Part shown: piece after piece, positions 1 through 64,000 of the stretch | How positions within the stretch are numbered: the stretch's first letter is position 1 | Layout: each line of letters begins with the position of its first letter | Assembly (NCBI GenBank): GCA_020632195.1 | Contig: JACKGA010000001.1 | Span: 45,673 to 109,672 of the forward strand | Length of the DNA: 64,000 nt | Source of the DNA: Candidatus Nomurabacteria bacterium | GTDB lineage: Bacteria > Patescibacteriota > Minisyncoccia > Phycocordibacterales > UBA1006 | Reading direction: 5' to 3' | Translations under genes and position numbers: made by a program | Notes under the pieces: model-generated | Databases searched by the model: none | Told to the model about the DNA's origin: nothing | The model's input: the letters and a program-made list of their open reading frames with translations, nothing else

Positions 1-316
1 GGCGGTCAGCATGTCGCCGCATCATATACACCCCCAGTGCGTGGAAGGTTTTAATTAAAGGAAATGCATAGGGTTCAGTATCTCCCTGCTGATGAAGCAA
101 GTGTTCAATGCGTTCACGCATCTCGGCAGCAGCCTTGTTCGTAAAGGTCACCGCCAAAATTGATGACGGATCATGGCCTTGCTGTACCAAATAAGCAATA
201 CGGTGAGTCAGTGTCCGTGTCTTGCCTGTCCCCGCACCTGCCACAATCAAAAGCGGCCCATTGATATGCTGGACCGCTTTTTGTTGTTCTTTGTTGAGAG
301 AGGAAATGAGATCCAT
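1..316 (-). CDS. UvrD/PcrA-family DNA helicase, N-terminal fragment (continues beyond the left window edge)
   Basis: Minus-strand translation from the ATG at 316 reads [73 protein letters not shown], the superfamily 1 helicase motif I with Walker A GAGTGKT. It is absent from the ORF track because it runs off the window. Confidence 0.8.
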
Positions 317-347
317 AGGAGGATTTTAACATACAAACCTGATTCTG

Positions 348-375
348 TGTCATCCCCGCGGGGGCGTGGATCCAT
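348..375. repeat. Hairpin repeat copy a (TGTC ATCC-stem-loop-stem-GGAT CCA family)
   Basis: tgtcatccccgcgggggcgtggatcca: the conserved TGTCATCC and GGATCCA flanks around a GC stem, lying just upstream of the helicase start. Confidence 0.55.
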
Positions 376-402
376 GGTTCAACTTTCAGTATAAAATCAA
401 AA

Positions 403-822
403 TTAGCCGTCTATTCCTACTGTCACTAGCTCATCATTCTCAAAGTAAATTGTAAGCTGATGTCTGCCCTCGTCTTCCATCATATCGAAGGCTAAGTCCC
501 ACTCGATTGGAGGTTGTTCAAGGTTTAGTATATTTATAGCAACTAAGAGAAATTTTTTACTAAAGTCGTCTATCTTGAAGACCACATTTTCATCCCAATC
601 TTTAATATTTTCTTTAATTAAGTTTGCACTCTTTGCAACCAGATCTTGATAACCTCTCTGTATCTTTATATAGAAGTTTCTCTGTTTGTCCGTGGGTTTT
701 TTCTCAACCGCATCAATAAAATATTCGATATATTTATTCAAAGGTTCAAAAAATACCTCGCCTTCAAAATACTTTATTGCTGAATCCCAGTGTGCTGTCT
801 CTAACATAAGCTCACCAAACAC
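403..822 (-). CDS. hypothetical protein (139 aa)
   Basis: Intact ORF that is co-directional with its neighbours; I recognise no motif. Confidence 0.5.
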   Translation of the reverse strand: MFGELMLETAHWDSAIKYFEGEVFFEPLNKYIEYFIDAVEKKPTDKQRNFYIKIQRGYQDLVAKSANLIKENIKDWDENVVFKIDDFSKKFLLVAINILNLEQPPIEWDLAFDMMEDEGRHQLTIYFENDELVTVGIDG

Positions 823-904
823 ATCGTCTTTCAGGGTTTTCTTTTTGAGCCATCCGAATATAACTTAAATACTAACATAAAAGCGCCTTACGGCGCAGGA
901 GAGG

Positions 905-953
905 TGGATCCAAGATATTTTCTCCGCTTTGCTACGAAAATTCTAGGATGACA
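905..953. repeat. Hairpin repeat copy b (long-loop variant)
   Basis: tggatccaaga-[tattttctccgctttgctacgaaaat]-tctaggatgaca. The flanks TGG ATCC ... GGAT GACA are present and the loop carries the CTCCGCTTTGCTAC motif. The sequence is near-identical to the copy at 12275..12323. Confidence 0.65.
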
Positions 954-979
954 CAGATGAGAGTGTATACGCTTTCTTG

Positions 980-1315
980 CTACTCCATCTCATCCAATTG
1001 TTCCAAAAACAAACGCATTTCGTCGTTCATCAAGTATCCGAAATCAGGATACGTCTCGTCGAGGAAGGCGAGAAATTCTGGTAATGACATACTGTCGAGC
1101 TTTGCATTGAGATCAGCAACCACTGATTCTTCTTGGCTATCCATAAAACGCGCCAAAGCATTCTGGATCACGGTTTCTCCCATCATAGCGATGAGTTCCT
1201 CCTGATCTTCCTCGGGCATGTCTTCAATGTCTAAAACATCTACGAGATCATTTATAACATCAGTAATATTGATTTGTTCATCGAGAGGGTTTATGGGTTC
1301 CATAGGTGTAGTCAT
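980..1315 (-). CDS. hypothetical highly acidic protein (111 aa)
   Basis: Intact ORF very rich in Asp and Glu; no recognisable domain. Confidence 0.5.
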   Translation of the reverse strand: MTTPMEPINPLDEQINITDVINDLVDVLDIEDMPEEDQEELIAMMGETVIQNALARFMDSQEESVVADLNAKLDSMSLPEFLAFLDETYPDFGYLMNDEMRLFLEQLDEME

Positions 1316-1321
1316 TATACT

Positions 1322-1705
1322 CTATTGTCCCTTGCCAAGCATCTGTCCCGTAGCCTGGTCTGCGACGCGTTCGATAAAAGCTGTAATATGCTCTCCGGCA
1401 AAAGGCGTGGCATCGATAGAATTAGCAAGCCGTGCCACCAAATCGCGCAATGTCTGATACGTACCTTGTACCGTTCCCGTCATAAATTCTACAGCATCTC
1501 CTTTGTATTCATTGCCGATCTTTACAGGATCGAGATTCTTGAGGTGACGATACGCAGTATCGGTATACGGGTCCTCCTGCGCAGCAAGTTCAAAAGCGCG
1601 ACGATAGAGTCTTTCCAGAACGAGCTTGGTGGGGTTGGGAGCACTTTGGAGTGTCTGGGTAATCGTTGATGAGTTGACGGTATCCTTCTGAGTATTCATG
1701 GTCAC
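1322..1705 (-). CDS. hypothetical protein (127 aa)
   Basis: Intact ORF, 6 nt upstream of the 980..1315 gene and 32 nt downstream of the 1204-aa gene, consistent with one operon. Confidence 0.5.
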   Translation of the reverse strand: MTMNTQKDTVNSSTITQTLQSAPNPTKLVLERLYRRAFELAAQEDPYTDTAYRHLKNLDPVKIGNEYKGDAVEFMTGTVQGTYQTLRDLVARLANSIDATPFAGEHITAFIERVADQATGQMLGKGQ

Positions 1706-1737
1706 TAGTATATCATGACGATGTACGAAGCTCTAGG

Positions 1738-4700
1738 CTATGATCCGCCAAAAATATCTTTCATGGCTTTCCCGAGATTACGTCCCGCTTGCTGTCCTCC
1801 AGGAATCCTTCGAAAAATATCTTCTGGACCATCTACCATCACGCCTGATTGGTCGGCAACTGGCGTACTTTCACCAGGATTTCCCCCGAAGCTTATTTGG
1901 GTATCTTGAAGGACAGGACCATCTACTCCAATAGTTATGGTTGGTTTAATACTTGCATTCGGATTAGGAATCGTCCTCCCTCCTTTGAAAGTAGTGTTTG
2001 GATTCACATCGGCATGGTTATATGCAGAAGCATCAGGGCTTTTGTAGGTACTATAGCCTTGCCCCGCTTGTGCTACATTCTGGTCACCATAAAATTGCCC
2101 TTGATTATGGAGATATTGTGTCTGATCGAGATGATTGGTTGGCAATGGCCCGCCTGTTTTGATAACCGTTGTGTTGGGAATATTTTGTGGAGTCGCAGCA
2201 TCGAGTTCAGACTGTGGGTAGCGACTCATGTCGCCTTTACTTACGGGGTCTTGGTTAAGCTCGGGGACGCTCTGTGTATGGACACCATCACCCGTACTCC
2301 CTTTAAAATTTGGACCACTTGTATTTTGACCTATCGTCTGTGGCTGATACGTATGCCCCTGCGTAGGTTCTGCGATAGGAATATCGTGATGACTAGATGG
2401 TCCTGGTGTGATATCTACCACTGGTGGATTGGACTGGGGAGGCACTTGTACTTCTGCCACAGGAGGTTGCTGAAATACGGCCTCGTGAGAAACCACAGGA
2501 TCAACATCTACTGGAGTGATAGACTTATGACCAATCACCTCAACTTCAGGGAGCGTTCCGCCATCAATCGTAGCAATAGGAGCGGGACGGTTAAAATCTG
2601 GACGCATGTCGCGCATGTCTGCACGCGAGAGATCAGGTCCTGATGAGGTCAAACTGTGAGCAGTCATACCTCCACCCATAGCCCCCAACATCGTCAGGAT
2701 CAAACGTGCTCGCCAACGACGCACATCTCCACGCTGGATGCGTTCTACTTCTCGCTGGAAGGTAAGGCTATCGATTTCTTTATGAGCGAACTGTTTACTG
2801 AGCTGCTCGATACGACTACGTCCCTCAGCTTTTTGAGCATCCTCTTCAAATTTCATTTTTTTCTGAGTTGCAACGGCAGCTTTGTAATACATATCCTCAT
2901 CAGGATGATAGTCTTTTTCCTTGGTGCGAGCCATATATTCACGATCTTTCAAAGCCCAATCCTGTGCTTTTTGTTTTGCTTTCTGTTGCTGTAAACGAAT
3001 CAATTCCTCGTCATGAAGGTTCATGTTTATTTGGGTGCGTGACTCATTTCCAATGAGATTTTTGATTGATTCATTTTTAGTTACCAAGTTGGCGAAACGA
3101 CTACTTGCGAGACGTCGCGTAATCATGCCGCCAGCAAAGCCACCAAGGTACCCTGGGATATTCAACCCAAACAAAGCTGCGGAAGTCGTATACATCCCCG
3201 CAACCGCAAGCCATGCACCCCCTTGTTTGATCAGACGTGCTTTTTTAGGGTCTTCTTTTTCGAGTTTTGCAAATTTTGCTTGAAGAGTATTCTCGATTTT
3301 GCCATACCAGGTCTCGGCACGCTGTTGACGTAGGGTTTCGCTCCGTACTTCACGCGCAATTCTCTGTTGGTCATAGATAGCGGTAATCCCTACATAACGA
3401 TTTTTGAGTCGTTCGGCTACTTCTTTTTTACGATCTTCGCTCCATCCTTCTTTGTCTTTCAGAAGATGCATGTAGTAATTATTTTTTTCTTGCCCTGCTT
3501 CACGGCGGTATTTTTGATACGCTTCCATGGTTTTGGGAGACATATCTTGCTGTTCGAGCTTGTCGCCTTCCCCACGCCCAAACCAAATACGATTCTTCAA
3601 GCGATGAAAAAAGCCTTGCTGTTGTACTTCTTCTTTGTATTTGGCACGGAAGTCTTCACGTAGTGCTTGCGTACGCTCATGGATATTTTTGTCTTCAAAA
3701 CGCTGTGGCACGGTGAAAGAAATACGTCCTTCTTGAATCAGTCCGCTCAATTCATCATTGATATCAACACGGGTCCGTCTCCCGCCAAAAGAAACCCACA
3801 TGCCATCATCAGACATGGATTCGATTGCGAACTCCTGTCCACGGTAATTCATAACCGGCTTTTCCCCTGCTTTAAATGCATCGCGTACGACAACAGTATC
3901 AGTGGTAGTCAGGTTTTCTGTAACAATCTTTTTGTCTTCAGTAGTTTGAGGCGCTAGTTCTTTTTCTTGCATATCAATTTCTTGTACTTGATTTTCCTCA
4001 AAATGTGGATTCACCGAGCCCACGTGTTCAAGCTTATCTTTCGATATTGCATACGTACGATTACTTCCTGCGGGAGCAACGTTCACAAATCCTTTTTCGA
4101 CATCATCACGATTACCTTCGTAGAGAAGATTCCCCTTTTCGTCTTTAAAAACACGTTGTACGCGTGCAATCTTGTCTGAACCAATAGCATATGTTGGTCC
4201 CGTACCGTCAATAGACTGGACACTCGTATTGCCTTCTTCCATATCATCTCGTGGTACTTCCACCAAGCCGGTATTCTTTTCAAGATGGCGAAAATGCCGA
4301 GGTTCGAGGTTGCTAGAAGGAGAAGGAATGTTTTCTTTTTTATTTTCCACATCTTCTTTGCTCTCGTGTTCTTGTTGGGAGAGATTGCTTCCTATTCCGC
4401 CAAAATCAAGGTCACCTGGTCCAGCCGAGACCCATTCTGGCTGTTCGTAGTCTAGAGGTTGGCTGTCTTCTTGCCCCCCTTCGACAAGACTTTCTTCCTG
4501 AGACAGCGAAGTATTTTCTTTATTTTTCTGTAATTCTTTTTGGATTTTCAACTTGAGCTCCCGCTGGTGCCGTAAGAAATCAGCATCATTATTGATATAG
4601 TTGAGATCTGTTTGAGCAGAATCATACACGGTTTTGGCTGTTGTTTGCTCTTGTGCTTGTGGATGGCTTTCATTCTGATCGGTATTCACACCCAAAGAAG

Positions 4701-5352
4701 CATCATAGAGTGCCCCCATAAGCTTCTGTGCTGCTTGGTCATCAGCTTTTTCTTTTGATTTTTGATATGTTTCATATGCTGACGATGGTACATACTCGGC
4801 GCTTTGCTTTTCAGCATTTTTTTGAGACCATTGCAGACCCTTTTTTGGAAGTGTTCCTGTATAAGATTTATATCCTTTTGGAACTTTGGGCTGCGTATCA
4901 TTCTCTTGTGTCATCTTTTCATTAAATCTCTTCTGAGGAAAATCAGCTGCGAGATTTTCTCCTTGTTGACGAGCAACATAGCCGAGAATAGAGTTCAGAG
5001 AGACTTCGCCCGCGCGAGTCGTTTTGATCCCCGCTTTGTCTTTGAGAAATTGAGTAAGGATTGGTCGATCTTCTTTTGAGAGAATATTTTTAGACTCCAC
5101 AAACTCACGCCACTGACCAAACGTGGGCTTTTGGTGGTATCGCCCATATTGTTCCATGAACTCTTGAAATGCTTTATCAATTTTCTTGAAAGCTTCAGGC
5201 GGGGTTTTGCGATTAGTATCTTTTAATTCTAAATTTGTATTGGTAGATTGCTCTCTATGAGAAGGTTCTGGGTCATCTCCTAAAATAGTAGAAAAAACTT
5301 TTTTAATTTCTTCCTGATTTTTTGAATTGTTTATAGCGTCGCCAAGATTCAT
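1738..5352 (-). CDS. large hypothetical membrane protein (1204 aa, two predicted transmembrane segments, Q/N/T/P-rich, coiled-coil)
   Basis: Uninterrupted 3.6-kb ORF. Hydrophobic segments GGAWLAVAGMYTTSAALFGLNIPGYLGGFAGGMIT and WRARLILTMLGAMGGGMTAHSL. The C-terminal region is Gly/Pro/Asn/Gln-rich and of low complexity. No catalytic motif recognised. Confidence 0.7.
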   Translation of the reverse strand: MNLGDAINNSKNQEEIKKVFSTILGDDPEPSHREQSTNTNLELKDTNRKTPPEAFKKIDKAFQEFMEQYGRYHQKPTFGQWREFVESKNILSKEDRPILTQFLKDKAGIKTTRAGEVSLNSILGYVARQQGENLAADFPQKRFNEKMTQENDTQPKVPKGYKSYTGTLPKKGLQWSQKNAEKQSAEYVPSSAYETYQKSKEKADDQAAQKLMGALYDASLGVNTDQNESHPQAQEQTTAKTVYDSAQTDLNYINNDADFLRHQRELKLKIQKELQKNKENTSLSQEESLVEGGQEDSQPLDYEQPEWVSAGPGDLDFGGIGSNLSQQEHESKEDVENKKENIPSPSSNLEPRHFRHLEKNTGLVEVPRDDMEEGNTSVQSIDGTGPTYAIGSDKIARVQRVFKDEKGNLLYEGNRDDVEKGFVNVAPAGSNRTYAISKDKLEHVGSVNPHFEENQVQEIDMQEKELAPQTTEDKKIVTENLTTTDTVVVRDAFKAGEKPVMNYRGQEFAIESMSDDGMWVSFGGRRTRVDINDELSGLIQEGRISFTVPQRFEDKNIHERTQALREDFRAKYKEEVQQQGFFHRLKNRIWFGRGEGDKLEQQDMSPKTMEAYQKYRREAGQEKNNYYMHLLKDKEGWSEDRKKEVAERLKNRYVGITAIYDQQRIAREVRSETLRQQRAETWYGKIENTLQAKFAKLEKEDPKKARLIKQGGAWLAVAGMYTTSAALFGLNIPGYLGGFAGGMITRRLASSRFANLVTKNESIKNLIGNESRTQINMNLHDEELIRLQQQKAKQKAQDWALKDREYMARTKEKDYHPDEDMYYKAAVATQKKMKFEEDAQKAEGRSRIEQLSKQFAHKEIDSLTFQREVERIQRGDVRRWRARLILTMLGAMGGGMTAHSLTSSGPDLSRADMRDMRPDFNRPAPIATIDGGTLPEVEVIGHKSITPVDVDPVVSHEAVFQQPPVAEVQVPPQSNPPVVDITPGPSSHHDIPIAEPTQGHTYQPQTIGQNTSGPNFKGSTGDGVHTQSVPELNQDPVSKGDMSRYPQSELDAATPQNIPNTTVIKTGGPLPTNHLDQTQYLHNQGQFYGDQNVAQAGQGYSTYKSPDASAYNHADVNPNTTFKGGRTIPNPNASIKPTITIGVDGPVLQDTQISFGGNPGESTPVADQSGVMVDGPEDIFRRIPGGQQAGRNLGKAMKDIFGGS

Positions 5353-5484
5353 ATCAACTATTATACCATAAAACTCCTTACCGGAATATGCTCTGGTGGA
5401 TCTCGTGTACTATTCAGATGTGCTGTCTCTCTTCCCGGCTCTCTGCAGGATCAAAATCTGAAGACATAGGCTGAGATTAGTTGA

Positions 5485-6873
5485 CTAATCAATACCCTGA
5501 TCTCGATATCTTTCAAAAAATTCATCAGTATGAAGAGCGGCGTCAGTCAGCGCTGTAGCAAGTTCTTTTGCGGGGATACGATACGTCTGCTTGGTACGAT
5601 CACTGATAAAAATGATTATTGCATCGTGGTCAGCGGTTGGCTGTTGAATACTCGTAATAATATAAGCGTCAGTATCTCCAGTAATCTTCATCCCTGGGGC
5701 AACCGTACTCTCATCAGTCAAAGCATATGATTCATGTGCAATAGCTTCTGCGCGTGAATGATGATAGTTGTCAATGATCTTCTGCATATCAGCGATATGA
5801 GCACTGCGCTGGCTGACATATTCGGGATAGCGCTCTTTCAAACTCTGGAATTGATTGAAAGCGGAAGTCATAATATTTGAATTTCCCGATGCCACCGCAC
5901 GCGTAAGATACTGCTCCGCAGCATCAAAGTACTTTTTATAGGTCGTCATGCGTTCTTCTCGATGAGCGTTGTGTTCGCGTTCTTCTTTATCAACCATGCT
6001 CTGTGCGGGGGCATACGTCTTGATGACGCCAGGTACATCATAGCGAGATGTGTGAGCAGATCCACCAAATACCGTATCGTAATCTTGTGTCAGTGCTTTA
6101 TCTTGGTCTTCTTCGACCTCTTCTTCTGCCTCACCGAGCTCTCCATTAAGCTGCTCGATGCGTTGGGTGTGAGAAAGATCGTCAAGACGAGGGGTCGTAT
6201 GGGGAATCTCCTTTTCCTGTTCTTCTTTGACAATACGATTAAAACGCTCCCACATATCATCGGCAGGGGTATTTTCTGACGAAGACGGGATGGCTATTTG
6301 GAGGCTTTCAGGAGATGCCTCTTGCTGTTGAGAGAAAGAAGAATGAGCCGCCAGAAGATCATCAAGAGATTGATGAATAGGTGGCGCAGGAGCAGCTTCA
6401 GGTTCCTGTGGGGGCTGAGCATCAGTATCGGCGAGCATCCTCATATCTTGAGAGGGTTCTTGTGGAGGCGCTGTGGGCGGTAGAGGTAGAGGTTTCGTGA
6501 TTGCAGACACGTCAGGAGCGGGAGGAGGAGTTATGAGTGGCTGTGGGGTGGAAGGTGGGGCGGGCGGAGGAGACACGGGAACGGGGGGAAGAGGAGTGCC
6601 CTCTTTCTCTTGTGTATCCTGAGTATGTCTTTCTGATTCTTTGTCTAAAATGTGAGTATCATCTTTCTGTCCCTCAAGCACATGCAAACACTCTTGCTTA
6701 TGTTTTTCATCAATTAAAAGTGAACCGATAATTTGCCGCGCAGTCTCTATCTGCCCCTGTTGCCAGAGTGTAGCTGCAGTATGGAGTGATGTTTCTTCAA
6801 TACTTCCAGGTAAAATACTCTCGGGGTGCTGTTGGATATATTCGCGTATGAGTGAAAGAGGGTCGGTATTCAT
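5485..6873 (-). CDS. hypothetical proline-rich protein (462 aa)
   Basis: Intact ORF with a PPVPVSPPPAPPSTPQPLITPPPAP tract and an acidic linker; no recognised domain. It heads a co-directional gene string. Confidence 0.6.
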   Translation of the reverse strand: MNTDPLSLIREYIQQHPESILPGSIEETSLHTAATLWQQGQIETARQIIGSLLIDEKHKQECLHVLEGQKDDTHILDKESERHTQDTQEKEGTPLPPVPVSPPPAPPSTPQPLITPPPAPDVSAITKPLPLPPTAPPQEPSQDMRMLADTDAQPPQEPEAAPAPPIHQSLDDLLAAHSSFSQQQEASPESLQIAIPSSSENTPADDMWERFNRIVKEEQEKEIPHTTPRLDDLSHTQRIEQLNGELGEAEEEVEEDQDKALTQDYDTVFGGSAHTSRYDVPGVIKTYAPAQSMVDKEEREHNAHREERMTTYKKYFDAAEQYLTRAVASGNSNIMTSAFNQFQSLKERYPEYVSQRSAHIADMQKIIDNYHHSRAEAIAHESYALTDESTVAPGMKITGDTDAYIITSIQQPTADHDAIIIFISDRTKQTYRIPAKELATALTDAALHTDEFFERYRDQGID

Positions 6874-7100
6874 ATGTACTCATTATATCAGAGTACTCCA
6901 GAGAAGGTAGTCTTACGGTATTCTGTATTCAGATAAAATTTGACACTATGTATCAAGTATTGAATAAAAAATGACTCTCTTGACCTCTGTTACATCAATG
7001 CTACCCTTTTAATGTACTGTTTTGGTTCCCACGGAAGAATGAATACATAATCTATGGCATCAGTAAAGCATTATATTATCTCCGTTGCTCCTCGGAACAA

Positions 7101-8252
7101 ATGGTCGGTAATCATAAATGTGCTTTCATTTGTAGGCTTATTTATCTTTCAACACAGGATCCCGAGGGCTCATTACCCCTATCTATCGCGGAGACATATC
7201 TTCTTATACTCATAACATTGGCAGTAAGTGCTGGTGGGTGGATGTTTGGTACACGCATTACTCAATCCTCAATCCTTCTGGGGACGCCTACTCATGGGCA
7301 GACAACAACATCAAAAACCATCGATACTCTCGATGCTCCTTCGCGTATTTCTTTTGACACACCGCAAGCTCTTGTACAAGCTGATACAAAACTTGCTCTG
7401 GTTGATGATGACTTTTCAGCCCTTACCCCAGCCCTTACCACGACTGGCGAGCTCCCTGAGTCGATAACTCCTACCGAAGAATTCGGCGTCAGTGATGAAA
7501 CTCGTTATGTCATTCGTGAAGGCGACACACTTGCAGATATTGCTGAGATTTTCGACATTTCTACTTCTACTATTAAATACAACAATCCTGATACTACCAA
7601 AGGCAAACTCAAAGCTGGTACTGAGTTGATCATCCCACCTATCGATGGTATTTCATACAAAATCCAAAAGGGTGATACTTTTAGCGGTATTGCGAAGAAG
7701 TTCGATGTAGCCGCAGATGATATTGCCGATTTCAACTATATTCTTGATCGTACCAGTGTTGTTGCCGGAACCACCCTCTTTATCCCAAATGGAAAACCTC
7801 TACCAGAAGCAAAAGTAACCATCAAAACATCTTCAGAAAAGACGACAACAGCGAGCGTGCCTTCAAACTATAGCTTTAGCGGATCTCTCGGTCGCCCTGT
7901 AAGCGGACCAATTACCAGTGGCTATGGAATGCGTAGTATGGGTATGCACCGAGGAATTGACTTCGGAGTACCAGTCGGAACTCCTATTCATGCGGCAGGA
8001 AGTGGTTATGTCAAAAAAGCAGCTGGGTCAGGATACAACGGTGGATTTGGTAAAATGGTAGTACTTGGCCATGGTGACTACGATACCCTCTATGCGCACA
8101 TGTCACGTGTCGCAGTGACTGCGGGTCAGTATGTCGAAAAAGGTCAGGTCATCGGATACTCAGGAAATACCGGCCGATCAACAGGCCCACACCTCCACCT
8201 CGAGGTACGTGTTGGTGGAAAACCAGTTAATCCTACTCCTTATTTGAAATAA
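7101..8252 (+). CDS. M23 family metallopeptidase with two LysM domains and an N-terminal membrane anchor
   Basis: Two LysM-like segments (YVIREGDTLADIAEIF... and YKIQKGDTFSGIAKKF...). The C-terminal M23 signature is GMHRGIDFGVPVGTPIHAAGSGYV ... GNTGRSTGPHLHLEV. The exact start is uncertain. Confidence 0.85.
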   Translation: MVGNHKCAFICRLIYLSTQDPEGSLPLSIAETYLLILITLAVSAGGWMFGTRITQSSILLGTPTHGQTTTSKTIDTLDAPSRISFDTPQALVQADTKLALVDDDFSALTPALTTTGELPESITPTEEFGVSDETRYVIREGDTLADIAEIFDISTSTIKYNNPDTTKGKLKAGTELIIPPIDGISYKIQKGDTFSGIAKKFDVAADDIADFNYILDRTSVVAGTTLFIPNGKPLPEAKVTIKTSSEKTTTASVPSNYSFSGSLGRPVSGPITSGYGMRSMGMHRGIDFGVPVGTPIHAAGSGYVKKAAGSGYNGGFGKMVVLGHGDYDTLYAHMSRVAVTAGQYVEKGQVIGYSGNTGRSTGPHLHLEVRVGGKPVNPTPYLK

Positions 8253-8257
8253 CGAAT

Positions 8258-8290
8258 AAACCAAAGCCCCGCAAGGGGCTTTGGTTTATT
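8258..8290 (+). terminator. Rho-independent terminator
   Basis: aaccaaagcccc-gcaa-ggggctttggtt followed by a T-run, immediately after the peptidase stop. Confidence 0.7.
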
Positions 8291-8347
8291 ATAAATAAAA
8301 TTGACATATTATTTATAATATGATACAATATCAAAAAACTTAAAAAC

Positions 8348-8764
8348 ATGAAAAAAGAAAACGAATTCTCAATCCCCAAAAGATCAGTATGGGCATTGAT
8401 ATGTACTCTTGTACTGGGAGTATTTATATACTTTCAAGCAAAGTATTACATAATTCCTGGGTTTCAGGAAATTTTTAATGAAAAAGACCCCACACTAGAA
8501 GCAGTCATGCGACTGATGTGGGTACCCATACTGGCGTACTGTATGATCTCTGCAGGTCTAGTATCCATCTTTAGTATATTTACGAAACTAAAAAAATATA
8601 AAGAGGAGGGGCTTATTGCTGGGCTTATTGCTGGGCTTATTGCTGGGCTTATTGGCGGGCTTACTTGGGGGCTTATTGGCGGGCTTACTTGGGGGCTTAT
8701 TGGCGGGCTTGTTATTGGGCTTGTTATTGGGCTTATTGCTGGGCTTATTGCTGAAAAAAATTAA
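8348..8764 (+). CDS. small membrane protein with a C-terminal (G-L-x-x)12 glycine-zipper repeat
   Basis: N-terminal transmembrane segments, then GLIAGLIAGLIAGLIGGLTWGLIGGLTWGLIGGLVIGLVIGLIAGLIA, encoded by twelve tandem 12-nt units. Confidence 0.55.
   Translation: MKKENEFSIPKRSVWALICTLVLGVFIYFQAKYYIIPGFQEIFNEKDPTLEAVMRLMWVPILAYCMISAGLVSIFSIFTKLKKYKEEGLIAGLIAGLIAGLIGGLTWGLIGGLTWGLIGGLVIGLVIGLIAGLIAEKN
8609..8752 (+). repeat. 12 x 12-nt in-frame tandem repeat (gggcttattgct and variants)
   Basis: Direct reading of the sequence: the units are gggcttattgct x3, gggcttattggc, gggcttacttgg, gggcttattggc, gggcttacttgg, gggcttattggc, gggcttgttatt x2 and gggcttattgct x2. Confidence 0.9.
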
Positions 8765-8854
8765 TGAGGGAAAAAAATATTGATGTGCCTTACGCTAATG
8801 TGTAGGGCACTTTTTCTTGCGCCAATCCTTCTTTCCATGTACACTCGCCTCCAT

Positions 8855-9925
8855 ATGAATATGAAAACACAACTTACAGAAAATAAAGACCAGGGAACCG
8901 TATCTATTGCTGGGACTCTTGCCTGGGATGATTTTGCGCCCCTAGAAAAGACCGCTCTAAAGAATCTTGGCGAAAAAGTCGAGATTGACGGCTTCCGTAA
9001 AGGAAATGTTCCTGCTGATATTTTGAAACAAAAAGTAGGCGATATGGCGCTCCTCGAAGAAATGGCGTCGCTCGCCCTCGTGCACGCATATCCTGATGCC
9101 CTACGCGAACATACGATCGATGCAATTGGTCGCCCCGATGTTGCTCTTACCAAAATTGCCCGTGGTGAAGATCTTGGTTTCACTATCACCACAGCAGTCA
9201 TGCCAAAAATTACTTTGAAAGACTATAAAAAAATAGCTGATGATGTAATGAAAAAGCAAAACAAAGCAGAAGTAACTGATGAAGAATTGGAACACTCTCT
9301 GATGCAGCTCCGCAAAATGCGCAAACAAAGCGAATTGGCCAAAGAGGCTGATGATCCTAAAAATGTCCCTAGTATCAAAGATATTGATGAGAAAGATGTT
9401 CCAGAACTCGACGAAGCCTATGTCAAAGAATTAGGCGATTTTGAAAGCATAGAAGATTTTAAAAATAAATTGAAAGCAAATATGCTTCAAGAAAAAGAGC
9501 AGCAAGCGCTCGAAAAACAACGTGTCGAAATCGTCGAGGCTCTCATCGAAAAAAGCGACGCCGTGATTCCTGATATCCTTGCGAATTTTGAATTAGAAAA
9601 ACTCATGATGCAAATGGAGCATGATATTAGTATGTCGGGCATGAGTTTTGATGATTACCTCAAAGCCATCAATAAGACGAAAGAGGAAGTTACCACAGAG
9701 ATGATGCCCGAAGCACAGAAAAGAAGTCATATGCAGCTGCTGATCAACTATATTGCCGATCAGGAAAACATTGAAGCTGATGCAAAAAAAGTCGAAGAAG
9801 AAATGGAAAAGATCAAAGCCATGTATCAAGATATGAAAGAGTTTGATGAAGATCGCGCTCGCGCATATGTGGAAGGTATGCTGATTAATCAGGGGGTATT
9901 TGAATTCCTTGAAGGAAAGAAATAA
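8855..9925 (+). CDS. tig: trigger factor-like chaperone (short form, 356 aa from the internal ATG)
   Basis: The N-terminal ribosome-binding signature VEIDGFRKGNVPADILKQKVG matches the trigger factor GFRKGKVP motif, and the protein has an acidic helical C-terminus. It is shorter than the canonical protein of about 430 aa, so the PPIase module may be reduced. It lies on the clpP side of the chromosome. Confidence 0.6.
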   Translation: MNMKTQLTENKDQGTVSIAGTLAWDDFAPLEKTALKNLGEKVEIDGFRKGNVPADILKQKVGDMALLEEMASLALVHAYPDALREHTIDAIGRPDVALTKIARGEDLGFTITTAVMPKITLKDYKKIADDVMKKQNKAEVTDEELEHSLMQLRKMRKQSELAKEADDPKNVPSIKDIDEKDVPELDEAYVKELGDFESIEDFKNKLKANMLQEKEQQALEKQRVEIVEALIEKSDAVIPDILANFELEKLMMQMEHDISMSGMSFDDYLKAINKTKEEVTTEMMPEAQKRSHMQLLINYIADQENIEADAKKVEEEMEKIKAMYQDMKEFDEDRARAYVEGMLINQGVFEFLEGKK

Positions 9926-9939
9926 AAGAATTAGGGAAT

Positions 9940-9972
9940 GTAAAAAACTGCTCGCAAGAGTGGTTTTTTATT
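9940..9972 (+). terminator. imperfect Rho-independent terminator after tig
   Basis: aaaaaactgctc-gcaa-gagtggtttttt: a 6-of-8 bp stem followed by a T-run. Confidence 0.4.
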
Positions 9973-9997
9973 ATTTAATAAGTATTAAATTTTAGGC

Positions 9998-10012
9998 AGA
10001 TTTGTGTATAAT
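9998..10012 (+). promoter_or_regulatory. candidate extended -10 promoter element (TGTGTATAAT)
   Basis: tttgtgtataatg lies about 50 nt upstream of the 10063 ORF. Confidence 0.3.
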
Positions 10013-10062
10013 GAATGCGTAACAGTCGAGTTGCGTATATATGAGTGTTATAGAAAATAATT

Positions 10063-10419
10063 ATGGAAAAGTTGAAACCCAAAGCATACATTTTAGATTG
10101 GACAGTTAATGATTATTCAAGTCTGCTTGAGATACTAACTGAACAAGCTATTGATTTTGATATTGAACAGGGGACAAGGAATCTTATTGTTAACATCCCA
10201 TTTACCCAGCTTGATCTTTTTTCTCGTATAATACAACAACAATTAAATAGTCCTGTTAATTATGTGGATATTCAATATCCTGAAATGAAACTAACCGTTA
10301 TCATATTTAAAAGTGAAGTATTTAAAATTAAAACTGAAGAACAAAACAAGGAAATTAAGAAATGGGCTATAAATAATGGACTTCCAGTCCAACAAGCAGA
10401 CTGGGGAGTATCTTTTTAA
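10063..10419 (+). CDS. hypothetical protein (118 aa), low-GC
   Basis: Intact ORF that is markedly AT-richer than the flanking tig and clpP genes. Confidence 0.5.
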   Translation: MEKLKPKAYILDWTVNDYSSLLEILTEQAIDFDIEQGTRNLIVNIPFTQLDLFSRIIQQQLNSPVNYVDIQYPEMKLTVIIFKSEVFKIKTEEQNKEIKKWAINNGLPVQQADWGVSF

Positions 10420-10567
10420 GAACCATAATTACATCCTATAACAGACAATATATGCTCCGCTTCGCTACGGTCTTCGACAAATCTATCACTGCGTGATAGA
10501 CTTCATATATCGTCGGAACGTTGTCGGAAATGATTTTTACCCCTTTTTAATTATTCACGTTTTCAAA

Positions 10568-11095
10568 ATGAGCAACAAAAATTCTATAGATCAAATTAAT
10601 GTTTGTATTCCAGTTGTTTCTGCAATTGTAGAAAGAATTAGAAATGGAGAAAAAGAAATTTTAATCCAAACAAGATGGAAACCAGAAAGAGATCCAGAGT
10701 ATTCAGGAACTATAGAAATACCTGCTGGCTGGATAGATCGTTATGAAAATGTTTACGATGCTTTAAGAAGAGAGGTTTTAGAAGAAACTGGTTTGAAAGT
10801 TACGAAGATAAAACCTGAAACTAAAACAAAACTATATTCTCCAAAAAATGATTTAAATTTTGCTTTTGTTCCTTTTTGCTGTCAACAACAATTGAAAGGT
10901 GGCAAACCTTGGGTTGGTTTTGTTTTTGTATGTGAAGTTGAAGATAAAGAACCAAAGCATCAAGAAGAAGAAACAAGAGATGTTCGTTGGATTAAAATTT
11001 CGGAATTTAAGAAAATATTTGCAGAAACCCCAGAAAAAATATTCACATTACAGCTCGGAGTATTAGAGTATTATTTTGAAAATCACGAGGGGTAA
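10568..11095 (+). CDS. NUDIX hydrolase
   Basis: Nudix box GWIDRYENVYDALRREVLEETGL, which fits G-x5-E-x7-REVxEExG. The start is taken at the internal ATG (MSNKNSIDQ). Confidence 0.75.
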   Translation: MSNKNSIDQINVCIPVVSAIVERIRNGEKEILIQTRWKPERDPEYSGTIEIPAGWIDRYENVYDALRREVLEETGLKVTKIKPETKTKLYSPKNDLNFAFVPFCCQQQLKGGKPWVGFVFVCEVEDKEPKHQEEETRDVRWIKISEFKKIFAETPEKIFTLQLGVLEYYFENHEG

Positions 11096-11389
11096 AAATC
11101 ACTCTCCGCTATCGCTCCTGCCTAAAGGCTCCGACAACAGCTGATATCCGTTCGCTACGCACATCCCGACCATATTGAATTAAATTTTAGTGGAATGGTC
11201 GGGACGTCAGATATCAGCGGACGTTATGTGTAACCATTTTTTTAACAATTTAATGATTTGCAGAGAGATTTTTAAATAAGGAATGAAATTTAATTTTTTT
11301 CTTTATAATAATGAGGGGAATAAAAGGAATTTCTCCGCTATTGCTCCGAAATGAATATATTTATAAATTTTTAATTATTATTAAATATT

Positions 11390-12046
11390 ATGAAACTACT
11401 TTTAACATCACAAGGATTTTCTAATGATTCAATTGTGAATGCTTTTATTGATTTAGTTGGGAAAAAACCGGAAGATACTCACTTGGTTTATGTTCCAACA
11501 TCAATTCATGGAGCTAGAGGTGATAAAAAATGGTTTGTGAGAAATATATCAAATGTTGCAAAATTAAATTTTAAAAAATTTGAGATAATCGATATTGCAG
11601 TTGTTGAAAAAGAAGTTTGGAAATCTAGTTTTGAAAATGCAGATGTGTTGTACTTTGAAGGTGGAAATGCGCAATTTCTTTTACAATGGCTAGAAAATAC
11701 AGGACTAGATAAAGAATTAGCCAAAATAATTGAGAATAAGGTTTATGTTGGTTCAAGTGCTGGATGTATTGTTTTAAGTAAAACTATTTGGGCTGCTTCA
11801 AACTATATTTTAGATTCAGAAATTAAAGATGTTCCAAAAGGATTGGGATTAGTTGATTTTTATTTTAGACCTCATTTTAATTCGGAAGATAAAGCAACTA
11901 TAAATAAAGATTCTCTTTCAGAAGTTTCTAAAAAGAATCTAAAAGAAATGATTTATACAATGGATGATAACTCAGCTTTAAAAGTTATAGATGATAAAAT
12001 CGAAGTAATCAGTGAAGGTGATTGGCTTGTTCTGAATGAGAAATAA
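11390..12046 (+). CDS. peptidase S51 (dipeptidase E-like) family protein
   Basis: YFEGGNAQFLLQWLENTGL ... VYVGSSAGCIV resembles the PepE/cyanophycinase class I amidotransferase-like fold with its Ser nucleophile in a G-S-S-A-G context. Confidence 0.6.
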   Translation: MKLLLTSQGFSNDSIVNAFIDLVGKKPEDTHLVYVPTSIHGARGDKKWFVRNISNVAKLNFKKFEIIDIAVVEKEVWKSSFENADVLYFEGGNAQFLLQWLENTGLDKELAKIIENKVYVGSSAGCIVLSKTIWAASNYILDSEIKDVPKGLGLVDFYFRPHFNSEDKATINKDSLSEVSKKNLKEMIYTMDDNSALKVIDDKIEVISEGDWLVLNEK

Positions 12047-12052
12047 TAAGGT

Positions 12053-12102
12053 GTTTCTATTTTTTCAATTCACCCCTAACCCCTCTTGAAAAAATAGAAA
12101 CG
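12053..12102 (+). terminator. 16-bp perfect inverted repeat hairpin after the peptidase gene
   Basis: gtttctattttttcaa ... ttgaaaaaatagaaac, followed by an A/T-rich run. Confidence 0.45.
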
Positions 12103-12160
12103 AAAAAAATTAAATTTTAGAATAATGATAAAATCTCTCTGCAAAAGAATAATAAGGATA

Positions 12161-12196
12161 AAAAAATGACCCTTTGAAATAAGGGTCATTTTTTAT
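12161..12196 (+). terminator. Rho-independent terminator (bidirectional character)
   Basis: aaaaaaatgaccctt-tgaaat-aagggtcattttttat. Confidence 0.55.
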
Positions 12197-12274
12197 GGAG
12201 ATCGGGGACCCAGAGTCTGACCACAGTTACCTCTCTGAAAAACAGTGTTTTGTCCATTCCGGTTAAAAATAACC

Positions 12275-12323
12275 TGGATCCCAGATATTTTCTCCACGTT
12301 GCTTTGAAAATTCTGGGATGACA
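12275..12323. repeat. Hairpin repeat copy c (long-loop variant)
   Basis: tggatcccaga-[tattttctccacgttgctttgaaaat]-tctgggatgaca, a near-duplicate of copy b at 905..953. Confidence 0.65.
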
Positions 12324-12595
12324 CATCTGGGAGAAGAATTTAAAAACCATATCTTCCCTGTGTAGGCAGAGATCCCGTACAACATAGCCACGTGATATAA
12401 TCCAAGCATATGCATTCAAACCTAGCAAAAAATATTCAAGAGAAATATATTGAATATACAGCTGATTGGATTTTATTTGAAGAAATAAAAAAGAAACACA
12501 ATCTCTCAAGCTTAATCATTTGATTCCCTTGCAATCTCTCTCCCCACCCTTACAATACAACCATTACTATTTCTGATTAATTTCTCTATAATTTT

Positions 12596-13168
12596 ATGCT
12601 TATTCCAACTGTTATTGAAAAAACCCATGAAGGCGAACGCGCGTACGATATTTATTCACGGCTTTTGAAGGATCGTATTATTTTCCTCGGCACTGCTATT
12701 GATAGTGATGTAGCGAATGCAGTGGTAGCCCAGCTTCTACACCTCCAGCAAGAAGACCCGAAAAAAGACATCGTTATGTATATCAATTCCCCTGGCGGAC
12801 ATGTGTCGGCAGGGATGGCGATCTACGATACGATGCAACACATTAGTTGTGATGTATCGACGATCTGTGTCGGTATGGCTGCATCTATGGGAGCTATTCT
12901 CCTTTCGGGCGGTACCAAAGGCAAGCGCTTCGTCCTTCCTCATTCGGAAGTGATGATCCACCAACCCCTAGGAGGCGCCGAGGGGCAAGCATCAGATATC
13001 GAAATCTCTGCTCGTAAAATTCTCCAAACCAAAGACATGCTCTATGATTTGCTCGCCAAGAATACCGGCCAAAAGAAAGCAAAAGTCGAACAAGACGGCG
13101 ACCGTGACTACTGGATGACCGCAAAAGAGGCGGTAGACTATGGCATTGTTGATAAAGTAGTTAAATAA
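12596..13168 (+). CDS. clpP: ATP-dependent Clp protease proteolytic subunit
   Basis: The N-terminus [32 protein letters not shown] and the catalytic-region signature [13 protein letters not shown] ... MIHQPLGG match ClpP. Confidence 0.95.
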
Positions 13169-13186
13169 ATCGCAAGAATTTTAAAT

Positions 13187-13220
13187 AAAAAAACCGCACC
13201 TAAAGGGTACGGTTTTTAAT
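13187..13220. terminator. bidirectional Rho-independent terminator between clpP and the convergent membrane-protein gene
   Basis: aaaaaaaccgcacc-taaag-ggtacggttttt, with one mismatch in the stem. Confidence 0.6.
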
Positions 13221-13227
13221 TTATTTT

Positions 13228-14067
13228 TTATTCCTCTGGATGCGGAGAATGATCTCCCAGAGTTGCTACACGATTCCAAATTGTTTTTCTTAAGACACCA
13301 GCACGGTAGCAGAGAAAATCTAAATATGTATATGGTTGATTATTGTTTTTTGCTTCATTTTTAAACTTACCATAGTCCTCAATGTGATCAATGTATAGAA
13401 TATAAAAGTATATTCCAATAACTGCTATAGCTATGATACCTACGAAAATAATGGTGTATATTATAGCGAATATTGAGGCAAAAGAAGCCACACCAATCAC
13501 CAATATTACAAACATGATGAGTTCTTTTCCTTCCCAGACATCATCCCTAAGAATAAATGCTGCAAGAAATACGAATCCAGCACAGATAGCTAGAAAATAA
13601 CCACAATAGCCTTTATCTTTCATTCGTTCTGTGTGATCCTCATAAGATACTGTTTCACGCTCTAAATGATAGACTCGTATCTGTCTTTCTATCTGAGGAA
13701 AGAAAGTAAAGAAGCCTTTCCGTTCAAGTTCAATTATCTTTTCATAAGATTTATCCCCATAGAGAATATCTTGGATCTCAGCTTTAAATGTTCTTCCGTC
13801 TGAATCAATCAAAATTTTTCGCTTATTACCTGTAGGCTCATATGGCACATATACATCATTGGTTTCGGGGTGTATGTACATAGGCTTTCCTATTTCTGAA
13901 GCTACAAACTCATAAGCTACCCCAGCCTTATAATCATAGACCCATTTTATTTCTCCAACTTCGTACTGCGCTGGTTGGGATTCGTTTAGATTTGCCTGAG
14001 AGCTTGAGACTTGCGCTCTTCCTACTAGAAAAGGAATCAACATGATCAAGAATATTATTTTTTTCAT
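13228..14067 (-). CDS. hypothetical membrane protein with signal peptide (279 aa)
   Basis: N-terminal MKKIIFLIMLIPFLVGRAQ, followed further in by hydrophobic helices. Confidence 0.6.
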   Translation of the reverse strand: MKKIIFLIMLIPFLVGRAQVSSSQANLNESQPAQYEVGEIKWVYDYKAGVAYEFVASEIGKPMYIHPETNDVYVPYEPTGNKRKILIDSDGRTFKAEIQDILYGDKSYEKIIELERKGFFTFFPQIERQIRVYHLERETVSYEDHTERMKDKGYCGYFLAICAGFVFLAAFILRDDVWEGKELIMFVILVIGVASFASIFAIIYTIIFVGIIAIAVIGIYFYILYIDHIEDYGKFKNEAKNNNQPYTYLDFLCYRAGVLRKTIWNRVATLGDHSPHPEE

Positions 14068-14348
14068 AGTTATAAGTTTTAAATTTTAAAATATTTCTGT
14101 CAAATATACTACCAGAAAGAGCCCTGTCAATAGCTCAAAAAAGAAATAGTAAAACGAGGGAACATTTTGTTTCCTTTTTTATTCCCCTACTTCTGTATTT
14201 CTGCTATATTGGATATATCAGATTGGTTGCTAAGGAAGTTACACTGAAGACAAACTGAGGTTACTATTATTTGATCTAATCCACATCCGCGGTTGTTATG
14301 GAAACAATAGAATATTCTGTAATATTCCGACTGGATGATTTCTGACCT

Positions 14349-15833
14349 ATGGCATTCATATGGGCAATACTGGGTATTGTGATTGGGGCAATACTCGGAG
14401 CGCTAGGGCGCATGATGTATACCCAAAATAAGAAAAAGTCGCTTGAGCTCGATATCAAGAAACTTACTCTCGATGCAAAAGAAGAAGCACAGCAGATTAT
14501 CGACAAAGCCGAAAAGAAAGCAGATGAACTGCGTCATGAAGGAAAAGAAAAGGAAGACCGTCTTGTCAAAAAAGAAGAATTCCTTGATTCTCGCCAAAGA
14601 GACCTTGATAAAGAGCGTGAAAAAATTGAAGCGACCAAAAACCAAATTGAAATTGAAAAAGAAAAAGCTGAGCAATTAATAACAGAACAACAAGCTAAGC
14701 TTGAAGCAGTTGCTGGACTCTCTACTGATGAAGCAAAAGCTCAACTGGTACATACCATCGAAAGTCAATTTGAGGAGGATTTAGTTATTCGTCTACGAAA
14801 AATGGAAGAAACGAATACTGAAAAGCTCGAAGAGCGTGCCAAAGATATCCTGACGACATCGATCAATCGCCTCTCTTCATCGGTAACACAAGATGTCAGC
14901 ACAACTACCATTTCCATCCCTAATGACGACATGAAAGGAAAAATCATTGGGAAAGAAGGGAAAAACGTTCGCGCATTTGAACGCGCAGCTGGTGTTGAAG
15001 TGATTATTGATGATACACCAGGCGCCGTGACTCTTTCGAGTTTCGACCCGATTCGTCGTCAGGTGGCTCGTGTCGCACTCGAAAACCTCTTGATCGATGG
15101 ACGCATTCAACCAGCCAAGATTGAAGAGTTCGTTGAGCAAGCTCAAAAAGACATCAATCAGATCATAAAGAAAAAGGGAGAATGGGCCGTACACGAAGTG
15201 GGCGTCTTTAATTTTGACCCACGCCTTGTCTCAATCATTGGACGTCTGTATTTCCGCTATAGTTATGGCCAAAATGTACTCCAACACTCCGTAGAAATGG
15301 CGCATCTTGCGGGAATGCTTGCCGAAGAGGTTGGTGCTGATGTAACTATTGCCAAGGCAGGTGCGCTCGTACACGATATTGGGAAGGCGCTTGATCATGA
15401 AATCCAGGGTACCCATATCGAAATTGGTATCCGTATTTTGCGCAAATTCGGTGTTGATGAGCGTATTATCGATGCTATGAAATCTCACCATGATGACTAT
15501 CCGCATGCATCACTTGAGGCATCAATTGTCCAGACAGCCGATATTATTTCAGGGTCTCGTCCAGGAGCGCGTCGTGATAGCCTCGAAAACTATCTCAAGC
15601 GCCTCGCTGAGCTTGAAGCAGTCGCAACAAGCTTCCCCGGTATCGACAAGGCCTATGCTTTGTCTGCCGGACGTGAAATTCGTGTCTTTGTAAATCCGAC
15701 GGCAGTAAATGATCTCGAAGCTCATCAAGTAGCCCGCGACATGGCAAGCAAGATCGAACAGGAGCTCAAATACCCAGGAGAAATCAAAGTGCATGTTATC
15801 CGAGAAAATCGCGTAGTGACCTTTGCGCGATAG
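14349..15833 (+). CDS. rny: ribonuclease Y
   Basis: N-terminal transmembrane helix, a K/E-rich coiled coil, a KH domain (GKIIGKEGKNVRAFERAAGVEVIIDD) and an HD domain (LVHDIGKALDHE). Confidence 0.95.
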   Translation: MAFIWAILGIVIGAILGALGRMMYTQNKKKSLELDIKKLTLDAKEEAQQIIDKAEKKADELRHEGKEKEDRLVKKEEFLDSRQRDLDKEREKIEATKNQIEIEKEKAEQLITEQQAKLEAVAGLSTDEAKAQLVHTIESQFEEDLVIRLRKMEETNTEKLEERAKDILTTSINRLSSSVTQDVSTTTISIPNDDMKGKIIGKEGKNVRAFERAAGVEVIIDDTPGAVTLSSFDPIRRQVARVALENLLIDGRIQPAKIEEFVEQAQKDINQIIKKKGEWAVHEVGVFNFDPRLVSIIGRLYFRYSYGQNVLQHSVEMAHLAGMLAEEVGADVTIAKAGALVHDIGKALDHEIQGTHIEIGIRILRKFGVDERIIDAMKSHHDDYPHASLEASIVQTADIISGSRPGARRDSLENYLKRLAELEAVATSFPGIDKAYALSAGREIRVFVNPTAVNDLEAHQVARDMASKIEQELKYPGEIKVHVIRENRVVTFAR

Positions 15834-15870
15834 CCCCTACCGGACCTCTTCTGAAAATTGTTATTTTTCC

Positions 15871-15900
15871 TTGTATTTTAAGGTTTTTTTGTATTATAAT
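15871..15900 (+). promoter_or_regulatory. candidate sigma70-type promoter upstream of the HU gene
   Basis: ttgtat - 18 nt - tataat with an upstream TG (tgtattataat). Confidence 0.35.
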
Positions 15901-16020
15901 GTATACATTCATTTCATATTGTTGTGAAATGGGTTATGTACATTACTCATCTGTCTATGGTAACGGATACTTTGGTCGCGATATCCTTCCGAAGTATTCT
16001 CCTATTACCTATTAACTTCT

Positions 16021-16296
16021 ATGAAGAAAACAGACCTTATTGATATGGTTGCTGACATCACAGGCGGCACCAAAGTTATGGCTGGGCAAGTAGTTGAAGG
16101 TATCTTCGATACTATTGCCAGCGAAATGGCTAAAGGTGGCAAGGTAGATATTGCTGGTTTCGGTAAGTTCGAAGGTTCTATGCGCGCAGCTCGTACTGCT
16201 CGCAACCCTCGTACTGGCGAAATGGTAAAAGTTGCTGCTAAACGTGTTCCTAAGTTCAAGGCTGCAAAAGGCCTCAAAGACACCGTCGCTGGATAA
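16021..16296 (+). CDS. hup: DNA-binding protein HU
   Basis: MKKTDLIDMVA...GFGKFEGSMRAARTARNPRTGEMVKVAAKRVPKFKAAKGLKD, the canonical HU/IHF fold signature. Confidence 0.95.
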   Translation: MKKTDLIDMVADITGGTKVMAGQVVEGIFDTIASEMAKGGKVDIAGFGKFEGSMRAARTARNPRTGEMVKVAAKRVPKFKAAKGLKDTVAG

Positions 16297-16314
16297 TACC
16301 ACCGATTTCAGTAA

Positions 16315-16347
16315 ACAAAAAAACACCCGCATGGGTGTTTTTTTGTT
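16315..16347. terminator. bidirectional Rho-independent terminator
   Basis: aaaaaaacacccgc-atg-ggtgtttttttg. Confidence 0.75.
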
Positions 16348-17106
16348 CTATCTTTTAAAGAACGTCTTGAAAAAACTTATGATTGACCAAAACCATTTTT
16401 CTTCACTCTCTCCTAACTGTATATTCATACTCGAATCTTCTGAAATCTGCCCCGTCCAATAAGCTCCTCCAAAATCAATAATGTCTTCTCCATGCCATGC
16501 AAAAGACTCATCTTCCCCTGAGGTACTGAGGGACATGGTATATCTTCCTGTATTCTCTTTGGGGACTGGGATATATACATACACGTCAAAAGATTCATAG
16601 TAGGCACGTTCGGGAATATTGATTGAATCTATATCTATCCCATCTTTAAAAATATGCAAAATCGAAGTGCTCGATTTGTCTGCGTGGGCAAAACGATTTC
16701 TGCTCTGTACAGTAATCTTGCTGAAGATAAAGTTAGCCTCTTCTTTTTCAACAGAGGGGATATCCTCCCGAAATGAATCCAAAGAAAAGAAAGGCGGGTT
16801 GGTCTCAAAATATTTAGGGCCCTGCTCTGTTATCCAAAAATAAAGAATATGGTTTTTACTTTCTACCTCATCTACCCAATCTATATACATACCTGGCTCA
16901 CATTCACCACGCATATATGCCCATGTTTCACACTCACTTCCATCTGGAAAATGACACAGCCCAATATCGACGCTGTCCCCCAACGTCCCACCATTATCTA
17001 TACAGAAGATCGAGGATGGATTTGGCATTGCAGAGAGCCCTTGTGCACCTAAAACAAAGAAGAGTAGAACAAAAACAGCTGTGAAAGATTTTTTAATAAT
17101 TTTCAT
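16348..17106 (-). CDS. secreted protein with an N-terminal DUF333-like (putative hemolysin-like) Cys-rich module
   Basis: Signal peptide, then PSSIFCIDNGGTLGD...GLCHFPDGSECETWAYMRGEC, which resembles the DUF333 motif. Confidence 0.5.
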   Translation of the reverse strand: MKIIKKSFTAVFVLLFFVLGAQGLSAMPNPSSIFCIDNGGTLGDSVDIGLCHFPDGSECETWAYMRGECEPGMYIDWVDEVESKNHILYFWITEQGPKYFETNPPFFSLDSFREDIPSVEKEEANFIFSKITVQSRNRFAHADKSSTSILHIFKDGIDIDSINIPERAYYESFDVYVYIPVPKENTGRYTMSLSTSGEDESFAWHGEDIIDFGGAYWTGQISEDSSMNIQLGESEEKWFWSIISFFKTFFKR

Positions 17107-17137
17107 ATAGGGTTATATTAGCATGAAAATGCTGACA

Positions 17138-17168
17138 GAGAAAAACACCCCCAAGGGGTGTTTTTCTC
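17138..17168 (-). terminator. Rho-independent terminator downstream of csp
   Basis: gagaaaaacaccc-ccaa-ggggtgtttttctc. Confidence 0.7.
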
Positions 17169-17199
17169 ATATAGGTTAGTTCTCTAAAAAGAACTAAGA

Positions 17200-17400
17200 C
17201 TATACACGTTCTACGTTAACGGCAGTAAGACCTTTGTCATTCTCCTCAACGTCAAATTGAACAGCATCTCCTTCACGCAAATCATTGTAATGCGCGTTTG
17301 TAAGAGCTGATGCGTGAAAGAAAACATCTTTCTCAGCACCTTCCTGAGCGATAAAACCGAATCCTTTGTCGGTCAAACGCTTGATAGTTCCTGTTTGCAT
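17200..17400 (-). CDS. cspA: cold-shock protein (CspA family)
   Basis: MQTGTIKRLTDKGFGFIAQEGAEKDVFFHASAL: RNP1/RNP2 motifs of the cold-shock domain. Confidence 0.95.
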   Translation of the reverse strand: MQTGTIKRLTDKGFGFIAQEGAEKDVFFHASALTNAHYNDLREGDAVQFDVEENDKGLTAVNVERV

Positions 17401-17615
17401 ATTTCTTCAACTCGTATTTAAAAAATAAATATGAGTATTGGTTTCTTCGTAAGCGACTTTCTTCGAAAAACTTTTTAATAGTTGTCGCTCATGAGTTCTA
17501 AAAAGACACGATTGACACATCGGGGAGTATACCATGACAGTGGAGAAAAGCGAGGAAAATGAGGAACAAAAAAGCCCCGTTCACAGAACGAGGCTTTTTG
17601 AAAAAATGTCCACTT

Positions 17616-19442
17616 TTATTCTACTGTAACCGCCTTCGCGAGATTGCGAGGGCGATCAATGTCACGACCCAAGATGAGCGCTGTATTGTAGGCAAGCAGT
17701 TGTCCGACAATAGCATGAGGAATGACTCTTAGATCAGGATGAGTGTATTTCATAGTGATTGCTCTATCTGCCTGTTTGATAACCTCATCATCCTTTTCAT
17801 TACAGACAACAATAGTGTATGCCCCTCTACTTTTGATTTGCTGTAATTGATTCAGCATTTTATCTCTCAATTCTTCAGAAAGATTTGCAAGGAACACAAT
17901 ACATGGAACTCCTTCTTCTAAAAGGGCAAAGGTGCCGTGCTTCATTTCCCCTGCCGCAAAAGCTTCTGCATGCACATATGAAACTTCTTTAATTTTTAAA
18001 GCCGTCTCTTGCGCTACTGCAAAATCAAGCTCGCGCCCAATAACAAAAACCTTCTGTTGAGTTGCAAGGTACTGAGCAGCATGCTTGGTCTGATCTATTG
18101 CTAGGATATCAATAATTGAACGTGGAACGAACTCAAGAGCCGGTAGCCAGTCAATCTTTTTATCTGTCTTCTGAGCAAGTAAGGCGGTCCACATGTACAA
18201 AGTGGTCACCTGTGATGTAAAAGCTTTGGTGGATGCTACGCTCCTTTCGGGTCCTGCATGCAAAAGTGTCCCTCCCTCATTCATACGAACCATGGAAGAG
18301 CCAGCCGTATTGCAAATACCCAAAATAAGGGCACCCTTGCTACGAGCATATTTCAACCCAGCAATAGTATCTGCGGTTTCGCCACTTTGTGAAATGCCTA
18401 CCACTACATCCCGTGTAGTAATGAGTGGCTGCTTGGATGCAAACTCTGAGCCAATTTCTGCCCGAGAACGGATTCCTAAATATTTTTCAAATAAATAGGC
18501 TCCTACACACGCTGCATAGTAACTTGTACCGCACGCAAGAAATATGACTTGTTCGGCATCTATAAGCTGCTGAATGGCTTTTCTATTACCATACTCAAGT
18601 CCACCAAGGGTGATGCGCCTACCCTGAACTCGACCGCGCATAGTGGCATCAAGCGTTTCAGGCTGTTCCATAATCTCTTTGAGCATCCAATGCTCATATC
18701 CATTTTTATCAAGACTATCAATTACTTCGCGATCAAGAGGAAGTTTTGTTGGCACTTCTTCTTTTTGATCCTTGATACCATACAAAGAAACCTTATCTGG
18801 ATGTACCACCACAAGAGTTCTTTCCGAAACTTCCGCGTACTGAGTAACCTCAGAAGGAAATGCATCGGGGGTCGAGGCAACAAAATTCCCATGATCTGCA
18901 TATCCGATAATGAGTGGGCTCGTTTGAGTCACTGCATAGATAATATCTTCACCCGTAACACCAATAGCCAGCGCAAACGCTCCCTTTAATTTATTCACTA
19001 CCTCTATGATGGACTGACGTATATCAAGGCCAGTTGATCGATAATAATGAATCAAATGAGGGATCACTTCGGTATCAGTCTCTGAGGAAAATTTGTAACT
19101 ATGCTCAACCAGAAAAGATTTAATCTCTTTATAATTATCAATCTGGCCATTATGCACCACCCAGATATCCCCTGATGAGTGCGGGTGCGCATTCTCTTGG
19201 GTAGCATCTCCGTGGGTTGCCCACCGCGTATGTCCAATTCCACACGTATACTTATGATGTTCTTGAGAAATATACTGCTTGAGAACCGAAGCGCCCCCAA
19301 CAACACGCAAAAGTCTTGCATCTTTCTCGCCAATAAAGACAACTCCGCAAGAATCGTATCCTCGAGGCTCTAATTTCTCCAAGCCTGGGATCAAAATGTC
19401 TGTCGCTGGCTTAAATCCAGCGTAACCTATTATTCCACACAT
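17616..19442 (-). CDS. glmS: glutamine--fructose-6-phosphate aminotransferase (isomerising)
   Basis: N-terminal MCGIIGY with the Cys2 nucleophile, followed by two SIS domains; 608 aa. Confidence 0.95.
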   Translation of the reverse strand: MCGIIGYAGFKPATDILIPGLEKLEPRGYDSCGVVFIGEKDARLLRVVGGASVLKQYISQEHHKYTCGIGHTRWATHGDATQENAHPHSSGDIWVVHNGQIDNYKEIKSFLVEHSYKFSSETDTEVIPHLIHYYRSTGLDIRQSIIEVVNKLKGAFALAIGVTGEDIIYAVTQTSPLIIGYADHGNFVASTPDAFPSEVTQYAEVSERTLVVVHPDKVSLYGIKDQKEEVPTKLPLDREVIDSLDKNGYEHWMLKEIMEQPETLDATMRGRVQGRRITLGGLEYGNRKAIQQLIDAEQVIFLACGTSYYAACVGAYLFEKYLGIRSRAEIGSEFASKQPLITTRDVVVGISQSGETADTIAGLKYARSKGALILGICNTAGSSMVRMNEGGTLLHAGPERSVASTKAFTSQVTTLYMWTALLAQKTDKKIDWLPALEFVPRSIIDILAIDQTKHAAQYLATQQKVFVIGRELDFAVAQETALKIKEVSYVHAEAFAAGEMKHGTFALLEEGVPCIVFLANLSEELRDKMLNQLQQIKSRGAYTIVVCNEKDDEVIKQADRAITMKYTHPDLRVIPHAIVGQLLAYNTALILGRDIDRPRNLAKAVTVE

Positions 19443-19588
19443 AATTATTTTGTTTTTTAGTTTTTAAAAAATTGTTTCACTTTTGAGTATAAAGTACTCA
19501 TGGAAAGAGTCAATTGGCAAATATGCTCATAAATATTGCAACTCCTCCACCCTTCTGCTAGTATGCATGTGCTGCCGAAAAAGCACTT

Positions 19589-19660
19589 GCGGGTGTAGTT
19601 TAGTGGTAGAATACCTGCCTTCCAAGCAGGGGACGGGAGTTCGATTCTCCCCACCCGCAC
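19589..19660 (+). tRNA. tRNA-Gly (anticodon TCC)
   Basis: gcgggtg tagtttagtggtagaat acctgc CTTCCAA gcaggg gacg ggagttcgattctcc cacccgc a folds as a cloverleaf with a TTCGATT T-loop. CCA is not encoded. Confidence 0.9.
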
Positions 19661-19665
19661 ACGAG

Positions 19666-19694
19666 AAAAAGCCCTTAGAAATAAGGGCTTTTTC
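19666..19694 (+). terminator. Rho-independent terminator after tRNA-Gly
   Basis: aaaaagccctt-agaaat-aagggctttttc. Confidence 0.7.
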
Positions 19695-19715
19695 TTATAT
19701 AGGTGAGGAGAAGTT

Positions 19716-20261
19716 TTAAGCCTGGAAATTAGAAACAATATAATTTACAGCATCAGTGAGAGTTTTTGCGGTATATAGCGCATCTTCCGAAACGACATCT
19801 TTATTGGTAGCAGTTTTAACCAAGATGCCACCTTTGCAACCTGCTCTGAGTGCGGCCGTAATATCTGATTGATTATCTCCAACCATATAGACGCTGCCTA
19901 TATCTAGATTGAAGTCCTTAGCAGCATCTAGCAACATGTTTGGCCCAGGCTTACGCCAATCTGAAGCGTCAGGCTTATTCATTTCTCCATTCATATAGGT
20001 TTTGAGAATATTAATTCCACTTTTTTCAAGTTCTTTCACAATGATGTCTTGAATTTTCCAAAACTCTTCTTCACTAAGTCGACCCTCCTCAATGCCAGCT
20101 TGATTGGTAATTATGACAATTGAAAAACCATTCTCTGCTAAAACTGATAGCGCGCTCACACTATCTTCAAAAAACTCAATCTTTTCAATTTTGTCTATTC
20201 GATAATCTTCTGGATCACGAACCAGCACACCATCTCTATCAAAAAATACTACTTTATTCAT
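19716..20261 (-). CDS. HAD-IIIA family phosphatase (GmhB / histidinol-phosphatase-like)
   Basis: FFDRDGVL motif I, ITNQ motif II, RKPGPNML and GDNQSDITAALRAG motif IV. Confidence 0.75.
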   Translation of the reverse strand: MNKVVFFDRDGVLVRDPEDYRIDKIEKIEFFEDSVSALSVLAENGFSIVIITNQAGIEEGRLSEEEFWKIQDIIVKELEKSGINILKTYMNGEMNKPDASDWRKPGPNMLLDAAKDFNLDIGSVYMVGDNQSDITAALRAGCKGGILVKTATNKDVVSEDALYTAKTLTDAVNYIVSNFQA

Positions 20262-20300
20262 ACATCAATTATATCAACTTTCTAATATATTTGTTCGAAC

Positions 20301-20816
20301 TCACCTTGTATTATCACAAAGAAACACAGGAATTGAATCATATTCAAACCCCTCTTCTTCAAGAAGAGCTAGGGCAACTAAACGGTGGAGTCCGTCTACA
20401 TGCTTGAGGGTCTCATTGATTACTGCAAGTGTGATAGTGCTGGTGAACCCATTTTTCTTAATTTGTTGTTTTAGATATTCAATATTGTCAACACAGCCCT
20501 GGCTATAGTCTTTTGGTCGGTTCTTGTACAAATTAACGACCTCGGAAAATGGTGTATCGAGAGTAATGAGGACTAGCTCATCTTCATTAAAAGGATCATG
20601 TCCATGTTGGGGTAAGAGAATATTTTGTATTTGATCTCTGGATAATTCTCCTTGGTACCAAGTGTCTCCATACACTTCACCTAGATGCTTTACGTAGTCA
20701 ATACTCCAACCATTACTCGTAGTAGCCCAGGCTGTGCCATCTTTCTGATTTTCTAAATCGGAAACTACCTCATTGATAGAAATCTTTTTTTCATTTGTAA
20801 GTTTTATTTTTACCAT
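20301..20816 (-). CDS. hypothetical protein with a C-terminal ParB/Srx-like motif
   Basis: KHVDGLHRLVALALL resembles the DGxHR core of ParB-like nuclease domains. The start is taken at the internal MVKIKL. Confidence 0.4.
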   Translation of the reverse strand: MVKIKLTNEKKISINEVVSDLENQKDGTAWATTSNGWSIDYVKHLGEVYGDTWYQGELSRDQIQNILLPQHGHDPFNEDELVLITLDTPFSEVVNLYKNRPKDYSQGCVDNIEYLKQQIKKNGFTSTITLAVINETLKHVDGLHRLVALALLEEEGFEYDSIPVFLCDNTR

Positions 20817-20817
20817 A

Positions 20818-21216
20818 TTATTTATTGTTAATTTGATATAAAGCAACTGTTGTCGCACACGCAACATTTAGAGAAGAAACAGATCCTCTCATTGGGAGCG
20901 AGAGTAGTAAGTCGGCAGAACTCTTTAAAAATGAACTTAATCCCACCGTTTCATTACCCACCAAAAGAATCGTGTGCTTGGGAAATTGATAATTCAATAA
21001 CTGCTGTTCTGACTTTGCAGATGTTCCAATTACCTGAGCTCCTTTTTGTTTCATTCCCAAAATCCATTCTGTAAACTCTTGGTTTGATCCAAAATGCTGA
21101 ACTGGTACAGAAAAACAAGCACCAATACTTGCCCGTATCGTCTTTGGGTCATGTATGTTTGTAGCATGTCCTAAGATAGAGCGAGCACGGGAAAATCTTC
21201 CCAAGTCTTGCAACAT
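20818..21216 (-). CDS. SPOUT (SpoU/TrmH-type) RNA methyltransferase, minimal form (132 aa)
   Basis: Motif II ILLVGNETVGLS and motif III LPMRGSVSSLNVACATTVALYQ. The N-terminal motif I is degenerate (IHDPKTIRASIGA). The 5' end collides with the opposing methyltransferase fragment. Confidence 0.55.
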   Translation of the reverse strand: MLQDLGRFSRARSILGHATNIHDPKTIRASIGACFSVPVQHFGSNQEFTEWILGMKQKGAQVIGTSAKSEQQLLNYQFPKHTILLVGNETVGLSSFLKSSADLLLSLPMRGSVSSLNVACATTVALYQINNK

Positions 21217-21784
21217 AATTTCTTCTGATGTGAAAAGTCTCCCCTATGAAGATGCTTTCTTTGACAAGGTAGTTATTAAAATGGGACTCCATGAAAACCC
21301 TTATATAGACCAGCAGGTTATCGTTAACGAATTTTTTCGTGTACTCAAGCCTGGGGGTAAGTTAATTATCTGGGAACTATATTTGAATGAAAAAACGCAA
21401 CCTATTTTCCAAAAAGTTATTCGTAAGAAAGATCAACTTGCAGGATTTACATCGCTTGTAAAAAAGCGCTATTTTCAAAGAAAAGATGAGATGAAGCATT
21501 TTCTTGATATGGCTGGGTTTATTGATTTTAGAGAGGTGTTTGTATTTAACCCAGCTTTACATACCAAGGTAAGACTTAATGAATTAGTATCACTCGAGAC
21601 AAAAGAAGGAGTGACTGATGTTAACTTACTTGAACTAGCACAATCACGTCTCAACGAACTGAACGAAACACTCCGTTCATTGACTGATGAAGAAAAGGAA
21701 GTTATCGGCATGAAGGACCTTGGCGAAGATATTCTCATTCACAACATTGAGAAGGGTATTGTCACAGCCATGAAACCCAAATAA
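21155..21784 (+). pseudogene. class I SAM-dependent methyltransferase lacking the N-terminal SAM-binding motif I (5'-truncated)
   Basis: The region from post-I to motif III is present (LPYEDAFFDKVV...RVLKPGGKLII), but there is no GxGxG segment, and an in-frame stop sits 57 nt upstream of the first ATG. The 5' end overlaps the SPOUT gene on the opposite strand by 62 nt. Confidence 0.4.
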
Positions 21785-21812
21785 TTATGGAAACTATTCC
21801 GCGTCATGCACT

Positions 21813-21848
21813 AACAAGAACCCTATTTCGTGTAGGGTTCTTGTTGTA
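21813..21848 (+). terminator. hairpin terminator
   Basis: acaagaaccct-atttcgtgt-agggttcttgt. Confidence 0.45.
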
Positions 21849-21884
21849 TGGGTGGAGGGAAATCGAGGAGTAATCGAACTACTG

Positions 21885-22604
21885 CTATTTCTCATTCCAT
21901 ATTACCTCAAAAATCTTCTTAAAAGAATCTGCAATTATTTGATTGATAATAAGCACCCCTACTGGATTTTTCTGATTGAATTGAATAAGAGAAATGCGAT
22001 TGCTATAAATATTTAATTCAATCCCTAGATCATTCAAGCCTTCAACAAATTTCATTTCTCTTAATAAATCCCTTTCTCTTTGGGTATCGTCAACTCCTTT
22101 CTTTGATCGAGCGAGAATACTTTTTACATGAATATTGTGGTTTATACGCTCTGGAAAGTACTCTGTCTCCATAAAATCACCCATAGTTTCATATGCTTTG
22201 TCGTAATCAGTAATAGCATAGATAATTCCTCTCTTGTTATTCCGCCAACTATCATGATAGAGATTTTTTACAGCACTATTCCCTGTAAAATACCGCACTT
22301 CTGGTTTAGTCAGTACATCCTTCTTATTCAATGCGAAATTATCCAACTGACCCAGACTATCCTCTAGTTGTTTAATTTGCTCTATCTTCCACTTCTTGTA
22401 TTCCTCAAAGCTAATTGAAGAAAAAAGGTCGCCCGTTTCAGATTTGCTCCGTATCACTAAGCCTTTGCGTTCTAGGCTTTCGAGCGGTCGATATAATGCC
22501 GTCCTTGATATGTTTGTTTCTTTTGCAAGGCTACTTACTTTGAGTGGAGTAGTTGCTTGAAAAAGTATCGTGATAATTTTTGTCTCTACAGAATCTAAAA
22601 TCAT
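21885..22604 (-). CDS. TrmB-like winged-helix transcriptional regulator
   Basis: N-terminal wHTH VSSLAKETNISRTALYRPLESLERKGLV plus a C-terminal effector-type domain of about 150 aa. Two further paralogous regulators are in the window. Confidence 0.55.
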   Translation of the reverse strand: MILDSVETKIITILFQATTPLKVSSLAKETNISRTALYRPLESLERKGLVIRSKSETGDLFSSISFEEYKKWKIEQIKQLEDSLGQLDNFALNKKDVLTKPEVRYFTGNSAVKNLYHDSWRNNKRGIIYAITDYDKAYETMGDFMETEYFPERINHNIHVKSILARSKKGVDDTQRERDLLREMKFVEGLNDLGIELNIYSNRISLIQFNQKNPVGVLIINQIIADSFKKIFEVIWNEK

Positions 22605-22721
22605 AAAGCAAGTATTACCTTTTACTTTTTTGTTGTCAAGTTGTCACAACATATTTACTAATACGAGCATCTTTGTAATTATAGAAATTGAATACATTTG
22701 ATCATCAAAAAATAAATTATT

Positions 22722-23072
22722 ATGGACATACAACATTATTTACAGAAAAAGAATCTTTCTCCTATTGTTTCAGTTGAAGGAAACGGGATTATTCCCCTTT
22801 CTAAGGAGCAATATGAAGAGATAAGACCAATCACAACGGCACAGACGAGGTTGAAACCTGGGCAACGCACAAAAGCTCACGTGCATAAGGAGACTTCTTT
22901 CTATTTAGTGAAAGGACTAGCATTAGAGCTTTATAAAAATGTGGTTGAATTGCCTCAGCAAGCACTGGTGATAATCAAGCCAGGAGTAGAACACCCGTGG
23001 ATTGCTCATACGAGTGGAGAAGTGTGTGATGTTCCAGCGAATTTCGTACATAAACCTCACATAGTTCTATAA
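22722..23072 (+). CDS. cupin-fold protein
   Basis: KAHVHKETSFYLVKG...IIKPGVEHPW resembles the two-His cupin motif pattern. Confidence 0.5.
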   Translation: MDIQHYLQKKNLSPIVSVEGNGIIPLSKEQYEEIRPITTAQTRLKPGQRTKAHVHKETSFYLVKGLALELYKNVVELPQQALVIIKPGVEHPWIAHTSGEVCDVPANFVHKPHIVL

Positions 23073-23090
23073 AATAGAAAACCCTACGTA

Positions 23091-23122
23091 CAAAACCATC
23101 ACAATAATGTGATGGTTTTTGT
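23091..23122 (+). terminator. Rho-independent terminator
   Basis: caaaaccatcac-aataa-tgtgatggtttttg. Confidence 0.7.
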
Positions 23123-23227
23123 ATGGGAATACTGTGGGATGGGTATTGTGTAGTTTTTTTGTGAAAAATTAAGCAAAAAAAATACGCAACTAGGGATTTC
23201 TCTAGTTGCGATTTTAATTTTTAAGTT

Positions 23228-23452
23228 TTAAAAAACTTCTTTTCTTGGTGGGCTAAATCTTGGCAGATAAATACCGAAATAACCCATAATTGCAGTAAGT
23301 ACACCTCCTACTAAAATAAGTAGAAAAGATGTTCCGAATAGCTTCCAAGTGATTTCTTGATTGCCTTGGTGAGCAAGAGCAACGGTAGCCATTCCTGTAA
23401 TAAAGAAAAGTAGGAAAAGTAACAGAAATGTTATTAAGAATATCTTTTTCAT
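23228..23452 (-). CDS. small membrane protein (74 aa)
   Basis: Two hydrophobic helices. It begins MKKIF, as does the upstream neighbour. Confidence 0.4.
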   Translation of the reverse strand: MKKIFLITFLLLFLLFFITGMATVALAHQGNQEITWKLFGTSFLLILVGGVLTAIMGYFGIYLPRFSPPRKEVF

Positions 23453-23458
23453 CTGTAT

Positions 23459-23776
23459 TTATTTTTTGGTTTTAAATTCGTGATAACTCACATCTCTTTT
23501 ATCTATAATCTGGAAGATATGATATAGCAATCTTTTTCTAAAACAGATTATAAAAGCTAAAGAAGAGATGGAGGAAAAGATAGCAACCCACGAAGAGAGC
23601 AAGCTATTTCCGTCTAAATAGTTATTTGGAAGTACATAATGCTCACCGTTCGTGATAATCAAACTGGCAAAAACAAGAAATGCAAAAGCTAGAGCTACAA
23701 ACAAGACGGTAAAAATTGCTGCAGTCAGCACAAAAGCGTTTTCTTCGCTTAATTTTTTGTTGAATATTTTTTTCAT
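23459..23776 (-). CDS. small membrane protein (105 aa)
   Basis: Two to three hydrophobic helices; tandem with the 74-aa ORF. Confidence 0.45.
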   Translation of the reverse strand: MKKIFNKKLSEENAFVLTAAIFTVLFVALAFAFLVFASLIITNGEHYVLPNNYLDGNSLLSSWVAIFSSISSLAFIICFRKRLLYHIFQIIDKRDVSYHEFKTKK

Positions 23777-23974
23777 ATTTAAAAGAATTTTATTACTTCA
23801 AACTTATCATGTTCACTTGACAAAGTCAACTCTATTCTATGTATTTAAAAAGATTTATATGTTTTCAATGTCGCTGTTTGGATAATGTTCCACATTCTGC
23901 ACAGACATAGAAATCTTCTTTTATGTAGGGTTTTTTCTTATACGCGTGGAGGAAAATTTAGGGCAAATCGAACT

Positions 23975-24012
23975 TAAGTAAAAAAGCACCTCGAACAAAA
24001 TGTGTTCGAGGG
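23975..24012 (-). terminator. Rho-independent terminator downstream of the NUDIX gene
   Basis: On the minus strand the cctcgaac/gttcgagg stem is followed by tgctttttt. Confidence 0.55.
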
Positions 24013-24018
24013 CTTGTG

Positions 24019-24483
24019 TTAAATATTTTCAAGTGTATGACGATGACCGTCTGGAAGATTGAAGTTTTCAAGTTCTTCTCTTGTCAGCCAAATAGCTTCG
24101 TGACGTTCTTTTTCCTCTTGTGAGACTTCAACTTGTTCTTCATCAATCAGTTCAAAGAGAAAACATTTGAAATGGGCAAGACGATTAACTTTTTTACCTC
24201 CGTGGTAAAAAAGAGCGTCATATGGAGGTAATTCCTTAATAAGTGATAGATTTACGTATCCTGTTTCCTCTTTAACTTCTTCTCTTGAGGCTTGTTCTGG
24301 TGTTTGCCCCTCTTCAATGCCTCCCGTTATAAATGTTTCCCAATCGAGTTTTTTCCAGCGCAATGCTAAATACTTTTGATTTTTAGGGTTTCTAACAATA
24401 ACGGTCACAGCATCACGTTCTATCGTTTCAACATCCTCACGTGGTGCGTCTTTTCCTTTGTCTATAAACTTTGGTATATTCAT
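24019..24483 (-). CDS. NUDIX hydrolase
   Basis: Nudix box GGIEEGQTPEQASREEVKEETGY. Confidence 0.8.
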   Translation of the reverse strand: MNIPKFIDKGKDAPREDVETIERDAVTVIVRNPKNQKYLALRWKKLDWETFITGGIEEGQTPEQASREEVKEETGYVNLSLIKELPPYDALFYHGGKKVNRLAHFKCFLFELIDEEQVEVSQEEKERHEAIWLTREELENFNLPDGHRHTLENI

Positions 24484-24648
24484 ATTTTTAATTTGAAATC
24501 ATTTTAACACAAAAAAATAAAGCTGTTTAATATTTTCTTCCAAAATATCTGTTCGAATCGTATCCCAAAGATTGCACATAAAAACATAAAGACTACCCCT
24601 TCGGAGGTAATTTTTAATTAAAAAAAATTTTGATATACTAACTACCAT

Positions 24649-25185
24649 ATGAAACATGCCAAAAAAATACAATCTATCCTGCCTTATATACTAGCAACGC
24701 TGGTTGCTGGTCTTGGAATTGGCTTACTCTTAGCGCTCCTTTTCTTCCCCAAGCCAGCCAAATCTCCTATTTTCCCAGCATTTTCGCCAGAGATTGCACA
24801 GGGAGAGACGTCTGGGTCCCATATGAATATGGCACAGGATCACGATCACGGGGCCTATGACTTCCAGGGCGATATAGACGATGCCCCATCTTTTACCCTC
24901 GAAGCTGAGCGTGACTCTATGAGCGGTATCAATCTGCATATAGTGACACACAACTTCACCTTCACGCCTGAGGTTGTGAATGAGGATCCGGTCGAAAATA
25001 CTGGGCATGCTCACCTTTATATCAACGGCACCAAATTTGGACGTGTTTATAGCGAGTGGTTCTATATCCCCCAATATTTTCTTAATGATGAGGGATTTAA
25101 TACGCTCTGCGTAACACTCAATGCGAATAATCATGATGAATACATGGTCGCTGGGAAGCCCTTGTATACCTGCATCGAACGATAG
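24649..25185 (+). CDS. membrane-anchored His-rich protein (178 aa)
   Basis: N-terminal transmembrane segment, then an extracytoplasmic domain with an HMNMAQDHDHGAYD cluster, possibly metal-binding. Confidence 0.5.
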   Translation: MKHAKKIQSILPYILATLVAGLGIGLLLALLFFPKPAKSPIFPAFSPEIAQGETSGSHMNMAQDHDHGAYDFQGDIDDAPSFTLEAERDSMSGINLHIVTHNFTFTPEVVNEDPVENTGHAHLYINGTKFGRVYSEWFYIPQYFLNDEGFNTLCVTLNANNHDEYMVAGKPLYTCIER

Positions 25186-25444
25186 ATGATATACTAAAAA
25201 ATGTATGTTTAGTATTGATAGTATTGTATTCTTTGTATTACTCGCTGATAGCCTCGTGGCTAACATTATTGCTTGGTTTGGCTCTCGTTGGTATCTTGAT
25301 CATTTTCAGATTATGTCTCGCTGGCTTCCTCTTACCAAGGCATGGTCACTCGGCTATTTTCTCATCGTGTTGTGGGTAGGAAGTATTTTGTTGCGCGCAG
25401 GAGCTTTTTAACATTATTCATGCTATTTTTTATTTTCTCTATCT

Positions 25445-25915
25445 ATGTCAAAGAAAAAAACAAATCAACTCGTCCCTATTATTGTTGCTGTTCTGGCTGT
25501 CTTTCTCGTAGCGGTTATCTTGGTCATGCTGCTGCTAAATAAATCACCCCAACAACTATCACTTGAGCAGGCTGAGCCCGTTCTTGAACTCATGCGAGAG
25601 CGCTTCCCCGATTCGCCAATTTACGAACATATCACTGATCCTACAAGTATTGTCCTTGTTGCAAATCCCAATGGGCTTGCCTGTAATGCGGCGCGCACGT
25701 TTATTACCGAACTTGATTACCCCTACTATCTCTATCAAATCAATGAAGAAGATTATTTGGAAGATATTACCAATCAAGATGATGAATCCTGCCCGATTGA
25801 TGAAGATAACCTTGCTGGATTGAACGCCTACCCCACTATTTTTATAAAAGATACCGTCTTTATCGGCTTCAACAAGAAGGTCAAAAAACAAATCCTTGAG
25901 ATGATCAAATCGTAA
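25445..25915 (+). CDS. membrane-anchored hypothetical protein with a thioredoxin-fold-like C-terminus
   Basis: N-terminal transmembrane segment. VLVANPNGLACNAAR ... AYPTIFIKDTVFIGFNKKVKKQILEMI resembles a glutaredoxin-like fold in which the CxxC is reduced to CNAA. Confidence 0.45.
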   Translation: MSKKKTNQLVPIIVAVLAVFLVAVILVMLLLNKSPQQLSLEQAEPVLELMRERFPDSPIYEHITDPTSIVLVANPNGLACNAARTFITELDYPYYLYQINEEDYLEDITNQDDESCPIDEDNLAGLNAYPTIFIKDTVFIGFNKKVKKQILEMIKS

Positions 25916-25940
25916 AGGATACACAGTATATCTTTGTACG

Positions 25941-25967
25941 AAAAATACCCCGTCAGGGGTATTTTTC
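25941..25967. terminator. bidirectional Rho-independent terminator
   Basis: aaaatacccc-gtca-ggggtattttt, between convergent genes. Confidence 0.75.
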
Positions 25968-25999
25968 TATAGGAAGCTGTCTGAACAAATGCTCTCAAT

Positions 26000-26425
26000 T
26001 TATTTTTTCAAAGCATCACGGATTTCAGTCAAAAGTTCAACTTCGCTCGGGCCTGTTGGTTCTTCTTTTACCGGCTTTTCTTTTTTCATTTTATTAATCG
26101 TTTTTACAACAAAAAACAGTGCCAAAGAAACAAGCAAAAAGGCAATAATTGCATTGATAAAGAGACCATAGCCTAAAGCGACTCCTCCAGCTTCACGAAC
26201 AGCAGCAATCGAAGTCATGTCGACACCCGTCATCACTTCTGGCTTTACCAATACCACAAAAAGATTTGAAAAGTCTGGAACACGAAAGATTCCTGAGATA
26301 AGTGGCATAATCATATCATCTACCAATGATTTCACGACAGTACCAAAGGCGGCACCAATAATGATACCTACCGCCATATCAATCATATTCCCTTTCACTG
26401 CAAATTCTTTAAATTCTTTCAACAT
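26000..26425 (-). CDS. mscL: large-conductance mechanosensitive channel
   Basis: MLKEFKEFAVKGNMIDMAVGIIIGAAFGTVVKSLVDDMIMP matches the MscL N-terminus and TM1. The track's two extra residues (MY) come from a TTG codon, not an ATG. Confidence 0.9.
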   Translation of the reverse strand: MLKEFKEFAVKGNMIDMAVGIIIGAAFGTVVKSLVDDMIMPLISGIFRVPDFSNLFVVLVKPEVMTGVDMTSIAAVREAGGVALGYGLFINAIIAFLLVSLALFFVVKTINKMKKEKPVKEEPTGPSEVELLTEIRDALKK

Positions 26426-26507
26426 ATACAAAAAATAAAAAATAATAATGAATATAGTATATCAATTCTATTGCAATACACACGAGCGTATTCCCCTATA
26501 GCTGATT

Positions 26508-27761
26508 TTATTCATACTGTGGGACAAACTCTCCTGCAGGAACCCATCGATCGGGTTCTCGAGTATTATCAATATTGCCTGTCCCGTTCCCGCCATTAGT
26601 GCCGGAACCGCCGTTGCTTGTATCAGTATCTTCTTGGTCTGGTTGGATATTGGCTACATCAGTCTCGGTGCTCGATGGGGTATATGAGGCAAAGTTAAAG
26701 GCATTGAAATCACTATGACATTCTGGGTCTTGTACATCTACAAGATTATCACCATCATTATCAATACCATCCCCACAACTGTTACCATTGAGGCTCGTCG
26801 TGCTTGACCCGCTTCCACTAGTATTTGTGGTCGTGGTCGTGGTAGTAGTCGTCCCACCAGAAGAAGTATTTGATGATGTGTTCGTGGTGGTACCACTTGA
26901 TGATGCCCCACTAGTCGTAATAGGTGAACCAACCACATAACTCCCACGTCGTTTTTGAAATTCGATCGGAATGGTATAGAGTGTATTCATTTCAGGAATA
27001 GCATTTGCACGCTGAAGTGTAATATATCCATACTTTTTGGCAGGCCAGAACTGATAATCATGAACAATGGCTTGGAAAACGGTAAACTCATCACCATCAA
27101 TTTCCTGCTGAGCAATGGCTGCGCCATAAGCTACGAGATTATCTTTTTTGTCATATACCTGCACAGGAAATTGGCCATTTTCATCATACCAATAGCCACG
27201 CGCCTTCCCAATCACTTGAAATGGTGGTGCGACAACTTGTTCATACAATGGCTGCGAGACGACAATATCGGCGATATTTTGAGTCTGTGAAAAATATGAA
27301 TGACTGCCTCGGCGCCCAAAAAATACGATAATGAAAATAAAAGCAGCAAGCGCAAGGAGCAGGAATCCAATAATCAAAGAACGAAACTGGCGCCGATCCA
27401 TACCACCATGGTGAGTCTTATATTCGGCTGGAGTTGGTGGATAATAGACATGCTCAGGTTGATAGAAAAAAGTCTCAGCTTTACCATCCTGGGACGGGAG
27501 CACATATGGTTGCTGAGCTTGCGGCATAGGCTGCTGCATACCAAAAGAAGAAGATGGTTGTTGCTGAACCAGAGGTTGAGAGATGGGAGAGGGTTGCCCA
27601 GCAGGTGGAGCATATCTCGAGTCGGGAGCAATCGAAGCTGCCTGCGGAGCTACGGAAGCAGAAGAAGCCTGTTCGCCATCAACTACCGCATCCTCGGGAA
27701 GGAATGGCGTGTAGTCATTTTTATTTGGGCTTTGACCATCAGAAGCGCGGAATGTTTGCAT
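26508..27761 (-). CDS. hypothetical single-pass membrane protein with Pro/Gln-rich N-terminus and Ser/Thr-rich extracellular stalk (417 aa)
   Basis: Transmembrane segment LIIGFLLLALAAFIFIIVFF, a poly-Thr/Ser linker and a CGDGIDNDGDNLVDVQDPEC calcium-binding-like motif. Confidence 0.6.
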   Translation of the reverse strand: MQTFRASDGQSPNKNDYTPFLPEDAVVDGEQASSASVAPQAASIAPDSRYAPPAGQPSPISQPLVQQQPSSSFGMQQPMPQAQQPYVLPSQDGKAETFFYQPEHVYYPPTPAEYKTHHGGMDRRQFRSLIIGFLLLALAAFIFIIVFFGRRGSHSYFSQTQNIADIVVSQPLYEQVVAPPFQVIGKARGYWYDENGQFPVQVYDKKDNLVAYGAAIAQQEIDGDEFTVFQAIVHDYQFWPAKKYGYITLQRANAIPEMNTLYTIPIEFQKRRGSYVVGSPITTSGASSSGTTTNTSSNTSSGGTTTTTTTTTNTSGSGSSTTSLNGNSCGDGIDNDGDNLVDVQDPECHSDFNAFNFASYTPSSTETDVANIQPDQEDTDTSNGGSGTNGGNGTGNIDNTREPDRWVPAGEFVPQYE

Positions 27762-27909
27762 GACACTTATTATACCTTGTGTACGATAGTTGGGGCAAGA
27801 AAAAACTATATTTAAAAATCCTCTCGATGCGACTCTTGTCTCGCCCCCTTGGGGACTGCATAAAAAAAGAGCCTCGAATCCTATCGGGTCCGAGACTACT
27901 TTTTATAGG

Positions 27910-27982
27910 TGCCCCCGGAAGGGCTCGAACCTTCGACCGTCAGCTTAAAAGGCTGCTGCTCTACCAGCTGAGCTACAAGGGC
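27910..27982 (-). tRNA. tRNA-Lys (anticodon TTT)
   Basis: The minus-strand sequence gcccttg ta gctcagctggtagagc a gcagc CTTTTAA gctga cggtc gaaggttcgagcccttc cgggggc a folds as a cloverleaf. The acceptor stem has two G-U pairs, there is one mismatch at positions 27-43, and the T-loop is TTCGAGC. Confidence 0.85.
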
Positions 27983-27996
27983 ATGAAATCTGGTGT

Positions 27997-28096
27997 ATAT
28001 CGCATATGTAGTTTCTTCATGGTTTGGACAGCCTTTTCTGAAAAGGCGTTCGTGTGTCCACCGGACACACTCACCTCTCCCAGTGAAACTACAAAA
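27997..28096. other. structured ~100-nt element flanked by 14-nt direct repeats (candidate small RNA or MITE-like insertion)
   Basis: The direct repeat gcatgaaatctggt occurs at 27981..27994 and 28098..28111. Inside, an outer stem tgtagtttc/gaaactaca encloses the hairpins gcctttt-ctg-aaaaggc and gtgtgtcc-acc-ggacacac. Confidence 0.35.
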
Positions 28097-28215
28097 GCAT
28101 GAAATCTGGTACCTCTATGAATTTTCTCAAACCAGATACTCATTATTTCTTTAGTAAAAAATATTACTAAAACACGCGTCACTATACCAACAAATATGAT
28201 AATATCAAGGCATCT

Positions 28216-28695
28216 ATGGAAATCCATCTTGTCCTCAACAATCTGCGTAGCGTCTACAATACGGGATCATTATTCCGCACCGCTGATGCGGCGGGCGTTG
28301 TTCATATACACCTTGTCGGCACAACGCCCGCCCCAACCGACCGTTTTGGTCGCATACGCAAAGACTTTCACAAAACAGCCCTTGGCGCCGAGGCAATAGT
28401 ACCGTGGACATATCACAGAGATTTTGCTTCGTGCGTAGATGAATTGCAGAAAAAAAATATTTCTATTATTGCCATCGAGCAAGATGAAAAATCAATCCCG
28501 TATACCCGCATTCCTTTAGAGGTGCCACTGGCGCTTGTCGTTGGCAACGAGCCAGAAGGATTCTCTCCTGAAGATTTGGCTCTCTGCGATACTGTTGCCG
28601 AGATCCCTCAGTATGGAGAAAAAGAATCACTCAATGTCGCCATTGCAGCGGGGATAGTATTGTTTGATGTGGTGAGGAGAATGAGAGGTGTATAA
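28216..28695 (+). CDS. SPOUT (TrmH/TrmL-like) RNA 2'-O-methyltransferase
   Basis: Motif I LVLNNLRSVYNTGSLFRTADAAGV, motif II LALVVGNEPEGFS, motif III SLNVAIAAGIVLFDV. Confidence 0.85.
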   Translation: MEIHLVLNNLRSVYNTGSLFRTADAAGVVHIHLVGTTPAPTDRFGRIRKDFHKTALGAEAIVPWTYHRDFASCVDELQKKNISIIAIEQDEKSIPYTRIPLEVPLALVVGNEPEGFSPEDLALCDTVAEIPQYGEKESLNVAIAAGIVLFDVVRRMRGV

Positions 28696-28697
28696 TA

Positions 28698-29522
28698 CTA
28701 CCAAAGCTCAAATGCATCGACATCCTCCTTTGGTATATACATATCTTTTGCAATTTTTTTACGAAGCATTTGTGCTTTCTCTTTATTGTGCTCGAGAGAA
28801 AATGTTGCTCGAGAAACCAGGGTGAGAAAATGGATCATTTTTTCTGAGAACGCAATATCAGAACCACCCTCTTCAAACATCTTCTGGATAACTTCTTCGT
28901 CGGACTTGCGCAACTTGGTAATACTTACCAAATCGCCGATAACAAAAACATGAGAACGGGTATCTCCTGAAATGAATGTTTTTTCTACATGGACATACGT
29001 ATGTTTCATCTCCCGAGCAAGTTTTTTATCCAAAGGTGTATCCCCCGCGACGGCATAATACACATGCCTCTGATTATCTTTAAAATACTGATAAAAATCT
29101 TTTTCACTTTCTTGACGCTCTGGGGCAAAAGGCCAAATAGCATGCGGCGCCGACATAAATACCGGCTCCTGAGGATGATCTTCGAGGAGCTGAAAAACCA
29201 CATGTTTCCAAAATGCATCCAGGTGAGATAGGTTACTGAAAACCCAGCGTAGCGATTCACCTTCTCCCAAGTCAAAGGCCGCCTGCGACGGCAATATTTT
29301 TTGGAGGCGCAAAAGCCACTCTTGGCTTACAAATAATTTCTGACTATTTTTGATAAGCACTTCTTGCTCGAGGAGTTTTTTTATTACTTTATGTACGGCT
29401 TGAATAGATATTTTTTCATGTTTGGCTATATCTTCATATATCCCCTTGGCACTCATGCCTGGAGTCTGAAGGAGCTTTTCTATTACCAAATCTTGTGTTG
29501 TGGGACTTTTTGTAGCAAGCAT
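28698..29522 (-). CDS. TrmB-like winged-helix transcriptional regulator (paralog)
   Basis: N-terminal HTH MSAKGIYEDIAKHEKISIQAVHKVIKKLLEQEVL, with a C-terminal domain of the same architecture as the 21885 and 60555 genes. Confidence 0.5.
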   Translation of the reverse strand: MLATKSPTTQDLVIEKLLQTPGMSAKGIYEDIAKHEKISIQAVHKVIKKLLEQEVLIKNSQKLFVSQEWLLRLQKILPSQAAFDLGEGESLRWVFSNLSHLDAFWKHVVFQLLEDHPQEPVFMSAPHAIWPFAPERQESEKDFYQYFKDNQRHVYYAVAGDTPLDKKLAREMKHTYVHVEKTFISGDTRSHVFVIGDLVSITKLRKSDEEVIQKMFEEGGSDIAFSEKMIHFLTLVSRATFSLEHNKEKAQMLRKKIAKDMYIPKEDVDAFELW

Positions 29523-29592
29523 ACATGTTTAATATTAAACTTTTTATTTAAAAAGTAAAGGTATTTACAATATTTTTTTATAATGTCAAGTA

Positions 29593-30300
29593 TTGATGCT
29601 ATTATTCCAATATATGAATACTAACAACACAGCATATACAAAAGAACAAAGTGTCGCGTTCACAGACGCAATCGCAATGGAGACAAAGGCTCATAATCTT
29701 ATGGTTAAAGAAGTGATGAACCAAGCACCACATGGAACACTTCTAGACCTGGGTTGTGGTGATGGTTATTTATTTAAAGAATATAAAAAAATGGGATTTA
29801 AAAATATGATAGGACTAGATGCCTCGCTAGATATTCTTTCAATTGCAAAAGAAAAGCATTCAGATGTTACCTTTATTCATTCTATTCTACCAAATATTAA
29901 TCTCCCTACTGCGTCAATTGATACCCTGGTTTCTATGTATGCAGTGCAAAATATACAGCCTAAAGATATGCAGAAATTCTACCAAGAGTGTTATAGGGTT
30001 CTTAAGCCAGGTGGAACTCTTACTATTTTCACAAAATCACCTATACAGCAATTTTTGAAAAAAATAGAAGATCAGGGGGAAAAAGCAAATTATTTCACTA
30101 GCGAAATGGTTTCTATAAAAATTCTTGATGGAGCACTTACGGTGACTGAGCCTTCTCATACACTGACTGATTATCTATCTCTCGTAGACTGTGGTTTTAC
30201 ATTGACCTCTTTTTCAGAAAATAGCGAGTTCCCTGCATCGCGCAAAATTATGGGAGATGATTACCCGACTTTCATTATATTCTCCGCAACCAAAAAATAA
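29593..30300 (+). CDS. class I SAM-dependent methyltransferase
   Basis: Motif I LLDLGCGDGY, motif II at GLDAS, motif post-II/III RVLKPGGTLTIF. Confidence 0.8.
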   Translation: MMLLFQYMNTNNTAYTKEQSVAFTDAIAMETKAHNLMVKEVMNQAPHGTLLDLGCGDGYLFKEYKKMGFKNMIGLDASLDILSIAKEKHSDVTFIHSILPNINLPTASIDTLVSMYAVQNIQPKDMQKFYQECYRVLKPGGTLTIFTKSPIQQFLKKIEDQGEKANYFTSEMVSIKILDGALTVTEPSHTLTDYLSLVDCGFTLTSFSENSEFPASRKIMGDDYPTFIIFSATKK

Positions 30301-30305
30301 TCAAT

Positions 30306-30839
30306 ATGAATATAGCAATTTTTGGATCTGCCTTATCAGACCCCGAACAAAAAAATATTACTCTTGCATCACATATGGGGAGGGAAGTCGCCAAGCGAAA
30401 GCACACACTCGTGACGGGCGGTTGCGTGGGAATACCATCATATGCAATTGCTGAAGCCTTCAACAATAATGGCGAAACCCATGGGTACTTTCCCGTACAC
30501 AAGGAGGAAGAGATCCATAATCTGGCACATATCTACAACAACGATACGTCTGAAAACTATACCCAAAAAATATTTCTACGTGGATTCTCAAAAAGGAGCA
30601 TCGCTATGATAGAAAACGTGGATGCGGTCATTATCATCAATGGACGCATGGGAACCCTCAGCGAGTTTGCGATGGCCATCGAGGAAGGATTGCCTATTGT
30701 CGTTATGAATGGTTCTGGTGGCATTACTGACCATATCAAAGAAATACTTGCAATGACGGGGCGATCCGATTATGAAAAAATATTTTTTACTGACTCGGCC
30801 ACCTTAGCCATTGACTGGATTGAGTCCTCGCAAAATTAA
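30306..30839 (+). CDS. LOG family / Rossmann-fold nucleotide-binding protein (TIGR00725-like)
   Basis: LVTGGCVGIPS and IIINGRMGTLSEFAMAIEEGLPIV match the GGxGxMG ... PGGxGTxxE pattern of the LOG/YvdD fold. Confidence 0.6.
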   Translation: MNIAIFGSALSDPEQKNITLASHMGREVAKRKHTLVTGGCVGIPSYAIAEAFNNNGETHGYFPVHKEEEIHNLAHIYNNDTSENYTQKIFLRGFSKRSIAMIENVDAVIIINGRMGTLSEFAMAIEEGLPIVVMNGSGGITDHIKEILAMTGRSDYEKIFFTDSATLAIDWIESSQN

Positions 30840-30863
30840 AACCACCCTCTCGGGTGGTTTTAA
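30837..30863. terminator. bidirectional Rho-independent terminator
   Basis: aaaaccaccc-tctc-gggtggtttt. Confidence 0.75.
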
Positions 30864-30864
30864 T

Positions 30865-31488
30865 TTATTTCTTCTTTGTTGTTTTTTTGGGAGCTGGTTT
30901 CTTGGGAGTAGCTTTCTTTTTTGTTGCAGTTGCTTTTTTAGGAGTTGTCTTCTTTTTTGCTGGGGTCTTCTTTGTTGATTTTGGAGATGATTTCTTAGGA
31001 GAAGACTTTTCCTTTGCTGGTGCTTCAATCATAAGTTTTGGCATCGTGATTGTGAGAATCCCATCTTTTACTTCACCGATTGCAGCATCCACATCAATAA
31101 AGTCTGGCAAAGGGATCGTCCGTTCAAAAGAACCAAAATGGCGTTCATAGCTGTAGTAACCTTCATCTTCAGCCTCGTCTTCGTAGTTGGCTACGCCAGC
31201 AATATATACATGGTCTTCGCCTATTTCGATATCGAGCGCCTCTGGGTCGACCCCAGGCACATCAGCCTTTAAAACAATATTCTTACCCGTATCTTTGAGA
31301 TCCACTTGTGGAAATACCAATCCCATGCGTGCCTTGGCATTATCGATGACATCGGCAGTGCGACTTGGTAAATCCCATTGTTCGAACATATCCCATGAGT
31401 CCTGAATCGCATCAGAAACAAGATTGTGTAGGGCTCCACGTAGCGACACCATATTGCGTTCAAAATTTGAAAGTTCATTATTATCCAT
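30865..31488 (-). CDS. Hsp20/alpha-crystallin small heat-shock protein with a Lys/Pro-rich C-terminal tail
   Basis: Alpha-crystallin domain VDLKDTGKNIVLKADVPGVDPEALDIEIGEDHVYIAG...GILTITMPK, followed by about 55 aa of SPKKSSPKSTKKTPAKKKTTPKKATATKKKATPKKPAPKKTTKKK. Confidence 0.85.
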   Translation of the reverse strand: MDNNELSNFERNMVSLRGALHNLVSDAIQDSWDMFEQWDLPSRTADVIDNAKARMGLVFPQVDLKDTGKNIVLKADVPGVDPEALDIEIGEDHVYIAGVANYEDEAEDEGYYSYERHFGSFERTIPLPDFIDVDAAIGEVKDGILTITMPKLMIEAPAKEKSSPKKSSPKSTKKTPAKKKTTPKKATATKKKATPKKPAPKKTTKKK

Positions 31489-32002
31489 ATGAAAAAATAA
31501 GTTATATCTTGATTAATATAAAGGGTAGTATACCAAAAATTTTATGCCTACGTTACTATTTGCATCTCTGTGTTTTCTATGTCCCAATGATTTTCCCCAG
31601 CCTTCATGATTTGCACATGTTGTACACATATGTATATAATGGAGGGGAACGTTATAGCAAACATTTGTAAAAAGTATTTTCAACTGTTTAAACCCATGGC
31701 ACCGGGTAAAAGGTGCGAAATCTTGTAACACAGATTGTAAAAAGAACCTTGCGGGATGTTGCCTATAACACGTTTCAAAATGATCACCTTCGAGTGGACC
31801 CCGAAGATACGTGAATCAAAGCTGAGTATTTTTTCAAACATGAAAGAATATTGTGCTTTGATTCGCGTTGTGTATCTTATTTTTGAACGATAATGTTCTT
31901 TCTTTAGTTCTTTTCACATCTTTTGAAAATAAAATATATTGCACACGCTAATTTAACTTTTTTAGCAGTCATATTTTTCTTTTTTGACTGCAAACATATA
32001 AA

Positions 32003-32035
32003 GCTGTTTCTCTTTCGAGGAGCAGCTTATTTTTT
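32003..32035 (+). terminator. orphan plus-strand hairpin terminator in the long hsp20-holA intergenic region
   Basis: aagctg-tttctctttcgaggag-cagctt followed by attttttatat. No plus-strand CDS lies upstream. Confidence 0.35.
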
Positions 32036-32061
32036 ATATAAAATATAAAAAAGGATTGATA

Positions 32062-32751
32062 CTACGACGCAAGTTTCAACAAAAACTCTTCGAAACGATT
32101 TTCAAGCCCTCCATCAAATCCATAGTGATAGATATCAAGAAGCTCTTGAGATTTACGTATCAGATCCGTGCCTGGATATTTCGCTAGTGCTGCCTTGGCT
32201 TTATCTGCTACAAAAGGCTTGAGCCCATGATTCTGAGGGGACGCCTGGACGAGGAGCATATTTTTCATCTGCCACCAAGCGGTCCCGATCATCTGCTGAA
32301 GGGTGAACCCATCTGCTACCAAGCGCTGATAGGTAAGCCAGGCATTTTTTGGATTACGGTCACGAATGTCATTGGCAAGTGAAAAAATAGCATTATTTTT
32401 TTCTTTATCTTTTTTAAAGATACGTACCTCGCAGTAATCCTCACCGATAGTTTTGGTGATTTTCTGTATCTGGGGAGCGGTAAGGCTCTCTTCGATACAC
32501 ATGATTGGAGCATGAGTATGCTGAGCAAGAGCTTCAGAAACACCATTTTTTGTAAGATATCCATGCAGGATATATGCGCGCTCTTCTCCAAAAAGAGTTT
32601 GGTGAGAGATTGTGTTCATGATCTCGTATTCAGAAGTTTCATCAGAAAAAAAAGAAAGTATTTCGTATTCTTTTTGCTGCCAACGTATGCGCTGTTGTGC
32701 AAGCGCATGCATCCGTGCAGTATAGTCATTTCCAATAAAGATATGAATCAT
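32062..32751 (-). CDS. holA: DNA polymerase III delta subunit-like protein (short)
   Basis: N-terminus MIHIFIGNDYTARMHAL and middle/C-terminal helical segments (FSLANDIRDRNPKNAWLTYQRLVADG..., LLDIYHYGFDGGLENRFEEFLL) match the delta subunit. It is shorter than the canonical protein, hence the uncertainty. Confidence 0.5.
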   Translation of the reverse strand: MIHIFIGNDYTARMHALAQQRIRWQQKEYEILSFFSDETSEYEIMNTISHQTLFGEERAYILHGYLTKNGVSEALAQHTHAPIMCIEESLTAPQIQKITKTIGEDYCEVRIFKKDKEKNNAIFSLANDIRDRNPKNAWLTYQRLVADGFTLQQMIGTAWWQMKNMLLVQASPQNHGLKPFVADKAKAALAKYPGTDLIRKSQELLDIYHYGFDGGLENRFEEFLLKLAS

Positions 32752-32842
32752 GGATATTATTTTAACACGCCTCACCACGAGGAGCGAAAGCAATACGTGC
32801 ATAGTGCTCGAAGGGGCGCTGTGTATTCTCTATATTCAAATA

Positions 32843-33364
32843 TTATAGCCACATGGGGACTTCCTTACGATACTCAGCGTAGTTAGCAAAGTGTCCCATC
32901 AAAATTTCTTCTTCTTTTGGAATAATGAGAAACGTAAATACAAGAAAAAGCACCAAGGCAACAATAAACATAATAATTGAATTAAGAATCAACCCAAGCC
33001 CAACCACAAGAAAAAGAAAAGAAACATACTTGGGGTGACGCGTAAAAGTATACGGCCCTGCTCCCAGCATTTTACATACATGATCTTCTTCGTCGTGATA
33101 ATAGCAGGTCGCACGACTTTCATTCCCCCAAAAAAGAAGCACAGGGGCTACCAAAAGCAAAAACCATCCGAGTGCAATAGCGCGCAAGGTATGGTGGGTA
33201 AATTCCAAAGGAAAGAAAATATTCAGCACGATACCAATAATAATACCTACAAGAAAAATAAGTGGAGAATATGAGATCAGTTGTGTCAGCGAAGAAAGAT
33301 GTCGAAACGTCATACGAGGAGAAAACTGCACAAACACATATGCATTGCTTTCATAATACCCCAA
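32843..33364 (-). CDS. isoprenylcysteine carboxyl methyltransferase (ICMT)/phospholipid methyltransferase family membrane protein
   Basis: Multi-pass transmembrane protein with GPYTFTRHPKYVSFLFLVVGLGLILNS near the C-terminus. Confidence 0.75.
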   Translation of the reverse strand: MGYYESNAYVFVQFSPRMTFRHLSSLTQLISYSPLIFLVGIIIGIVLNIFFPLEFTHHTLRAIALGWFLLLVAPVLLFWGNESRATCYYHDEEDHVCKMLGAGPYTFTRHPKYVSFLFLVVGLGLILNSIIMFIVALVLFLVFTFLIIPKEEEILMGHFANYAEYRKEVPMWL

Positions 33365-33440
33365 GACGGCCGTCTGTCAAAGAAGAATTTCATGATATAA
33401 TAGTATCCATTATTCGAAAGGGATTTTTTAATATATTTAT

Positions 33441-33710
33441 ATGGGAATTTTTGATTCACTCAAAGGAATGTTGGGAGGAACTACTGAAAAAGTAATGAAC
33501 ACTGCAAAAAATGCTGCTGATGATATGATTGATTCTGTCGGTGACAAAGTCGAAGCGGCAACAGGCCTTGGGGGCAAAATGATTGATAACTTGCAAGACA
33601 AGGCGAAAGACCTCGCCCACGATGCAATAGAAAAAGCTGCTGATACGCTCGGCGATGCTGCTGATGCATTGGGCAAAAAGGCAGATGAAATGGAAGAAGA
33701 AAACAAATAA
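33441..33710 (+). CDS. small alpha-helical hypothetical protein (89 aa; stress-protein-like low complexity)
   Basis: Repetitive A/D/K-rich helical sequence. An intrinsic terminator follows immediately. Confidence 0.5.
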   Translation: MGIFDSLKGMLGGTTEKVMNTAKNAADDMIDSVGDKVEAATGLGGKMIDNLQDKAKDLAHDAIEKAADTLGDAADALGKKADEMEEENK

Positions 33711-33725
33711 TTTCTTTCAACAAAG

Positions 33726-33755
33726 AAACTCCCAACTGAAAAGTGGGAGTTTTTA
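33726..33755 (+). terminator. Rho-independent terminator
   Basis: aaactccca-actgaaaag-tgggagttttt. Confidence 0.65.
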
Positions 33756-33884
33756 TGTGCTTTCAAGCTCTGTTGTACGCCACAACACGAACCCTGCTCT
33801 GTGTGTCATCCCAGATAGAGCGACGAGATACGATGAGCGAAAGCCTGAGAGCCATCATTAGTTATATTTCTGACTTAGAATGAA

Positions 33885-33995
33885 GAACCCCGATGCAGAG
33901 CAGTCGGGGTATCTTTTTGGGTTCGCTCATTGCTCACTCTATGTTTTATTCCGAGGCAGAGCCTCGGGGAATATCACCGAGAAGATTGAAGATGA
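33885..33995. repeat. ~105-nt structured repeat, copy X1
   Basis: About 85 percent identical to 47655..47765. It contains the hairpins ccccga-tgcagagcag-tcgggg, ccgagg-cagag-cctcgg and ctcgg-ggaatatcac-cgag. Confidence 0.7.
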
Positions 33996-34017
33996 ACGTA
34001 CTCTAGAAAATTTAAAA

Positions 34018-34044
34018 TGGATCCCTGTTTTCGCAGGGATGACA
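34018..34044. repeat. Hairpin repeat copy e
   Basis: tggatccctg-ttttcg-cagggatgaca, directly downstream of the polA stop. Confidence 0.65.
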
Positions 34045-34074
34045 CAGATGAGAGTTTCGTGTATACGACTTACT

Positions 34075-36483
34075 CTACTTAACCTCGAACCAATTTTTTC
34101 CTACACCATAATCAACCTTGATCGGCAATGCGGGAGTAATATCGATCCAATCTTGGTCGAATGCGGATTGCATAAGCTTCACCAACTCTGGAACGACTTC
34201 TTCTATCTTTTCATCTTTGATTTCAAAAACAATTTCATCATGGACCTGCATGACCATCTTTACCTCCGTTTCAAGTTTATGCTTGGTAATCCATTGATCG
34301 ATTTGATGCATGACAAGCTTGATCAGGTCTGCCTCGGTCCCCTGGATTGGAGCATTGATCGCCATGCGTTCTGCCATAGCACGAATGAAGGGGAGCTTTG
34401 AGGTAATATTACTAAAAAATCGCTTACGGCCAAACATCGTTTCGGTATAACCATGCGTGCGGGCAAATTCTTTGGTATCTTCGAGATACTTGGTAATCGC
34501 AGGAAACTGTTCAAAATAGGCATTGTAAAAAGATTGAGCTTCTTTGCGATCAGTGCCAAGCTGTTTTTGCAAAGCAGTCACTCCCATACCGTAGAGCATG
34601 CCAAAGTTGATAATTTTTGCCCGGCGACGTTGTTCATAATCGATATCTTCTGGATTCACCCCAAACACGCGCGCTGCAACCGCCGCATGAATATCTCCCC
34701 CCTCATTAAAAACACGGGTCATGTATTCATCCTGTGAGAGCATCGCTGCAATACGTAATTCAATTTGCGAGTAATCACAAGCTACGAGTGAGTATCCAGG
34801 AGCTGCGATAAATGCCTTTCGAATCACACGTCCCTGCTCTGATCGAATTGGAATATTCTGTAAGTTTGGATTTTGGGAGGCAAAGCGCCCAGTCACCGTC
34901 CCATCTTGCAAGAGTTCAGAATGGAGCCGTCCATCATCACCGATATGGTCTGCAAGAGGTTCCAGATAGGTCGAGACGAGCTTGTGGAGCTCGCGATACT
35001 CAAGGAGATCTTTGATAATCGCGTGCTCATCGTAGAGCTTTTCGAGAATTGACTCTTTGGTCGAGTACCCGCCCGCTTTTGTTTTTTTAACACCTTTCGT
35101 TGGCAGTCCAAGCTCTTCAAAAAGCACTTCGGATAGTTGCTGGGTCGATCGTACATTGAATTCGTGTCCTGCATGGGTATGGATTTTTTGCTCGAGCTTT
35201 TCGAGAGTTTTTGAATATTCCTGCGCCAAATCAGAAAGTACTTTTCTATCGATCATGACGCCCGTCTCTTGTATTTTCTTCATCAGTGGAAGAAGTGGTT
35301 CTTCAATCTTCGTAAAGACTTTCAACAGATTCATTTCTGTGAGTTTTTTTACCAGTGCTTTTTCTGCTTCCTCTGCGGTAGTCACTCCCATGTGCTCAAA
35401 TACTTCTTCTGCGGTTGGGTGCGTGGTTTCGGGATTCATTACCCATAGCATAACTCCCAAGCGACGGGCTGTGTCTGGACTAAGAGCGTCGGCTGGTTGA
35501 GCCGACGCGGCTTCTTCTGATTGGCCATCGGCAGCCGCGCCGGCTCCCTGTGTAGACTCAGCAAACAACCCTTCAATCCGTGGAACGAGGCTACGGAATT
35601 GATACCGTCGACACATTTCTAATAGGCGGTCTTTGTTCAGCGAATCAATCCAAGTGTCAGAAGGAAATGAGTAGGTTATGGGAGCATCGAGACGAATCGT
35701 CGCGAGCCCTTTAGAAAAAAGAGCCTCCGCCTCATGTTCTTCCAAAAGCTTCACAATGCGTTCTTTTACGCCGTCATCGATGAGCTGTTGTCGATTGGTA
35801 TGAATATGTTCGTAGAGGTTCTCAAGTGATCCATAGAGCACGAGTAGTTGCGTAGCTGTTTTCTCACCAATACCTTTTATTCCAATAATATTATCTGAAG
35901 TATCTCCCCGCAAGCCTTTGTAATCTGTGAGAAGTTCTGGCCCAAAACCAAAACGATCCATGACCGCTTGTTCGTTGTAAATGATGGTATCCTTTATCCC
36001 TTTCCGCAACGTAAAGACACGCACACGATCGCCAGTGATCAACTGCATCAAATCCATATCACCTGTTGCAATAACGATATCAATATCTTGATACTCTTTA
36101 TGTGAAATAACTTGCTCTACAATCGTCCCCACCATATCATCAGCCTCAAATCCTGGAGCGTCAAAAATAGGGATATTGAAAGCTTCGCATACCCCACGCG
36201 ATGATTGCAGTTGATGCTTGAGCGCATCTTCAGTTTCTTTGCGTCCACCTTTATAGTCGGCATACGCTTCATGACGAAAAGTCTTGCCGGGCAGATCATA
36301 GGCAGCCGCGATATAGTCAGGCTTGAATTCTTTTACAACACCCAACAGCATGGTAATCAGACCGAACAAAGCACCTGTTGGCTCTCCATCGGCATTAGAA
36401 AAGTCGGGAAGCGCGTGATACGCACGGTGAATAATCGCGTGAGCATCTAGAAGCACAAGGGTTTCATGAGATGTTTTCTTCAT
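34075..36483 (-). CDS. polA: DNA polymerase I (compact, ~802 aa)
   Basis: The 5'-3' exonuclease N-terminus is MKKTSHETLVLLDAHAIIHRAYHALP. Family A polymerase motifs include RRRAKIINFGMLYGMG and QVHDEIVFE. The start is taken at the internal ATG. Confidence 0.95.
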   Translation of the reverse strand: MKKTSHETLVLLDAHAIIHRAYHALPDFSNADGEPTGALFGLITMLLGVVKEFKPDYIAAAYDLPGKTFRHEAYADYKGGRKETEDALKHQLQSSRGVCEAFNIPIFDAPGFEADDMVGTIVEQVISHKEYQDIDIVIATGDMDLMQLITGDRVRVFTLRKGIKDTIIYNEQAVMDRFGFGPELLTDYKGLRGDTSDNIIGIKGIGEKTATQLLVLYGSLENLYEHIHTNRQQLIDDGVKERIVKLLEEHEAEALFSKGLATIRLDAPITYSFPSDTWIDSLNKDRLLEMCRRYQFRSLVPRIEGLFAESTQGAGAAADGQSEEAASAQPADALSPDTARRLGVMLWVMNPETTHPTAEEVFEHMGVTTAEEAEKALVKKLTEMNLLKVFTKIEEPLLPLMKKIQETGVMIDRKVLSDLAQEYSKTLEKLEQKIHTHAGHEFNVRSTQQLSEVLFEELGLPTKGVKKTKAGGYSTKESILEKLYDEHAIIKDLLEYRELHKLVSTYLEPLADHIGDDGRLHSELLQDGTVTGRFASQNPNLQNIPIRSEQGRVIRKAFIAAPGYSLVACDYSQIELRIAAMLSQDEYMTRVFNEGGDIHAAVAARVFGVNPEDIDYEQRRRAKIINFGMLYGMGVTALQKQLGTDRKEAQSFYNAYFEQFPAITKYLEDTKEFARTHGYTETMFGRKRFFSNITSKLPFIRAMAERMAINAPIQGTEADLIKLVMHQIDQWITKHKLETEVKMVMQVHDEIVFEIKDEKIEEVVPELVKLMQSAFDQDWIDITPALPIKVDYGVGKNWFEVK

Positions 36484-36595
36484 AAAATAATTGTAACACA
36501 CCTACGTATTAAATAATCTGATTTTTGGCAACAAATTTTTTTAAACGCCCCCTCGCCAAACCTAAATGAGCTCAGTGTTTCACAAAAAATAATTA

Positions 36596-38011
36596 TTATG
36601 CTGTTTCATTCATGATCCTAATTACAAATTCTTTTTTTAGGGTCATGAAGAATACAGAGATATTTAAAGTATTTAGACTAGAGTCATCACTTTGATCCAG
36701 TACTTCGAGAGCTTTTTCGTACATCTCTTCAGTAAATTCACTCTGGTAATCCCAAATACCAAGTTGTTCCAGCTCATAGATGGCACCACGTTTATATGCC
36801 TGAATTTCAGTAGGGTCAGAATAATACTCTCGTGCTTTTAAAAGCGCTTCGCTATTGATTTCAGAAGTTCCTGACTGGACTTGTATTTGTAAATTATCCC
36901 AAAATACATTATTGATACCCTCTTGATAGAGTGACAGGGCGTGGGGAGTAATCAAATTTTGAGATACTAATGTTTCCTCGTTTCCAAAAAGATCATCGAC
37001 ATCAACAGATTCATGATCAAATTCATGGGCCGCTACCCCCTCATAGTCTAAAGTCTTTTCATAAGGTAAATGGGTTACCCCCTCTGTTGGGAATCGAACT
37101 GCTTCATTATTAACCCAGGAGCCGCCCTGTCCTTCCGTGGGGTTATAATATGCGAACGCACCATCATCTGAGTCCTCTAGAATGTCCTGATTCATATCAA
37201 GCTGATAGGTTTTATCAGACAAATTTAAAAGTCGCTTTTGGCTATAGAATGTTTCCATCCCAACCATATTCGATTGCGCCAACTCATTGGCTAAACGTGC
37301 TTGATAGGCAGGAGTCATGATCTGATCCTTTGACCAAGCACGCACATCATCATATTGTTTTTTTATCATCTGGTATTCTTCCAAAGCATCAGGCCACAGA
37401 TCAGGGGTTTCATAAAGTTTCTGCCTGGATGGAATATCATTACCCAATGTATACATAGGATCTATTATATTGACCTCTTGCTTGTTCCACGCTGGGGAGT
37501 TGCTCATGAAATCGTAAGTGTCTTCTATACGTTTTTCTCTAACAGGTGCAAAAACAGGTGAGCCAAACTCACCAACAACCTCGTGGTAGAAATTTTTCGA
37601 ATTTTTTGTCATATCCGACCAGCTGGTGGAAATATCTTCAGAAGAGGTTGGTTGTTCTGGTGCAAGACTATTTTGACCAAAACTAGCAGTAGCTACGAAG
37701 AACATGGTCGTGAATACTACTCGCTTGGCAAGAGCATTGTAGTATTGCGTCAGGCTATGCGCCATATTATCAAAATGCCCTTTCAAGATTCCGATTTCTT
37801 GGCACTGCTGACGACTATATGTATCCTGATATATTTCAGCCCCCAGCATTCTAGACGTGAAGCCCTCAGCGCGCTTCTCAAGAGAACGGCTGAATACCTC
37901 AAGTGTTTCATCTTGCGATCTCGCAAGCTCCACTCCTTCTATCGATACCTCTGTGGCTTCTTGGGTATGAGTTTCTTTAGTCTGATATTGTTCGGATATA
38001 TTATTTTTCAT
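36596..38011 (-). CDS. hypothetical membrane-anchored protein with a large extracytoplasmic domain (471 aa); contains an HEFDH motif
   Basis: A cytoplasmic region of about 100 aa, the transmembrane segment VVFTTMFFVATASF, then an acidic domain of about 350 aa. VAAHEFDHES is HExxH-like, but the downstream context is atypical for a zincin. Confidence 0.6.
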   Translation of the reverse strand: MKNNISEQYQTKETHTQEATEVSIEGVELARSQDETLEVFSRSLEKRAEGFTSRMLGAEIYQDTYSRQQCQEIGILKGHFDNMAHSLTQYYNALAKRVVFTTMFFVATASFGQNSLAPEQPTSSEDISTSWSDMTKNSKNFYHEVVGEFGSPVFAPVREKRIEDTYDFMSNSPAWNKQEVNIIDPMYTLGNDIPSRQKLYETPDLWPDALEEYQMIKKQYDDVRAWSKDQIMTPAYQARLANELAQSNMVGMETFYSQKRLLNLSDKTYQLDMNQDILEDSDDGAFAYYNPTEGQGGSWVNNEAVRFPTEGVTHLPYEKTLDYEGVAAHEFDHESVDVDDLFGNEETLVSQNLITPHALSLYQEGINNVFWDNLQIQVQSGTSEINSEALLKAREYYSDPTEIQAYKRGAIYELEQLGIWDYQSEFTEEMYEKALEVLDQSDDSSLNTLNISVFFMTLKKEFVIRIMNETA

Positions 38012-38195
38012 ACGTACGAGGTGTCTCTGTATATGAATCTTGAATATTTATATAGAGGTTTTTAATTTTTTCCTGATCATATGCTTCTGTTTTTTTATGA
38101 AGAATATCCCTGTATCTCTTTTCTAGGAGTGTTAGATTTTGTGAAAATTCTTCTTCTAACTGGGCTAGAAATTGAATCATGTGTGTTTTTTTCAT
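38001..38195 (-). CDS. small hypothetical protein (64 aa)
   Basis: It overlaps the start of the 471-aa gene by 11 nt, which suggests translational coupling. Confidence 0.4.
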   Translation of the reverse strand: MKKTHMIQFLAQLEEEFSQNLTLLEKRYRDILHKKTEAYDQEKIKNLYINIQDSYTETPRTYEK

Positions 38196-38310
38196 AAAAA
38201 AATTATATCATAGAAAAACAAAAAACCCTCCCGCCTGCCTTTGCCGACAAATAGGGGGTTTTACGTTTTTTTGGCATGGAGCCATAATAGCACTAATCCC
38301 CTCTCTGCTG

Positions 38311-38337
38311 TGTCATCCCCGCGTAGGCGGGGACCCA
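38311..38337. repeat. Hairpin repeat copy f
   Basis: tgtcatccccgc-gtag-gcggggaccca, in the divergent intergenic region. Confidence 0.6.
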
Positions 38338-38408
38338 TCTCAATGTTTCCACTATCTCCTTTTTTGTCAGTCTGAATTTATTTTAGGATATATGATAAAA
38401 TTAAACAC

Positions 38409-39113
38409 GTGTTTAAGCCTCTAGAAAATTTCCAATCCAACCGAAACCCGAAGGAGATTATTCTGCGTGCCCTCAAAGAATCAGAGCAATATAAGATTAC
38501 TCCAGAAGATAAAAATGAGTATGGGGAACTTTTGGCATACCCAAATGGCCCAAAATCAAATCTTGAAAACGAACTTCATTGGAAAATGGTACGAACTGAG
38601 GCTTTTAAGGAGTGGTTTGGAGACTGGCAAAATAAACCAGATGAAGCGAGTAGAGTTATAGATAATAATGGAGAACCACTTATCGTTTATCATTCCTCTC
38701 ATGATTCATTTGATGAGTTTGATCCTCAAAAAAGTCAGTATTTTTTGACGCTTGGAAAAGGTTCTTATTTTACCCCCGATCCCTCTTTATCAGAAATATA
38801 TGGAGATAAAAGATATACATGTTTTTTAAATATTAAAAATAATATTTACAAACAAAAAGAGCGCTCGGCTCTTCAGAATGGACTAAGGAATGTATATTAT
38901 TCTCTTATTCGACCTAAAGAATCGGGCTTCATCGAGCCACACGATGAAAGTGAAATTCCAGAGAGAAAACTTTTTGGAGAAGTAAGTCAAGTTTGTGTGC
39001 TTCATAAAGAAGATATTGCGATCATACCAAGTGACATTGAGCATCCTATGGAAAAATATCGCGAAAAGATTGATGGTCACTTTAGAGAAAATGGATCAAG
39101 TCCTAATCTCTAA
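38409..39113 (+). CDS. hypothetical protein with PARP-like (H-Y-E class) ADP-ribosyltransferase-fold motifs
   Basis: EPLIVYHSSHDSFDEF resembles the PARP hydrophobic-H-G-S strand, TLGKGSYFTPDPSLSEIYG resembles the GKGIYFA Tyr motif, and an acidic residue sits in FGEVSQVCVLHKED. The ORF is intact, has lower GC than its neighbours, and is bounded by a hairpin repeat and a terminator. Confidence 0.55.
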   Translation: MFKPLENFQSNRNPKEIILRALKESEQYKITPEDKNEYGELLAYPNGPKSNLENELHWKMVRTEAFKEWFGDWQNKPDEASRVIDNNGEPLIVYHSSHDSFDEFDPQKSQYFLTLGKGSYFTPDPSLSEIYGDKRYTCFLNIKNNIYKQKERSALQNGLRNVYYSLIRPKESGFIEPHDESEIPERKLFGEVSQVCVLHKEDIAIIPSDIEHPMEKYREKIDGHFRENGSSPNL

Positions 39114-39124
39114 CATAAAAAACA

Positions 39125-39150
39125 AAAAACCCTCGCGGGTTTTTTGTTTT
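39125..39150. terminator. bidirectional Rho-independent terminator
   Basis: aaaaaaccctcgc-gggttttttg. Confidence 0.7.
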
Positions 39151-39178
39151 TCTAATACATGAGAATAAGTACGGATAC

Positions 39179-39829
39179 TTATTTCTTCTTAATATCCATA
39201 TCAAGAAGCGTAAACAACCACATCCCAACAATAGAACCAACGATAGGGCCAAGAATATACATTGCATTGAAGTGTCCTACGGCCAAACCAACAGCTGGGT
39301 TAAGAACTCCCGCAGAGCCAATCATCAGCGCTACCAAAAGCCCCATAAAAAGTGATGCTCCGATGATGAATCCAGAAGCACCTTTTTCATTGCGTCCATA
39401 CACCACTGATGCAATCCCAAAGGTAAAGATTACCATACCGATTGCTTCTGCAAGTCCAACACGAATAGTGTTTTCTACGGTTGGAGCAACTTGTGCAAAA
39501 AATGCACCAAGTCCTGGCTCTGGAGCGAACCCAGCAGCAATAGCAAGAGCAACACCAGCACCAGCAAATTGTGCAGCTAGGTAGACAAGAGCATCTTTCC
39601 AATCAATTTTATTGATAAGAAATGCACCAATAGTAACCCCTGGGTTAATATGTGTCCCTGAAATATGACCAATCGTATAGACGAAAAGAGTAAGCGTAAG
39701 CCCCGCAAACAAGGCTACAAGAAGTCCTGGGATACCTGACATCAGTGACATCAAAACTACTAAAGAAAGGATGAGTGTCCCAAACATTTCGGCACCAAAC
39801 TTTTGGATAAATGGAAGAGCTTTTTTCAT
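39179..39829 (-). CDS. aquaporin/MIP family channel
   Basis: Six transmembrane segments, with a first half-helix motif SGTHINPGVT (an NPG variant of NPA) and a second NPAVGLAVG. Confidence 0.9.
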   Translation of the reverse strand: MKKALPFIQKFGAEMFGTLILSLVVLMSLMSGIPGLLVALFAGLTLTLFVYTIGHISGTHINPGVTIGAFLINKIDWKDALVYLAAQFAGAGVALAIAAGFAPEPGLGAFFAQVAPTVENTIRVGLAEAIGMVIFTFGIASVVYGRNEKGASGFIIGASLFMGLLVALMIGSAGVLNPAVGLAVGHFNAMYILGPIVGSIVGMWLFTLLDMDIKKK

Positions 39830-39993
39830 AAATAAAAATTTTGAGGTTCAAAGATTTGTAGCCATCATAGAAAGGACAACCCACAAACCAAAATTCCCTG
39901 CATTAAAATACTAACAATTAATAAATAGTAATGGACGGGACTATTATACCGCACTACAACAAAACGCAAAATGTATTCTTGGATGCTCCACTT

Positions 39994-40971
39994 CTAGATG
40001 AGCCCCAAAATCTTTGCCATAAATACGAGATAGATAAGAAGCATCATAACCCCCTCCCACAGCCTCACCTTGTTATCGGCGGTTACTGCAAAAGCGGTAA
40101 ATGTAGCAAGTGCCAAAAATGGCAGCCCGATCGCAAACGTTGTAGGATCGATATCGAGATTGCCAAAAAATGCCGGGATACTTGTCACGAGGGCAATATT
40201 GAAAATATTTGACCCAAAGACATTACCAATAGCCATCCCATGATTGCCAAGTTTAATAGCCGAAAGTGACGTAAGGATTTCGGGAAGCGAAGTACCAATT
40301 GCCACAACCGAGATAGTCAACACGGAAGAAGAAATACCAAAGAGATCCGAAAGTGTGAGCAAGCTATCGATAAAATATTTTGCAGATACAGCAATCAGTC
40401 CCATGGAAAGAATAATAAGCCCGCTATATTTCACAATCTTTAGAATTTTTATTCTAGAACCTTCGCCATCGTATTCTTCTTTTATTGCTTCCATCTCATC
40501 GGCGTCTTTTTTTTCTGGTTTTGAGGTGATGTTGTACACCATGAAAATGACAAAAAAGAGGAAGAGAAAAATGCCTTCTTGCCATGTCACTACTTTATCC
40601 ATCGCAAAAAAAAGCAAAAGGCCCGCCGAGGTAACAAAAAATGGCAAATCAATATCAATCAGCGAAGTGCTGACCTTGAGGGTTCGTGCTGCGAGTGCCC
40701 CAATCCCAAGGATCAAAAGCGCATTGGCAATATTTGAACCAATCACATTATCAATAACAAAGGTTGTTTGCCCTGTCCCAATCACTGCGTACAGCGAAGA
40801 AACAAGCTCGGGAAGTGAGGTCCCTACCGCCACGATCGTAGCACCAATAATAAAGGAACTCATCCCAAAGAGGAGTCCAAGTTTTTCACTATATTCAGTA
40901 AAATGATCGGCACTTTTTACCAGAACATAAAGTGAGCCAATAAAGGCAATAATCCATACAGCTATTTGCAT
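39994..40971 (-). CDS. CaCA family sodium/calcium exchanger (YrbG-like)
   Basis: Two alpha-repeats, each containing GTSLPEL/GTSLPEI, within a multi-pass membrane protein. Confidence 0.9.
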   Translation of the reverse strand: MQIAVWIIAFIGSLYVLVKSADHFTEYSEKLGLLFGMSSFIIGATIVAVGTSLPELVSSLYAVIGTGQTTFVIDNVIGSNIANALLILGIGALAARTLKVSTSLIDIDLPFFVTSAGLLLFFAMDKVVTWQEGIFLFLFFVIFMVYNITSKPEKKDADEMEAIKEEYDGEGSRIKILKIVKYSGLIILSMGLIAVSAKYFIDSLLTLSDLFGISSSVLTISVVAIGTSLPEILTSLSAIKLGNHGMAIGNVFGSNIFNIALVTSIPAFFGNLDIDPTTFAIGLPFLALATFTAFAVTADNKVRLWEGVMMLLIYLVFMAKILGLI

Positions 40972-41065
40972 ATAGCGATCAGTGTAGTGGAATCAAGAGA
41001 GAAGAGCAAGATACTTGACTCTCTGGTGAAAAATAGTATTTTGAAATAAACAAATTTAAAAAATC

Positions 41066-41992
41066 ATGGAAAAATTAAACATATCGACACTCGATTTCAA
41101 TCACTGGGCGAAGGGAGATCATCAAGAAAAACAGTTATTTCTGAGTTATCTTAGAAGATCATTGCAAGAGCCGGGATTCTTCTTTCTAGACAATCACGGC
41201 ATGGACCAAAAAATCCTAGACGTGAGTGAATCAAAAGCACGGAGTTTTTTCACTCAGATAAGAGAAGAGGAGCGCCTAGGGTATACATATGCTCATCTTC
41301 ATCATCAGATTGGGTATACTCCCAGCGGAGTAGAAAAAGGTGAATTTGCCAAAATTGCTGATACCAAAAAGTTTTGGCAGACGAACCCTAATTATAGTAT
41401 ACCAATAGTGAAAGAAATACCTGGATTTAACCAATTAACCCTTCAGTCTTATTATGAATTTGAAAAAATTTATACTGAACTGATGAAAGCAGTCGCAATG
41501 ACTCTGGAATTGCCAGCAACGTATTTTTCAGACCATATCGGCAATAGTGTGATGAGGGATATTTTTTACCCAGCACACCAGAATCCCGTGGTAGATGACG
41601 GAATGGTTGCCGAGGGAGGGAATGCTTTGGGCATGTGTGCATCTATGCACACGGATATAAATTTCCTGACATTGCTCGAAGCCAAAGAAAAAGGGCTACA
41701 ACTATGGCATGAGGGGAGATGGATGGATATCACTATCACAAAACCAGGATTGATCATTGTAAATTGTGGTGACATGTTACAGCATGTAACTGCGGGGTAC
41801 TATGTGTCTGGGATGCATCGCGTGGTGTGTCAGCCCAACACCCCACGTTACGCGCGACCCTTTTTCGGTCATTTGAAATCCGGGACAAGTATTGTGCCGC
41901 TCTCTCAATTCAGAGATTTTGATGCAAAACGGTTTCGATTTAAAACAACCGATGAATATTTGAATTTCAGACTCAATCAAATTGGCGTCTAA
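41066..41992 (+). CDS. 2-oxoglutarate/Fe(II)-dependent oxygenase superfamily protein
   Basis: H-x-D facial triad in MHTDINFLTLL, distal His in GMHRVV, and the RxS-like segment RPFFGHLKSGTS. Confidence 0.75.
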   Translation: MEKLNISTLDFNHWAKGDHQEKQLFLSYLRRSLQEPGFFFLDNHGMDQKILDVSESKARSFFTQIREEERLGYTYAHLHHQIGYTPSGVEKGEFAKIADTKKFWQTNPNYSIPIVKEIPGFNQLTLQSYYEFEKIYTELMKAVAMTLELPATYFSDHIGNSVMRDIFYPAHQNPVVDDGMVAEGGNALGMCASMHTDINFLTLLEAKEKGLQLWHEGRWMDITITKPGLIIVNCGDMLQHVTAGYYVSGMHRVVCQPNTPRYARPFFGHLKSGTSIVPLSQFRDFDAKRFRFKTTDEYLNFRLNQIGV

Positions 41993-42043
41993 AAGATGAT
42001 AGAAAGAAAATAGAAATAAAAGCCTACACCATTGTGTAGGCTT

Positions 42044-42493
42044 TTACTCTTCAAAAATAATTTCTCGGTCATCTCCATGCTGAAGAATACGGATCTTTAA
42101 CCAATCTTTTTGGTCACGATCTGCTACCTGTTCGGGCCATTCAATCATGATAAGGTTTCGGGGGTCAGAAAAAATCTCATCGAACTTCAGGATTGCAAGC
42201 TCTTGCCATGAGGTCAGCCGGTATGCATCGATATGGATCAGTTGCTTCCAAGGAAAACGAGAGTTGGTAATTTGATAAAACTTCGCAAGAACAAATGTCG
42301 GGCTTATCACTGTTTCAGAAATATCGAGATGGTGTGCCAGCGTCTTGGTCAAAGCAGTTTTGCCAGCCCCTAAATTTCCTGACAGCGCACATACCGTCGC
42401 ACGATGGTGTTGCATAGAAGCTACAAGTTTTTCTAAAATCTCTCCAGCTATTCGATTGGTGTCATCGAGGGAATGTGACGTGTACGTTTGCAT
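42044..42493 (-). CDS. tsaE: tRNA threonylcarbamoyladenosine biosynthesis protein TsaE
   Basis: Walker A GNLGAGKTALTK, SPTFVL and HIDAYRL motifs of the YjeE family. Confidence 0.85.
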   Translation of the reverse strand: MQTYTSHSLDDTNRIAGEILEKLVASMQHHRATVCALSGNLGAGKTALTKTLAHHLDISETVISPTFVLAKFYQITNSRFPWKQLIHIDAYRLTSWQELAILKFDEIFSDPRNLIMIEWPEQVADRDQKDWLKIRILQHGDDREIIFEE

Positions 42494-42511
42494 AGGGATA
42501 ATTTTACCATA

Positions 42512-42541
42512 ACAAAACCCCGCTTTCGCGAGGTTTTGTTA
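42512..42541 (-). terminator. Rho-independent terminator downstream of the large surface-protein gene
   Basis: acaaaaccccgc-tttc-gcgaggttttgt. Confidence 0.6.
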
Positions 42542-42555
42542 TAGTTTTTTAGAAC

Positions 42556-45336
42556 TTAGTTCTGTGATCCATCAAACGGAGCTGGGCGATACACTGTATA
42601 GTCTGGTGTATTGACTGCCTGTGGGGCAGCAGCATGTGCTTGTGGAAGGTTAGCCGGTGCCTGAGCTACAGGAGCTGGGGCATACATTGGCTGTACTGGG
42701 TGCATAGGCTGCATAGGCGCTGCAGGCATCATGTATTGTGGTTGGTGATACATAGGAGCCTGTGCGTATGCTGGCGCATATGCGTATCCATATGATGATC
42801 CTTCGGCACGCTTACCCTGTACATAGAAGTAACGAGCAGCGAGGAGAAGGAGAGCGAGGAGAAGAAGCGTAAGCAACCATCCCCATACACTCGTAAAGAA
42901 TCCTGAGAGAAATGCTGATGCAGATCCGAATCCGATAGCAGCATCATATACTTGGTCGAAGTCGAATTCGATAGCGGTGTCCTGAATACCATTACCGACA
43001 CCGTCACCACCGAGGTTTGCTTCTACGACGACTGCCTGTCCAATATTCGCACCTGGGCGTACACGAACAGTAATCATCATATCTCCCTTTTCTTCTGATT
43101 CAATATCACCAAGATCAATGATCACTGAATGTTCTGTTTTACCTGTATACGTACCACGAGTTGTTGAAAGAAATTCAAGTTCTTTTGCAAGTTTTACATC
43201 AAGGATTGCATCTTCGAAGTCTTGCTTACAGAGGTTTTCCCATTCAACTTCATATACCAATGTCTGTCCGCGGGTTACTCCTTCAACATTGTTGGTAAGG
43301 TTCAAAGCAATACATCCGAGACCAGAACCTGCTTCAAGAGTATTTGAGGTAATCGTTGTAGCAGTATTGGTGTTTACACGAGTAACGGTAGAGGTATTTG
43401 ATGAAACCGTAGAGATCACACGTCCAGGAGTACGGAATGATTCAAAGTCTCCGTATACTGGGATGCCGTTACAGTATCCGACAGCTCGTACATAGTAGGT
43501 CACTCCTGGAGTCAATCCAGAAATTGATTCACGCATGATTCCACTATTGTTTCCACGTGTGACAATACCTGTCGAAACATTCATATTTGAAGTACTGGTT
43601 CCTATCAAGAATTGAGTAGAGAAAGCGCTACAACCATTTGCATTGTATCCAGCGTTCAAAACAGCTGAAGTACCAGTCACTGATGATTCAGGAAGGGTTA
43701 CCACGATAGGATTTACTACTGAGTCAACACCATTGTTTCCTGGCTGGTCGATAGTCACAACTTGGTAGTCAGTATCAGTAACAAATTTTTCTACATCACC
43801 ACATTCCAATGTATCGTCATTATTTTCATCTTCGTACTCAACACAGATACGGAAGTAGTATGTTTCATTCGTATCAAGTCCAGTAACCGTTTTGCGGTAA
43901 TCTTCGTCACCATCAAGGTCGCTGTCAACTCTTACTTTACGGATGTCTTGCCCATCGTTGTCAACATCGCTATAGGTGTCGAAATCATTATCAACATCTT
44001 CAATGTCATTCTTGTTCTGTCCGTATACAAAGAATACAACACCGTTATCAAAGTCATTCATGTCTACTGAACCATTAAGTTTTGCAGAGTCTTCATCAAC
44101 ATCCTCGGCATCATCAGTATCAGCTTTTGGTTCATCATTATTATTGTGAGAACCAGAACTTACATCTACGGATACGTTATCACTTGCTGAAAGACCATAG
44201 TTGTTGGTACAAGTAATTTCAAAATTAGTATCTTCATTAAGTGAATAGGTGTCACTATTGCTTGATGTATAAATACCTGTTTTTCCATCGAAGTAACTCA
44301 AGTTTGGAGTTGCATCATAGATACAGTGATCAGCATTAGTAATTGTCCATGTCACTACTACATTGTCTCCTTCCTGAATAGTACTATCGTTCACAGTAAT
44401 ATCTACCGTTGGCGCAGTGCCCTGATTTCCTCCATTGCTTGTTACGGTAAGCTGGTGAGTATCCTGTACTGGCGTACCATCAAGTCCGATACAATTTGCA
44501 GTAAAGCTATAGGTACCAGCAGAAAGAACATATGAAGATGAGCCAGTAGTTCCAGAGTTGTTGTTCCATTGAGAAACAGTAGGAGAAGAAGTGAAAGTAC
44601 AAGTCGAAACATCATTAGAATTCCAAGAAACATTTGCAGAAGTACCTGCAGGCACTGTAGATGTCCCAGAGACATTTACTGATGGGTTGTAGGTAGGAGC
44701 AGGCGTGTCATTACCGATCTTGAAAATAGCAGTAATGTATACGTAATCACCAATACCGATAGGCTGATTGATATTTTGTCCTGAGCTACCAAACATAGCA
44801 GTGCTGGTAGAGAATGTCCCACTATCTACAGCATTCCCATTATCATAATATACTTCATGATATCGAATATAACTCACAGTCTGGTCTATTCCAGAAATAT
44901 CAAAACCAACTCCGTCATATTCTGTAGAACCTCCATTGTCAGAAAGAGTAACTCCAAAGTCTACTCCTGACTGTGCTGTAGAAGAATTAGGGTTAAAACC
45001 GGTCACCTTAAAGTTTGGACTGGTCATTACTTGGTTACCAATATTCTTCAGTTTGATACGTAGGTTGATAGTATCTCCGGCATTGGCAGTAATATCATTT
45101 TTATTCCAACACAATTCGTATTGGGAATTTGATACAACACCGTATCCACTCGTGTGGTTACCGATTTGGGCCAGAGCACATTCATTAGATGAGTTACCGG
45201 CATCTTGGTTATAACCCAAAGAGCCATTGGCAAACTGTCCCGCTGCAAATGCAGTCGAAACAGAAACCATAGCAATCGCAACGACAGCAAAGGCTGCAAC
45301 AGCGATATATGAGATTGTTTTCATAACGTTTTTCAT
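42556..45336 (-). CDS. large cell-surface protein (926 aa) with signal peptide, repeated beta-rich domains, C-terminal transmembrane anchor and Tyr/Pro/Ala-rich cytoplasmic tail
   Basis: N-terminal MKNVMKTISYIAVAAFAVVAIAMVSVSTAFA and multiple T/S/N-rich Ig-like segments. The C-terminal transmembrane segment FFTSVWGWLLTLLLLALLLLAA is followed by YGYAYAPAYAQAPMYHQPQYMMPAAPMQPMHPVQPMYAPAP. Confidence 0.7.
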   Translation of the reverse strand: MKNVMKTISYIAVAAFAVVAIAMVSVSTAFAAGQFANGSLGYNQDAGNSSNECALAQIGNHTSGYGVVSNSQYELCWNKNDITANAGDTINLRIKLKNIGNQVMTSPNFKVTGFNPNSSTAQSGVDFGVTLSDNGGSTEYDGVGFDISGIDQTVSYIRYHEVYYDNGNAVDSGTFSTSTAMFGSSGQNINQPIGIGDYVYITAIFKIGNDTPAPTYNPSVNVSGTSTVPAGTSANVSWNSNDVSTCTFTSSPTVSQWNNNSGTTGSSSYVLSAGTYSFTANCIGLDGTPVQDTHQLTVTSNGGNQGTAPTVDITVNDSTIQEGDNVVVTWTITNADHCIYDATPNLSYFDGKTGIYTSSNSDTYSLNEDTNFEITCTNNYGLSASDNVSVDVSSGSHNNNDEPKADTDDAEDVDEDSAKLNGSVDMNDFDNGVVFFVYGQNKNDIEDVDNDFDTYSDVDNDGQDIRKVRVDSDLDGDEDYRKTVTGLDTNETYYFRICVEYEDENNDDTLECGDVEKFVTDTDYQVVTIDQPGNNGVDSVVNPIVVTLPESSVTGTSAVLNAGYNANGCSAFSTQFLIGTSTSNMNVSTGIVTRGNNSGIMRESISGLTPGVTYYVRAVGYCNGIPVYGDFESFRTPGRVISTVSSNTSTVTRVNTNTATTITSNTLEAGSGLGCIALNLTNNVEGVTRGQTLVYEVEWENLCKQDFEDAILDVKLAKELEFLSTTRGTYTGKTEHSVIIDLGDIESEEKGDMMITVRVRPGANIGQAVVVEANLGGDGVGNGIQDTAIEFDFDQVYDAAIGFGSASAFLSGFFTSVWGWLLTLLLLALLLLAARYFYVQGKRAEGSSYGYAYAPAYAQAPMYHQPQYMMPAAPMQPMHPVQPMYAPAPVAQAPANLPQAHAAAPQAVNTPDYTVYRPAPFDGSQN

Positions 45337-45837
45337 AATAATGTATAAAAATAATAATTTGGAATAATGATGTTAATTAAACGACTTATTTCTTAATTAA
45401 CACAGTAATTATAGCACAATGGTATAAAAATGTCAAGCATTTAGCAAGACCCTCACCGGCCGAGTTGGCCAGCGTTATACGATGCTCTGATTCCTGTATC
45501 AACTAAACGTCTCCCTCACAACATAGTGGAGAGTGGTGTATATACGTCAATTATGCGCTTTTCTTTCGTAAAGATATGAGAGAATAGCGTAGTATCGCTT
45601 ATTTATAACGAATACAACCACATTTTCTTACAGAACGCAAGTGTTTTTCTTTATTTGTTAAAAAATTTTCCTCGCATCCGCGAGAACATTCCCCTTTCGT
45701 TCGAGATTCGATCAGAAAAATGATCAAATGCCGAATAAAGAGTGGGATCACCAACAGGGATCCCAACTTTAAAACTTTTTACATAACCCAGGGTATCTAC
45801 TCTCATATGATATGATTTCGATACCCTATAAATAACC

Positions 45838-46698
45838 CTACTCCCCAAAGCTTCCGGAAACCCCGCCAGCGCTAGAGCCGGCGCCCTGGCTTCCGGAAAC
45901 CCCACCATTTTCTCCTGAACCATATGATCCAGGTACTCCACCACCATTTGTTGGCGTGTAAATAGTAGGTTGAGGGTTCGAACCACCTTGCGGTACGTAT
46001 ACCGTGTTGGTGGTTTTTCCCCAATCTTTGGAGATTAGTCCTGAGACTACTCCTCCAACAATTGGGCCGACCCAAGATCCAGCGGCAGCCCATTTCTGGG
46101 CTTTGTTGGCGCCTTGTGGTTGTGTTTGTACATAAATCACTTGCGGCTGAGTCGACTGGGTTTCAGGTGTTTTTTTGGCCTGAAACAGATCTATCTTTGG
46201 AAGCGGTTTGATATCGCTTCCGCAGCCACAATCCGCTGGGGCTGGAGCTGGGGTTTCAGTAAATCTTTTTCCCAAATTGATACAGAAATTTGTACCAATC
46301 TTGAAAGAAACCTTGCTCCAGCTTTCATCTTGCGAAAGCCGGTATTCAAAAATTCTTATACCGGCATTTAGATAGCCGGCAGAAAAAATTATTCCGTCCT
46401 TAACCCCATGGTTAAGGATTTTTTCCCCAGCCTGTACGCTTCTGATGCGTACATTTTGAGAAATATTTGGCGACCCTACTGCAGCCACCAATCTACTCCA
46501 TTCCGCCTGTCCAATTTCTTGGATCAGTGCAGTCTGGGTAGACTGCGGCATGCCACCTACCCATGCTTTAAAAGCGCGAATAGTGTCACCATTGTTTGCA
46601 TTCAGCAAATCCCAGCCCCATGGGTTAAATTCCCCAGAAGCTTTAGAATTTAAGAAAAAAAACAATGTACATACGATTAAAAAATTTATTTTTTTCAT
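45838..46698 (-). CDS. secreted Gly-rich hypothetical protein, paralog A
   Basis: Signal peptide. It shares FKAW, AGYLNAGIR, KIGTNFCINLGKR and a C-terminal GGGVPGS...G-rich tail with the 48685..49752 gene. Confidence 0.6.
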   Translation of the reverse strand: MKKINFLIVCTLFFFLNSKASGEFNPWGWDLLNANNGDTIRAFKAWVGGMPQSTQTALIQEIGQAEWSRLVAAVGSPNISQNVRIRSVQAGEKILNHGVKDGIIFSAGYLNAGIRIFEYRLSQDESWSKVSFKIGTNFCINLGKRFTETPAPAPADCGCGSDIKPLPKIDLFQAKKTPETQSTQPQVIYVQTQPQGANKAQKWAAAGSWVGPIVGGVVSGLISKDWGKTTNTVYVPQGGSNPQPTIYTPTNGGGVPGSYGSGENGGVSGSQGAGSSAGGVSGSFGE

Positions 46699-46953
46699 GA
46701 TTTTATGTTTTTGTGCCCATTTCTGAGCGATTTTTAGAATAAAAACATGACCCCTCGCGGATCATGTCCGGCGAATTGGGGTAAAAAACTACTTTTTTAA
46801 CCTTGATTCTCCACTATTATAACATACTCTTTGACAAAAAGCAAGTCTTATTGTATAAATATCTCTAGAAAACCCAAAAATCAACCTGGTTTCTTGTCGT
46901 CTTGAGCTTTACCATCGCTCGTTCTGGTGTCTCATACACTGATAATACGAGCT

Positions 46954-46978
46954 TTGTCCTCCTGAACGTGTTTCAGAA
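46954..46978. repeat. Hairpin repeat copy k1 (degenerate) / first unit of a 2-copy direct repeat
   Basis: ttgtcctcctgaa-cgtgt-ttcagaat. Its 25-nt core is identical to 47006..47030. Confidence 0.55.
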
Positions 46979-47005
46979 TTTAAGTATCCTCTCATCATCT
47001 ACTCT

Positions 47006-47034
47006 TTGTCCTCCTGAACGTGTTTCAGGATCCA
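47006..47034. repeat. Hairpin repeat copy k2
   Basis: ttgtcctcctgaa-cgtgt-ttcaggatcca. Confidence 0.6.
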
Positions 47035-47124
47035 TGGTACTACAGATATTCTCGTGTCTATTGGGAATTCAGCTCATGGTATGAAATATCTTTTCTATCT
47101 CTTTGTTGAACTCTCTTGGATCTC

Positions 47125-47151
47125 TGGATCCCGATTGTCATCGGGATGACA
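47125..47151. repeat. Hairpin repeat copy g
   Basis: tggatcccga-ttgtca-tcgggatgaca. Confidence 0.65.
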
Positions 47152-47205
47152 AGCATTTGTTTGTTTTTAATTGGGTGTTTATAATCCTTCTATTATATTT
47201 ATGTT

Positions 47206-47614
47206 TGTCATCCTGACGCATGTCAGGATCCATACAACTCCAAAGATAATTTGATATACTAGGAATATTACCCATTATTGAAGACTGTGTAATATGAATC
47301 ATAGAGAATACTATGTATACATTATGTGCAACAAAGCTCGTGGCACCTTGTATATAGGCGTTACAAACAATATAGAAGTGCGCGTGCAACAACATCAACA
47401 AGGAAAAGGCAGTGTCTTTACTGCAAAATACCAACTCTATAGACTTGTATATTATGAATCCTTTCAATACATTGATCAGGCAATTATGAGAGAGAAGCAG
47501 CTTAAAAATTGGAGAAGACAATGGAAGATTAATCTTATCGAAGAATATAATCCAATATGGCGAGATCTCAGCTATGAATGGTTTTATGGATCCTGAAATA
47601 AATTCAGGATGACA
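47206..47614 (+). mobile_element. candidate compact mobile cassette: GIY-YIG nuclease gene flanked by 27-bp inverted hairpin repeats
   Basis: The left end is tgtcatcctgacgcatgtcaggatcca (47206..47232). The right end is tggatcctgaaataaattcaggatgaca (47587..47614). Its reverse complement matches the left end except in the loop. The ORF's stop codon lies inside the right repeat. Confidence 0.45.
47294..47596 (+). CDS. GIY-YIG nuclease superfamily protein (100 aa; COG2827/UPF0213-like)
   Basis: MNHREYYVYIMCNKARGTLYIGVTNNIEVRVQQHQQGKG...: GIY-YIG core (YVYIM..GTLYIGVTNN), conserved Arg, His-Gln-x-Gly and a distal Glu/Asn. The terminal codons gga tcc tga sit inside the hairpin repeat. Confidence 0.8.
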   Translation: MNHREYYVYIMCNKARGTLYIGVTNNIEVRVQQHQQGKGSVFTAKYQLYRLVYYESFQYIDQAIMREKQLKNWRRQWKINLIEEYNPIWRDLSYEWFYGS

Positions 47615-47654
47615 AATGAGAAGAATAATGTGTATTCCAAAATATACAGTAAGA

Positions 47655-47765
47655 CTGGAGAAACAACCTCGATGCAAAGCAGTCGAGGTATATTATTGAG
47701 TTCTCTACTTGCTCACTTCTTGTTTTATTCCGAGGCAGAGACTCGAGGAATATCATCGAGAAGAT
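47655..47765. repeat. ~105-nt structured repeat, copy X2
   Basis: Aligns base-for-base with 33885..33995, with compensatory stem changes (cctcga...tcgagg versus ccccga...tcgggg). Confidence 0.7.
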
Positions 47766-47796
47766 TAAACATAAGCTAAAAGCATAAAGTAAAAAA

Positions 47797-47830
47797 TAAC
47801 CAACAAAAAACACCCAGCAACATGTGGGTG
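47797..47830 (-). terminator. Rho-independent terminator downstream of the Tyr/Asn-rich secreted protein gene
   Basis: Minus strand: acaccca-catgttgc-tgggtgt followed by tttttgtt. Confidence 0.55.
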
Positions 47831-47856
47831 TATTTGGCAGGTAAGAAATGACCAAA

Positions 47857-48432
47857 CTATTTTAGCGAAATCCACTCGAGCGGACACCACTGCCTATTCT
47901 GCTGATACCAGCGATCATAGGTGGGACGCGTATTGAATGCAAAACTCGCCTGTAAAAAAAATTTTGCCCCGTTTACCACAATGGTGGCCTTAGGGTTAGA
48001 TCCTCCCATATAGTAGCCCTGATTACCATAGTAGTAATGATACGGGCTGTAATATCGGTAGCCATACTGTTGGTTGTAGTATGGATACACAATATACGGT
48101 GCAACAGGCACTACATTCGTATTACTATTGTTATTGTTGTTGTAATAGTAATAGTTATTTGTAGTTGTGCTTGGAGTCACTGCTTGATTCCCAGGATTAT
48201 AATAAACATCATCATAATGTTTATTATCTCCATGTGAATCGTCAGAAGACTCTTCATCTTCTCGCCCCGGGCAATCCCAACAATCCTCTACAGAATAATC
48301 ATCCACAGTGGGAGGATTAGTCGTAGGAATAGATATCGTAGATGCTACTGGAATTCCATTAGCATTATACGAAACCTGTGCTTGGGCAATTCCTGCGCAC
48401 AGTAAAAATAATACAAAAAATATATATCTCAT
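47857..48432 (-). CDS. secreted Tyr/Asn-rich low-complexity protein (191 aa)
   Basis: Signal peptide MRYIFFVLFLLCAGIAQAQ, then YYYYNNNNNSN and YYSPYHYYYGNQGYY tracts. Confidence 0.5.
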   Translation of the reverse strand: MRYIFFVLFLLCAGIAQAQVSYNANGIPVASTISIPTTNPPTVDDYSVEDCWDCPGREDEESSDDSHGDNKHYDDVYYNPGNQAVTPSTTTNNYYYYNNNNNSNTNVVPVAPYIVYPYYNQQYGYRYYSPYHYYYGNQGYYMGGSNPKATIVVNGAKFFLQASFAFNTRPTYDRWYQQNRQWCPLEWISLK

Positions 48433-48563
48433 GTCTCATTGGTTTTTAGTTGTTAAAATAAAAAATATCATGAATATTAAACCATACTTTGATTAAAAAA
48501 GCAAGTTTTTAGAAAGGTCCGACCATCGATATCCCTAGAACTAGGTTTCGTATGGGGCGATTC

Positions 48564-48590
48564 TGGATCCCCGTTTTCACGGGGATGACA
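48564..48590. repeat. Hairpin repeat copy j
   Basis: tggatccccg-ttttca-cggggatgaca. Confidence 0.65.
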
Positions 48591-48684
48591 GGGGTTTGGG
48601 TTTACTATAAGAATCAAGTTTTTGCACAAACAAAAATACAGGCCCCAAAAGGTTCCTGTATTTTAGATGTAATTGTCAAAAATT

Positions 48685-49752
48685 TTACTGAATATGTACC
48701 TTTACTTTTGGCAACATATTTTGAAAAAATTTCCCGTCACCAATGGTTGTTGTAATCCCAACAGTAAAACCTACTGTTGGTTTATACACCTGGTTTTGGC
48801 TTATATTTATCTCTTCCGCTTGGGGTTCGATAAACATAATTGATGTTGTGTTCGTTGGCGTCATTGTGGGTTGGGTTGTTGCATTTATTGGTGCTCCGTC
48901 CCATTTTCCACCGCCAAAACTACCTGGAGTACCACCAGTTTCATCAGCAAAAGTTCCGCCATCCTCCGATCCTGGAACTCCTCCGCCTCCAGTATTGACC
49001 ACAACAGGCGGTTGTGGGTCCCCTGTAGGAGTGGTTGTTGTAGTAGTAGATTTTGATTTGCCTTTTATTTGGGTCAAACCATAAATACCAGCGCCAAGGA
49101 CTCCAGCCCCGCCAATTCCCGCAAAAGTATAGCCGATGATTTTTCCGGCTTTGCCTTTTGTCTTGTAATTGGTTGTCCCATTATTGCCACCTTGGTCAAA
49201 ATCCCACGACTCTACCTTGATCTCAGGTTCATCGGTGGAATAATCTGCCGGTGGATTAACAATACTGGGCTTGTTATTACCATTACAGCAACAACAGTTG
49301 TTCGGCTGTTGATTATACTCATACCCATTCGGGTTTGAGGGCTGTTTTGGTGATTGTGGAATATCCTTTTTTAAAGGATTAAAACACCAATTGTCGCCCA
49401 GTTTTGCAATTGGGATCGCAACGGTGTTGTTATCCATCGCCCACCAAATACACTCTGTCCCAGCAATAAGCTGAGACGAGTATGTATAACCTTCTTCCCT
49501 GATACCGTGATTCAGGTATCCTGCCGGAGCAGGTCCTACACTGAATACACCACGGCCGGCTTTGATATCATCCCAGGCTGGGCCTAGGATTTTGCGATAT
49601 CCAGCATCAACTTTAGCTGGGCACATTTTCGCCCAAGCTTTGAATTCGGTAATCGGGTCTTTCCCCGGGGTTTTTCCCCTTTTGTAAAATTCCTGTGCTG
49701 ACACTGATGCGAAAGCCAAGAATGTAATCATTAGAAAAAATATATTTTTCAT
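48685..49752 (-). CDS. secreted Gly-rich hypothetical protein, paralog B
   Basis: Signal peptide. The motifs FKAW, AGYLNHGIR, KLGDNWCFNPLKK and GGGGVPGS are shared with paralog A. It also has a CCCC cluster. Confidence 0.6.
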   Translation of the reverse strand: MKNIFFLMITFLAFASVSAQEFYKRGKTPGKDPITEFKAWAKMCPAKVDAGYRKILGPAWDDIKAGRGVFSVGPAPAGYLNHGIREEGYTYSSQLIAGTECIWWAMDNNTVAIPIAKLGDNWCFNPLKKDIPQSPKQPSNPNGYEYNQQPNNCCCCNGNNKPSIVNPPADYSTDEPEIKVESWDFDQGGNNGTTNYKTKGKAGKIIGYTFAGIGGAGVLGAGIYGLTQIKGKSKSTTTTTTPTGDPQPPVVVNTGGGGVPGSEDGGTFADETGGTPGSFGGGKWDGAPINATTQPTMTPTNTTSIMFIEPQAEEINISQNQVYKPTVGFTVGITTTIGDGKFFQNMLPKVKVHIQ

Positions 49753-49789
49753 TTGAATCTCCTTTTTTGTTTAAAATTTAAAAAATTGT

Positions 49790-50383
49790 TTAGTTTTCGC
49801 GAATAGTTTCGCCTTGGATTGTGGTTTCTTTGAGATTTTTTTGTTTCTCTTTAGAATCCACTTCGTGCTGGGCGACCCAATTCAGAGTAATGGCCCCTAA
49901 TTTGATAAAGGTAACTTTTTGGGTTTCTTTATCATAGTAGCCGTAGAATTTATACTCCTTGGTTGAGGAGTATGCACTGGGCTTCCAGGCAAGAATAATC
50001 TCTTCCCCTTCATCTTCAGCCCACAAAATCAACAGTAATCCATCTTGTTCACCATAGAAAACGCCAGAAGTCCCAGCGCATAGCGCAACTGAGGTTACCT
50101 CTTGTTTTTTCTCCTCTACATACACACCGTCAACGTATTTTTTTGCTCCGGGTGTAGTTTTGGTGATCTTAAAGCCAATATTGGCTGACGGAATGTACTC
50201 GATTTTATTCAAGTATCCGTCATGGAAAGTTTTGTCCGCCACTGTGAATGCACGGTAGCCCGGCATTTTGGCATACTTGTTGGGCGGGCATTTCTTTTGG
50301 TCGCCCGTCACTTGAGTACTTTTACAATTTGTTAAAGAAAACAAAATGAAAGACACGAATGAAAATAATACTAATTTTTTCAT
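49790..50383 (-). CDS. hypothetical lipoprotein
   Basis: MKKLVLFSFVSFILFSLTNC: a signal peptide with an L-T-N-C lipobox. The start is taken at this ATG and not at the upstream track start. Confidence 0.55.
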   Translation of the reverse strand: MKKLVLFSFVSFILFSLTNCKSTQVTGDQKKCPPNKYAKMPGYRAFTVADKTFHDGYLNKIEYIPSANIGFKITKTTPGAKKYVDGVYVEEKKQEVTSVALCAGTSGVFYGEQDGLLLILWAEDEGEEIILAWKPSAYSSTKEYKFYGYYDKETQKVTFIKLGAITLNWVAQHEVDSKEKQKNLKETTIQGETIREN

Positions 50384-50566
50384 GATAATAATTTTTTTTA
50401 GTTTACAAATAAATAAAAAGCCCGACACCCCGGGCAACGGGATGTTGAGTTGTTTTTTATTTTTTAACTCATTTGCGCAGAGTATAACATAGCATGCTTG
50501 ACTTGTAAAGTCTTTTTTGCTATAATTGTGGAGAAATAAAATTTAAAAAACAAAAAAATTATTATT

Positions 50567-51055
50567 ATGAAAAAAGTATTTATTATATTAGGCGGATTAT
50601 TTTTATTAACTTTTTCATCTTGTCAAAAAGATGAGGATACTCGCCCAACACAGTTGGACGAGGAGTATATTAATAAAAATGTTTTTTTCAGTATTAGTAA
50701 AAATACTGATGAAACAAATAATGATCCAAACGTACCACTACCCCAGTGGCTAGGTACCGCAGTGGTGTGGGATATGGCACAAGAACCAAAGACTCTTCGC
50801 CTGACTGGCGATCTTTGGTATCCAACCGAGACAGGAGAAGCTGTCTACGAGTTGGATGTAATCTTGTATCCAGAAGATTTTTCATCGTCTAAAAACCATT
50901 TGAAATGGACGAAGACGAATGATGATTTAAATCCCAAAGCCTATCTAGACGGCTCAAATCGTCTACAAGGAAGCTGGGAAGATTTCCAGGCTGTAATTAG
51001 CTGGAAAAATGGTAGCCAAAAAATTAAAAATTTAAAGCTAGAAGTTCTAAACTAG
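50567..51055 (+). CDS. hypothetical lipoprotein
   Basis: MKKVFIILGGLFLLTFSSC: a signal peptide with an F-S-S-C lipobox. Low GC. Confidence 0.55.
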   Translation: MKKVFIILGGLFLLTFSSCQKDEDTRPTQLDEEYINKNVFFSISKNTDETNNDPNVPLPQWLGTAVVWDMAQEPKTLRLTGDLWYPTETGEAVYELDVILYPEDFSSSKNHLKWTKTNDDLNPKAYLDGSNRLQGSWEDFQAVISWKNGSQKIKNLKLEVLN

Positions 51056-51078
51056 AATTTCAGCTTTAAACATACAAG

Positions 51079-51112
51079 AAAAACCCTCGCGCGTTCGCAG
51101 GGTTTTCTTTTT
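51079..51112. terminator. bidirectional Rho-independent terminator
   Basis: aaccctcgcgcg-ttcg-cagggttttcttttt. Confidence 0.65.
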
Positions 51113-51147
51113 GTCTTATTTTTATCTGTATCCTCATGACACATACG

Positions 51148-53307
51148 TTACGCCTTTTTTAATCGTTCGATATTTTTGCGTATCATTTCCAGCTGCTGTG
51201 CAACGCCTTCGCTTGGCTTATCCTGCTGATGCTCACGCAGATCAGCAAGGTCGTTCATGAGAAGATCAATCTCAGCCTCGACGCGTTGCTCATTGGTCTG
51301 CTGGAGAAAAAGATCATGCAGGGGGTTTTTCTTGAGCAACTCAATGATGGTACTTTGCACTTGGGTAATTTTTTGGGCGATGCCTTGTTCGGGATTATTC
51401 CGCTGGTGGTCTTCGAGCATTTTGAGATAATCAACGAGAAGATCAAGCTCCTGCGCGGGGAGAGATTTTTCGGGGTCGGAACTCTTTGGCGGAGCAACTG
51501 CTGGAAGAGGGCTTGCTACTGTGGGGGCGTCTTCTTTGTGGGCAGAGAGGTCATCCTCAGTAGTCGCCGAGCTCTGGTGTGTCACGCCTTCTATGCCGAG
51601 CTCTTCGGCAACGTCTGCGGTAAGATCAACCACGCGCTCGACTTCTTCGTAGGATGTTTTCCCTTGTAAAATTTTGACTACACCATCTTCTGCCATCGTG
51701 AGGATGCCCTGATGCTGAGCTGCACGCTTGACCTGTCGATCCGAAGGATTTTTATCCAAGAGATCCTTGATTACATCATCGATCAAAATCGCTTCGAAAA
51801 CACCCATACGACCTTTGTAGCCTGATTCTGATTTTTCATCAGGGATGGGTTCATAGACCCACATTTCGTCCATATCGTAGGAAAGACCAAAGCGCCCGGG
51901 AATATCCTTGTCGTTGCTTTGGGCTTTTTTCAAAACAGCACGCATGACTTTTTCTTGTTCGGGAGTTGCTTTTACTTTCTTTTTCGCATCGGTAAGGTTA
52001 CGCACCAAACGCTGAGAAAGGGCAACACTCATCGATTGCCCGAGGACTGATGGATTGATTTTGAGACCGAGCAAACGTGGCACTGCTCCTGACGCGTCGT
52101 TGGTGTGAAGCGTAGAAAGGACCAAGTGTCCCGTTTGTGATGCCTGCATAGCAGCAAGGGCGGTTTCATTGTCGCGGATCTCTCCGACAAGAATAATATC
52201 AGGGTCCTGACGCATCGCGGCACGCAACCCCGCCTCAAAATCATAGTGCTGCGCATGATCTACCTGGGTCTGATGAATACCTTCGAGGTGATATTCGATT
52301 GGGTCTTCAATCGTAAGGATCTTGATCTCGGGGTTATAGACGTACTTGAGCAATGAATAGAGCGTGGTCGTTTTCCCCGAACCTGTCGGCCCCGTATTGA
52401 GGATAAGTCCGTGAGGCTTTTCTACTTCGCGCTTAAGAATATCCAAAAGATACGGCTCGATACCGAGTTGCTCAAGCCCTACATTGATACCCGCTGGGTC
52501 GAGAATACGCATCACGACACCCTCGCCGTATGGGCCTGGCACGGTCGAAACACGAATCTCAATTTCGACATTATTAAAATCGATCGTAAAACGTCCATCT
52601 TGGGCGCTTTTGGTTAGGTTGAGTTTCATTCCTGACAAAATCTTGATACGCGACATGATCTGCTTGTATGTGCGATGATCAAAATGCAAAATATCTTGAA
52701 GCATACCGTCCTGACGATACCGCAAACGCACTTCCTCATCCTGAGGTTCGATATGTACATCGGAAGATTTGGTCGCAATCGCCGCTCCCATGATAATCTC
52801 CATCAATCGTGATGTTCGTTTGTTTTCCTCTTCATCGGCAACCGTGTCAAAAAGTTTTTTGATATCATCATTGGTCTTTACCTGATCGACAATGGCTTGC
52901 AACGCGTCTTGAGAAATATCAATAAAGCTCCCATGTGAGCTGTGGGTCATGCGCAGATCATCATATCGCGACCATGCTTTTTCGAGGCTATTTTGTGAAA
53001 CGAGATAGAGGGTAACTTTATAGCCTGCCTTCGTTAATTCTTGAACCAGTCCATCAAGTTCATCAGATGACTCATGCAGCGTGGCAAGGGAAAGATCTTG
53101 TCCCACCAAGTGAAATCCTGCAACCGACAGCGCTTTGGCACGATCTTCATCGACCAGCGCCAATGCATCGGTGGATAGCGACATACCATCGAGATTTACA
53201 TAAGGCATGCTGATTTTTTGTGCACGCAATTGTACCGTTTCTTCTTCCTCTTTGATACGCAAAGATTTGAGGTCTTTTTGTAGTTGTGTGTCGTCGAATT
53301 GAAGCAT
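51148..53307 (-). CDS. pilB: type IV pilus / type II secretion assembly ATPase (PilB/GspE family) with ~170-aa C-terminal extension
   Basis: GspE N-terminal domain, Walker A LILNTGPTGSGKTTTLYSLL, Asp box, Walker B and His box. The start is taken at the internal ATG (MLQFDD). The C-terminal extension contains two copies of a ~30-aa helical repeat. Confidence 0.9.
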   Translation of the reverse strand: MLQFDDTQLQKDLKSLRIKEEEETVQLRAQKISMPYVNLDGMSLSTDALALVDEDRAKALSVAGFHLVGQDLSLATLHESSDELDGLVQELTKAGYKVTLYLVSQNSLEKAWSRYDDLRMTHSSHGSFIDISQDALQAIVDQVKTNDDIKKLFDTVADEEENKRTSRLMEIIMGAAIATKSSDVHIEPQDEEVRLRYRQDGMLQDILHFDHRTYKQIMSRIKILSGMKLNLTKSAQDGRFTIDFNNVEIEIRVSTVPGPYGEGVVMRILDPAGINVGLEQLGIEPYLLDILKREVEKPHGLILNTGPTGSGKTTTLYSLLKYVYNPEIKILTIEDPIEYHLEGIHQTQVDHAQHYDFEAGLRAAMRQDPDIILVGEIRDNETALAAMQASQTGHLVLSTLHTNDASGAVPRLLGLKINPSVLGQSMSVALSQRLVRNLTDAKKKVKATPEQEKVMRAVLKKAQSNDKDIPGRFGLSYDMDEMWVYEPIPDEKSESGYKGRMGVFEAILIDDVIKDLLDKNPSDRQVKRAAQHQGILTMAEDGVVKILQGKTSYEEVERVVDLTADVAEELGIEGVTHQSSATTEDDLSAHKEDAPTVASPLPAVAPPKSSDPEKSLPAQELDLLVDYLKMLEDHQRNNPEQGIAQKITQVQSTIIELLKKNPLHDLFLQQTNEQRVEAEIDLLMNDLADLREHQQDKPSEGVAQQLEMIRKNIERLKKA

Positions 53308-53481
53308 GAAAAAGATTGGCAACCAGAAAAAAATTGGCTCGTATCCTCTAGTAGTATACCCGCAGAAATACAAAATAACCAGACACTTCTATAGAGAAAA
53401 GAGTAACTATCGAGACAACAAAAAAACCCTTACGGGTATTTTGATATATCTTCTGCTTGACCGCATAAATCTCCTAGTAGT

Positions 53482-53503
53482 CCTTTTTGCCAGCTGGCAA
53501 AAA
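53482..53503. promoter_or_regulatory. perfect 22-bp palindrome (candidate operator or bidirectional hairpin)
   Basis: ctttttgccagctggcaaaaag, in the 575-nt intergenic region between pilB and the downstream module. Confidence 0.3.
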
Positions 53504-53882
53504 GTCGAGTACAACGATAAGTAATGCCCCAGTAACTCCTTCCGAAGACGGTAACCAGGAAACCCTTTCGCAACACCTATGCTCCGCATAACGGAGCGAC
53601 ACCTAAGAGATTTATATGGTCAAGTTGTAAAAGATATTATGTAGCGAAGTCGAAAACTTCGACAACGAGGAATACTATAGCGCGTTTACACATTGACAGC
53701 AAGTCCTTAATTGTGAATAAACTGTGTATAGCTCTCTTCCACTGATTGACGAGAAATGATCTGCAATCAACTACATCGTATTCGTATCCCCATACCTTTA
53801 ACTACCCCAAAAGAGATACCAGGGTATTATAGCATATAGAAATATTATGTCAACTATTTTTATGACGCTTATGGGGAAAAGC

Positions 53883-54443
53883 TTACATTTTTGGCGGCTC
53901 ATCAATAAGTCGATACATAATATTGTGAATAATACGCGACAGAGGAAGTGCTTGTTGGTGGGCTTGTTCAGACAGTTGATCGAATAATTGTTTGGGCATG
54001 GTCAAATCAACGCGCTGATGCAGTCCCAGGGCAAAGATACGCACCCACCCTTGTATATGCAAGCAAAAGTCAGTACGGTCATGATAATAGCGCACTTGCA
54101 CCCATGGGTATGCAGCCAGCTCTAGTACGGCCCCATACTTCCGGTATCGATCTTGTATCAAAAGCAAAAGCGGACGCTCTCGTGCAATAATTTTTTGTAG
54201 AAGCAAGCCAAAATAGACGCTTTCTTGAGCATAGTCAAAGATATAAAGATGATTATCCTCTTTTATAGGCTGTGGGGTTATGGTGGATTTCTCTCGCTGG
54301 TACGAAGACATATTTTCAAGTCGCCAGAGAGTAAACTGCTGGCGAAGTGCCCACTCGATACTCTTGCGCACCCATCTAAAGATGGAGTTGGGGCTCCGTC
54401 GAGTAGTAAGAAAAAAGAGATGTGTTTGAGGGGGTTTATTCAT
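53883..54443 (-). CDS. hypothetical protein (186 aa)
   Basis: Intact ORF, 17 nt downstream of the NDT-like gene; no motif recognised. Confidence 0.5.
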   Translation of the reverse strand: MNKPPQTHLFFLTTRRSPNSIFRWVRKSIEWALRQQFTLWRLENMSSYQREKSTITPQPIKEDNHLYIFDYAQESVYFGLLLQKIIARERPLLLLIQDRYRKYGAVLELAAYPWVQVRYYHDRTDFCLHIQGWVRIFALGLHQRVDLTMPKQLFDQLSEQAHQQALPLSRIIHNIMYRLIDEPPKM

Positions 54444-54460
54444 ATATAGCGTAGGTAGTT

Positions 54461-55030
54461 CTACTTATCGCGAGAACTAAGATATTGGTTAATATATTTT
54501 TTAAGTATGTTGTTGATTGATACTCGCTCGTGTGTAGCTGCGCGTTGTATGTTTCGGTAAAGGAGGGTATCCAGATATACCGTGGTGCGATGCAGCGACG
54601 TGCGAATCGAGTCAATAAAATCTCGAATACCTGCGCAGGCTTCATCGGGGTGTAGATAATCTATAGAAGTAAGGTTGTGTGCTTGCCTCAGCAACAAAAA
54701 AATTTCACGCACAGGGCGTGAAAAAGAGAGGTCAGATAAAAGCAGGGTTGGTTTTTTATTGAGCAGGGCATATACGATCTGTTGCCCGAGTCCTGTTGAT
54801 GGATACGAGAGGTCAAAAATAACCCCATCAGCAGTATCAATAGCGCGAAGTACATCTTGGGAGAGACTCGCTTGTGTAGGATGGGTCCCCTGATCAATTT
54901 GTGACAAGGCTGTTTCTACCCAGTCACGAGAAAGCGTGGCTCCTTGGTCCCGAATACAACCTACAAAGGTAAGGTAGGTTTGTTTTTGAGCTGTGAGATG
55001 AGAAAAAGGGCACGCAAAATAAATACGCAT
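54461..55030 (-). CDS. nucleoside 2-deoxyribosyltransferase-like (NDT/Rossmann-like) protein with Gln in place of the catalytic Glu
   Basis: MRIYFACPFS aligns with the IYLAGPFF N-terminus of NDT. ADGVIFDL and STGLGQQIVYALLNKKPTLLL align with the DSGTAFEIGYA region, with E replaced by Q. The start is taken at the internal ATG. Confidence 0.4.
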   Translation of the reverse strand: MRIYFACPFSHLTAQKQTYLTFVGCIRDQGATLSRDWVETALSQIDQGTHPTQASLSQDVLRAIDTADGVIFDLSYPSTGLGQQIVYALLNKKPTLLLSDLSFSRPVREIFLLLRQAHNLTSIDYLHPDEACAGIRDFIDSIRTSLHRTTVYLDTLLYRNIQRAATHERVSINNILKKYINQYLSSRDK

Positions 55031-55243
55031 ACGAATGACGTCAGGCTCTTTTGAAAAAAACAAAAGAAAGAATGACAAAAAGTGAATAATTCAAAAAATA
55101 TAAAATTGGAAGAACAGTCTTCAGGTGATCTTCATAAGTATATGTGTGAGATCTTTTCAAAAACTATACCACCTGTAAATATGTGTTACAATACATGTGC
55201 GATTAGATATATACAGGTTATTCACAGCCTTTTACCTTTTTCC

Positions 55244-56182
55244 ATGACTAAAACACACCAAACACTTGACCAAGAACTACGCCCTACCGCATGGGAGGAT
55301 TATATTGGGCAAGAGCTCATCAAAAAAAACCTACATATTCTTATCACGGCGGCCGGACAACGCAACCAACCGCCCGAGCACATGCTTTTTTATGGCCCGC
55401 CAGGACTGGGCAAGACAACACTTGCTCACCTTATCGCACACGAAACAGGCACGGCAATGAAAATTACCTCTGGCCCTGCTATTGAAAAAGTAGGAGATTT
55501 GGCAAGTATTCTGACAAACCTCAACACAGGAGATATTCTTTTTATCGACGAAATTCATCGATTGAATAAAATGGTAGAAGAGGTACTGTATCCTGCTATG
55601 GAATCGGGAGTATTGGATATTATTATCGGCAAAGGGCCATCTGCTAGGACCGTCCAGCTCGACTTACCGCCCTTTACCCTTATTGCCGCAACCACGCGCA
55701 TTGCGCTTCTGTCGGCGCCACTACGTAGTCGCTTTTCTGGTGGAGTACATCGTCTAGAAATGTATTCTGATGAAGAAATCCAAAAAATCGCCCAGCGCTC
55801 TGCCGACATTCTTGGCATGACACCAGATGCCGATGCGCTGATCGAGATTGCCAAACGAGCACGCTCGACGCCACGTACTGCCAACTATTTCCTCAAACGT
55901 ATTCGTGACTATGCGCAAGTACACGACACGCCAGTAACGCATCAGGTCGTCATTGATGCGCTAGAGCTCCTCGGTATTGATGAACAAGGACTCACTACGA
56001 TCGACCGCATGTATCTCGAGGTGTTGCGCGACAAATTTGGCGGCGGACCTACCGGGCTCAAAACACTTGCCGCAGCGATCAACGAGGATGAGAATACGCT
56101 CGAAGATGTCATTGAGCCGTATCTCCTGCGATTGGGCTTAATCGAAAAAACATCGCGCGGAAGGATGATAGTAGAAAAATAA
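55244..56182 (+). CDS. ruvB: Holliday junction branch migration ATPase RuvB
   Basis: LRPTAWEDYIGQE, Walker A GPPGLGKTTLA, Walker B ILFIDEIHRL, sensor motifs and a winged-helix C-terminus. The start is taken at the internal ATG (MTKTHQTL). Confidence 0.95.
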   Translation: MTKTHQTLDQELRPTAWEDYIGQELIKKNLHILITAAGQRNQPPEHMLFYGPPGLGKTTLAHLIAHETGTAMKITSGPAIEKVGDLASILTNLNTGDILFIDEIHRLNKMVEEVLYPAMESGVLDIIIGKGPSARTVQLDLPPFTLIAATTRIALLSAPLRSRFSGGVHRLEMYSDEEIQKIAQRSADILGMTPDADALIEIAKRARSTPRTANYFLKRIRDYAQVHDTPVTHQVVIDALELLGIDEQGLTTIDRMYLEVLRDKFGGGPTGLKTLAAAINEDENTLEDVIEPYLLRLGLIEKTSRGRMIVEK

Positions 56183-56424
56183 CCAAAGCAAAAACCGAAA
56201 TCAAACATGATTCCGGTTTTTTAGCATCTCTTTCCCGTCAAATAATGTGGCGTAATGAGAGCTTTACGATATTTAATCGAAAAGACTATGTGATAGTGAG
56301 TATTATACGTTGAGTGGTTTGCTGACTTGTTGACCATGGCTCAAGTATATATGAAAACCTTAGGTTTTCATTCTTTCCGAAGAAGAAACCCCTTGGCAAG
56401 CCAAGGGGAATTTTAGGATTTAAA

Positions 56425-56703
56425 TTATTGATGCCTGGTTTTAAACCCAAGAGTTTTTCTATCTTTCCCAAAAGTCATACCTTGGGTTTCCTGGAAAAAA
56501 GTATTTTGAATTTCTTGGATATCTTCCTGTGAAAAATTACCATCTTTCAAAAAATTTCCTATATTCCTCTTTAGAAATTCTCCCTTGAGTAATCCATTAT
56601 TAAAAGCATCTAAAATTGCCCATTTGGCAAGCTTGTAGGCAAGTTGGTTTTCTTCATCGTTAAGATCGGAAAAGTCTTTAAACGTTCCATTTTCATAAAA
56701 CAT
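56425..56703 (-). CDS. hypothetical protein (92 aa)
   Basis: Intact ORF between ruvB and the yebC-like gene; no motif recognised. Confidence 0.4.
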   Translation of the reverse strand: MFYENGTFKDFSDLNDEENQLAYKLAKWAILDAFNNGLLKGEFLKRNIGNFLKDGNFSQEDIQEIQNTFFQETQGMTFGKDRKTLGFKTRHQ

Positions 56704-56810
56704 AATTTATAATTTTAGTTCATGGAAAATATATGATATATGTCAATATCTTGCAACATTTCTCAGCTTATCCTATTCTAACTTTATATTTATCATTCAG
56801 TATTATACCT

Positions 56811-57332
56811 ATGGGATCATCACACAAAAAACAAGGGAAAATTGCCGACAATAATGCTAAAAAGGCAAAATTATTTGGAAAAATTGTAAAACTTATCCAA
56901 GTCGAAGCAAAGCGTTGTAGTGGCGACGAAACTGACCCTGCTTTGCGTACTGTTGTTGAGAAAGCCCGCAAGGCAAATGTACCCAAAGAAACGATCGAGC
57001 GCGCGATCAAAAAAGCTTCTGAAGTAGGAGATCTTTCATCTATGCTCTATGAAGGCTATGGCCCTGCCGGCGTGGGGCTTATCATTACCGCGCTGACCGA
57101 AAATACCAATCGTACGAGCCCAGAGATTAAACATTTATTAAGTAAAAATGGCGCCTCACTCGGTGCGCCCGGATCTGTAGCATGGAACTTTACCAAAAAC
57201 CCAGAAACAGGCGACTGGGAGCCCAACACGACAGTAGACCTTTCATCTGAAGATCAAGACGCACTTTCCGAACTCATCGAACTTTTGGAAGACCATGATG
57301 ATGTACAAGATGTGTATACAAGTGCGAAGTAA
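56811..57332 (+). CDS. YebC/PmpR family protein (short, 173 aa)
   Basis: GKIADNNAKKAKLFGKIVKLIQVEAK ... YEGYGPAGVGLIITALTENTNRTSPEIKHLLSKNGASLGAPGSVAWNF is co-linear with YebC. The start is taken at the internal ATG (MGSSHKK). Confidence 0.8.
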   Translation: MGSSHKKQGKIADNNAKKAKLFGKIVKLIQVEAKRCSGDETDPALRTVVEKARKANVPKETIERAIKKASEVGDLSSMLYEGYGPAGVGLIITALTENTNRTSPEIKHLLSKNGASLGAPGSVAWNFTKNPETGDWEPNTTVDLSSEDQDALSELIELLEDHDDVQDVYTSAK

Positions 57333-57384
57333 AAGTTCCCAATATCTCGACCTTTGGGTCGTGGTAAGAATTCGCCCTATGAAT

Positions 57385-57420
57385 TCCAAAGAATACCCCT
57401 ACGGCTCTGCCTCGGGGATT
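57385..57420. repeat. partial reverse-orientation copy of the X repeat
   Basis: ggctctgcctcgg is the reverse complement of the ccgaggcagagcc core of X1 and X2, and a gaattcgccctatgaattc hairpin lies adjacent. Confidence 0.4.
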
Positions 57421-57514
57421 CTTTATTTGAGATACAGGTTTTGTTTTCATTACTGATTGCACGACCATCTTAAGTACTCTTCCCCTATTACCCCCTTGCC
57501 TTTATACTACTGAC

Positions 57515-58018
57515 ATGACCATTATCATCTCAATCGACCCAGGATACGACCGCTGTGGTATCGCCATTATCAAAAAAGAAATAAAAGAGGAGTTGCTTTT
57601 TTCCGAGTGTTTCATTACCGATCGAGAGCAAGAACTTACCGATCGCGTATATGCTGTCGGGCAGGAAATTGAACGTATTATAAAAAAATTCAAACCCACT
57701 GTCATGGCTATCGAGAACGTCTATTTTCAAAACAATCAAAAAACCATTATCGGGGTTTCGGAAGTAAAAGGGGTGTGCAAATATCTTGCCAAAAACGTGG
57801 GGCTGGAGGTTTATGAATACACTCCGCTACAAATCAAAACTGCCATAACCGGCAATGGTAAAGCAACCAAAAAACAGGTAGCGTGGATGGTCCCTAAACT
57901 CATCGCCTATGACCCTGCACAACGAGCCAAGGAGCTTGGCGGAGCATCATCAGGGATTGATGACGAGATTGATGCTATTGCAGTGGGGCTTACCTATTTT
58001 GCCTATCAAAAAAAATAA
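57515..58018 (+). CDS. ruvC: crossover junction endodeoxyribonuclease RuvC
   Basis: IISIDPGYDRCGIAII matches the ILGIDPG catalytic-Asp motif. Further along are AIENVYF and DAIAVGLTY motifs. Confidence 0.9.
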   Translation: MTIIISIDPGYDRCGIAIIKKEIKEELLFSECFITDREQELTDRVYAVGQEIERIIKKFKPTVMAIENVYFQNNQKTIIGVSEVKGVCKYLAKNVGLEVYEYTPLQIKTAITGNGKATKKQVAWMVPKLIAYDPAQRAKELGGASSGIDDEIDAIAVGLTYFAYQKK

Positions 58019-58099
58019 TCCACATTTCAGGCTTGTCAGATTTTTTGGTATTTGCTATTAATACCAGTATATCAATTTAGTATTTTGAAGCTCATATCT

Positions 58100-58294
58100 A
58101 TGTTTCACGACGAAGAAGAAGTAATGCTTGATCTCTACGACGAAGAAGACGAGGAAGACGGACCTCTTATGGACGAGTTCGGAAATCTTCTCGACCCTGA
58201 TGAAGTATCTGAGGATGAAGAAGATACTGAAGAGGAAGAAGAGATACCTTTGATCGACGCCGATGAATTGTCAGAAGAAGACACCGAAGCCTAA
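58100..58294 (+). CDS. small extremely acidic protein (64 aa)
   Basis: MFHDEEEVMLDLYDEEDEEDGPLMDEF...: more than half the residues are Asp or Glu. A terminator follows. Confidence 0.4.
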   Translation: MFHDEEEVMLDLYDEEDEEDGPLMDEFGNLLDPDEVSEDEEDTEEEEEIPLIDADELSEEDTEA

Positions 58295-58296
58295 GT

Positions 58297-58325
58297 AAAA
58301 ACCTGCCAATATGGCAGGTTTTTAC
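58297..58325. terminator. bidirectional Rho-independent terminator
   Basis: aaaaacctgcc-aatat-ggcaggttttt. Confidence 0.75.
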
Positions 58326-58342
58326 TCTCTTTCTTTAAGAAA

Positions 58343-59575
58343 TTAGTTATGAGGTTTTTCTTCTTGAGCTTCTTTAACAACTTTAATCTTCAAAAATCGC
58401 TTCTTGCCAATCTTCAACGAGCAGTCCTCACGAGCGAGACTTTCGGGGTCAATGAGTTTCTTTTCTTCGAGTTTGCCGTAGATTTTGATGGCGCCACTTT
58501 CTACTAAGCGTCGGAATTCTGTTCGTGATTTTACTAATCCTTCTTTCATGAGAATATCTACCAAAGGCATCTTGATTTTCACTTGGATAGTCTTGGTGTT
58601 GTCTGGAATACCACCTTTTTCAAAGGCTTCTTGCCAGCCTTTTTCAGCCTCTGTCGCTGCACCAGCGCTGTGATACATGGTGACAATTTCTCGTGCGAGG
58701 CGCATTTTGATATCTTTTGGGTTGGTTCCTTGATCGAGCTGATATTGAAGTTCGGTAATCTCAGACAAAGGAACACGAGTCATTAAAACAAAATATTTGA
58801 TAATAAATTCATCTTTCATCGACATAATTTTCCCAAACATATTTTCTGGGGAATCCATCAAATTGACTGTATTGCCCCAACTCGAGCTCATCTTGCGCCC
58901 GTCGAGCCCCTCTACCAACGGTCCCATAACAATCGATTGTGGTCGTTGTCCGAAATATTCCTGCATGGTGCGTCCTGCAAGCAAATTAAAACGCTGGTCC
59001 GTCCCGCCAAGCTCAACGTCTGCCTTTATCGCCACCGAATCGTATCCTTGCATAATCGGATACAAAACTTCGCGCAACGATACACGCCTGCCTTCTTCCA
59101 AACGACGACGGATATTATCCCGCTGGATGAACTGATTGACCGAGAAAATATCAGCGTGTTCGCCAATCTGGTTGTAGTCGAGATCTTTCAGCCACTCGCT
59201 GTTGAATCTGAATTCGGTTTTTTCCATGTCGAGAAGTTTACCGATTTGCTCCTTGTACGTTTCGAGGTTTTTTTTGATGGTTTCATGTGTCAACATGGGG
59301 CGTTCTGCATCCTTGTCAGAGGTATCACCGATCACCGCAGTAAAATCACCTACGATCAGGACAATGGTATGTCCAAGTTCTTGAAAATCACGCAATTTGA
59401 GGAGCTGTACGGCACGACCAAGGTGGAGATTGGGGCTCGTGGGGTCTGTCCCAAATTTTACCCGTAGTGGCACTCCTGAAGTGAGTGCTTTCTCGAGCTC
59501 TTCGCGACCAATCACTTCATCAACCCCGCGATTGAGGAGTTCTTGGATTTTTTTCGGGTCTGTATTTATTTCCAT
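58343..59575 (-). CDS. tyrS: tyrosine--tRNA ligase
   Basis: HIGH-class motif PTSPNLHLGR, KMSKS-class motif KMSSSWGN and a C-terminal S4 domain. Confidence 0.95.
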   Translation of the reverse strand: MEINTDPKKIQELLNRGVDEVIGREELEKALTSGVPLRVKFGTDPTSPNLHLGRAVQLLKLRDFQELGHTIVLIVGDFTAVIGDTSDKDAERPMLTHETIKKNLETYKEQIGKLLDMEKTEFRFNSEWLKDLDYNQIGEHADIFSVNQFIQRDNIRRRLEEGRRVSLREVLYPIMQGYDSVAIKADVELGGTDQRFNLLAGRTMQEYFGQRPQSIVMGPLVEGLDGRKMSSSWGNTVNLMDSPENMFGKIMSMKDEFIIKYFVLMTRVPLSEITELQYQLDQGTNPKDIKMRLAREIVTMYHSAGAATEAEKGWQEAFEKGGIPDNTKTIQVKIKMPLVDILMKEGLVKSRTEFRRLVESGAIKIYGKLEEKKLIDPESLAREDCSLKIGKKRFLKIKVVKEAQEEKPHN

Positions 59576-59657
59576 ATGTTAGGAGTGTAGCAGAAGGCGA
59601 GGAGGAGGTAAATGAAAACCCCAAACAAAAGTTCGGGGTATTTTTCAGATACATTCA

Positions 59658-60410
59658 TCAAAAATATTCAATCGTATCTACAACCTCTGGCAGATCTTTC
59701 GGCTCCGCGTTAAAAATTTGGTATCTAATGATATCTTCGATTTTTAATGTGGCCCTCCACAACCCACCTGATTCAAGAACATATTTTTTAAGAGGCGGAA
59801 TAACCTCTCTAATTTGCTTCCGGCTTCCTTGAATAGTCAAAACCCTGTATACACCATCATGTTTGGGTGATAATGTTCCATACATACCCATTTCATATAG
59901 CATATCTATAGCGCGCGAATCTGAGATTTCATCATGAAAGGTCAGATGTAGTTCTGATTCACGAAATCCTTCCTCTAGAGTTAATTTTCTTCGTTTTACC
60001 AAAAATGGTTTTGGTAAGGACAAAAATGGCTTAAAGTTTAAAAGCTCATCCATGGGAATATATTCACCCTCAAGATATCCTTTAAAGCCAGTTGTTCCTG
60101 CTTTCTTGCAAACAGATTCCCACAATTCTGCAAATATTTTCTTTTCGCTAGTCTTTATTGTCGCATGCTCAAATGGCTCAAAATGGACTCTATTTGGGTC
60201 ATGCTCATGAAGAAAATTAGCCTCAAAACCGCCTAAGTCTTTCCAGTGTTTAATAAAATCTTGTGGCGTAGCGGTGTGTGAGTCTGAATGAATGTGAAAA
60301 GTGTGGGGCGATACTTTTTCCTTTTCTTCTATCCATTGATTTGCCAGCCAAACTTGGTTGGGGGTTAATTTTTTAACTTCTTCTTGTGTTATTTTTTCAA
60401 AATTTTTCAT
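59658..60410 (-). CDS. hypothetical protein (250 aa)
   Basis: Intact ORF; no motif recognised. Confidence 0.5.
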   Translation of the reverse strand: MKNFEKITQEEVKKLTPNQVWLANQWIEEKEKVSPHTFHIHSDSHTATPQDFIKHWKDLGGFEANFLHEHDPNRVHFEPFEHATIKTSEKKIFAELWESVCKKAGTTGFKGYLEGEYIPMDELLNFKPFLSLPKPFLVKRRKLTLEEGFRESELHLTFHDEISDSRAIDMLYEMGMYGTLSPKHDGVYRVLTIQGSRKQIREVIPPLKKYVLESGGLWRATLKIEDIIRYQIFNAEPKDLPEVVDTIEYF

Positions 60411-60554
60411 TTCGTTTACTTTTTTTATTTAACAAATATTTATCTACACTATCTAGCATGTATATTTGTTTGTCATATTTGTCGACAAATAATTATTTTC
60501 TTTCTTTTTTTATTGATATATAATATATTTATGTTGTCTAAAGAATCGACAAAT

Positions 60555-61295
60555 ATGGAAGAATTACAAAAACTCTTACAAACTATTGGCCTCTCTGAGT
60601 ATGAGACACTCGTCTACACCACTGGTCTCCAACTAGGGCCAACCAGTGTCTTGAAGCTTGCGCAGGTTTCTGGAGTAAAGCGAACCACTATTTATTCTAT
60701 AATCGAGTCTTTGAAGCAACGCGGACTAATGCGTATTGATGTGCGTGGTTTTAAAAAAGAATATGCCGTGGAAAGTCCTGAAAAAATTAGTAGCCTCATT
60801 GATTCGTTTAAAAACTCTTTTGAAAAACAACTGCCTCAATTAATGGGTGTGTATAATCTCGGTGGAAAACAAAGCACTATTAAATATTATGATACGCCCG
60901 AATCAATCAAAAATGTATATCTCGACCTTATTCGTGACATCAGGCTGGGGGATGATTATTTAATTATTTCTAGCCTCGAGAAGTTTCTCGATCAAGATAA
61001 AAAGTTCTATCAAGATTTTATAGAGAAGCGGGCTCAACTACCTATCCATATTCGTGTACTTCATCAGGATTCTCCAACCGCTCGTGAACATAAAAAATTC
61101 GAGAGAAATTACAACGAGAGCGTGCGTATTCTTCCCCTCGAAACACAACTCGAGACTAATATTGTAATCACCCCGCAGCGCCTTGTTATCCAGGAGCTGA
61201 AAGATCCTATGATTGCAATTGTTATAGAGAATGATTCTATAATTAAAAGCCACAAGCAATTATTTGAAATACTTTGGAAAAGCATAGAAAAATAA
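60555..61295 (+). CDS. TrmB-like winged-helix transcriptional regulator (paralog)
   Basis: MEELQKLLQTIGLSEYETLVYTTGLQLGPTSVLKLAQVSGVKRTTIYSIIESLKQRGL is a TrmB-type N-terminal domain. The start is taken at the internal ATG. Confidence 0.6.
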   Translation: MEELQKLLQTIGLSEYETLVYTTGLQLGPTSVLKLAQVSGVKRTTIYSIIESLKQRGLMRIDVRGFKKEYAVESPEKISSLIDSFKNSFEKQLPQLMGVYNLGGKQSTIKYYDTPESIKNVYLDLIRDIRLGDDYLIISSLEKFLDQDKKFYQDFIEKRAQLPIHIRVLHQDSPTAREHKKFERNYNESVRILPLETQLETNIVITPQRLVIQELKDPMIAIVIENDSIIKSHKQLFEILWKSIEK

Positions 61296-61320
61296 CACCA
61301 ATACTGTATACTTTACCTAT

Positions 61321-64000
61321 ATGAATTTTTGGCGACGAATACTCCGCGGTATTGATCTGTGGATCGAAAAACAACTTGATAAAAATGACACGGTGAACCC
61401 CCGCACGCGCGACTGGCATCCGCCACACACCATTATCCATGATGTACGCGTCCGAGAAACAAGAAAAAAGAAACAAGAAAGGGATGAGGAACCCGTGTTT
61501 GATGACGAGATGGTGGATGAAAGTCCTCAAAGCGCCCACCCGAACCCCAACATGCATCGAGATATTGATGGGGATGGCATCATAGATGGTGTCCGCGATA
61601 CGCTCGAATCAGGCATTGCATCTCTTGGGCAACACTGGTCAAAGGTAAAAAATTATACATCAAGTATGGTAAAGAAAAAAACAAAACTATCACGCAAAAA
61701 ACTCCTCTTGTGGCTTTTTGGGGGAGTGGTTATTTTCTTCTTGCTCATGGTAGGAATCTTGTTATTGTATGTTGCCTTTTTGAAGATTCCAACCTTCGAT
61801 GAATTCATCGATAGAGAAATCGCCAGCTCCACAAAAATCTATGATCAAACGGGCGAAATATTACTTTTTGATGTTCACGAAGGGGTAAGTCGAACCGTTG
61901 TCCCCCTGGAAGAAATTTCACCTGATATTATCAATGCCCTTATTGCTATTGAGGATGACCAGTTTTATCAACACCATGGGATTGATGTGAAAGCAACCTT
62001 CCGCGCTATTCTCTATACAGGACTTTCAAAAATTGGGCTGCGAAAGGGTGGCACCCAGGGGGGCTCGACACTCACCCAACAAGTTTTGAAAAATACCCTT
62101 TTGACCTCGGAGCGTACCTTCAAACGAAAAATGAAGGAGTGGTTTTTGGCGGTACGCCTTGAGCGCATGCTCACCAAAGATGAAATTCTTGAAAATTATC
62201 TCAATGAGTCACCCTACGGGGGAAGTATGTATGGCGTCGAAACTGCTGCCCAGGCCTTTTTTGGCAAACACGCATCTGAAGTCACCATTGCCGAGGCGGC
62301 CTATCTTGCGGCTATTCCAAATGCCCCTACATACTATTCGCCATATGGAAACCATGAAGATCGCCTTGAGAATCGTAAAAATACGGTTCTACGTCGTATG
62401 CGCCAATTTGACTTTATTACCGAAGCCCAATACCAAGAAGCCCTTGCTGAAAAAGTTGAGTTTCGCCCACGTGAAGAGGGCTTTGCAAAAGCAATTCATT
62501 TTGTTGAATATGTGCGCCAAGAACTGGTCAAACAATATGGCGAAGATATGGTCGACAATGGGGGGTTGCGTGTGATTACCACGCTCAACTATGATCTACA
62601 GAAAAAAGCTGAGGAGGTTGTCGCGAAGCACGCACTTCTCAATGAAGAACAATATAGTGGTTCAAATATGGCCCTCGTGTCTATAGACCCAGCAACGGGC
62701 GGTATTCTGGCAATGGTTGGATCTCGTGGATACTCTGATCCTGATATTGATGGTAAGTTCAATGTGGCGACAGCATATCGCCAGCCAGGTTCTTCTTTTA
62801 AGCCATTTATCTATGCGACCGCTTTAGCAATGGGATATACCGATAAAACAATTCTCTTTGATGTGCAAACACAATTCACGAGCCACTGTACTGCGAACCA
62901 ACCAAGCAACGGCGATTGTTATCGTCCAAATAATCACGATCAGAAATTCCTCGGCCCCATGACCATGAGGAACGCGCTTGCACAATCGCGCAACATTCCT
63001 GCGGTCAAAATGCTGTACTTGGTCGGTATTCAAAATGCTCTAAATACGGCAAAAGTAATGGGTATTACTGGGCTCAAGAATGCTAGTTATTATGGACTCA
63101 CGCTGGTGCTGGGCGGTGGTGAGGTGCGCCTTGTGGATATGACAAGCGCCTATGGTGTCTTTGCTAATGATGGAGTACGTGTGCCCCATACGCCTATTTT
63201 AGAAGTGTATAATCAGGAAGGGGAGCAAATCTATCAGTATAGGCCCGCAGGAGAGCGCGTTATTGATGAGCAGGCGGCACGAACCATTTCAGACATTCTC
63301 GCAGATGACGATGCTCGTGCGCCCCTTTTTGGCTATTCTTCAGCGCTCAACTTTGGCGGGCAGTATGATGTCGCCGGAAAAACGGGTACTACGAACGACA
63401 AACGTGATGGGTGGCTTATCGGTTATAGCCCAAGCATTGCTACAGGTATATGGACAGGAAATAATGATAATACCCCCATGACCAAGGGGTCGACCGTAGC
63501 AGCTCCTGCATGGGATGAGTATATGACCTATGCACTCACCCGGGTGCCAAACCGTCGTTTTATCCCACCGACGCCAGTTGATGAATCTGGACTCAAACCA
63601 ATCCTACGTGGTGTGTGGCAGGGAAATGAAACACTCGTGGTGGATACCGTATCAGGCAAGCTTGCAACCGAACTGACCCCACCAGAAACACGAGCTGAAA
63701 TAATTATGCCCGACGCCCACAATATTCTTCACTGGGTTAATCCATCTAACCCCCGCGGACCAGCGCCCAACCCACCCTCAGATAGACAGTACAACAACTG
63801 GGAAGCCGGTGTACAATCGTGGCTGGTGACCCACCCTATTGATCTGGGAGGGCTTGGGGTAGACCAGCTCGTCGTGCTTCTTGGCGCCCTCAACACACAA
63901 GAAGAGGGCTCTGGGCTTCCTTATGATGATGTACACACCCCCGAAAACCAACCCATCATTACCAGTATTAGCATCACCCCAAGCAACCCTGATCGCTTCG
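61321..64000 (+). CDS. class A penicillin-binding protein (PBP1A-type transglycosylase/transpeptidase), 3'-partial at the window edge
   Basis: Open frame to the end of the window. Glycosyltransferase motifs EDDQFYQHHGID, GGSTLTQQ and RKMKEW. Transpeptidase motifs GSSFKP (SxxK), SRN and KTGT. A transmembrane segment follows a cytoplasmic N-terminal extension of about 95 aa. Confidence 0.9.
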   Translation, partial: MNFWRRILRGIDLWIEKQLDKNDTVNPRTRDWHPPHTIIHDVRVRETRKKKQERDEEPVFDDEMVDESPQSAHPNPNMHRDIDGDGIIDGVRDTLESGIASLGQHWSKVKNYTSSMVKKKTKLSRKKLLLWLFGGVVIFFLLMVGILLLYVAFLKIPTFDEFIDREIASSTKIYDQTGEILLFDVHEGVSRTVVPLEEISPDIINALIAIEDDQFYQHHGIDVKATFRAILYTGLSKIGLRKGGTQGGSTLTQQVLKNTLLTSERTFKRKMKEWFLAVRLERMLTKDEILENYLNESPYGGSMYGVETAAQAFFGKHASEVTIAEAAYLAAIPNAPTYYSPYGNHEDRLENRKNTVLRRMRQFDFITEAQYQEALAEKVEFRPREEGFAKAIHFVEYVRQELVKQYGEDMVDNGGLRVITTLNYDLQKKAEEVVAKHALLNEEQYSGSNMALVSIDPATGGILAMVGSRGYSDPDIDGKFNVATAYRQPGSSFKPFIYATALAMGYTDKTILFDVQTQFTSHCTANQPSNGDCYRPNNHDQKFLGPMTMRNALAQSRNIPAVKMLYLVGIQNALNTAKVMGITGLKNASYYGLTLVLGGGEVRLVDMTSAYGVFANDGVRVPHTPILEVYNQEGEQIYQYRPAGERVIDEQAARTISDILADDDARAPLFGYSSALNFGGQYDVAGKTGTTNDKRDGWLIGYSPSIATGIWTGNNDNTPMTKGSTVAAPAWDEYMTYALTRVPNRRFIPPTPVDESGLKPILRGVWQGNETLVVDTVSGKLATELTPPETRAEIIMPDAHNILHWVNPSNPRGPAPNPPSDRQYNNWEAGVQSWLVTHPIDLGGLGVDQLVVLLGALNTQEEGSGLPYDDVHTPENQPIITSISITPSNPDRF

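Follow-up and report, generated by a model that had tools for sequence, protein, structure and literature searches.

The hairpins dispersed over the 64,000-nucleotide stretch of a Candidatus Nomurabacteria genome analysed here (the window) are real and, as read from the sequence, represent the recognition motif of a small GIY-YIG single-stranded DNA (ssDNA) nuclease of the Ssn family that is encoded among them. The system is already known, and this is a new example of it in a candidate-phyla (CPR) bacterium. Very probably the locus is an Ssn/SRM system, with the TGTC-tagged hairpins as putative cognate Ssn-related motifs of the protein encoded at 47294-47596. The hairpins can be equated with the CGTC-tagged REPs and the NTS/dRS3 repeats of Neisseria.

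The repeats were searched with the anchor pattern TGTCMTCC-N(6-36)-GGATCCA, in which nothing but the flanks and the four outer bases of the stem is specified. Nine exact matches were found in the 64-kb window (348+, 905-, 12275-, 34018-, 47007+, 47125-, 47206+, 47587- and 48564-), where 100 dinucleotide shuffles give an expectation of 0.01, so that the motif is far commoner than in shuffled sequence and the repeated hairpins noticed in the first-pass annotation are confirmed. A tenth complete hairpin (38311+) departs from the pattern by one substitution (GGGGAC-CCA). All ten form a hairpin when folded as DNA, with the stem directly 3' of TGTC and z-scores of -2.5 to -4.7 in eight cases. A covariance model (R1), trained on the short copies and run with filters off, retrieved eight short copies at 38-44 bits and beyond these, in the window, only the truncated copy at 46952 (19 bits); the family is therefore sharply bounded. 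In total, the window contains ten complete hairpins and two truncated copies (33804 and 46954). At least 13 copies had been proposed earlier with 12 sites listed, among which 33804 is a 5' half and 46954 a truncated duplicate. The elements are as follows:

348..374, + strand: hairpin TGTC-ATCCCCGC-gggg-GCGTGGAT-CCA with one internal mismatch (pattern, DNA fold, R1 39.4 bits); together with 905(-) it brackets ORF 403-822
905..953, - strand: long-stem hairpin TGTC-ATCCTAGAATTTTC...GAAAATATCTTGGAT-CCA, 27 nt past the stop of ORF 980-1315(-) (pattern; fold -7.7 kcal/mol, z -2.9)
12275..12323, - strand: long-stem hairpin between Peptidase_S51 and ClpP genes (Pfam), 85% identical to 905 (family D10) (pattern; fold -9.7 kcal/mol, z -3.3)
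33804..33815, + strand: truncated copy of the long variant, reduced to the tag and 5' half-stem TGTCATCCCAGA (GGATGACA word match; no fold)
34018..34044, - strand: hairpin TGTC-ATCCCTG-cgaaaa-CAGGGAT-CCA, 30 nt past the polA stop codon (polA by Pfam) (pattern, fold, R1 42.6 bits)
38311..38337, + strand: hairpin TGTC-ATCCCCGC-gtag-GCGGGGAC-CCA, in which the outermost pair is broken, located between divergent genes (fold, R1 39.6 bits)
46954..46981, + strand: truncated duplicate of 47007 without GGATCCA (weak fold; R1 19.4 bits)
47007..47034, + strand: hairpin TGTC-CTCCTGAA-cgtgt-TTCAGGAT-CCA, tag variant TGTC-C (pattern, fold, R1 42.2 bits)
47125..47151, - strand: hairpin TGTC-ATCCCGAT-gaca-ATCGGGAT-CCA, forming a tags-outward pair with 47007, 90 nt apart (pattern, fold, R1 38.5 bits)
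47206..47232, + strand: hairpin at the upstream end of the ssn cassette, TGTC-ATCCTGAC-gcat-GTCAGGAT-CCA, tag outward, 62 nt 5' of the ssn start codon (pattern, z -4.7, R1 44.4 bits)
47294..47596, + strand: ssn, 100-aa single-domain GIY-YIG endonuclease homolog of SsnA (Pfam PF01541, E 1.4e-17)
47587..47614, - strand: hairpin at the downstream end of the ssn cassette, TGTC-ATCCTGAA-tttat-TTCAGGAT-CCA, tag outward (pattern, fold, R1 42.8 bits)
48564..48590, - strand: hairpin TGTC-ATCCCCGT-gaaa-ACGGGGAT-CCA, 95 nt past the stop of ORF 48685-49752(-) (pattern, z -3.9, R1 39.9 bits)

Five copies (46954-47614), not six as previously counted, lie within 700 bp around the GIY-YIG gene, and 48564 is located about 970 bp further downstream. 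The copies are intergenic, as had been stated for all of them, with the exception of 47587, which extends over the stop codon of ssn and the three codons before it. A public contig from the same genome begins exactly at the 38311 hairpin.

The unpaired TGTC tag, of which GTC is invariant, and an invariant CCA tail are present in all ten complete copies. Eight copies have stems of 7-8 bp beginning AT and loops of 4-6 nt. Deviants from this short-stem form are 905 and 12275, which fold as extended 14-bp stems instead of the 26-nt loops first assigned to them, and 38311 and 47007, in which the first pair is broken. Upstream of the tag, several copies share a partly conserved, pyrimidine-rich sequence (CTCTCATCTG). 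The inner stem bases vary between copies with the pairing kept, and they are complementary in every anchor match. Pairing is kept in 96% of the alignment cells, and double-sided changes at three inner pairs account for 12 cells, compared with 4.4 ± 1.5 after shuffling (the observed value was reached in 0 of 500 shuffles). The covariation in the hairpin stems is thus real, as implied by the original observation that the stems differ and still pair; the accompanying description of the stem sequence as free was too strong, since the outer four pairs (ATCC/GGAT) are essentially invariant in the window copies.

Oriented, unpaired flanks combined with a hairpin indicate an enzyme that reads a DNA hairpin, in agreement with the initial interpretation. 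Double-stranded palindromic operator sites for a transcription factor would also be palindromic and intergenic, and several copies are found in promoter regions (38311, 47007-47206), but such a function is very improbable: the inner sequence varies through compensatory changes that preserve the pairing, which is the signature of a folded hairpin and not of a duplex operator, and the asymmetric tag and tail and the sites at gene 3' ends do not fit. It is likewise very unlikely that the hairpins act at the transcript level, as intrinsic terminators or as mRNA-stabilising 3' hairpins. Four copies are indeed located less than 100 nt past a stop codon (905, 34018, 47587 and 48564), and stable 3' UTR hairpins can affect RNA decay; however, T-tracts are absent after the stems on both strands, so that intrinsic terminators in the sense of a G + C-rich hairpin followed by a T-tract were rejected. 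None of the five copies in 46700-48700 scored as terminator-like, with genuine terminator-like hairpins nearby, and both orientations to the upstream gene are seen among the copies, some of which lie in divergent promoter regions, which upholds the earlier view that they are not ordinary terminators. A transcript-level role would moreover leave the conserved unpaired tag and tail unexplained, and SsnA is inactive on RNA (Chenal et al., 2025, Nat Commun, PMC11893778).

The gene in the midst of the hairpins, annotated as 'GIY-YIG nuclease family protein [Candidatus Nomurabacteria bacterium]', had been used as a mere landmark. It encodes a homolog of SsnA, a nuclease that binds and cuts such motifs (Chenal et al., 2025). 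The 94-aa SsnA ortholog of N. gonorrhoeae (L002:1219-1500), an ORF flanked by canonical NTS repeats, served as reference; the window protein is 48% identical to it over 90 aa (BLASTP, E 2e-27, residues 5-91 of 94 aligned) and, against this gonococcal ortholog, falls within the limits set for Ssn membership (BLASTP vs Neisseria SsnA, E < 1e-10, coverage at least 75%). PF01541 spans residues 6-80 of the 100 aa, and no other domains were found with Pfam, in line with the Ssn form of a single GIY-YIG domain in fewer than 150 aa without an extra DNA-binding domain. Y9, Y20 and E67 align with the catalytic residues Y6, Y17 and E64 that were mutated by Chenal et al. (2025), who defined the family with cd10448 (GIY-YIG_unchar_3). 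The sole matches to the protein in the PDB are UPF0213 relatives, and these are weak (1zg2, E 7e-7).

In Neisseria, the single-domain GIY-YIG protein SsnA binds the NTS/SRM on ssDNA only and cuts just upstream of the tag, as a site-specific ssDNA endonuclease; cutting depended critically on the GTC that precedes the stem, and binding on the C that follows it (Chenal et al., 2025). Both are invariant in 11 of 11 aligned window copies, which argues for the Ssn/SRM identity. The activity of the Neisseria enzyme was abolished when the palindrome was changed with its structure kept (Chenal et al., 2025), so that recognition by this enzyme depends on sequence and structure. Since the inner stems differ between the window copies, some of these may be relics or targets of paralogs encoded outside the window.

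Further similarities to the Neisseria system are the protein of about 100 aa with its catalytic Y/Y/E, the oriented hairpin (YGTC tag, stem of 8 bp that begins AT, loop of 4-5 nt, C-rich tail), motifs of this architecture on both sides of the gene, and the clustering of copies around genes in intergenic DNA. The systems differ in the host, here a CPR bacterium (Patescibacteria go unmentioned in Chenal et al., 2025), and in the stems, which are of the ATCC type with inner CTGAA, CCCG or CCTG in the window and ATTCCCGC in Neisseria. In addition, two copies have the 14-bp extended stem, and the flank before the tag carries the semi-conserved CTCTCATCTG in several copies here, whereas that of Neisseria is described as variable. 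The published SRM string, HGTCWYN(0-2)YYVSBRHN(0-5)WNVSBRGN(0-2)RNCYNB, matches 38311 and 48564 and misses the other eight of the ten copies, including both that flank the gene, which was counted against the identity. Judged by architecture, there is thus an SRM no more than 500 bp from the gene in both directions (47206 and 47587); judged by the literal string, there is not.

CGTC-tagged REPs, among them RPE-4/RPE-6 of Rickettsia and dRS3 of Neisseria, have TGTC and CCTC as tag variants, 8-9-bp stems whose positions 1 and 2 are complementary A/T, and loops of 4-5 nt (Di Nocera, De Gregorio and Rocco, 2013, BMC Genomics, PMC3733652). The window hairpins agree with this description in tag, stem and loop, and CCA tail, apart from the four stem deviants, of which 905 and 12275 are outside the stated stem and loop lengths. 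The unpaired TGTC tag, the stem beginning AT and the CCA tail, found in every copy and hallmarks of these REPs, support the identity of the system. The two also share A-T and T-A as first pairs, loops of 4-5 nt, the 3-nt CCA tail, a predominance of inverted dimers and a lack of association with tyrosine transposases. The family was found in five phyla, CPR not among them, and it was concluded that it has no dedicated enzyme (Di Nocera et al., 2013); in contrast, a GIY-YIG gene is the dedicated partner here and in Chenal et al. (2025).

The analogy to REP elements drawn in the first-pass annotation holds insofar as the hairpins fit this superfamily (Di Nocera et al., 2013), but a RAYT-type partner does not, the gene being an SsnA homolog. 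Mobilisation by a RAYT (IS200/IS605-type tyrosine transposase) would account for short, oriented extragenic palindromes in inverted pairs, and the window resembles REP/REPIN-RAYT systems in the single-copy enzyme gene bracketed by oriented hairpins that are scattered genome-wide, often as inverted dimers, and in an enzyme that acts on ssDNA hairpins. It is nevertheless highly improbable, because every copy carries the TGTC tag and CCA tail and not the GTAG of RAYT-associated REPs, CGTC-type REPs were reported without association to a tyrosine transposase (Di Nocera et al., 2013), and the gene between the hairpins encodes a hydrolytic GIY-YIG nuclease, not an HUH/Y1 transposase. No transposase domain was detected by Pfam in the ORFs adjoining hairpins in the 64-kb window. 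Membership in the GTAG-tagged REP/RAYT class was rejected by the TGTC tag of all copies, with YGTC as the general form, and by the nature of the bracketed gene.

For comparison, 80 loci encoding Ssn relatives were collected from Bacteroidota, Proteobacteria, several CPR lineages, Acidobacteriota and other phyla. In these loci the density of tagged hairpins is 4.8 per kb up to 200 bp from the gene, as opposed to 0.12 per kb farther away. In 43 of 51 loci the upstream hairpin closest to the gene belongs to the + strand, as does 47206, and in 49 of 56 the closest downstream hairpin belongs to the - strand, as does 47587. The gene lies inside an inverted hairpin pair with tags outward in 38 of the 80 loci, as in the window, whereas the hairpins nearest to the gene at the N. 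gonorrhoeae locus have their tags inward, a point counted against the identity of the system. Of the tags-outward brackets of 150-2000 bp, 36 of 37 enclose ssn; 24 'empty' tight hairpin dimers were also found. Neither an ssn gene nor such hairpins were present in 80 Parcubacteria-like contigs (515 kb) picked only via PolA similarity, in contrast to one ssn and ten hairpins in the 64-kb window. The association of hairpins and ssn in the 80 loci and the absence of both from the PolA-picked contigs are a further argument for the identity of the system. Some close homologs (L009, L056) are flanked by stems with the very sequence of the NTS core of Neisseria, ATTCCCGC-gcag-GCGGGAAT.

Of the gene-proximal hairpins of the closest relatives, 136 of 152 were missed by the published SRM string, which overlooks the ATCC/CTGAA class dominant around these relatives. 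The numbers published for SRM-associated ssn genes are thus likely to be too low. The placement of an Ssn/SRM pair in a CPR (Nomurabacteria) genome is one of three small extensions, and a system published only in 2025 was re-derived here independently from raw sequence. Every natural Ssn/motif pair is a candidate reagent for site-specific ssDNA cutting.

The mechanism has been shown biochemically for four Ssn homologs in the literature, from which that in Nomurabacteria is derived. The motif would fold into a hairpin once the DNA is single-stranded, as in imported transforming DNA, the lagging-strand template or repair intermediates. Ssn would then bind the stem and the following C and nick the TGTC-sense strand a few nt 5' of the tag, while the complementary strand, double-stranded DNA and RNA would not be substrates. 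The likely physiological effect is the fragmentation of motif-bearing ssDNA and hence a modulation of recombination and transformation around the flagged loci, an effect demonstrated only in N. meningitidis. In CPR bacteria with their small genomes, the handling of imported ssDNA could plausibly matter. The restriction of the transformation role to one species was counted against the identity. The gene is enclosed by two inverted hairpins whose tags face outward, and the remaining copies are presumably solo or paired derivatives dispersed in intergenic DNA. Their spread would most likely proceed by Ssn-dependent nicking followed by recombination or repair, and the hairpin-ssn-hairpin unit would most likely move as a block.

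The very regular layout, with tags outward, the gene within an inverted dimer and empty dimers nearby, and the cassette-limited similarity between genomes bear on repeat mobility and on how repeats could be spread by a simple nuclease. On the function of the Ssn/SRM system, with whose identity this would be compatible, it is a tentative possibility that the hairpin-ssn-hairpin unit is a selfish, autonomous mobile cassette without host benefit and the hairpins are its non-autonomous derivatives (cf. RAYT/REPIN), with Ssn nicks at hairpins triggering copying into new sites by recombination-dependent repair. The enclosure of ssn in 38 of 80 loci and the empty tight dimers of the same polarity speak in favor of this. 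Inter-genome cassette alignments often end at the outer hairpin edge (median right end -1 nt), 49 of 129 cassette pairs ending within -30 to +10 nt, and cross-phylum Ssn identity (59-65%) is as high as that of PolA among related Parcubacteria (52-59%). The truncated copies 33804 and 46954 and a half-SRM in the related genome L003 resemble decayed insertions. On the other hand, a GIY-YIG nuclease makes a simple nick, and we know of no covalent intermediate or strand transfer for these enzymes. Among the relatives compared, which are not close, neither a target-site duplication nor an empty-site/filled-site pair was found, and in Sphingomonadales and Flavobacterium the synteny of the locus continues for more than 1 kb past the hairpins, and this points to stable vertical inheritance. 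It appears rather doubtful that the unit is actively spreading by horizontal transfer, as a transposon-like or homing cassette powered by a GIY-YIG single-strand nickase, an element of a kind not yet demonstrated. If it is mobile, the hairpins, the inverted dimers and perhaps passengers (ORF 403-822, the 115-nt D2 repeat) would be non-autonomous derivatives, and with the CTGAA-class motifs missed by the published string the system would be much wider than counted, CPR included.

A comparison with another genome is offered by L003, whose Ssn is 79% identical to that of the window, while the Peptidase_S51 homologs of the two genomes are only 47% identical. Nucleotide similarity is confined to 47218-47616, between both hairpins, and the genes next to the cassette differ; this sharing of the cassette alone in different contexts supports the Ssn/SRM identity as well as a mobile cassette. 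A hairpin identical to 47587 is present in L003 at 20093. A point against the identity is that the ssn of L003 has a premature stop by which the last 11 codons are lost, so that the gene may be dispensable or decaying.

The window was searched with an anchor pattern (TGTCMTCC, 6-36 nt, GGATCCA) that constrains nothing but the flanks and the four outermost bases of the stem. Nine matches were found in the 64 kb, here named by start and strand (348+, 905-, 12275-, 34018-, 47007+, 47125-, 47206+, 47587- and 48564-), versus a mean of 0.01 in dinucleotide-preserving shuffles, which confirms the oriented hairpin family with shared flanks described in the first-pass annotation. The remaining sites on its list are accounted for by the words TGGATCC and GGATGACA in a word search of the window:

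38311 (+): complete hairpin with one substitution adjoining the tail (sequence)
33804 (+): remnant with TGTCATCCCAGA only, unfolded (sequence, DNA fold)
46954 (+): truncated duplicate of 47007 (sequence, DNA fold)

The actual count is ten complete and two truncated copies instead of the reported "at least 13", and five sites, not six, lie within 700 bp around the GIY-YIG gene.

When folded as single-stranded DNA, all ten complete copies form a hairpin that starts right after the TGTC tag and ends right before the CCA tail. Loops of up to 26 nt had been described, but the two "long-loop" copies fold as 14-bp extended stems. A covariance model was trained on the short copies and the window was searched with it without filters. 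The short copies were recovered at 38-44 bits and the sole additional match was the truncated 46952 copy (19 bits), so that the family is sharply bounded and without hidden members in the window. General tagged-hairpin scans with looser tags and stems yielded no additional family members. In the alignment of the copies, 96% of the cells are paired, and the three inner pairs show two-sided changes in 12 cells vs. 4.4 ± 1.5 in shuffles; none of the slid registers tested on the alignment came near this value. As the anchor pattern leaves the inner stem unconstrained, its pairing is an independent result, and the earlier observation that the stems differ between copies and nevertheless pair in each of them is upheld. 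Rfam detected two tRNAs and nothing else in the whole window at gathering thresholds, and chance-level matches only in the regions 33750-34080 and 46900-47860 in E-value mode.

A pyrimidine-rich, semi-conserved stretch (consensus about CTCTCATCTG) was observed 10-12 nt ahead (5′) of the TGTC tag, at the expected position of the nuclease cut. For 905 and 34018, the similarity of the 5′ flanks reaches about 25 nt (gtatacac...actctcatctg).

905, 34018, 47007, 47587, 38311, 12275 and 33804: CTCTCATCTG-like stretch 5′ of the tag (sequence comparison)

The window has a G + C content of 41%; judging from the name under which a source lists the GIY-YIG protein, it belongs to Candidatus Nomurabacteria (CPR). 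The genes near the hairpin copies include polA, clpP, a Peptidase_S51 gene, a gene whose product has an ART-PolyVal domain, and numerous ORFs for which Pfam gave no match. That all copies are intergenic holds except for 47587, which covers the final codons of the GIY-YIG gene together with its stop codon.

905, 34018 and 48564: copies 3′ of stop codons
38311 and 47007-47206: copies in divergent intergenic regions
348 and 12275: copies between convergent or tandem genes

Hairpins located behind stop codons could be ordinary transcription terminators. Their orientation to the neighbouring genes is inconsistent, no T-tracts were found beside the copies, and no terminator-like call was made for the five copies between 46700 and 48700; ordinary terminator-like hairpins were called nearby. 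For these reasons the terminator interpretation was rejected, in agreement with the first-pass annotation.

Repeats of this architecture have been described as CGTC-tagged REPs, in which an unpaired CGTC (often TGTC) tag is combined with a stem of 8-9 bp that opens with an A-T and a T-A pair, a loop of 4-5 nt and a CCA tail; such REPs usually occur as inverted dimers, have no associated transposase and include the Neisseria dRS3 and the Rickettsia RPE-4/6 elements (Di Nocera et al. 2013, PMC3733652). The window elements fit each of these defining features, the two long-stem variants set apart. The same repeats, termed NTS in Neisseria and SRM in general, were tied to ssnA, a small gene for a single-domain GIY-YIG protein (Chenal et al. 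2025, PMC11893778), and the published share of ssn genes with motifs on both sides is 42%; no link between GIY-YIG proteins and REPs was found in the literature before 2025. SsnA proteins purified from four species bind the hairpin solely in single-stranded DNA and solely on the tag-sense strand, and cut a few nucleotides upstream of the motif; cutting depends most on the three bases before the palindrome and binding most on the C after it, and in N. meningitidis transformation by NTS-bearing DNA is reduced by SsnA (PMC11893778).

The GIY-YIG gene of the window, here named ssn, is flanked by a + strand hairpin 62 nt before its start and a - strand hairpin over its stop codon, so that both tags point away from the gene.

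47294-47596: ssn, 100-aa protein with one GIY-YIG domain (PF01541, E 1.4e-17)

A Neisseria reference protein was obtained by tblastn of PLSDB, which matched two gonococcal chromosomes filed as plasmids. The matching ORF codes for 94 aa and has canonical NTS repeats on either side; the window Ssn shares 48% identity with its product over residues 5-91 (E 2e-27), a similarity to the gonococcal ortholog within the criterion of PMC11893778. Y9, Y20 and E67 of the window protein align with the catalytic residues Y6, Y17 and E64 mutated in that study. The GTC before the stem and the C after it, critical in the Neisseria mutagenesis, are invariant across all aligned window copies. Judged by sequence, the window hairpins and ssn are assigned to the Ssn/SRM (CGTC-REP) kind and cutting of single-stranded DNA is predicted. 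The literal published SRM string matches two of the ten window copies, neither of which flanks ssn; the window motif is a family member by architecture and a sequence variant beyond the published consensus. Differences to the known Ssn/SRM systems are the host phylum (CPR), the stem class that escapes the published string, the two long-stem variants, the semi-conserved CTCTCATCTG stretch in several copies and, compared to the gonococcal locus, the outward instead of inward tags. One of the two gonococcal chromosomes, NZ_CP119140.1 (2.17 Mb, listed as "plasmid" in PLSDB), leaves the ssnA ortholog unannotated; at this locus, 2.7 kb hold some 16 distinct NTS copies, the two nearest the gene with tags inward. 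The solved structures contain no Ssn entry but weak UPF0213 relatives only, a specific NCBIfam family for the window Ssn was not found, and close Ssn relatives are absent from the viral contigs searched.

The first-pass annotation had compared the repeats to REP elements and their RAYT transposases. The likeness in logic stands; RAYT, a Y1-type tyrosine transposase tied to GTAG-tagged REPs, was rejected as the enzyme, since both tag and enzyme of the window system differ from REP/RAYT.

Relatives of ssn were collected from one scan of species-representative genomes, resulting in 80 loci whose proteins are 48-65% identical to the window Ssn. They span Bacteroidota, Alpha- and Gammaproteobacteria, Acidobacteriota, Calditrichota, Fibrobacteria and others, as well as the CPR lineages Saccharimonadales, Buchananbacteria, Roizmanbacteria, Peregrinibacteria and Levyibacteriota. 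A tag-anchored hairpin finder reported 304 matches in these loci vs. 60 in shuffled copies. In 63 of the 80 loci a hairpin is located within 500 bp of the gene, in 46 on both sides, and hairpins occur at 4.8 per kb up to 200 bp from the gene compared to 0.12 per kb in the remainder. Upstream, the hairpin closest to the gene has + orientation at 43 of 51 loci; downstream, the closest one has - orientation at 49 of 56; 38 of the 80 loci show the complete tags-outward layout. Adjacent tags-outward pairs form 24 tight "empty" dimers (gap ≤20 nt) and 37 brackets of 150-2000 bp, of which 36 contain ssn; passengers other than ssn were dismissed, the single exception being seemingly coincidental. As a negative control, 80 related Parcubacteria metagenome contigs (515 kb) picked by PolA similarity alone were searched, and neither an ssn gene nor such a hairpin was found in them.

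The stems of the relatives are highly variable (ATCCTGAA, ATGCTGAA, ACCCTGAA, ATTCCCGC, ATGCCGAA and others). The commonest ones (ATCCTGAA, ATGCTGAA and ACCCTGAA with the loop cttgt) recur unchanged in different phyla and lie outside the published SRM string, which matches just 16 of the 152 gene-proximal tagged hairpins in the 80 loci. At two loci (L009 and L056), hairpins beside close homologs have the stem of the Neisseria NTS core without any change, which links the window variant continuously to the characterised motif.

A 139-aa ORF (403-822, - strand) is bracketed by the hairpins 348+ and 905- with tags outward, as for ssn. It has zero matches in Pfam and NCBIfam; small ORFs and an ORF of 1204 aa, likewise without matches, lie upstream of it. 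Given that 36 of 37 brackets in the related loci hold ssn, a different passenger would be unusual, and the bracketing may be a coincidence.

Several observations bear on the mobility of the cassette, i.e., the hairpin-ssn-hairpin unit. A public contig (L001; independent Logan assembly, SRR12358676) that is 100% identical to window positions 38310-47608 begins and ends exactly at the hairpins 38311 and 47587, as expected of a multi-copy repeat that breaks assemblies. In a second Nomurabacteria-like genome (L003), Ssn is 79% identical to the window protein, and nucleotide similarity does not extend beyond the hairpin-to-hairpin segment 47218-47616; the adjacent genes are different, and the Peptidase_S51 homolog common to both shares 47% identity only. 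Among the 80 loci, the outer hairpin edge is a frequent endpoint of pairwise alignments. On the other side, synteny extends well past the hairpins in Sphingomonadales and Flavobacterium pairs, no target duplication was seen, and strand-transfer activity is not known for a GIY-YIG nuclease, which together argue against mobility. Alignment ends, contig breaks and cassette-limited similarity are regarded as hints of mobility, not as proof, and it is considered rather unlikely that the cassette is actively mobile by means of a GIY-YIG single-strand DNA nickase. The best PolA C-terminus matches among the 80 metagenome loci are only 52-59% identical, which makes an orthologous intergenic empty-site comparison impossible. 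In L003 (9840-10330), ssn has a premature stop (TGG TAG) by which the last 11 codons are lost, a 53-nt insertion interrupts the loop of the upstream motif, and a half-motif (TGTCATCCCCGCG) lies in front of that motif; these features are suggestive of decay or nested insertion.

By analogy to the homologs described in the literature, the motif would fold once the DNA is single-stranded, and Ssn would bind the stem and the following C and nick the tag-sense strand on the immediate 5′ side of TGTC. The cassette and its empty dimers may be the source of the scattered copies, which could have spread via nick-induced recombination or repair. More speculatively for this host, cutting of motif-bearing single-stranded DNA might modulate recombination or DNA uptake. 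Considering that the Neisseria enzyme is sensitive to sequence, the five stem classes in the window can be read in three ways: the window Ssn may read just the conserved outer ATCC/GGAT, Ssn paralogs may be encoded elsewhere in the genome, or many of the copies may be relics.

Large ORFs without a Pfam domain (E ≤ 0.001) are located at 1738-5352 (-, 1204 aa), 42556-45336 (-, 926 aa) and 36596-38011 (-, 471 aa). A tandem repeat of about 15 12-nt units (GGGCTTATTGCT and variants) at 8585-8774 within ORF 8348-8764 encodes a Gly-Leu-Ile-Ala-type repeat.

A second repeat, D2, was found in the window:

33883-33995 and 47662-47775 (+): D2, about 115-nt repeat, 78-84% identical (sequence)
57386-57427 (-): D2, partial third copy (sequence)

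D2 has no Rfam match, and neither the fetched loci nor the viral contigs contain it. Copy 1 sits between the half-motif 33804 and the hairpin 34018, and copy 2 begins 48 nt past the hairpin closing the ssn cassette. D2 contains two hairpins with compensatory changes between the copies (CCCCGA/TCGGGG vs. CCTCGA/TCGAGG; CTCGG/CCGAG vs. CTCGA/TCGAG), the first of which was called terminator-like.

Follow-up and report, generated by a model that had tools for sequence, protein, structure and literature searches.

A conserved four-gene cluster built around a giant protein, without known relatives, in a narrow clade of Candidatus Nomurabacteria

Do the genes for hypothetical proteins that stand in one string in a Candidatus Nomurabacteria (CPR) MAG form a single system, and if so, of what kind? 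The window, that is, the whole stretch of 64,000 nucleotides analysed, derives from this MAG. The preliminary description had placed five co-directional genes here, and all five minus-strand ORFs were recovered where it had put them, each being annotated by NCBI as a hypothetical protein (H6776_00240 to 00260):

5485..6873 (-), g462 (H6776_00260), 462 aa, soluble acidic protein
1738..5352 (-), the giant (H6776_00255), 1204 aa, centre of the cluster
1322..1705 (-), g127 (H6776_00250), soluble alpha-helical protein with one beta hairpin
980..1315 (-), g111 (H6776_00245), small, very acidic protein
403..822 (-), g139 (H6776_00240), neighbour of the cluster and not a member

From g462 through the giant, g127, and g111 to g139, the intergenic gaps were 132, 32, 6, and 157 nt, respectively, so that the earlier range of 6 to 132 nt for the first three also agreed. 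The likely starts of g127 and g139 are ATG 1699 (125 aa) and ATG 807 (134 aa), respectively, matching the NCBI and Logan calls. Co-directional ORFs are by themselves ordinary.

The unit was found to comprise four genes and not the five that had been claimed, because no related locus contains g139 and this gene lies beyond a terminator-like hairpin. Its slot, between the cluster and uvrD, is variable and is filled by different genes in L003, L004, L005, and L006 (among them a 215-aa gene or membrane ORFs). No homologue of g139 was found in the other loci, no family matched it, and tblastn against 50,697 phage records returned nothing; by these comparisons it is a neighbour outside the conserved cluster. 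Three signals flanking the genes were located as follows:

883..896 (-), terminator-like hairpin, GCGCC GTAA GGCGC then TTTTAT, 84 nt past the g111 stop (consensus scan)
6882..6887 (-), TATAAT -10 box, starting 14 nt and ending 8 nt upstream of the g462 ATG (consensus match)
5360..5365 (-), extended -10 box TGGTATAAT, starting 13 nt and ending 7 nt upstream of the giant ATG (consensus match)

Transcription of the unit probably ends at the hairpin, and a consensus scan of L006 similarly detected a 15-bp palindromic hairpin directly 3' of the g111 homologue. The box before g462, of which L006 has the equivalent TGCTATAAT upstream of its g462 homologue (consensus match), suggests a leaderless-type promoter. 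A TGnTATAAT or TATACT box matched the consensus 7-11 nt upstream of the giant ATG in all seven loci. Taken together, the -10 boxes, which precede g462 and the giant and, at some loci, also g127, point to separate promoters and not one polycistronic mRNA.

The giant, g127, and g111 kept their order and lay close together, consistently 6-60 nt apart, at all seven distinct loci (window included), and g462 was present at five of the six with a readable upstream side. The exception, L010, is the most divergent locus: its upstream gene is not g462-like, its giant was recognisable over ~350 residues only, and its g127 and g111 were 48% and 31% identical to those of the window, respectively. The cluster occupies one chromosomal site, bordered by clpP, tig (trigger factor), and a LysM-M23 peptidase gene on one side (in the window and L006) and by uvrD and rsmA on the opposite side. 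The neighbouring slots varied while the cluster stayed intact; besides the changing g139 position, a DUF285 gene was inserted upstream of the cluster in L006.

Further, pN was far below pS in all four cluster genes: 0.055 vs. 0.61 for g127 (L002 versus L003), ~0.14-0.25 vs. ~0.62-0.84 for g111 among close loci, 0.25-0.36 vs. 0.63-0.83 for g462, and 0.24-0.45 vs. ~0.7 for the giant. UvrD was 79-82.5% identical across the window, L003, L004, L005, and L006, compared with ~65% for g127, the most conserved cluster member (64-66% to the L002-L006 homologues), 55-68% for g111 in L002-L006, 46-56% for the C-terminal half of g462 in L002, L003, L004, and L006, and 35-39% for the giant, which thus evolves much faster than the housekeeping genes. 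Because seven distinct loci keep the gene order and all four genes have pN values far under those of pS, the four-gene cluster is, on these comparative grounds, genuine and conserved.

These data also bear on the explanation that the four are lineage-specific genes of separate function, adjacent only through genome kinship and forming no joint system. Since most of the loci are closely related (UvrD ~80% identical), a degree of synteny would be expected even among functionally unconnected genes; the shallow clade, the separate -10 boxes just before the ATG of g462, the giant, and often g127, and the fact that neither an interaction nor a common domain was detected among the cluster families all agree with this explanation. 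However, the slots on both sides were rearranged with the cluster still intact, the spacing of the giant, g127, and g111 was tight throughout, and even the divergent L010 retains these three genes adjacent and in order. We consider separate functions unlikely, if a serious contender.

Relatives were sought well beyond these loci. Pfam, NCBIfam, and PHROGs matched none of the five proteins, in line with the earlier statement that no known motif was recognisable in them, and the cluster proteins likewise gave no family match in PADLOC, PDB sequences, phage and plasmid records, or IMG/VR, in the last of which g127, the giant, and g462 had no relatives. The six homologous giants had no significant Pfam match, and the window giant matched nothing in PHROGs or Pfam at E <= 1. 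A tblastn search with the C-terminal half of g462 and the giant core against 50,697 phage and 72,556 plasmid records returned nothing. An exhaustive hmmsearch of 1.84 billion representatives with the giant recovered its own family alone (three giant clusters), and g127 had about ten sequences among 5.8 billion clusters. In PADLOC, g462, the giant, and g127 had no match, while g111 and g139 weakly matched PDC-M62A (E 0.0095, 12.9 bits) and HamB (E 0.0023, 14 bits), respectively; a known anti-phage defence system was rejected, as no PADLOC model matched beyond these weak scores. As judged from these searches, the cluster is unlike anything known and occurs only in ultra-small Nomurabacteria of one narrow clade. 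The earlier proposal of an uncharacterised multi-protein system is hence backed by the synteny of four of the five genes together with zero known-family matches; known families, or synteny in no other genome, had been named beforehand as speaking against it, and both were looked for and not found.

The three small partners of the giant were then characterised. For g462, three regions were delimited:

6664..6873 (-), N-terminal helical region, ~70 aa
6274..6597 (-), Pro-rich variable linker, residues 93-200, 27.8% Pro
5485..6261 (-), conserved C-terminal region, ~260 aa

The linker bears out the former labelling of g462 as Pro-rich, and the N-terminal region was also kept in L006. No family database or PDB entry matched g462, and its N-terminus reached TPR_4 in Pfam at E 0.24, far below the threshold. 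For g127, AlphaFold produced a model of six helices and a beta hairpin with a pLDDT of 81 and a pTM of 0.74; Foldseek returned no structural match for it, the best E values being 0.8 in PDB and 0.83 in BFVD. The protein g111, correctly noted before as extremely acidic, has 30 D/E vs. 3 K/R in its 111 residues (pI 4.05) and carries the conserved motif MPEE..EELI.MMGETV.QN.LARF. The seven members of its family had no significant Pfam match, and g111 had none in PDB; an HrpJ score of E 0.015, far below the threshold, came from a single g111 homologue (among L002-L010) and not from the window protein. A resemblance to DUF5663, which we take to be a small acidic CPR protein family, was considered and rejected, since none of the seven matched it in Pfam even at E <= 10. 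Neither a signal peptide nor a hydrophobic segment was found in g462, g127, or g111.

The homologous giants at the six other distinct loci are 1017-1319 aa long, and the following parts were mapped on the window protein:

4948..5205 (-), residues 50-135, small conserved helical N-domain with motifs PTFGQWREFVE and ILGYVAR
3685..4320 (-), residues 345-556, beta-rich modules
3238..3684 (-), residues 557-705, helical domain with motifs GRGEGD.LEQ..MS..T and GW...RK.EVA.RL
3118..3222 (-), residues 711-745, segment 1, Gly/Ala-rich and hydrophobic, ~30-37 aa
2647..2703 (-), residues 884-902, segment 2, hydrophobic, after a conserved Arg-rich motif I.RGDVRR.R
1741..2637 (-), residues 906-1204, P/G/Q/T-rich low-complexity tail, delimited by composition and motif conservation

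The AlphaFold model of the giant was built on an alignment of three sequences only and had a mean pLDDT of 49, and its domain islands coincided with the conserved blocks. The N-domain (pLDDT ~67-83) showed four helices and short strands and was kept in five of the seven homologues, being missing or divergent in L004 and L010. Residues 345-556 (pLDDT 55-81), modelled chiefly as strands, contain two TYAI..DK..V repeats and, after these, a beta module around VMNYRGQEF...ISFTV. Residues 557-705 formed four long helices (pLDDT 60-80) and are the most widely conserved part of the family, with the majority of the invariant columns among the seven homologues; this is also the portion common to L010 and P0014. 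Searches of PDB sequences matched neither the N-domain profile nor residues 345-556 or 557-705. Near its end, the tail carries the short conserved motifs GPKI.G..G.GTYTQ, NPNAK.GPG, GNGKNIPT, and GP.D. Q/E/K-rich and P/G/T/Q-rich stretches and long helices were found, consistent with the low-complexity and coiled-coil regions described earlier.

The best, though weak, structural matches of residues 345-556 were Tudor/Agenet/KOW/SH3-like barrels (of which the FMRP N-terminal tandem Tudor, Spt5 KOW, and YrvJ SH3b repeats are examples), Foldseek giving 9a7d_A at E 4.5e-3, 4qw2_A at E 2.3e-2 (probability 0.96), and several Spt5 chains. However, none matched at E <1e-3, and the TM-scores were very low because the giant model is multi-domain and of low confidence; the likeness is not statistically significant and drew no support from the Pfam or PDB sequence searches.

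The two glycine-rich hydrophobic segments reported before were both present, as Gly/Ala-rich stretches, but their spacing of about 230 residues was wrong, being ~140 edge to edge and ~165 centre to centre. Segment 1 had a Kyte-Doolittle value of 1.25 in the window and 1.6-1.9 in the homologues; NIPG breaks it in the middle, as does Arg in the homologues of L002, L003, L005, and L006, and both of its flanks were net positive in all seven, which would fit a hairpin rather than a membrane span. Segment 2 scored 1.12 in the window and did not reach 1.0 in most of the close homologues (L002-L006), and in L002, L003, L005, and L006 it is 13-15 aa long, with an Arg inside it in three of these. Its upstream flank carried +5 to +8 charges and its downstream flank was neutral or acidic in all seven homologues, suggesting an N-in/C-out orientation. 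AlphaFold confidence was <50 across both segments and the coiled coil. The two-TM label is unestablished because segment 2 is only weakly hydrophobic, and the giant could even be wholly cytoplasmic and membrane-peripheral, as this segment is too short and weak for a confident span. No signal peptide was found in the ~700 N-terminal residues, which are probably cytoplasmic. The part that could be extracellular is limited to the ~300 residues of low complexity. The giant showed no adhesin-type domain; a membrane-spanning scaffold or an envelope-spanning adhesin, as first suggested, may describe it, and the tail may be extracellular.

The reading that we put forward, with somewhat less than even confidence, is that this lineage-restricted, vertically inherited cluster of four genes encodes one membrane-associated complex, consisting of the giant as a scaffold and three soluble acidic partners. 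The first ~700 residues of the giant would stay in the cytoplasm and would comprise the small helical domain, the beta-barrel-like modules (possibly of Tudor/KOW/SH3 type), and the conserved helical bundle. The Gly/Ala-rich hairpin (711-745) would dip into the membrane from the cytoplasmic side and be followed by the coiled-coil stretch; segment 2 (884-902), preceded by its Arg-rich motif, would cross the membrane, and the ~300-residue Pro/Gly/Thr/Gln-rich tail would be exposed within the cell wall or outside it. The partners g462, g127, and g111 would bind the cytoplasmic modules. In this way we infer the membrane topology, the physical association of the four proteins, and a role in the cell envelope. 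The fast evolution of the giant would fit a surface-exposed or partner-interaction role.

This proposed layout recalls RodZ-type scaffolds, which have a cytoplasmic helical/HTH domain, a membrane anchor, and a Pro/Thr-rich extracytoplasmic region: the giant would similarly begin with a helical domain in the cytoplasm, lacking a signal peptide, continue through basic residues next to the membrane into a hydrophobic anchor, and end in a Pro/Thr/Gln-rich region of low complexity. However, it matched no HTH family or DUF4115 in Pfam or NCBIfam, and its N-domain matched nothing in PDB; it is ~4-fold larger and has beta modules, a helical bundle, and one more hydrophobic segment in addition; three partner genes of its own accompany it, and it occurs in a single small clade. 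Membership of the RodZ type, defined by an XRE-type HTH and a C-terminal DUF4115, was rejected, as neither was found in the giant.

An exported protein would be a different matter. By analogy with type III translocators, the giant might be a translocator or pore-former for a host-cell membrane, with g111, g127, and perhaps g462 as small acidic chaperones that hold its Gly/Ala-rich hydrophobic segments in solution in the cytoplasm. Two tandem small proteins (~100-125 aa), acidic and largely helical, beside a large protein with hydrophobic segments and coiled coil do resemble WXG100/T7SS pairs or type III translocators with their acidic chaperones, and the glycine-zipper-like character of the two segments, flanked by coiled coil, the lack of a signal peptide, and the fast evolution of the giant are in keeping with export. 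CPR bacteria are generally considered episymbionts, a lifestyle that would suit such a protein. However, at none of the loci, with 20 kb covered in L006, did the called genes include an FtsK/SpoIIIE-type (EssC/EccC) or other secretion ATPase, and no genes of a type III or other secretion apparatus adjoined the loci. No translocator, chaperone, or WXG100 family was matched, the nearest being the sub-threshold TPR_4 and HrpJ scores; WXG100 itself was rejected, g127 and g111 having no Pfam match and the g127 model being six helices and a beta hairpin and not a two-helix hairpin. The conserved positive-inside charge pattern also suits a resident membrane protein, and we rate an exported giant as quite unlikely.

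The cluster might also act in envelope or cell-wall remodelling together with the LysM-M23 peptidase, the coiled coil and anchor of the giant positioning or regulating the hydrolase. In the window, the peptidase gene is the immediate upstream neighbour and is divergently transcribed; it is upstream in L006 too, where a PG_binding_1 and DUF285 protein is encoded between it and the cluster. But this adjacency is visible in two loci only and is interrupted in L006, the gene is part of a housekeeping block with tig and clpP, the HxxxD and HxH motifs of the peptidase are intact and it lacks a coiled-coil domain of the regulator type, and nothing further links it to the cluster; this coupling is therefore very improbable. 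A degraded prophage or mobile-element remnant, with the giant as tail tape-measure protein and the small acidic proteins as assembly chaperones, is scarcely credible, because the likeness is one of superficial architecture only (a very long coiled-coil protein, Gly/Ala-rich hydrophobic segments, small acidic neighbours), whereas PHROGs, IMG/VR, and phage records gave no matches and BFVD no structural match for g127, the locus holds the same conserved housekeeping site in several species without other phage genes, an integrase, or a tRNA flank, and the small genes come after the giant, not before.

A bolder version of the membrane complex, to which we allow only a slim chance, is that the four proteins form a new host-contact or host-membrane-targeting apparatus of episymbiotic CPR bacteria, unrelated to pili or type IV or VII secretion. 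The giant would have its anchor in the symbiont membrane, or would enter the host membrane through its glycine-zipper segments, with its fast-evolving low-complexity tail facing the host surface, and the three cytoplasmic partners would assemble, chaperone, or signal through the Tudor/SH3-like modules.

CPR/Patescibacteria account for a considerable portion of bacterial diversity, and orphan operons restricted to one lineage are frequent in their genomes; to our knowledge, little is understood of how these cells form their envelope and make contact with their hosts. The cluster is typical CPR dark matter, and its novelty would rest on the lack of detectable relatives, not on a demonstrated new mechanism. 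Five hypothetical proteins have been turned into a defined four-gene unit with boundaries and a domain map of the giant, including, in g127, a confident model to which Foldseek matched nothing in PDB or BFVD. If the membrane complex proves true, it would be an invention peculiar to this lineage, with no ancestry that can be detected, and useful for studying envelope innovation in CPR cells.

The five minus-strand open reading frames of the preliminary description were recovered at exactly the coordinates it had given, as follows.

5485..6873, minus strand: g462, 462 aa (H6776_00260)
1738..5352, minus strand: the giant protein, 1204 aa (H6776_00255)
1322..1705, minus strand: g127, 127 aa (H6776_00250)
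980..1315, minus strand: g111, 111 aa (H6776_00245)
403..822, minus strand: g139, 139 aa (H6776_00240)

The intergenic gaps, in this order, were 132, 32, 6, and 157 nt. The giant was a 100% match to NCBI 'hypothetical protein H6776_00255 [Candidatus Nomurabacteria bacterium]', and the other four products, carried on the 146.6-kb contig, are annotated as hypothetical as well; public gene calls start g127 and g139 at internal ATGs (1699 and 807), giving proteins of 125 and 134 aa, respectively. The Pro-rich character of g462 (27.8% Pro in residues 93–200) and the extreme acidity of g111 (30 D/E vs. 3 K/R, pI 4.05) were confirmed, and so was the absence of known motifs, as none of the five proteins had a significant match in Pfam, NCBIfam, PHROGs, or PADLOC. 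A 264-aa antisense ORF inside the giant gene (1849..2643, plus strand), accompanied by many shorter ones, is probably no gene but a side effect of codon composition in the giant.

Conservation of the gene neighbourhood across relatives, a point raised by the preliminary description, was then established by BLASTP over all ORFs of the related metagenomic loci. The order g462-like, giant, g127-like, g111-like was kept in six further distinct loci (L002, L003, L004, L005, L006, which equals L007–L009, and L010), except that the gene upstream of the giant in L010 is not g462-like; with the window counted, a g462-like gene was present in 5 of the 6 loci whose upstream side is readable. Hence four genes of the proposed five-gene string are conserved as a cluster, while g139 had no counterpart in any other locus. 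The loci were traced from two database relatives of the giant (P0002 and P0003) and from relatives of g127, with two loci added by a metagenome scan; relatives of g462 and g111 were identified through the loci. The giant–g127–g111 gaps were 6–60 nt across the loci, and identities to the window proteins were 46–56% for the C-terminal half of g462, 35–39% for the aligned part of the giant, 64–66% for g127 (48% in L010), and 55–68% for g111 (31% in L010). In L010, which is far more distant, the genes for giant, g127, and g111 have remained side by side, and its 1319-aa giant is detectably similar to that of the window solely over residues ~557–904. Profile–profile comparison (hhalign) of g462 with the giant and of g127 with g111 gave no relationship, and no paralogues of the cluster genes were found in the window.

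The neighbouring UvrD helicase of the sister loci served as a divergence yardstick. Its N-terminal half is 79–82.5% identical across the window, L003, L004, L005, and L006, and the clade is therefore shallow. All four cluster proteins evolved faster than UvrD, the giant by far the fastest. Synonymous sites were saturated (pS 0.6–0.85), so pN and pS are given instead of dN/dS; between L002 and L003, pN and pS were 0.055 and 0.61 for g127, and 0.24 and 0.73 for the giant. This large excess of pS over pN indicates that the four cluster genes all encode real proteins and are under purifying selection. The foremost point in favour of a functional unit is that the cluster has persisted through changes on either side of it. 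That the genes are unrelated neighbours which have stayed together owing to the shallow divergence is an unlikely reading.

Promoter and terminator signals, which were read as consensus evidence only, were located in the window at the following positions.

6882..6887: -10 box upstream of g462
5360..5365: extended -10 box upstream of the giant ATG
896..883: terminator-like hairpin after g111

In all seven loci the giant ATG is preceded, at 7–11 nt, by an extended -10 box (TGnTATAAT or TATACT), and boxes of the same kind stand ahead of g462 (window and L006) and of g127 (L002–L004). Further, 7 of the 48 large ORFs of the window carry a -10 box at -10 to -20, vs. ~0.8 expected. These matches suggest that leaderless-type transcription starts are frequent in this lineage and that the cluster has internal promoters, so that the cluster, although its genes run in one direction, need not be transcribed as a single mRNA. 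A 15-bp palindromic hairpin occupies the same place after the g111 homologue in L006.

The giant was then mapped using the 7-sequence alignment together with an AlphaFold model of residues 1–910, which was built on 3 sequences only (mean pLDDT 49, pTM 0.25).

Domain map of the giant protein (residues of the window protein)
1–5: conserved MNLGD start
50–135: small domain of helices carrying PTFGQWREFVE and ILGYVAR (pLDDT ~67–83); L004 and L010 lack it or have a divergent form
136–345: Q/E/K-rich variable linker
345–556: beta-rich modules with an internal TYAI..DK..V duplication (pLDDT 55–81)
557–705: helical bundle (pLDDT 60–80), conserved more widely than any other part
711–745: hydrophobic segment 1, Gly/Ala-rich (low confidence)
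~775–880: NLH.EELI motif, then a helical stretch of variable length (low confidence)
~872–881: I.RGDVRR.R motif, conserved in all 7 sequences
884–902: hydrophobic segment 2 (low confidence)
906–1204: tail rich in P, G, Q, and T, with short conserved motifs towards the end

Both hydrophobic segments of the preliminary description are present; their spacing is ~140–165 residues (711–745 and 884–902), not the ~230 proposed, and the second is weak, with a Kyte-Doolittle value of 1.12 in the window, and below 1.0 over 13–15 residues in most close homologues. In all seven homologues, segment 1 is preceded by 5–7 K/R and followed by 3–5 K/R with almost no acidic residues, and segment 2 is preceded by 5–8 K/R and followed by a neutral or acidic stretch. 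Given the positive-inside rule, these hydropathy and charge counts favour a topology in which the N-terminus would lie inside, segment 1 would form a hairpin leading back into the cytoplasm, segment 2 would span the membrane, and the tail would lie outside. Because segment 2 is weak, a wholly cytoplasmic, membrane-peripheral giant is an alternative.

Foldseek comparison of the giant model with the PDB gave nothing with E < 1e-3. The best matches were tandem small-barrel proteins, namely a YrvJ model, the Spt5 KOW repeats, and the FMRP/FXR tandem Tudor domains (probability 0.96 for the last); on this modelled fold, the small-barrel resemblance is suggestive only. The L004 giant is without the PTFGQW N-domain, and an extra 327-aa ORF (L004 896..1879, plus strand) that lies between its g462 homologue and giant ends in the loosely similar KTFTDFLSEQE...LRKFLTQ; the N-domain may there have been split off from the giant or replaced.

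In g462, a helical N-terminus of ~70 aa, conserved in the window and L006, is followed by a variable Pro-rich linker and then by a conserved C-terminal region of ~260 aa. The slowest-evolving member is g127, whose invariant motifs include YKGDAVEF and PF.GEHI..FIERV, and which was modelled by AlphaFold as six helices and one beta hairpin (pLDDT 81, pTM 0.74). For this model, the best Foldseek E values were 0.8 in the PDB and 0.83 in BFVD, neither of them a match. Ribosomal protein uS7 accounted for 7 of the top eleven PDB hits, and uS7 is likewise helical with one beta hairpin; the likeness was set aside as chance, as all E values exceeded 1 and the rmsd was ~14–18 Å. The conserved motif of g111 is MPEE..EELI.MMGETV.QN.LARF; an apparent resemblance of g111 to DUF5663 had no Pfam support among seven g111 members. 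Neither a hydrophobic segment nor a signal peptide was found in g462, g127, or g111, and these three proteins should therefore be cytoplasmic. A giant that is exported and inserts into membranes as a translocator-like protein, with acidic chaperones, would accommodate the acidity of g111 and the hydrophobic segments; the likeness to translocator/chaperone sets is superficial, and we regard this reading as improbable.

The cluster lies among housekeeping genes. Upstream of and divergent from it are genes for a LysM-LysM-M23 peptidase, trigger factor (tig), and ClpP, and the gene on its downstream side is as follows.

1..316, minus strand: UvrD/PcrA-type helicase gene, first 105 codons, running off the left window end

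Between uvrD and the g111 homologue, the gene content varies among the loci, with a GIY-YIG gene, a DUF218 gene, and a 215-aa exported protein in L003, the 215-aa gene alone in L005 and L006, and two membrane ORFs in L004. The acidic g139 (139/134 aa) is unique to the window genome and had sub-threshold matches to PADLOC HamB (E 0.0023) and to a PHROG of unknown function (E 0.014). On the other side, L006 carries between M23 and the cluster an 811-aa DUF285/PG_binding_1 protein with a faint cadherin signal (L006 3050..5485, plus strand), for which the window has no equivalent gene. That the cluster acts as a module with the adjacent M23 peptidase is suggested by position in the window, and with this intervening gene in L006 we give it little credence. 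The window also encodes a 138-aa membrane protein (8348..8764, plus strand) whose C-terminal half consists of ~12 copies of the 12-nt repeat GGGCTTATTGCT, the tandem array (8609..8753) encoding GLIA/GLIG glycine-zipper units. A low-GC island (10001..12000; GC 0.31 vs. ~0.41 elsewhere) with a 118-aa unknown ORF, a NUDIX hydrolase, and a peptidase S51 gene separates tig from clpP; as tig directly adjoins clpP in L006, the island looks like an insertion. Two tRNAs were the only Rfam matches of the whole window.

Searches for remote relatives returned the family itself. Word-indexed search gave 2 relatives of the giant and 9 of g127, the g127 profile matching ten clusters among 5.8 billion; with a 7-sequence giant profile, only the 2 known members were returned, the candidates being saturated, probably by low-complexity words. 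Exhaustive hmmsearch of 1.84 billion representatives with a profile of giant residues 1–910 found three proteins, all giant-family members. No significant match was obtained in Pfam for six homologous giants, the extra ORFs of the loci, or seven g111 members, nor in profile searches of PDB sequences that used whole-family as well as per-domain alignments, and pattern-dependent scans of 185,579 GTDB species representatives, apparently without the source MAG, gave no match. No description of the cluster was found in the literature search. A phage or plasmid origin was rejected, since IMG/VR scans with three cluster-family profiles, tblastn searches of phage and plasmid records with the core of the giant and the C-terminal half of g462, and the BFVD search were all negative; tblastn of g139 against phage records also gave no match. 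A prophage tape-measure remnant, to which the cluster bears a superficial likeness, is rejected on genomic context and all viral searches and is hardly credible.

None of the membership tests against known systems, as run here, assigned the cluster to one, and on this negative evidence, not on a demonstrated mechanism, it appears to be without a home among known families. In the reading with the best support, which is tentative but has a reasonable chance of being right, the giant would be a lineage-specific membrane-anchored scaffold; its cytoplasmic modules would bind the three soluble partners, and its fast-evolving low-complexity tail would probably face the envelope. This layout resembles that of RodZ-type scaffolds, in which a membrane anchor joins a helical domain in the cytoplasm to an outer part rich in Pro and Thr. 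It is a long shot that the cluster forms a novel apparatus for host contact or for targeting the host membrane. CPR genomes commonly contain lineage-restricted orphan clusters that encode large membrane-associated proteins, and a specialist would therefore not be very surprised by this one.

Follow-up and report, generated by a model that had tools for sequence, protein, structure and literature searches.

The DNA upstream of tRNA-Lys(UUU) in the window (the whole 64-kb stretch that was analysed) carries an element of ~115 nt which, on balance, we read as a lineage-specific, selected and structured domain of the pre-tRNA-Lys(UUU) 5' leader. Diverged copies occupy the same site in every close relative, and thus the element appears very probably to be vertically inherited and not mobile. 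The initial annotation had offered two readings of this segment. Insertion of a small non-autonomous element with target-site duplications is set aside below, while a small RNA gene whose flank was duplicated comes close to the explanation preferred here.

If this reading is true, the element is an unannotated, selected RNA structure in the Patescibacteria (Candidate Phyla Radiation), where non-coding RNAs are almost unknown, and a clear case of a structured RNA domain that was born of a partial tRNA duplicate and then evolved in concert with its parent. Its 61-nt core, described by covariance model R1, offers a small and concrete target for transcript mapping and for wider homology searches, and the locus illustrates that perfect direct repeats beside a tRNA need not signal a mobile element. 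The element is limited to a narrow clade, so its immediate impact is moderate.

The direct repeat is leader plus tRNA sequence

The motif GCATGAAATCTGGT occurs exactly twice in the window, at 27981-27994 and at 28097-28110, and none of 100 dinucleotide shuffles of the window contained any exact 14-mer match. Both copies reported in the initial annotation are therefore real, the first overlapping tRNA nucleotides 1-2 as described; the second, which had been placed at 28098-28111, lies one base to the left. This pair is the best-preserved part of a longer direct repeat, extended by a repeat finder to 36 nt at 81% identity (27959-27994 versus 28075-28110), which consists of 12 nt of pre-tRNA leader and the first 24 nt of tRNA-Lys(UUU). 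Between the upstream and downstream copies in the window, the leader is identical at 12 of 12 positions and the tRNA part at 17 of 24. What had looked like the start of an insert is a diverged copy of the tRNA acceptor 5' strand and D arm, with the same leader before it (Table 1).

Table 1. Features of the tRNA-Lys locus, in window coordinates.
Feature	Position	Strand	Description
Terminator-like hairpin	27861-27897	-	AGUCUCG ... CGAGGCU with one U.G pair, then CUUUUUUUA; read from sequence, present in the precursor fold
tRNA-Lys, anticodon UUU	27908-27982	-	ARAGORN; Rfam tRNA model, 66 bits
Downstream repeat copy	27959-27994	-	12 nt of leader, 27983-27994 (ACCAGAUUUCAU), and real tRNA-Lys positions 1-24 (GCCCUUGUAGCUCAGCUGGUAGAG)
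Outer stem, 3' strand GAAACUACAUAUGC	28002-28015	-	Partner is pseudo-tRNA positions 1-14 (28085-28098)
Outer stem TGTAGTTTC / GAAACTACA	28007-28015 with 28085-28093		9 bp
Conserved core	28026-28086	-	GGGAGAGGUGA, hairpin 1, GAAC, hairpin 2, UG; covariance model R1 match, 80 bits; 39 of 61 alignment columns invariant in seven variants
Hairpin 2	28031-28047	-	GCCTTTT-CTG-AAAAGGC; 7 bp and 3-nt loop
Hairpin 1	28052-28070	-	GTGTGTCC-ACC-GGACACAC; 8 bp and 3-nt loop
Upstream repeat copy	28075-28110	-	12 nt of leader, 28099-28110 (ACCAGAUUUCAU, minus strand), and pseudo-copy of tRNA-Lys positions 1-24, 28075-28098 (GCUUUUGUAGUUUCACUGGGAGAG)
Small hairpin	28150-28171	-	TTTAGTAA ... TTACTAAA; at the inferred transcript 5' end
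Sigma-70-type promoter-like site	28181-28208	-	TTGATA, 16 nt, TG-n-TATAGT (extended -10); 10/12 matches, TG before the second hexamer; predicted activity

Distribution among relatives

The window belongs to a clade of uncultured Candidatus Nomurabacteria, the name under which one source lists the identical TrmH protein. Six further variants were found on contigs whose TrmH is 73-79% identical to that of the window (L004, L003, L005, L002, L061 and L064). The variant of L003 recurs in L069, that of L005 in L006, L007 and L008, that of L002 in L060, and that of L064 in L067 and L068; with the window, the seven variants amount to ~5 independent lineages. The order tRNA-Lys (minus strand), element, trmH (plus strand) holds in every variant whose contig spans the region (seven, including the window). 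Among species-representative genomes with a TrmH ~50% identical, the element is absent and the tRNA-Lys (minus strand) and trmH (plus strand) genes are still adjacent, at distances of 76 nt in L013, 75 nt in L030 and 52 nt in L054, compared with 233 nt in the window and 168-201 nt in the rest of the clade. The segment is thus extra DNA relative to more distant relatives, whose sites lack it, in keeping with the empty site for which the initial annotation had proposed to look. Because these relatives keep tRNA-Lys and trmH only 52-76 nt apart, the module is, on synteny, a derived gain of one clade. The tRNA-Lys/trmH synteny is itself older than the element.

The search for other copies of the core, also proposed in the initial annotation, yielded none in the window, in ~60 related loci or in viral contigs. 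Neither hairpin has another match within the 64-kb window; model R1 found only orthologous sites among 65 sources (~350 kb); and the scan of viral contigs gave no second copy and one chance match, in L066, a phage contig with neither the hairpin nor the tRNA. A strict sequence pattern returned nothing from species-representative genomes and only a duplicate of L002 from the metagenome collection, although this pattern is too strict and misses the L061 variant.

Two other Paceibacteria, L010 and L012, carry their own, different and weakly structured partial copies of the tRNA-Lys 5' part in the leader, and partial 5' duplications of this gene seem, from such sequences, to be recurrent. Two further candidates were rejected: a look-alike in L039 (GGAGAGGTGGGTG) precedes the promoter-like motif of the tRNA there and receives no model R1 score, and an apparent 'masked' element upstream of tRNA-Lys in L037 is a 100-N scaffold gap between overlapping contig ends, as in L021.

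Hairpins and alternative folds

The 9-bp outer stem and the enclosed hairpins of 7 and 8 bp described in the initial annotation were all found between the repeats. The outer stem can be lengthened to 14 nt at 86% complementarity (28002-28015 with 28085-28098). When its duplex energy was compared with shuffles, the stem stood out in the window (18/500) and in L061 (21/500), and that of L064 also beat its shuffles, while in four of the seven variants it was no better than chance; the downstream partner strand of this closing stem differs among lineages. Template switching in DNA can also keep palindromes perfect in the absence of any selection on an RNA.

As a whole, the segment 27983-28125 folds moderately better than shuffles on either strand, at -38.7 kcal/mol (z -2.3) on the minus strand and -38.9 kcal/mol (z -2.9) on the plus strand. 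Two folds are almost isoenergetic in all variants. In fold A, hairpins 1 and 2 meet at a junction that the pseudo-tRNA 5' segment closes by pairing with a downstream strand; in fold B, the 5' arm of hairpin 2 (CGCCUUU) is taken up by AGAGGUG, which lengthens hairpin 1. RNAalifold prefers fold B, the pairs of which are invariant and so rich in G.U that it is possible on the minus strand only, and both substitutions in L002 improve it. Some variants could also adopt a cloverleaf-like four-way fold.

The evidence on which strand is active is uneven. Minimum free energies summed over the variants are -222 kcal/mol on the minus strand versus -202 kcal/mol on the plus strand, a difference that comes from L002, L061 and L064, in each of which the minus strand folds better by 4.5-8 kcal/mol; in four variants the plus strand folds as well as the minus strand. 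Evidence from wobble pairs is mixed, single changes pointing both ways: the L002 change in hairpin 2 gives a C-A mismatch on the minus strand and U.G on the plus strand, and the L061 change in hairpin 1 gives U.G on the minus strand only. The L064-type hairpin 1 has two mismatches, seen in three assemblies. Taken together, we regard an RNA of the minus strand as the likelier agent, with fair though limited confidence.

Conservation and selection

Between lineages, identity over the 50-nt core (GAGGUGA to GCUG) averages 90%, whereas that of trmH in the same seven variants averages 76% in protein, 71% in DNA and only 45% at third codon positions, which is near saturation. The sequences flanking the core, which run from the promoter to the element on one side and from hairpin 2 to the tRNA on the other, align poorly. 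Within hairpin 1, three pairs have changed on both sides (G-C/A-U, U-A/C-G and A-U/G-C), 96% of cells are paired across the seven variants, and the covariation score was reached by none of 500 shuffles. Covariation is limited to these three pairs, hairpin 2 being invariant except for one break in L002. The core thus combines conservation above the neutral level with compensatory changes, as expected of a conserved structured RNA, in a sample that is small (seven sequences). Since the core is single-copy, and so cannot have been homogenised against the tRNA, its conservation indicates purifying selection, and we consider it likely that the element is under selection.

Origin by duplication and concerted evolution

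The pseudo-copy of the tRNA 5' part is closer to its parent in some relatives than in the window, matching at 24 of 24 positions in L003, 23 in L005 and 21 in L002. The acceptor stem of the real tRNA differs in L061 and L064, where it reads CCGCCUG with compensating changes on the 3' strand; the corresponding stretch of the pseudo-copy is CCACCUG in L061 and CCGCCUG in L064, the latter the same as in its tRNA. The 12-nt leader copies match at a mean of 8.1/12 positions within a genome versus 5.4-6.2/12 between genomes. This better match within genomes points to concerted evolution, most simply by gene conversion between the copies, and the perfect 14-mer is by this comparison a gene-conversion tract.

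We are therefore fairly sure, as far as sequences can tell, that the element arose by partial tandem duplication of the tRNA-Lys gene. The duplicated stretch would comprise the leader and no less than 24 nt from the tRNA 5' end, and probably extended to the anticodon loop; the upstream copy would then have ceased to be a tRNA and acquired two perfect hairpins, leaving the 14-nt 'direct repeats' as the leader ends of two paralogous copies. In the relatives, the 5' arm and loop of hairpin 2 (GCCUUUUAAG) are tRNA-Lys anticodon-loop sequence, and hairpin 2 of the window contains GCCUUUU-AG, which resembles that loop. Read on the plus strand, hairpin 2 of the relatives presents a Lys-like loop, UUCUUAA, followed by a hairpin like a variable arm, a mirror image that is trivial because the element is of tRNA-Lys ancestry.

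A putative transcription unit and its possible role

On the minus strand upstream of tRNA-Lys, the only promoter-like site lies upstream of the module (28181-28208), and its TTGGTATAGT is invariant in all seven variants; none was found between the element and the tRNA. Many genes in the window are preceded by a site of the TGnTATAAT type, which often lies 7 nt ahead of the ATG. From this conserved extended -10 promoter, transcription would start near 28174 and give one RNA of ~310 nt comprising, in order, the 5' hairpin, leader, element, a 12-nt spacer, tRNA-Lys and terminator. In the relatives the 5' hairpin has another sequence and keeps its pairing, with three pairs changed on both sides (columns 62-75). 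The predicted 314-nt precursor folds as separate modules (5' hairpin, element, tRNA acceptor stem and terminator; z = -4.7). The terminator-like hairpin at 27861-27897 was not listed by a terminator scan allowing loops of 3-8 nt, which we attribute to its longer loop. The other tRNA of the window, a tRNA-Gly, has an ordinary leader of ~20 nt.

That the element acts as a minus-strand RNA within the tRNA transcript seems to us rather probable. Such an element would fold independently, with hairpins 1 and 2 closed by the pseudo-tRNA 5' segment and a downstream strand, or in the near-equal alternative in which AGAGGUG pairs with CGCCUUU. RNase P cleavage at tRNA +1 would free it within a stable leader RNA of ~190 nt, and the invariant GAGGUGA, GAAC and hairpin-2 sequences would be the likely contact surface for a partner, which might be a protein or else an RNA, for instance the 3' end of the 16S rRNA. 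The function that we consider most likely is that of a leader RNA acting in cis or after its release, and we put forward only tentatively, as one possibility, the more specific role of a stable RNA set free from the leader or of a modulator of maturation.

A bolder proposal, which we consider improbable, is that the element is a domesticated tRNA fragment coupling ribosomes to the supply of tRNA-Lys. In a host whose own mRNAs would be mostly leaderless, the perfect Shine-Dalgarno motif GAGGUGA and the hairpin-embedded AUG/GUG might recruit a 30S subunit or a translating ribosome, and ribosome binding might flip the leader between its two folds and so tune the processing or stability of pre-tRNA-Lys; in a variant of this proposal, the freed RNA would titrate the 16S 3' end.

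We considered and rejected a role of the element in regulating trmH: that gene has its own -10 element 7-12 nt before the ATG in all variants, and its synteny with tRNA-Lys predates the element. The hairpins were likewise rejected as intrinsic terminators, as no U tract follows either of them on either strand.

Alternative explanations

A miniature inverted-repeat transposable element (MITE) in the tRNA leader, bounded by 14-nt target-site duplications, would account for the exact direct repeats that flank a ~100-nt structured segment and for the lack of the element at the site in distant relatives. We give this reading next to no credence. The repeat is really 36-40 nt of paralogous sequence and includes 24 nt of the tRNA, so that no short, unrelated duplication lies outside the inverted repeats, and the right arm of the supposed terminal inverted repeat (28085-28098) falls inside the repeat. 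Dispersed copies are lacking, with one copy in the 64-kb window, the orthologous site alone among 60 other loci, and none in viral contigs. Nor do close relatives differ in occupancy: in all seven variants the site is occupied by a diverged orthologous copy whose core is under purifying selection, and empty sites appear only where TrmH identity is ~50%. The initial annotation had made the fate of the insertion reading depend jointly on a lack of other copies and on loss of the repeat from homologous loci that keep the insert. Only the former was found, the repeat being present in seven of seven variants; what decides against a mobile element is the composition of the repeat. Similarly, it is most improbable that the repeats are attL and attR, left by an element that integrated into the 5' part of tRNA-Lys, even though segments of 36-40 nt identity are typical of att sites and tRNA-Lys of this clade is a hot spot of integration on its 3' side (L003 and L005 carry an insert there, and L007 has its 3' half replaced). 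Integrases that target tRNAs duplicate the 3' part of the gene, whereas here the duplicated part is the 5' end and leader. The repeats are ~80 nt apart with no integrase gene near, a full-length integrase-bearing element between the same repeats was seen in none of the seven variants, and the intervening sequence is tRNA-derived and conserved under selection.

A decaying, functionless tandem tRNA-Lys pseudogene, whose repeats stay alike by gene conversion and whose neutral palindromes are kept by template-switch repair, shares with our preferred explanation the clear derivation from a tRNA. It would also suit the outer stem, non-significant in most variants, and the partial 5' tRNA-Lys copies without strong structure in the leaders of L010 and L012, which suggest that such duplications recur. 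Nevertheless it is unlikely: the single-copy 50-nt core is beyond conversion by the tRNA and yet is 90% identical, where synonymous sites of the adjacent trmH are saturated (45%), and flanking repeats of 36-40 nt should favour deletion, yet the element is kept in seven of seven variants. We also assign a low probability to a function at the DNA level, with the palindromes serving as protein-binding sites or as single-strand DNA hairpins (operator, recombination or replication-related). Both hairpins are indeed perfect inverted repeats with 3-nt spacers and strongly conserved sequences, and the wobble evidence fixes no strand, but substitutions in the three outermost pairs of hairpin 1 are strictly complementary, as one would expect of a nucleic-acid stem and not of two protein half-sites. 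Moreover, the palindromes do not overlap the promoter-like site but lie 110-155 nt further downstream, no integrase or recombinase adjoins it, and minus-strand folds are the more stable overall. A functional RNA of the plus strand, antisense to the leader and the first 24 nt of pre-tRNA-Lys, is similarly doubtful. It draws on the four variants in which this strand folds as well as the other, on the U.G pair that the L002 change in hairpin 2 forms there, and on the 24-nt stretch (nearly) perfectly complementary to the tRNA-Lys 5' part. However, no conserved promoter-like site would drive transcription through the element on this strand (the sole one, at 27760-27787 with 9/12 matches, lies beyond the tRNA), trmH has its own -10 element just before the ATG, three variants (L061, L064 and L002) fold 4.5-8 kcal/mol better on the minus strand, and the L061 change in hairpin 1 forms U.G on the minus strand only. 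Finally, hairpin 1 contains an AUG or GUG 2 nt after the Shine-Dalgarno-like GAGGUGA, opening a potential 9-codon leader ORF (M-S-S/G-G/S-H-M/V/T-N-A-F, with a UAA stop in the loop of hairpin 2), and passage of a ribosome might remodel the leader. The motif, the correctly spaced start and the open frame occur in seven of seven variants, the UAA in six, and the start toggles between AUG and GUG only. We nonetheless hold translation to be very unlikely. The third codon positions are almost invariant while neighbouring synonymous sites are saturated, which implies constraint on the RNA and not on a peptide, and codon 6 varies in step with untranslated bases that precede the start. A Shine-Dalgarno match of at least 5 nt precedes just three of 47 long ORFs in the window, where many genes look leaderless; the mini-ORF has no Lys codon and no terminator after it, and in the window it lacks the stop, reading UCA instead.

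Several other candidates were rejected. A second tRNA gene is absent on either strand, the region having no D or T arm and both ARAGORN and Rfam being silent. Three open reading frames overlap the region (84 aa on the minus strand, 27973-28227; 107 aa and 53 aa on the plus strand); none has a Pfam match, and the 84-aa frame is shut by UAA in six of seven relatives. A three-way junction resembling that of the hammerhead ribozyme (strands GAGGUGA / GAAC / U) differs at three positions essential in the hammerhead core and has no Rfam match; nor do Rfam matches exist for SRP, 6S, Y-like, T-box or riboswitch RNAs.

Comparison with known systems

Searches against Rfam 15 families (including ribozymes, riboswitches, SRP, 6S, rtT and T-box) left the element without a match, both in the window (E <= 10) and in four relatives (E <= 1), and by these searches the element belongs to no tested family. 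Within the element, no tRNA is called by ARAGORN or by the Rfam model (RF00005) on either strand, be it in the window or in relatives, and likeness to a tRNA is confined to the 5' 24 nt. Its first 24 nt, which copy tRNA-Lys at up to 24/24 positions in relatives, liken the element to tRNA pseudogenes and tRNA-like RNAs, but it lacks a T arm, a matching acceptor 3' strand and a 7-nt anticodon loop. With MITEs and REP-type palindromic elements it shares small size, structure, non-coding nature and flanking direct repeats; it differs in being single-copy at one orthologous locus, in its vertical inheritance and in having repeats of paralogous tRNA sequence. Leader-peptide attenuators resemble it in combining a Shine-Dalgarno-like motif, a start and a short ORF overlapping alternative hairpins, whereas the element has neither Lys codons nor a terminator, shows almost no synonymous variation and resides in a genome largely without Shine-Dalgarno motifs, and it does not fit that class.

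Partial tRNA copies in the repeats of a tRNA operon are also a feature of rtT RNA (RF00391), from the 178-bp repeats of the E. coli tyrT operon. Each tyrT repeat unit contains a partial tRNA copy, a stable RNA comes out of tRNA processing as a by-product of the repeats, and the repeats probably stem from unequal recombination. However, rtT lies downstream and copies the tRNA 3' end, whereas the element lies upstream and copies the leader and 5' end; the two share no sequence or Rfam match, and the element has a conserved hairpin core of its own.

By analogy, the nearest known kind would be a functional RNA excised from the spacer of a tRNA precursor, such as the 3' external transcribed spacer of E. 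coli leuZ (3'ETS-leuZ), described in summary as an sRNA sponge cut from a tRNA precursor (Lalaouna et al., 2015, summarised in PMC8166272). The element differs in being a 5' leader and much longer (~115 nt inside a leader of ~190 nt), in its derivation from a tRNA gene, its two perfect hairpins and its patescibacterial host, and in that its release is putative. Like that spacer, the element would be a non-tRNA segment within a tRNA transcript, to be freed by tRNA processing, and it is conserved beyond the needs of a spacer.

Motif conservation, leader length and translation starts

In all seven element-bearing variants, the motif ACCAGAU is kept on the minus strand 8–16 nt 5′ of the pseudo-tRNA (the upstream repeat copy of tRNA-Lys positions 1–24), and in five of the seven it also stands ahead of the real tRNA-Lys start. 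The window carries an inverted copy as well, which base-pairs with ACCAGAU in the predicted precursor fold. Its leader between promoter and element is ~40 nt longer than the relatives' counterpart and has a 5′ hairpin of its own, different from theirs.

Across the whole window, a Shine-Dalgarno match of at least 4 nt is absent from 40 of the 47 long ORFs, while a TGnTATAAT motif lies ~7 nt ahead of many ATG codons (e.g. 5352, 6873, 20261, 27761, 28216). Judging from these two features together, the genome seems to make frequent use of leaderless mRNAs.

Locations of sequence features at the window locus and related loci
Feature	Sequence	Position	Strand
ACCAGAU copies	Window	27987–27993, 28103–28109	-
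ACCAGAU, inverted copy	Window	28131–28137	
Promoter-to-element leader	Window	28111–28175	
5′ hairpin of leader	Window	28150–28171	
GC-rich T-loop insert, ~195 nt	L003	1783–1990	
GC-rich T-loop insert, ~195 nt	L005	917–1177	
Neighbour gene	L004	735–1928	
YgjV-family gene	L067	62–1408	
IS3-type transposase	L002	1–583	
Run of exactly 100 N	L020	3643–3742	
Run of exactly 100 N	L021	2807–2906	
Run of exactly 100 N	L037	1022–1121	
Partial copy of tRNA-Lys 5′ end in leader	L010	640–715	-
Partial copy of tRNA-Lys 5′ end in leader	L012	upstream of 1874	

Possible exchange and insertion at the locus

Whereas the TrmH proteins of the variants L061 and L064 are just 73% identical, their tRNA-Lys and element are ~97% identical, including the 3′ part of the element, which evolves fast in the other variants. 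This disparity suggests that the tRNA–element segment was recombined or transferred between the two lineages.

Other changes fall within tRNA-Lys itself. The T loop in L003 and L005 holds an insert of ~65% GC in an AT-rich genome, flanked by ~63-nt direct repeats that comprise the final 20 nt of the tRNA and a terminator-like hairpin. The insert is missing in the window and L002 and had no match in Rfam; it resembles a duplication of att type or, alternatively, a miniature remnant of an integration. L007 shares an identical TrmH protein and element with L005, but its tRNA-Lys 3′ half differs and the DNA downstream is unrelated (L007 1–215), which fits integration of foreign DNA into the 3′ half. 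The Logan contigs L001 and L004 break off at one common point within the anticodon stem, and this coincidence suggests strain heterogeneity there.

Gene order near the tRNA-Lys/trmH locus is also rearranged in some variants: a neighbour gene of ~400 aa sits downstream of trmH in L004, a YgjV-family gene is inserted in L067, and in L002 an IS3-type transposase lies ~2 kb away.

Partial tRNA-Lys copies at other loci

In the related loci L021 and L037, the same sequence stands on either side of the N run; these runs are therefore scaffold gaps between overlapping contig ends. The apparent duplication of the tRNA-Lys 5′ end in L037 was rejected, as it is mimicked by such ends. Two other Paceibacteria loci, L010 and L012, have independent, incomplete leader copies of the tRNA-Lys 5′ end with only weak structure (z −0.7 and −1.4, respectively). 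The initial 16 nt of the L010 copy match tRNA-Lys exactly and are followed by an inverted complement (CAACTGACTAC).
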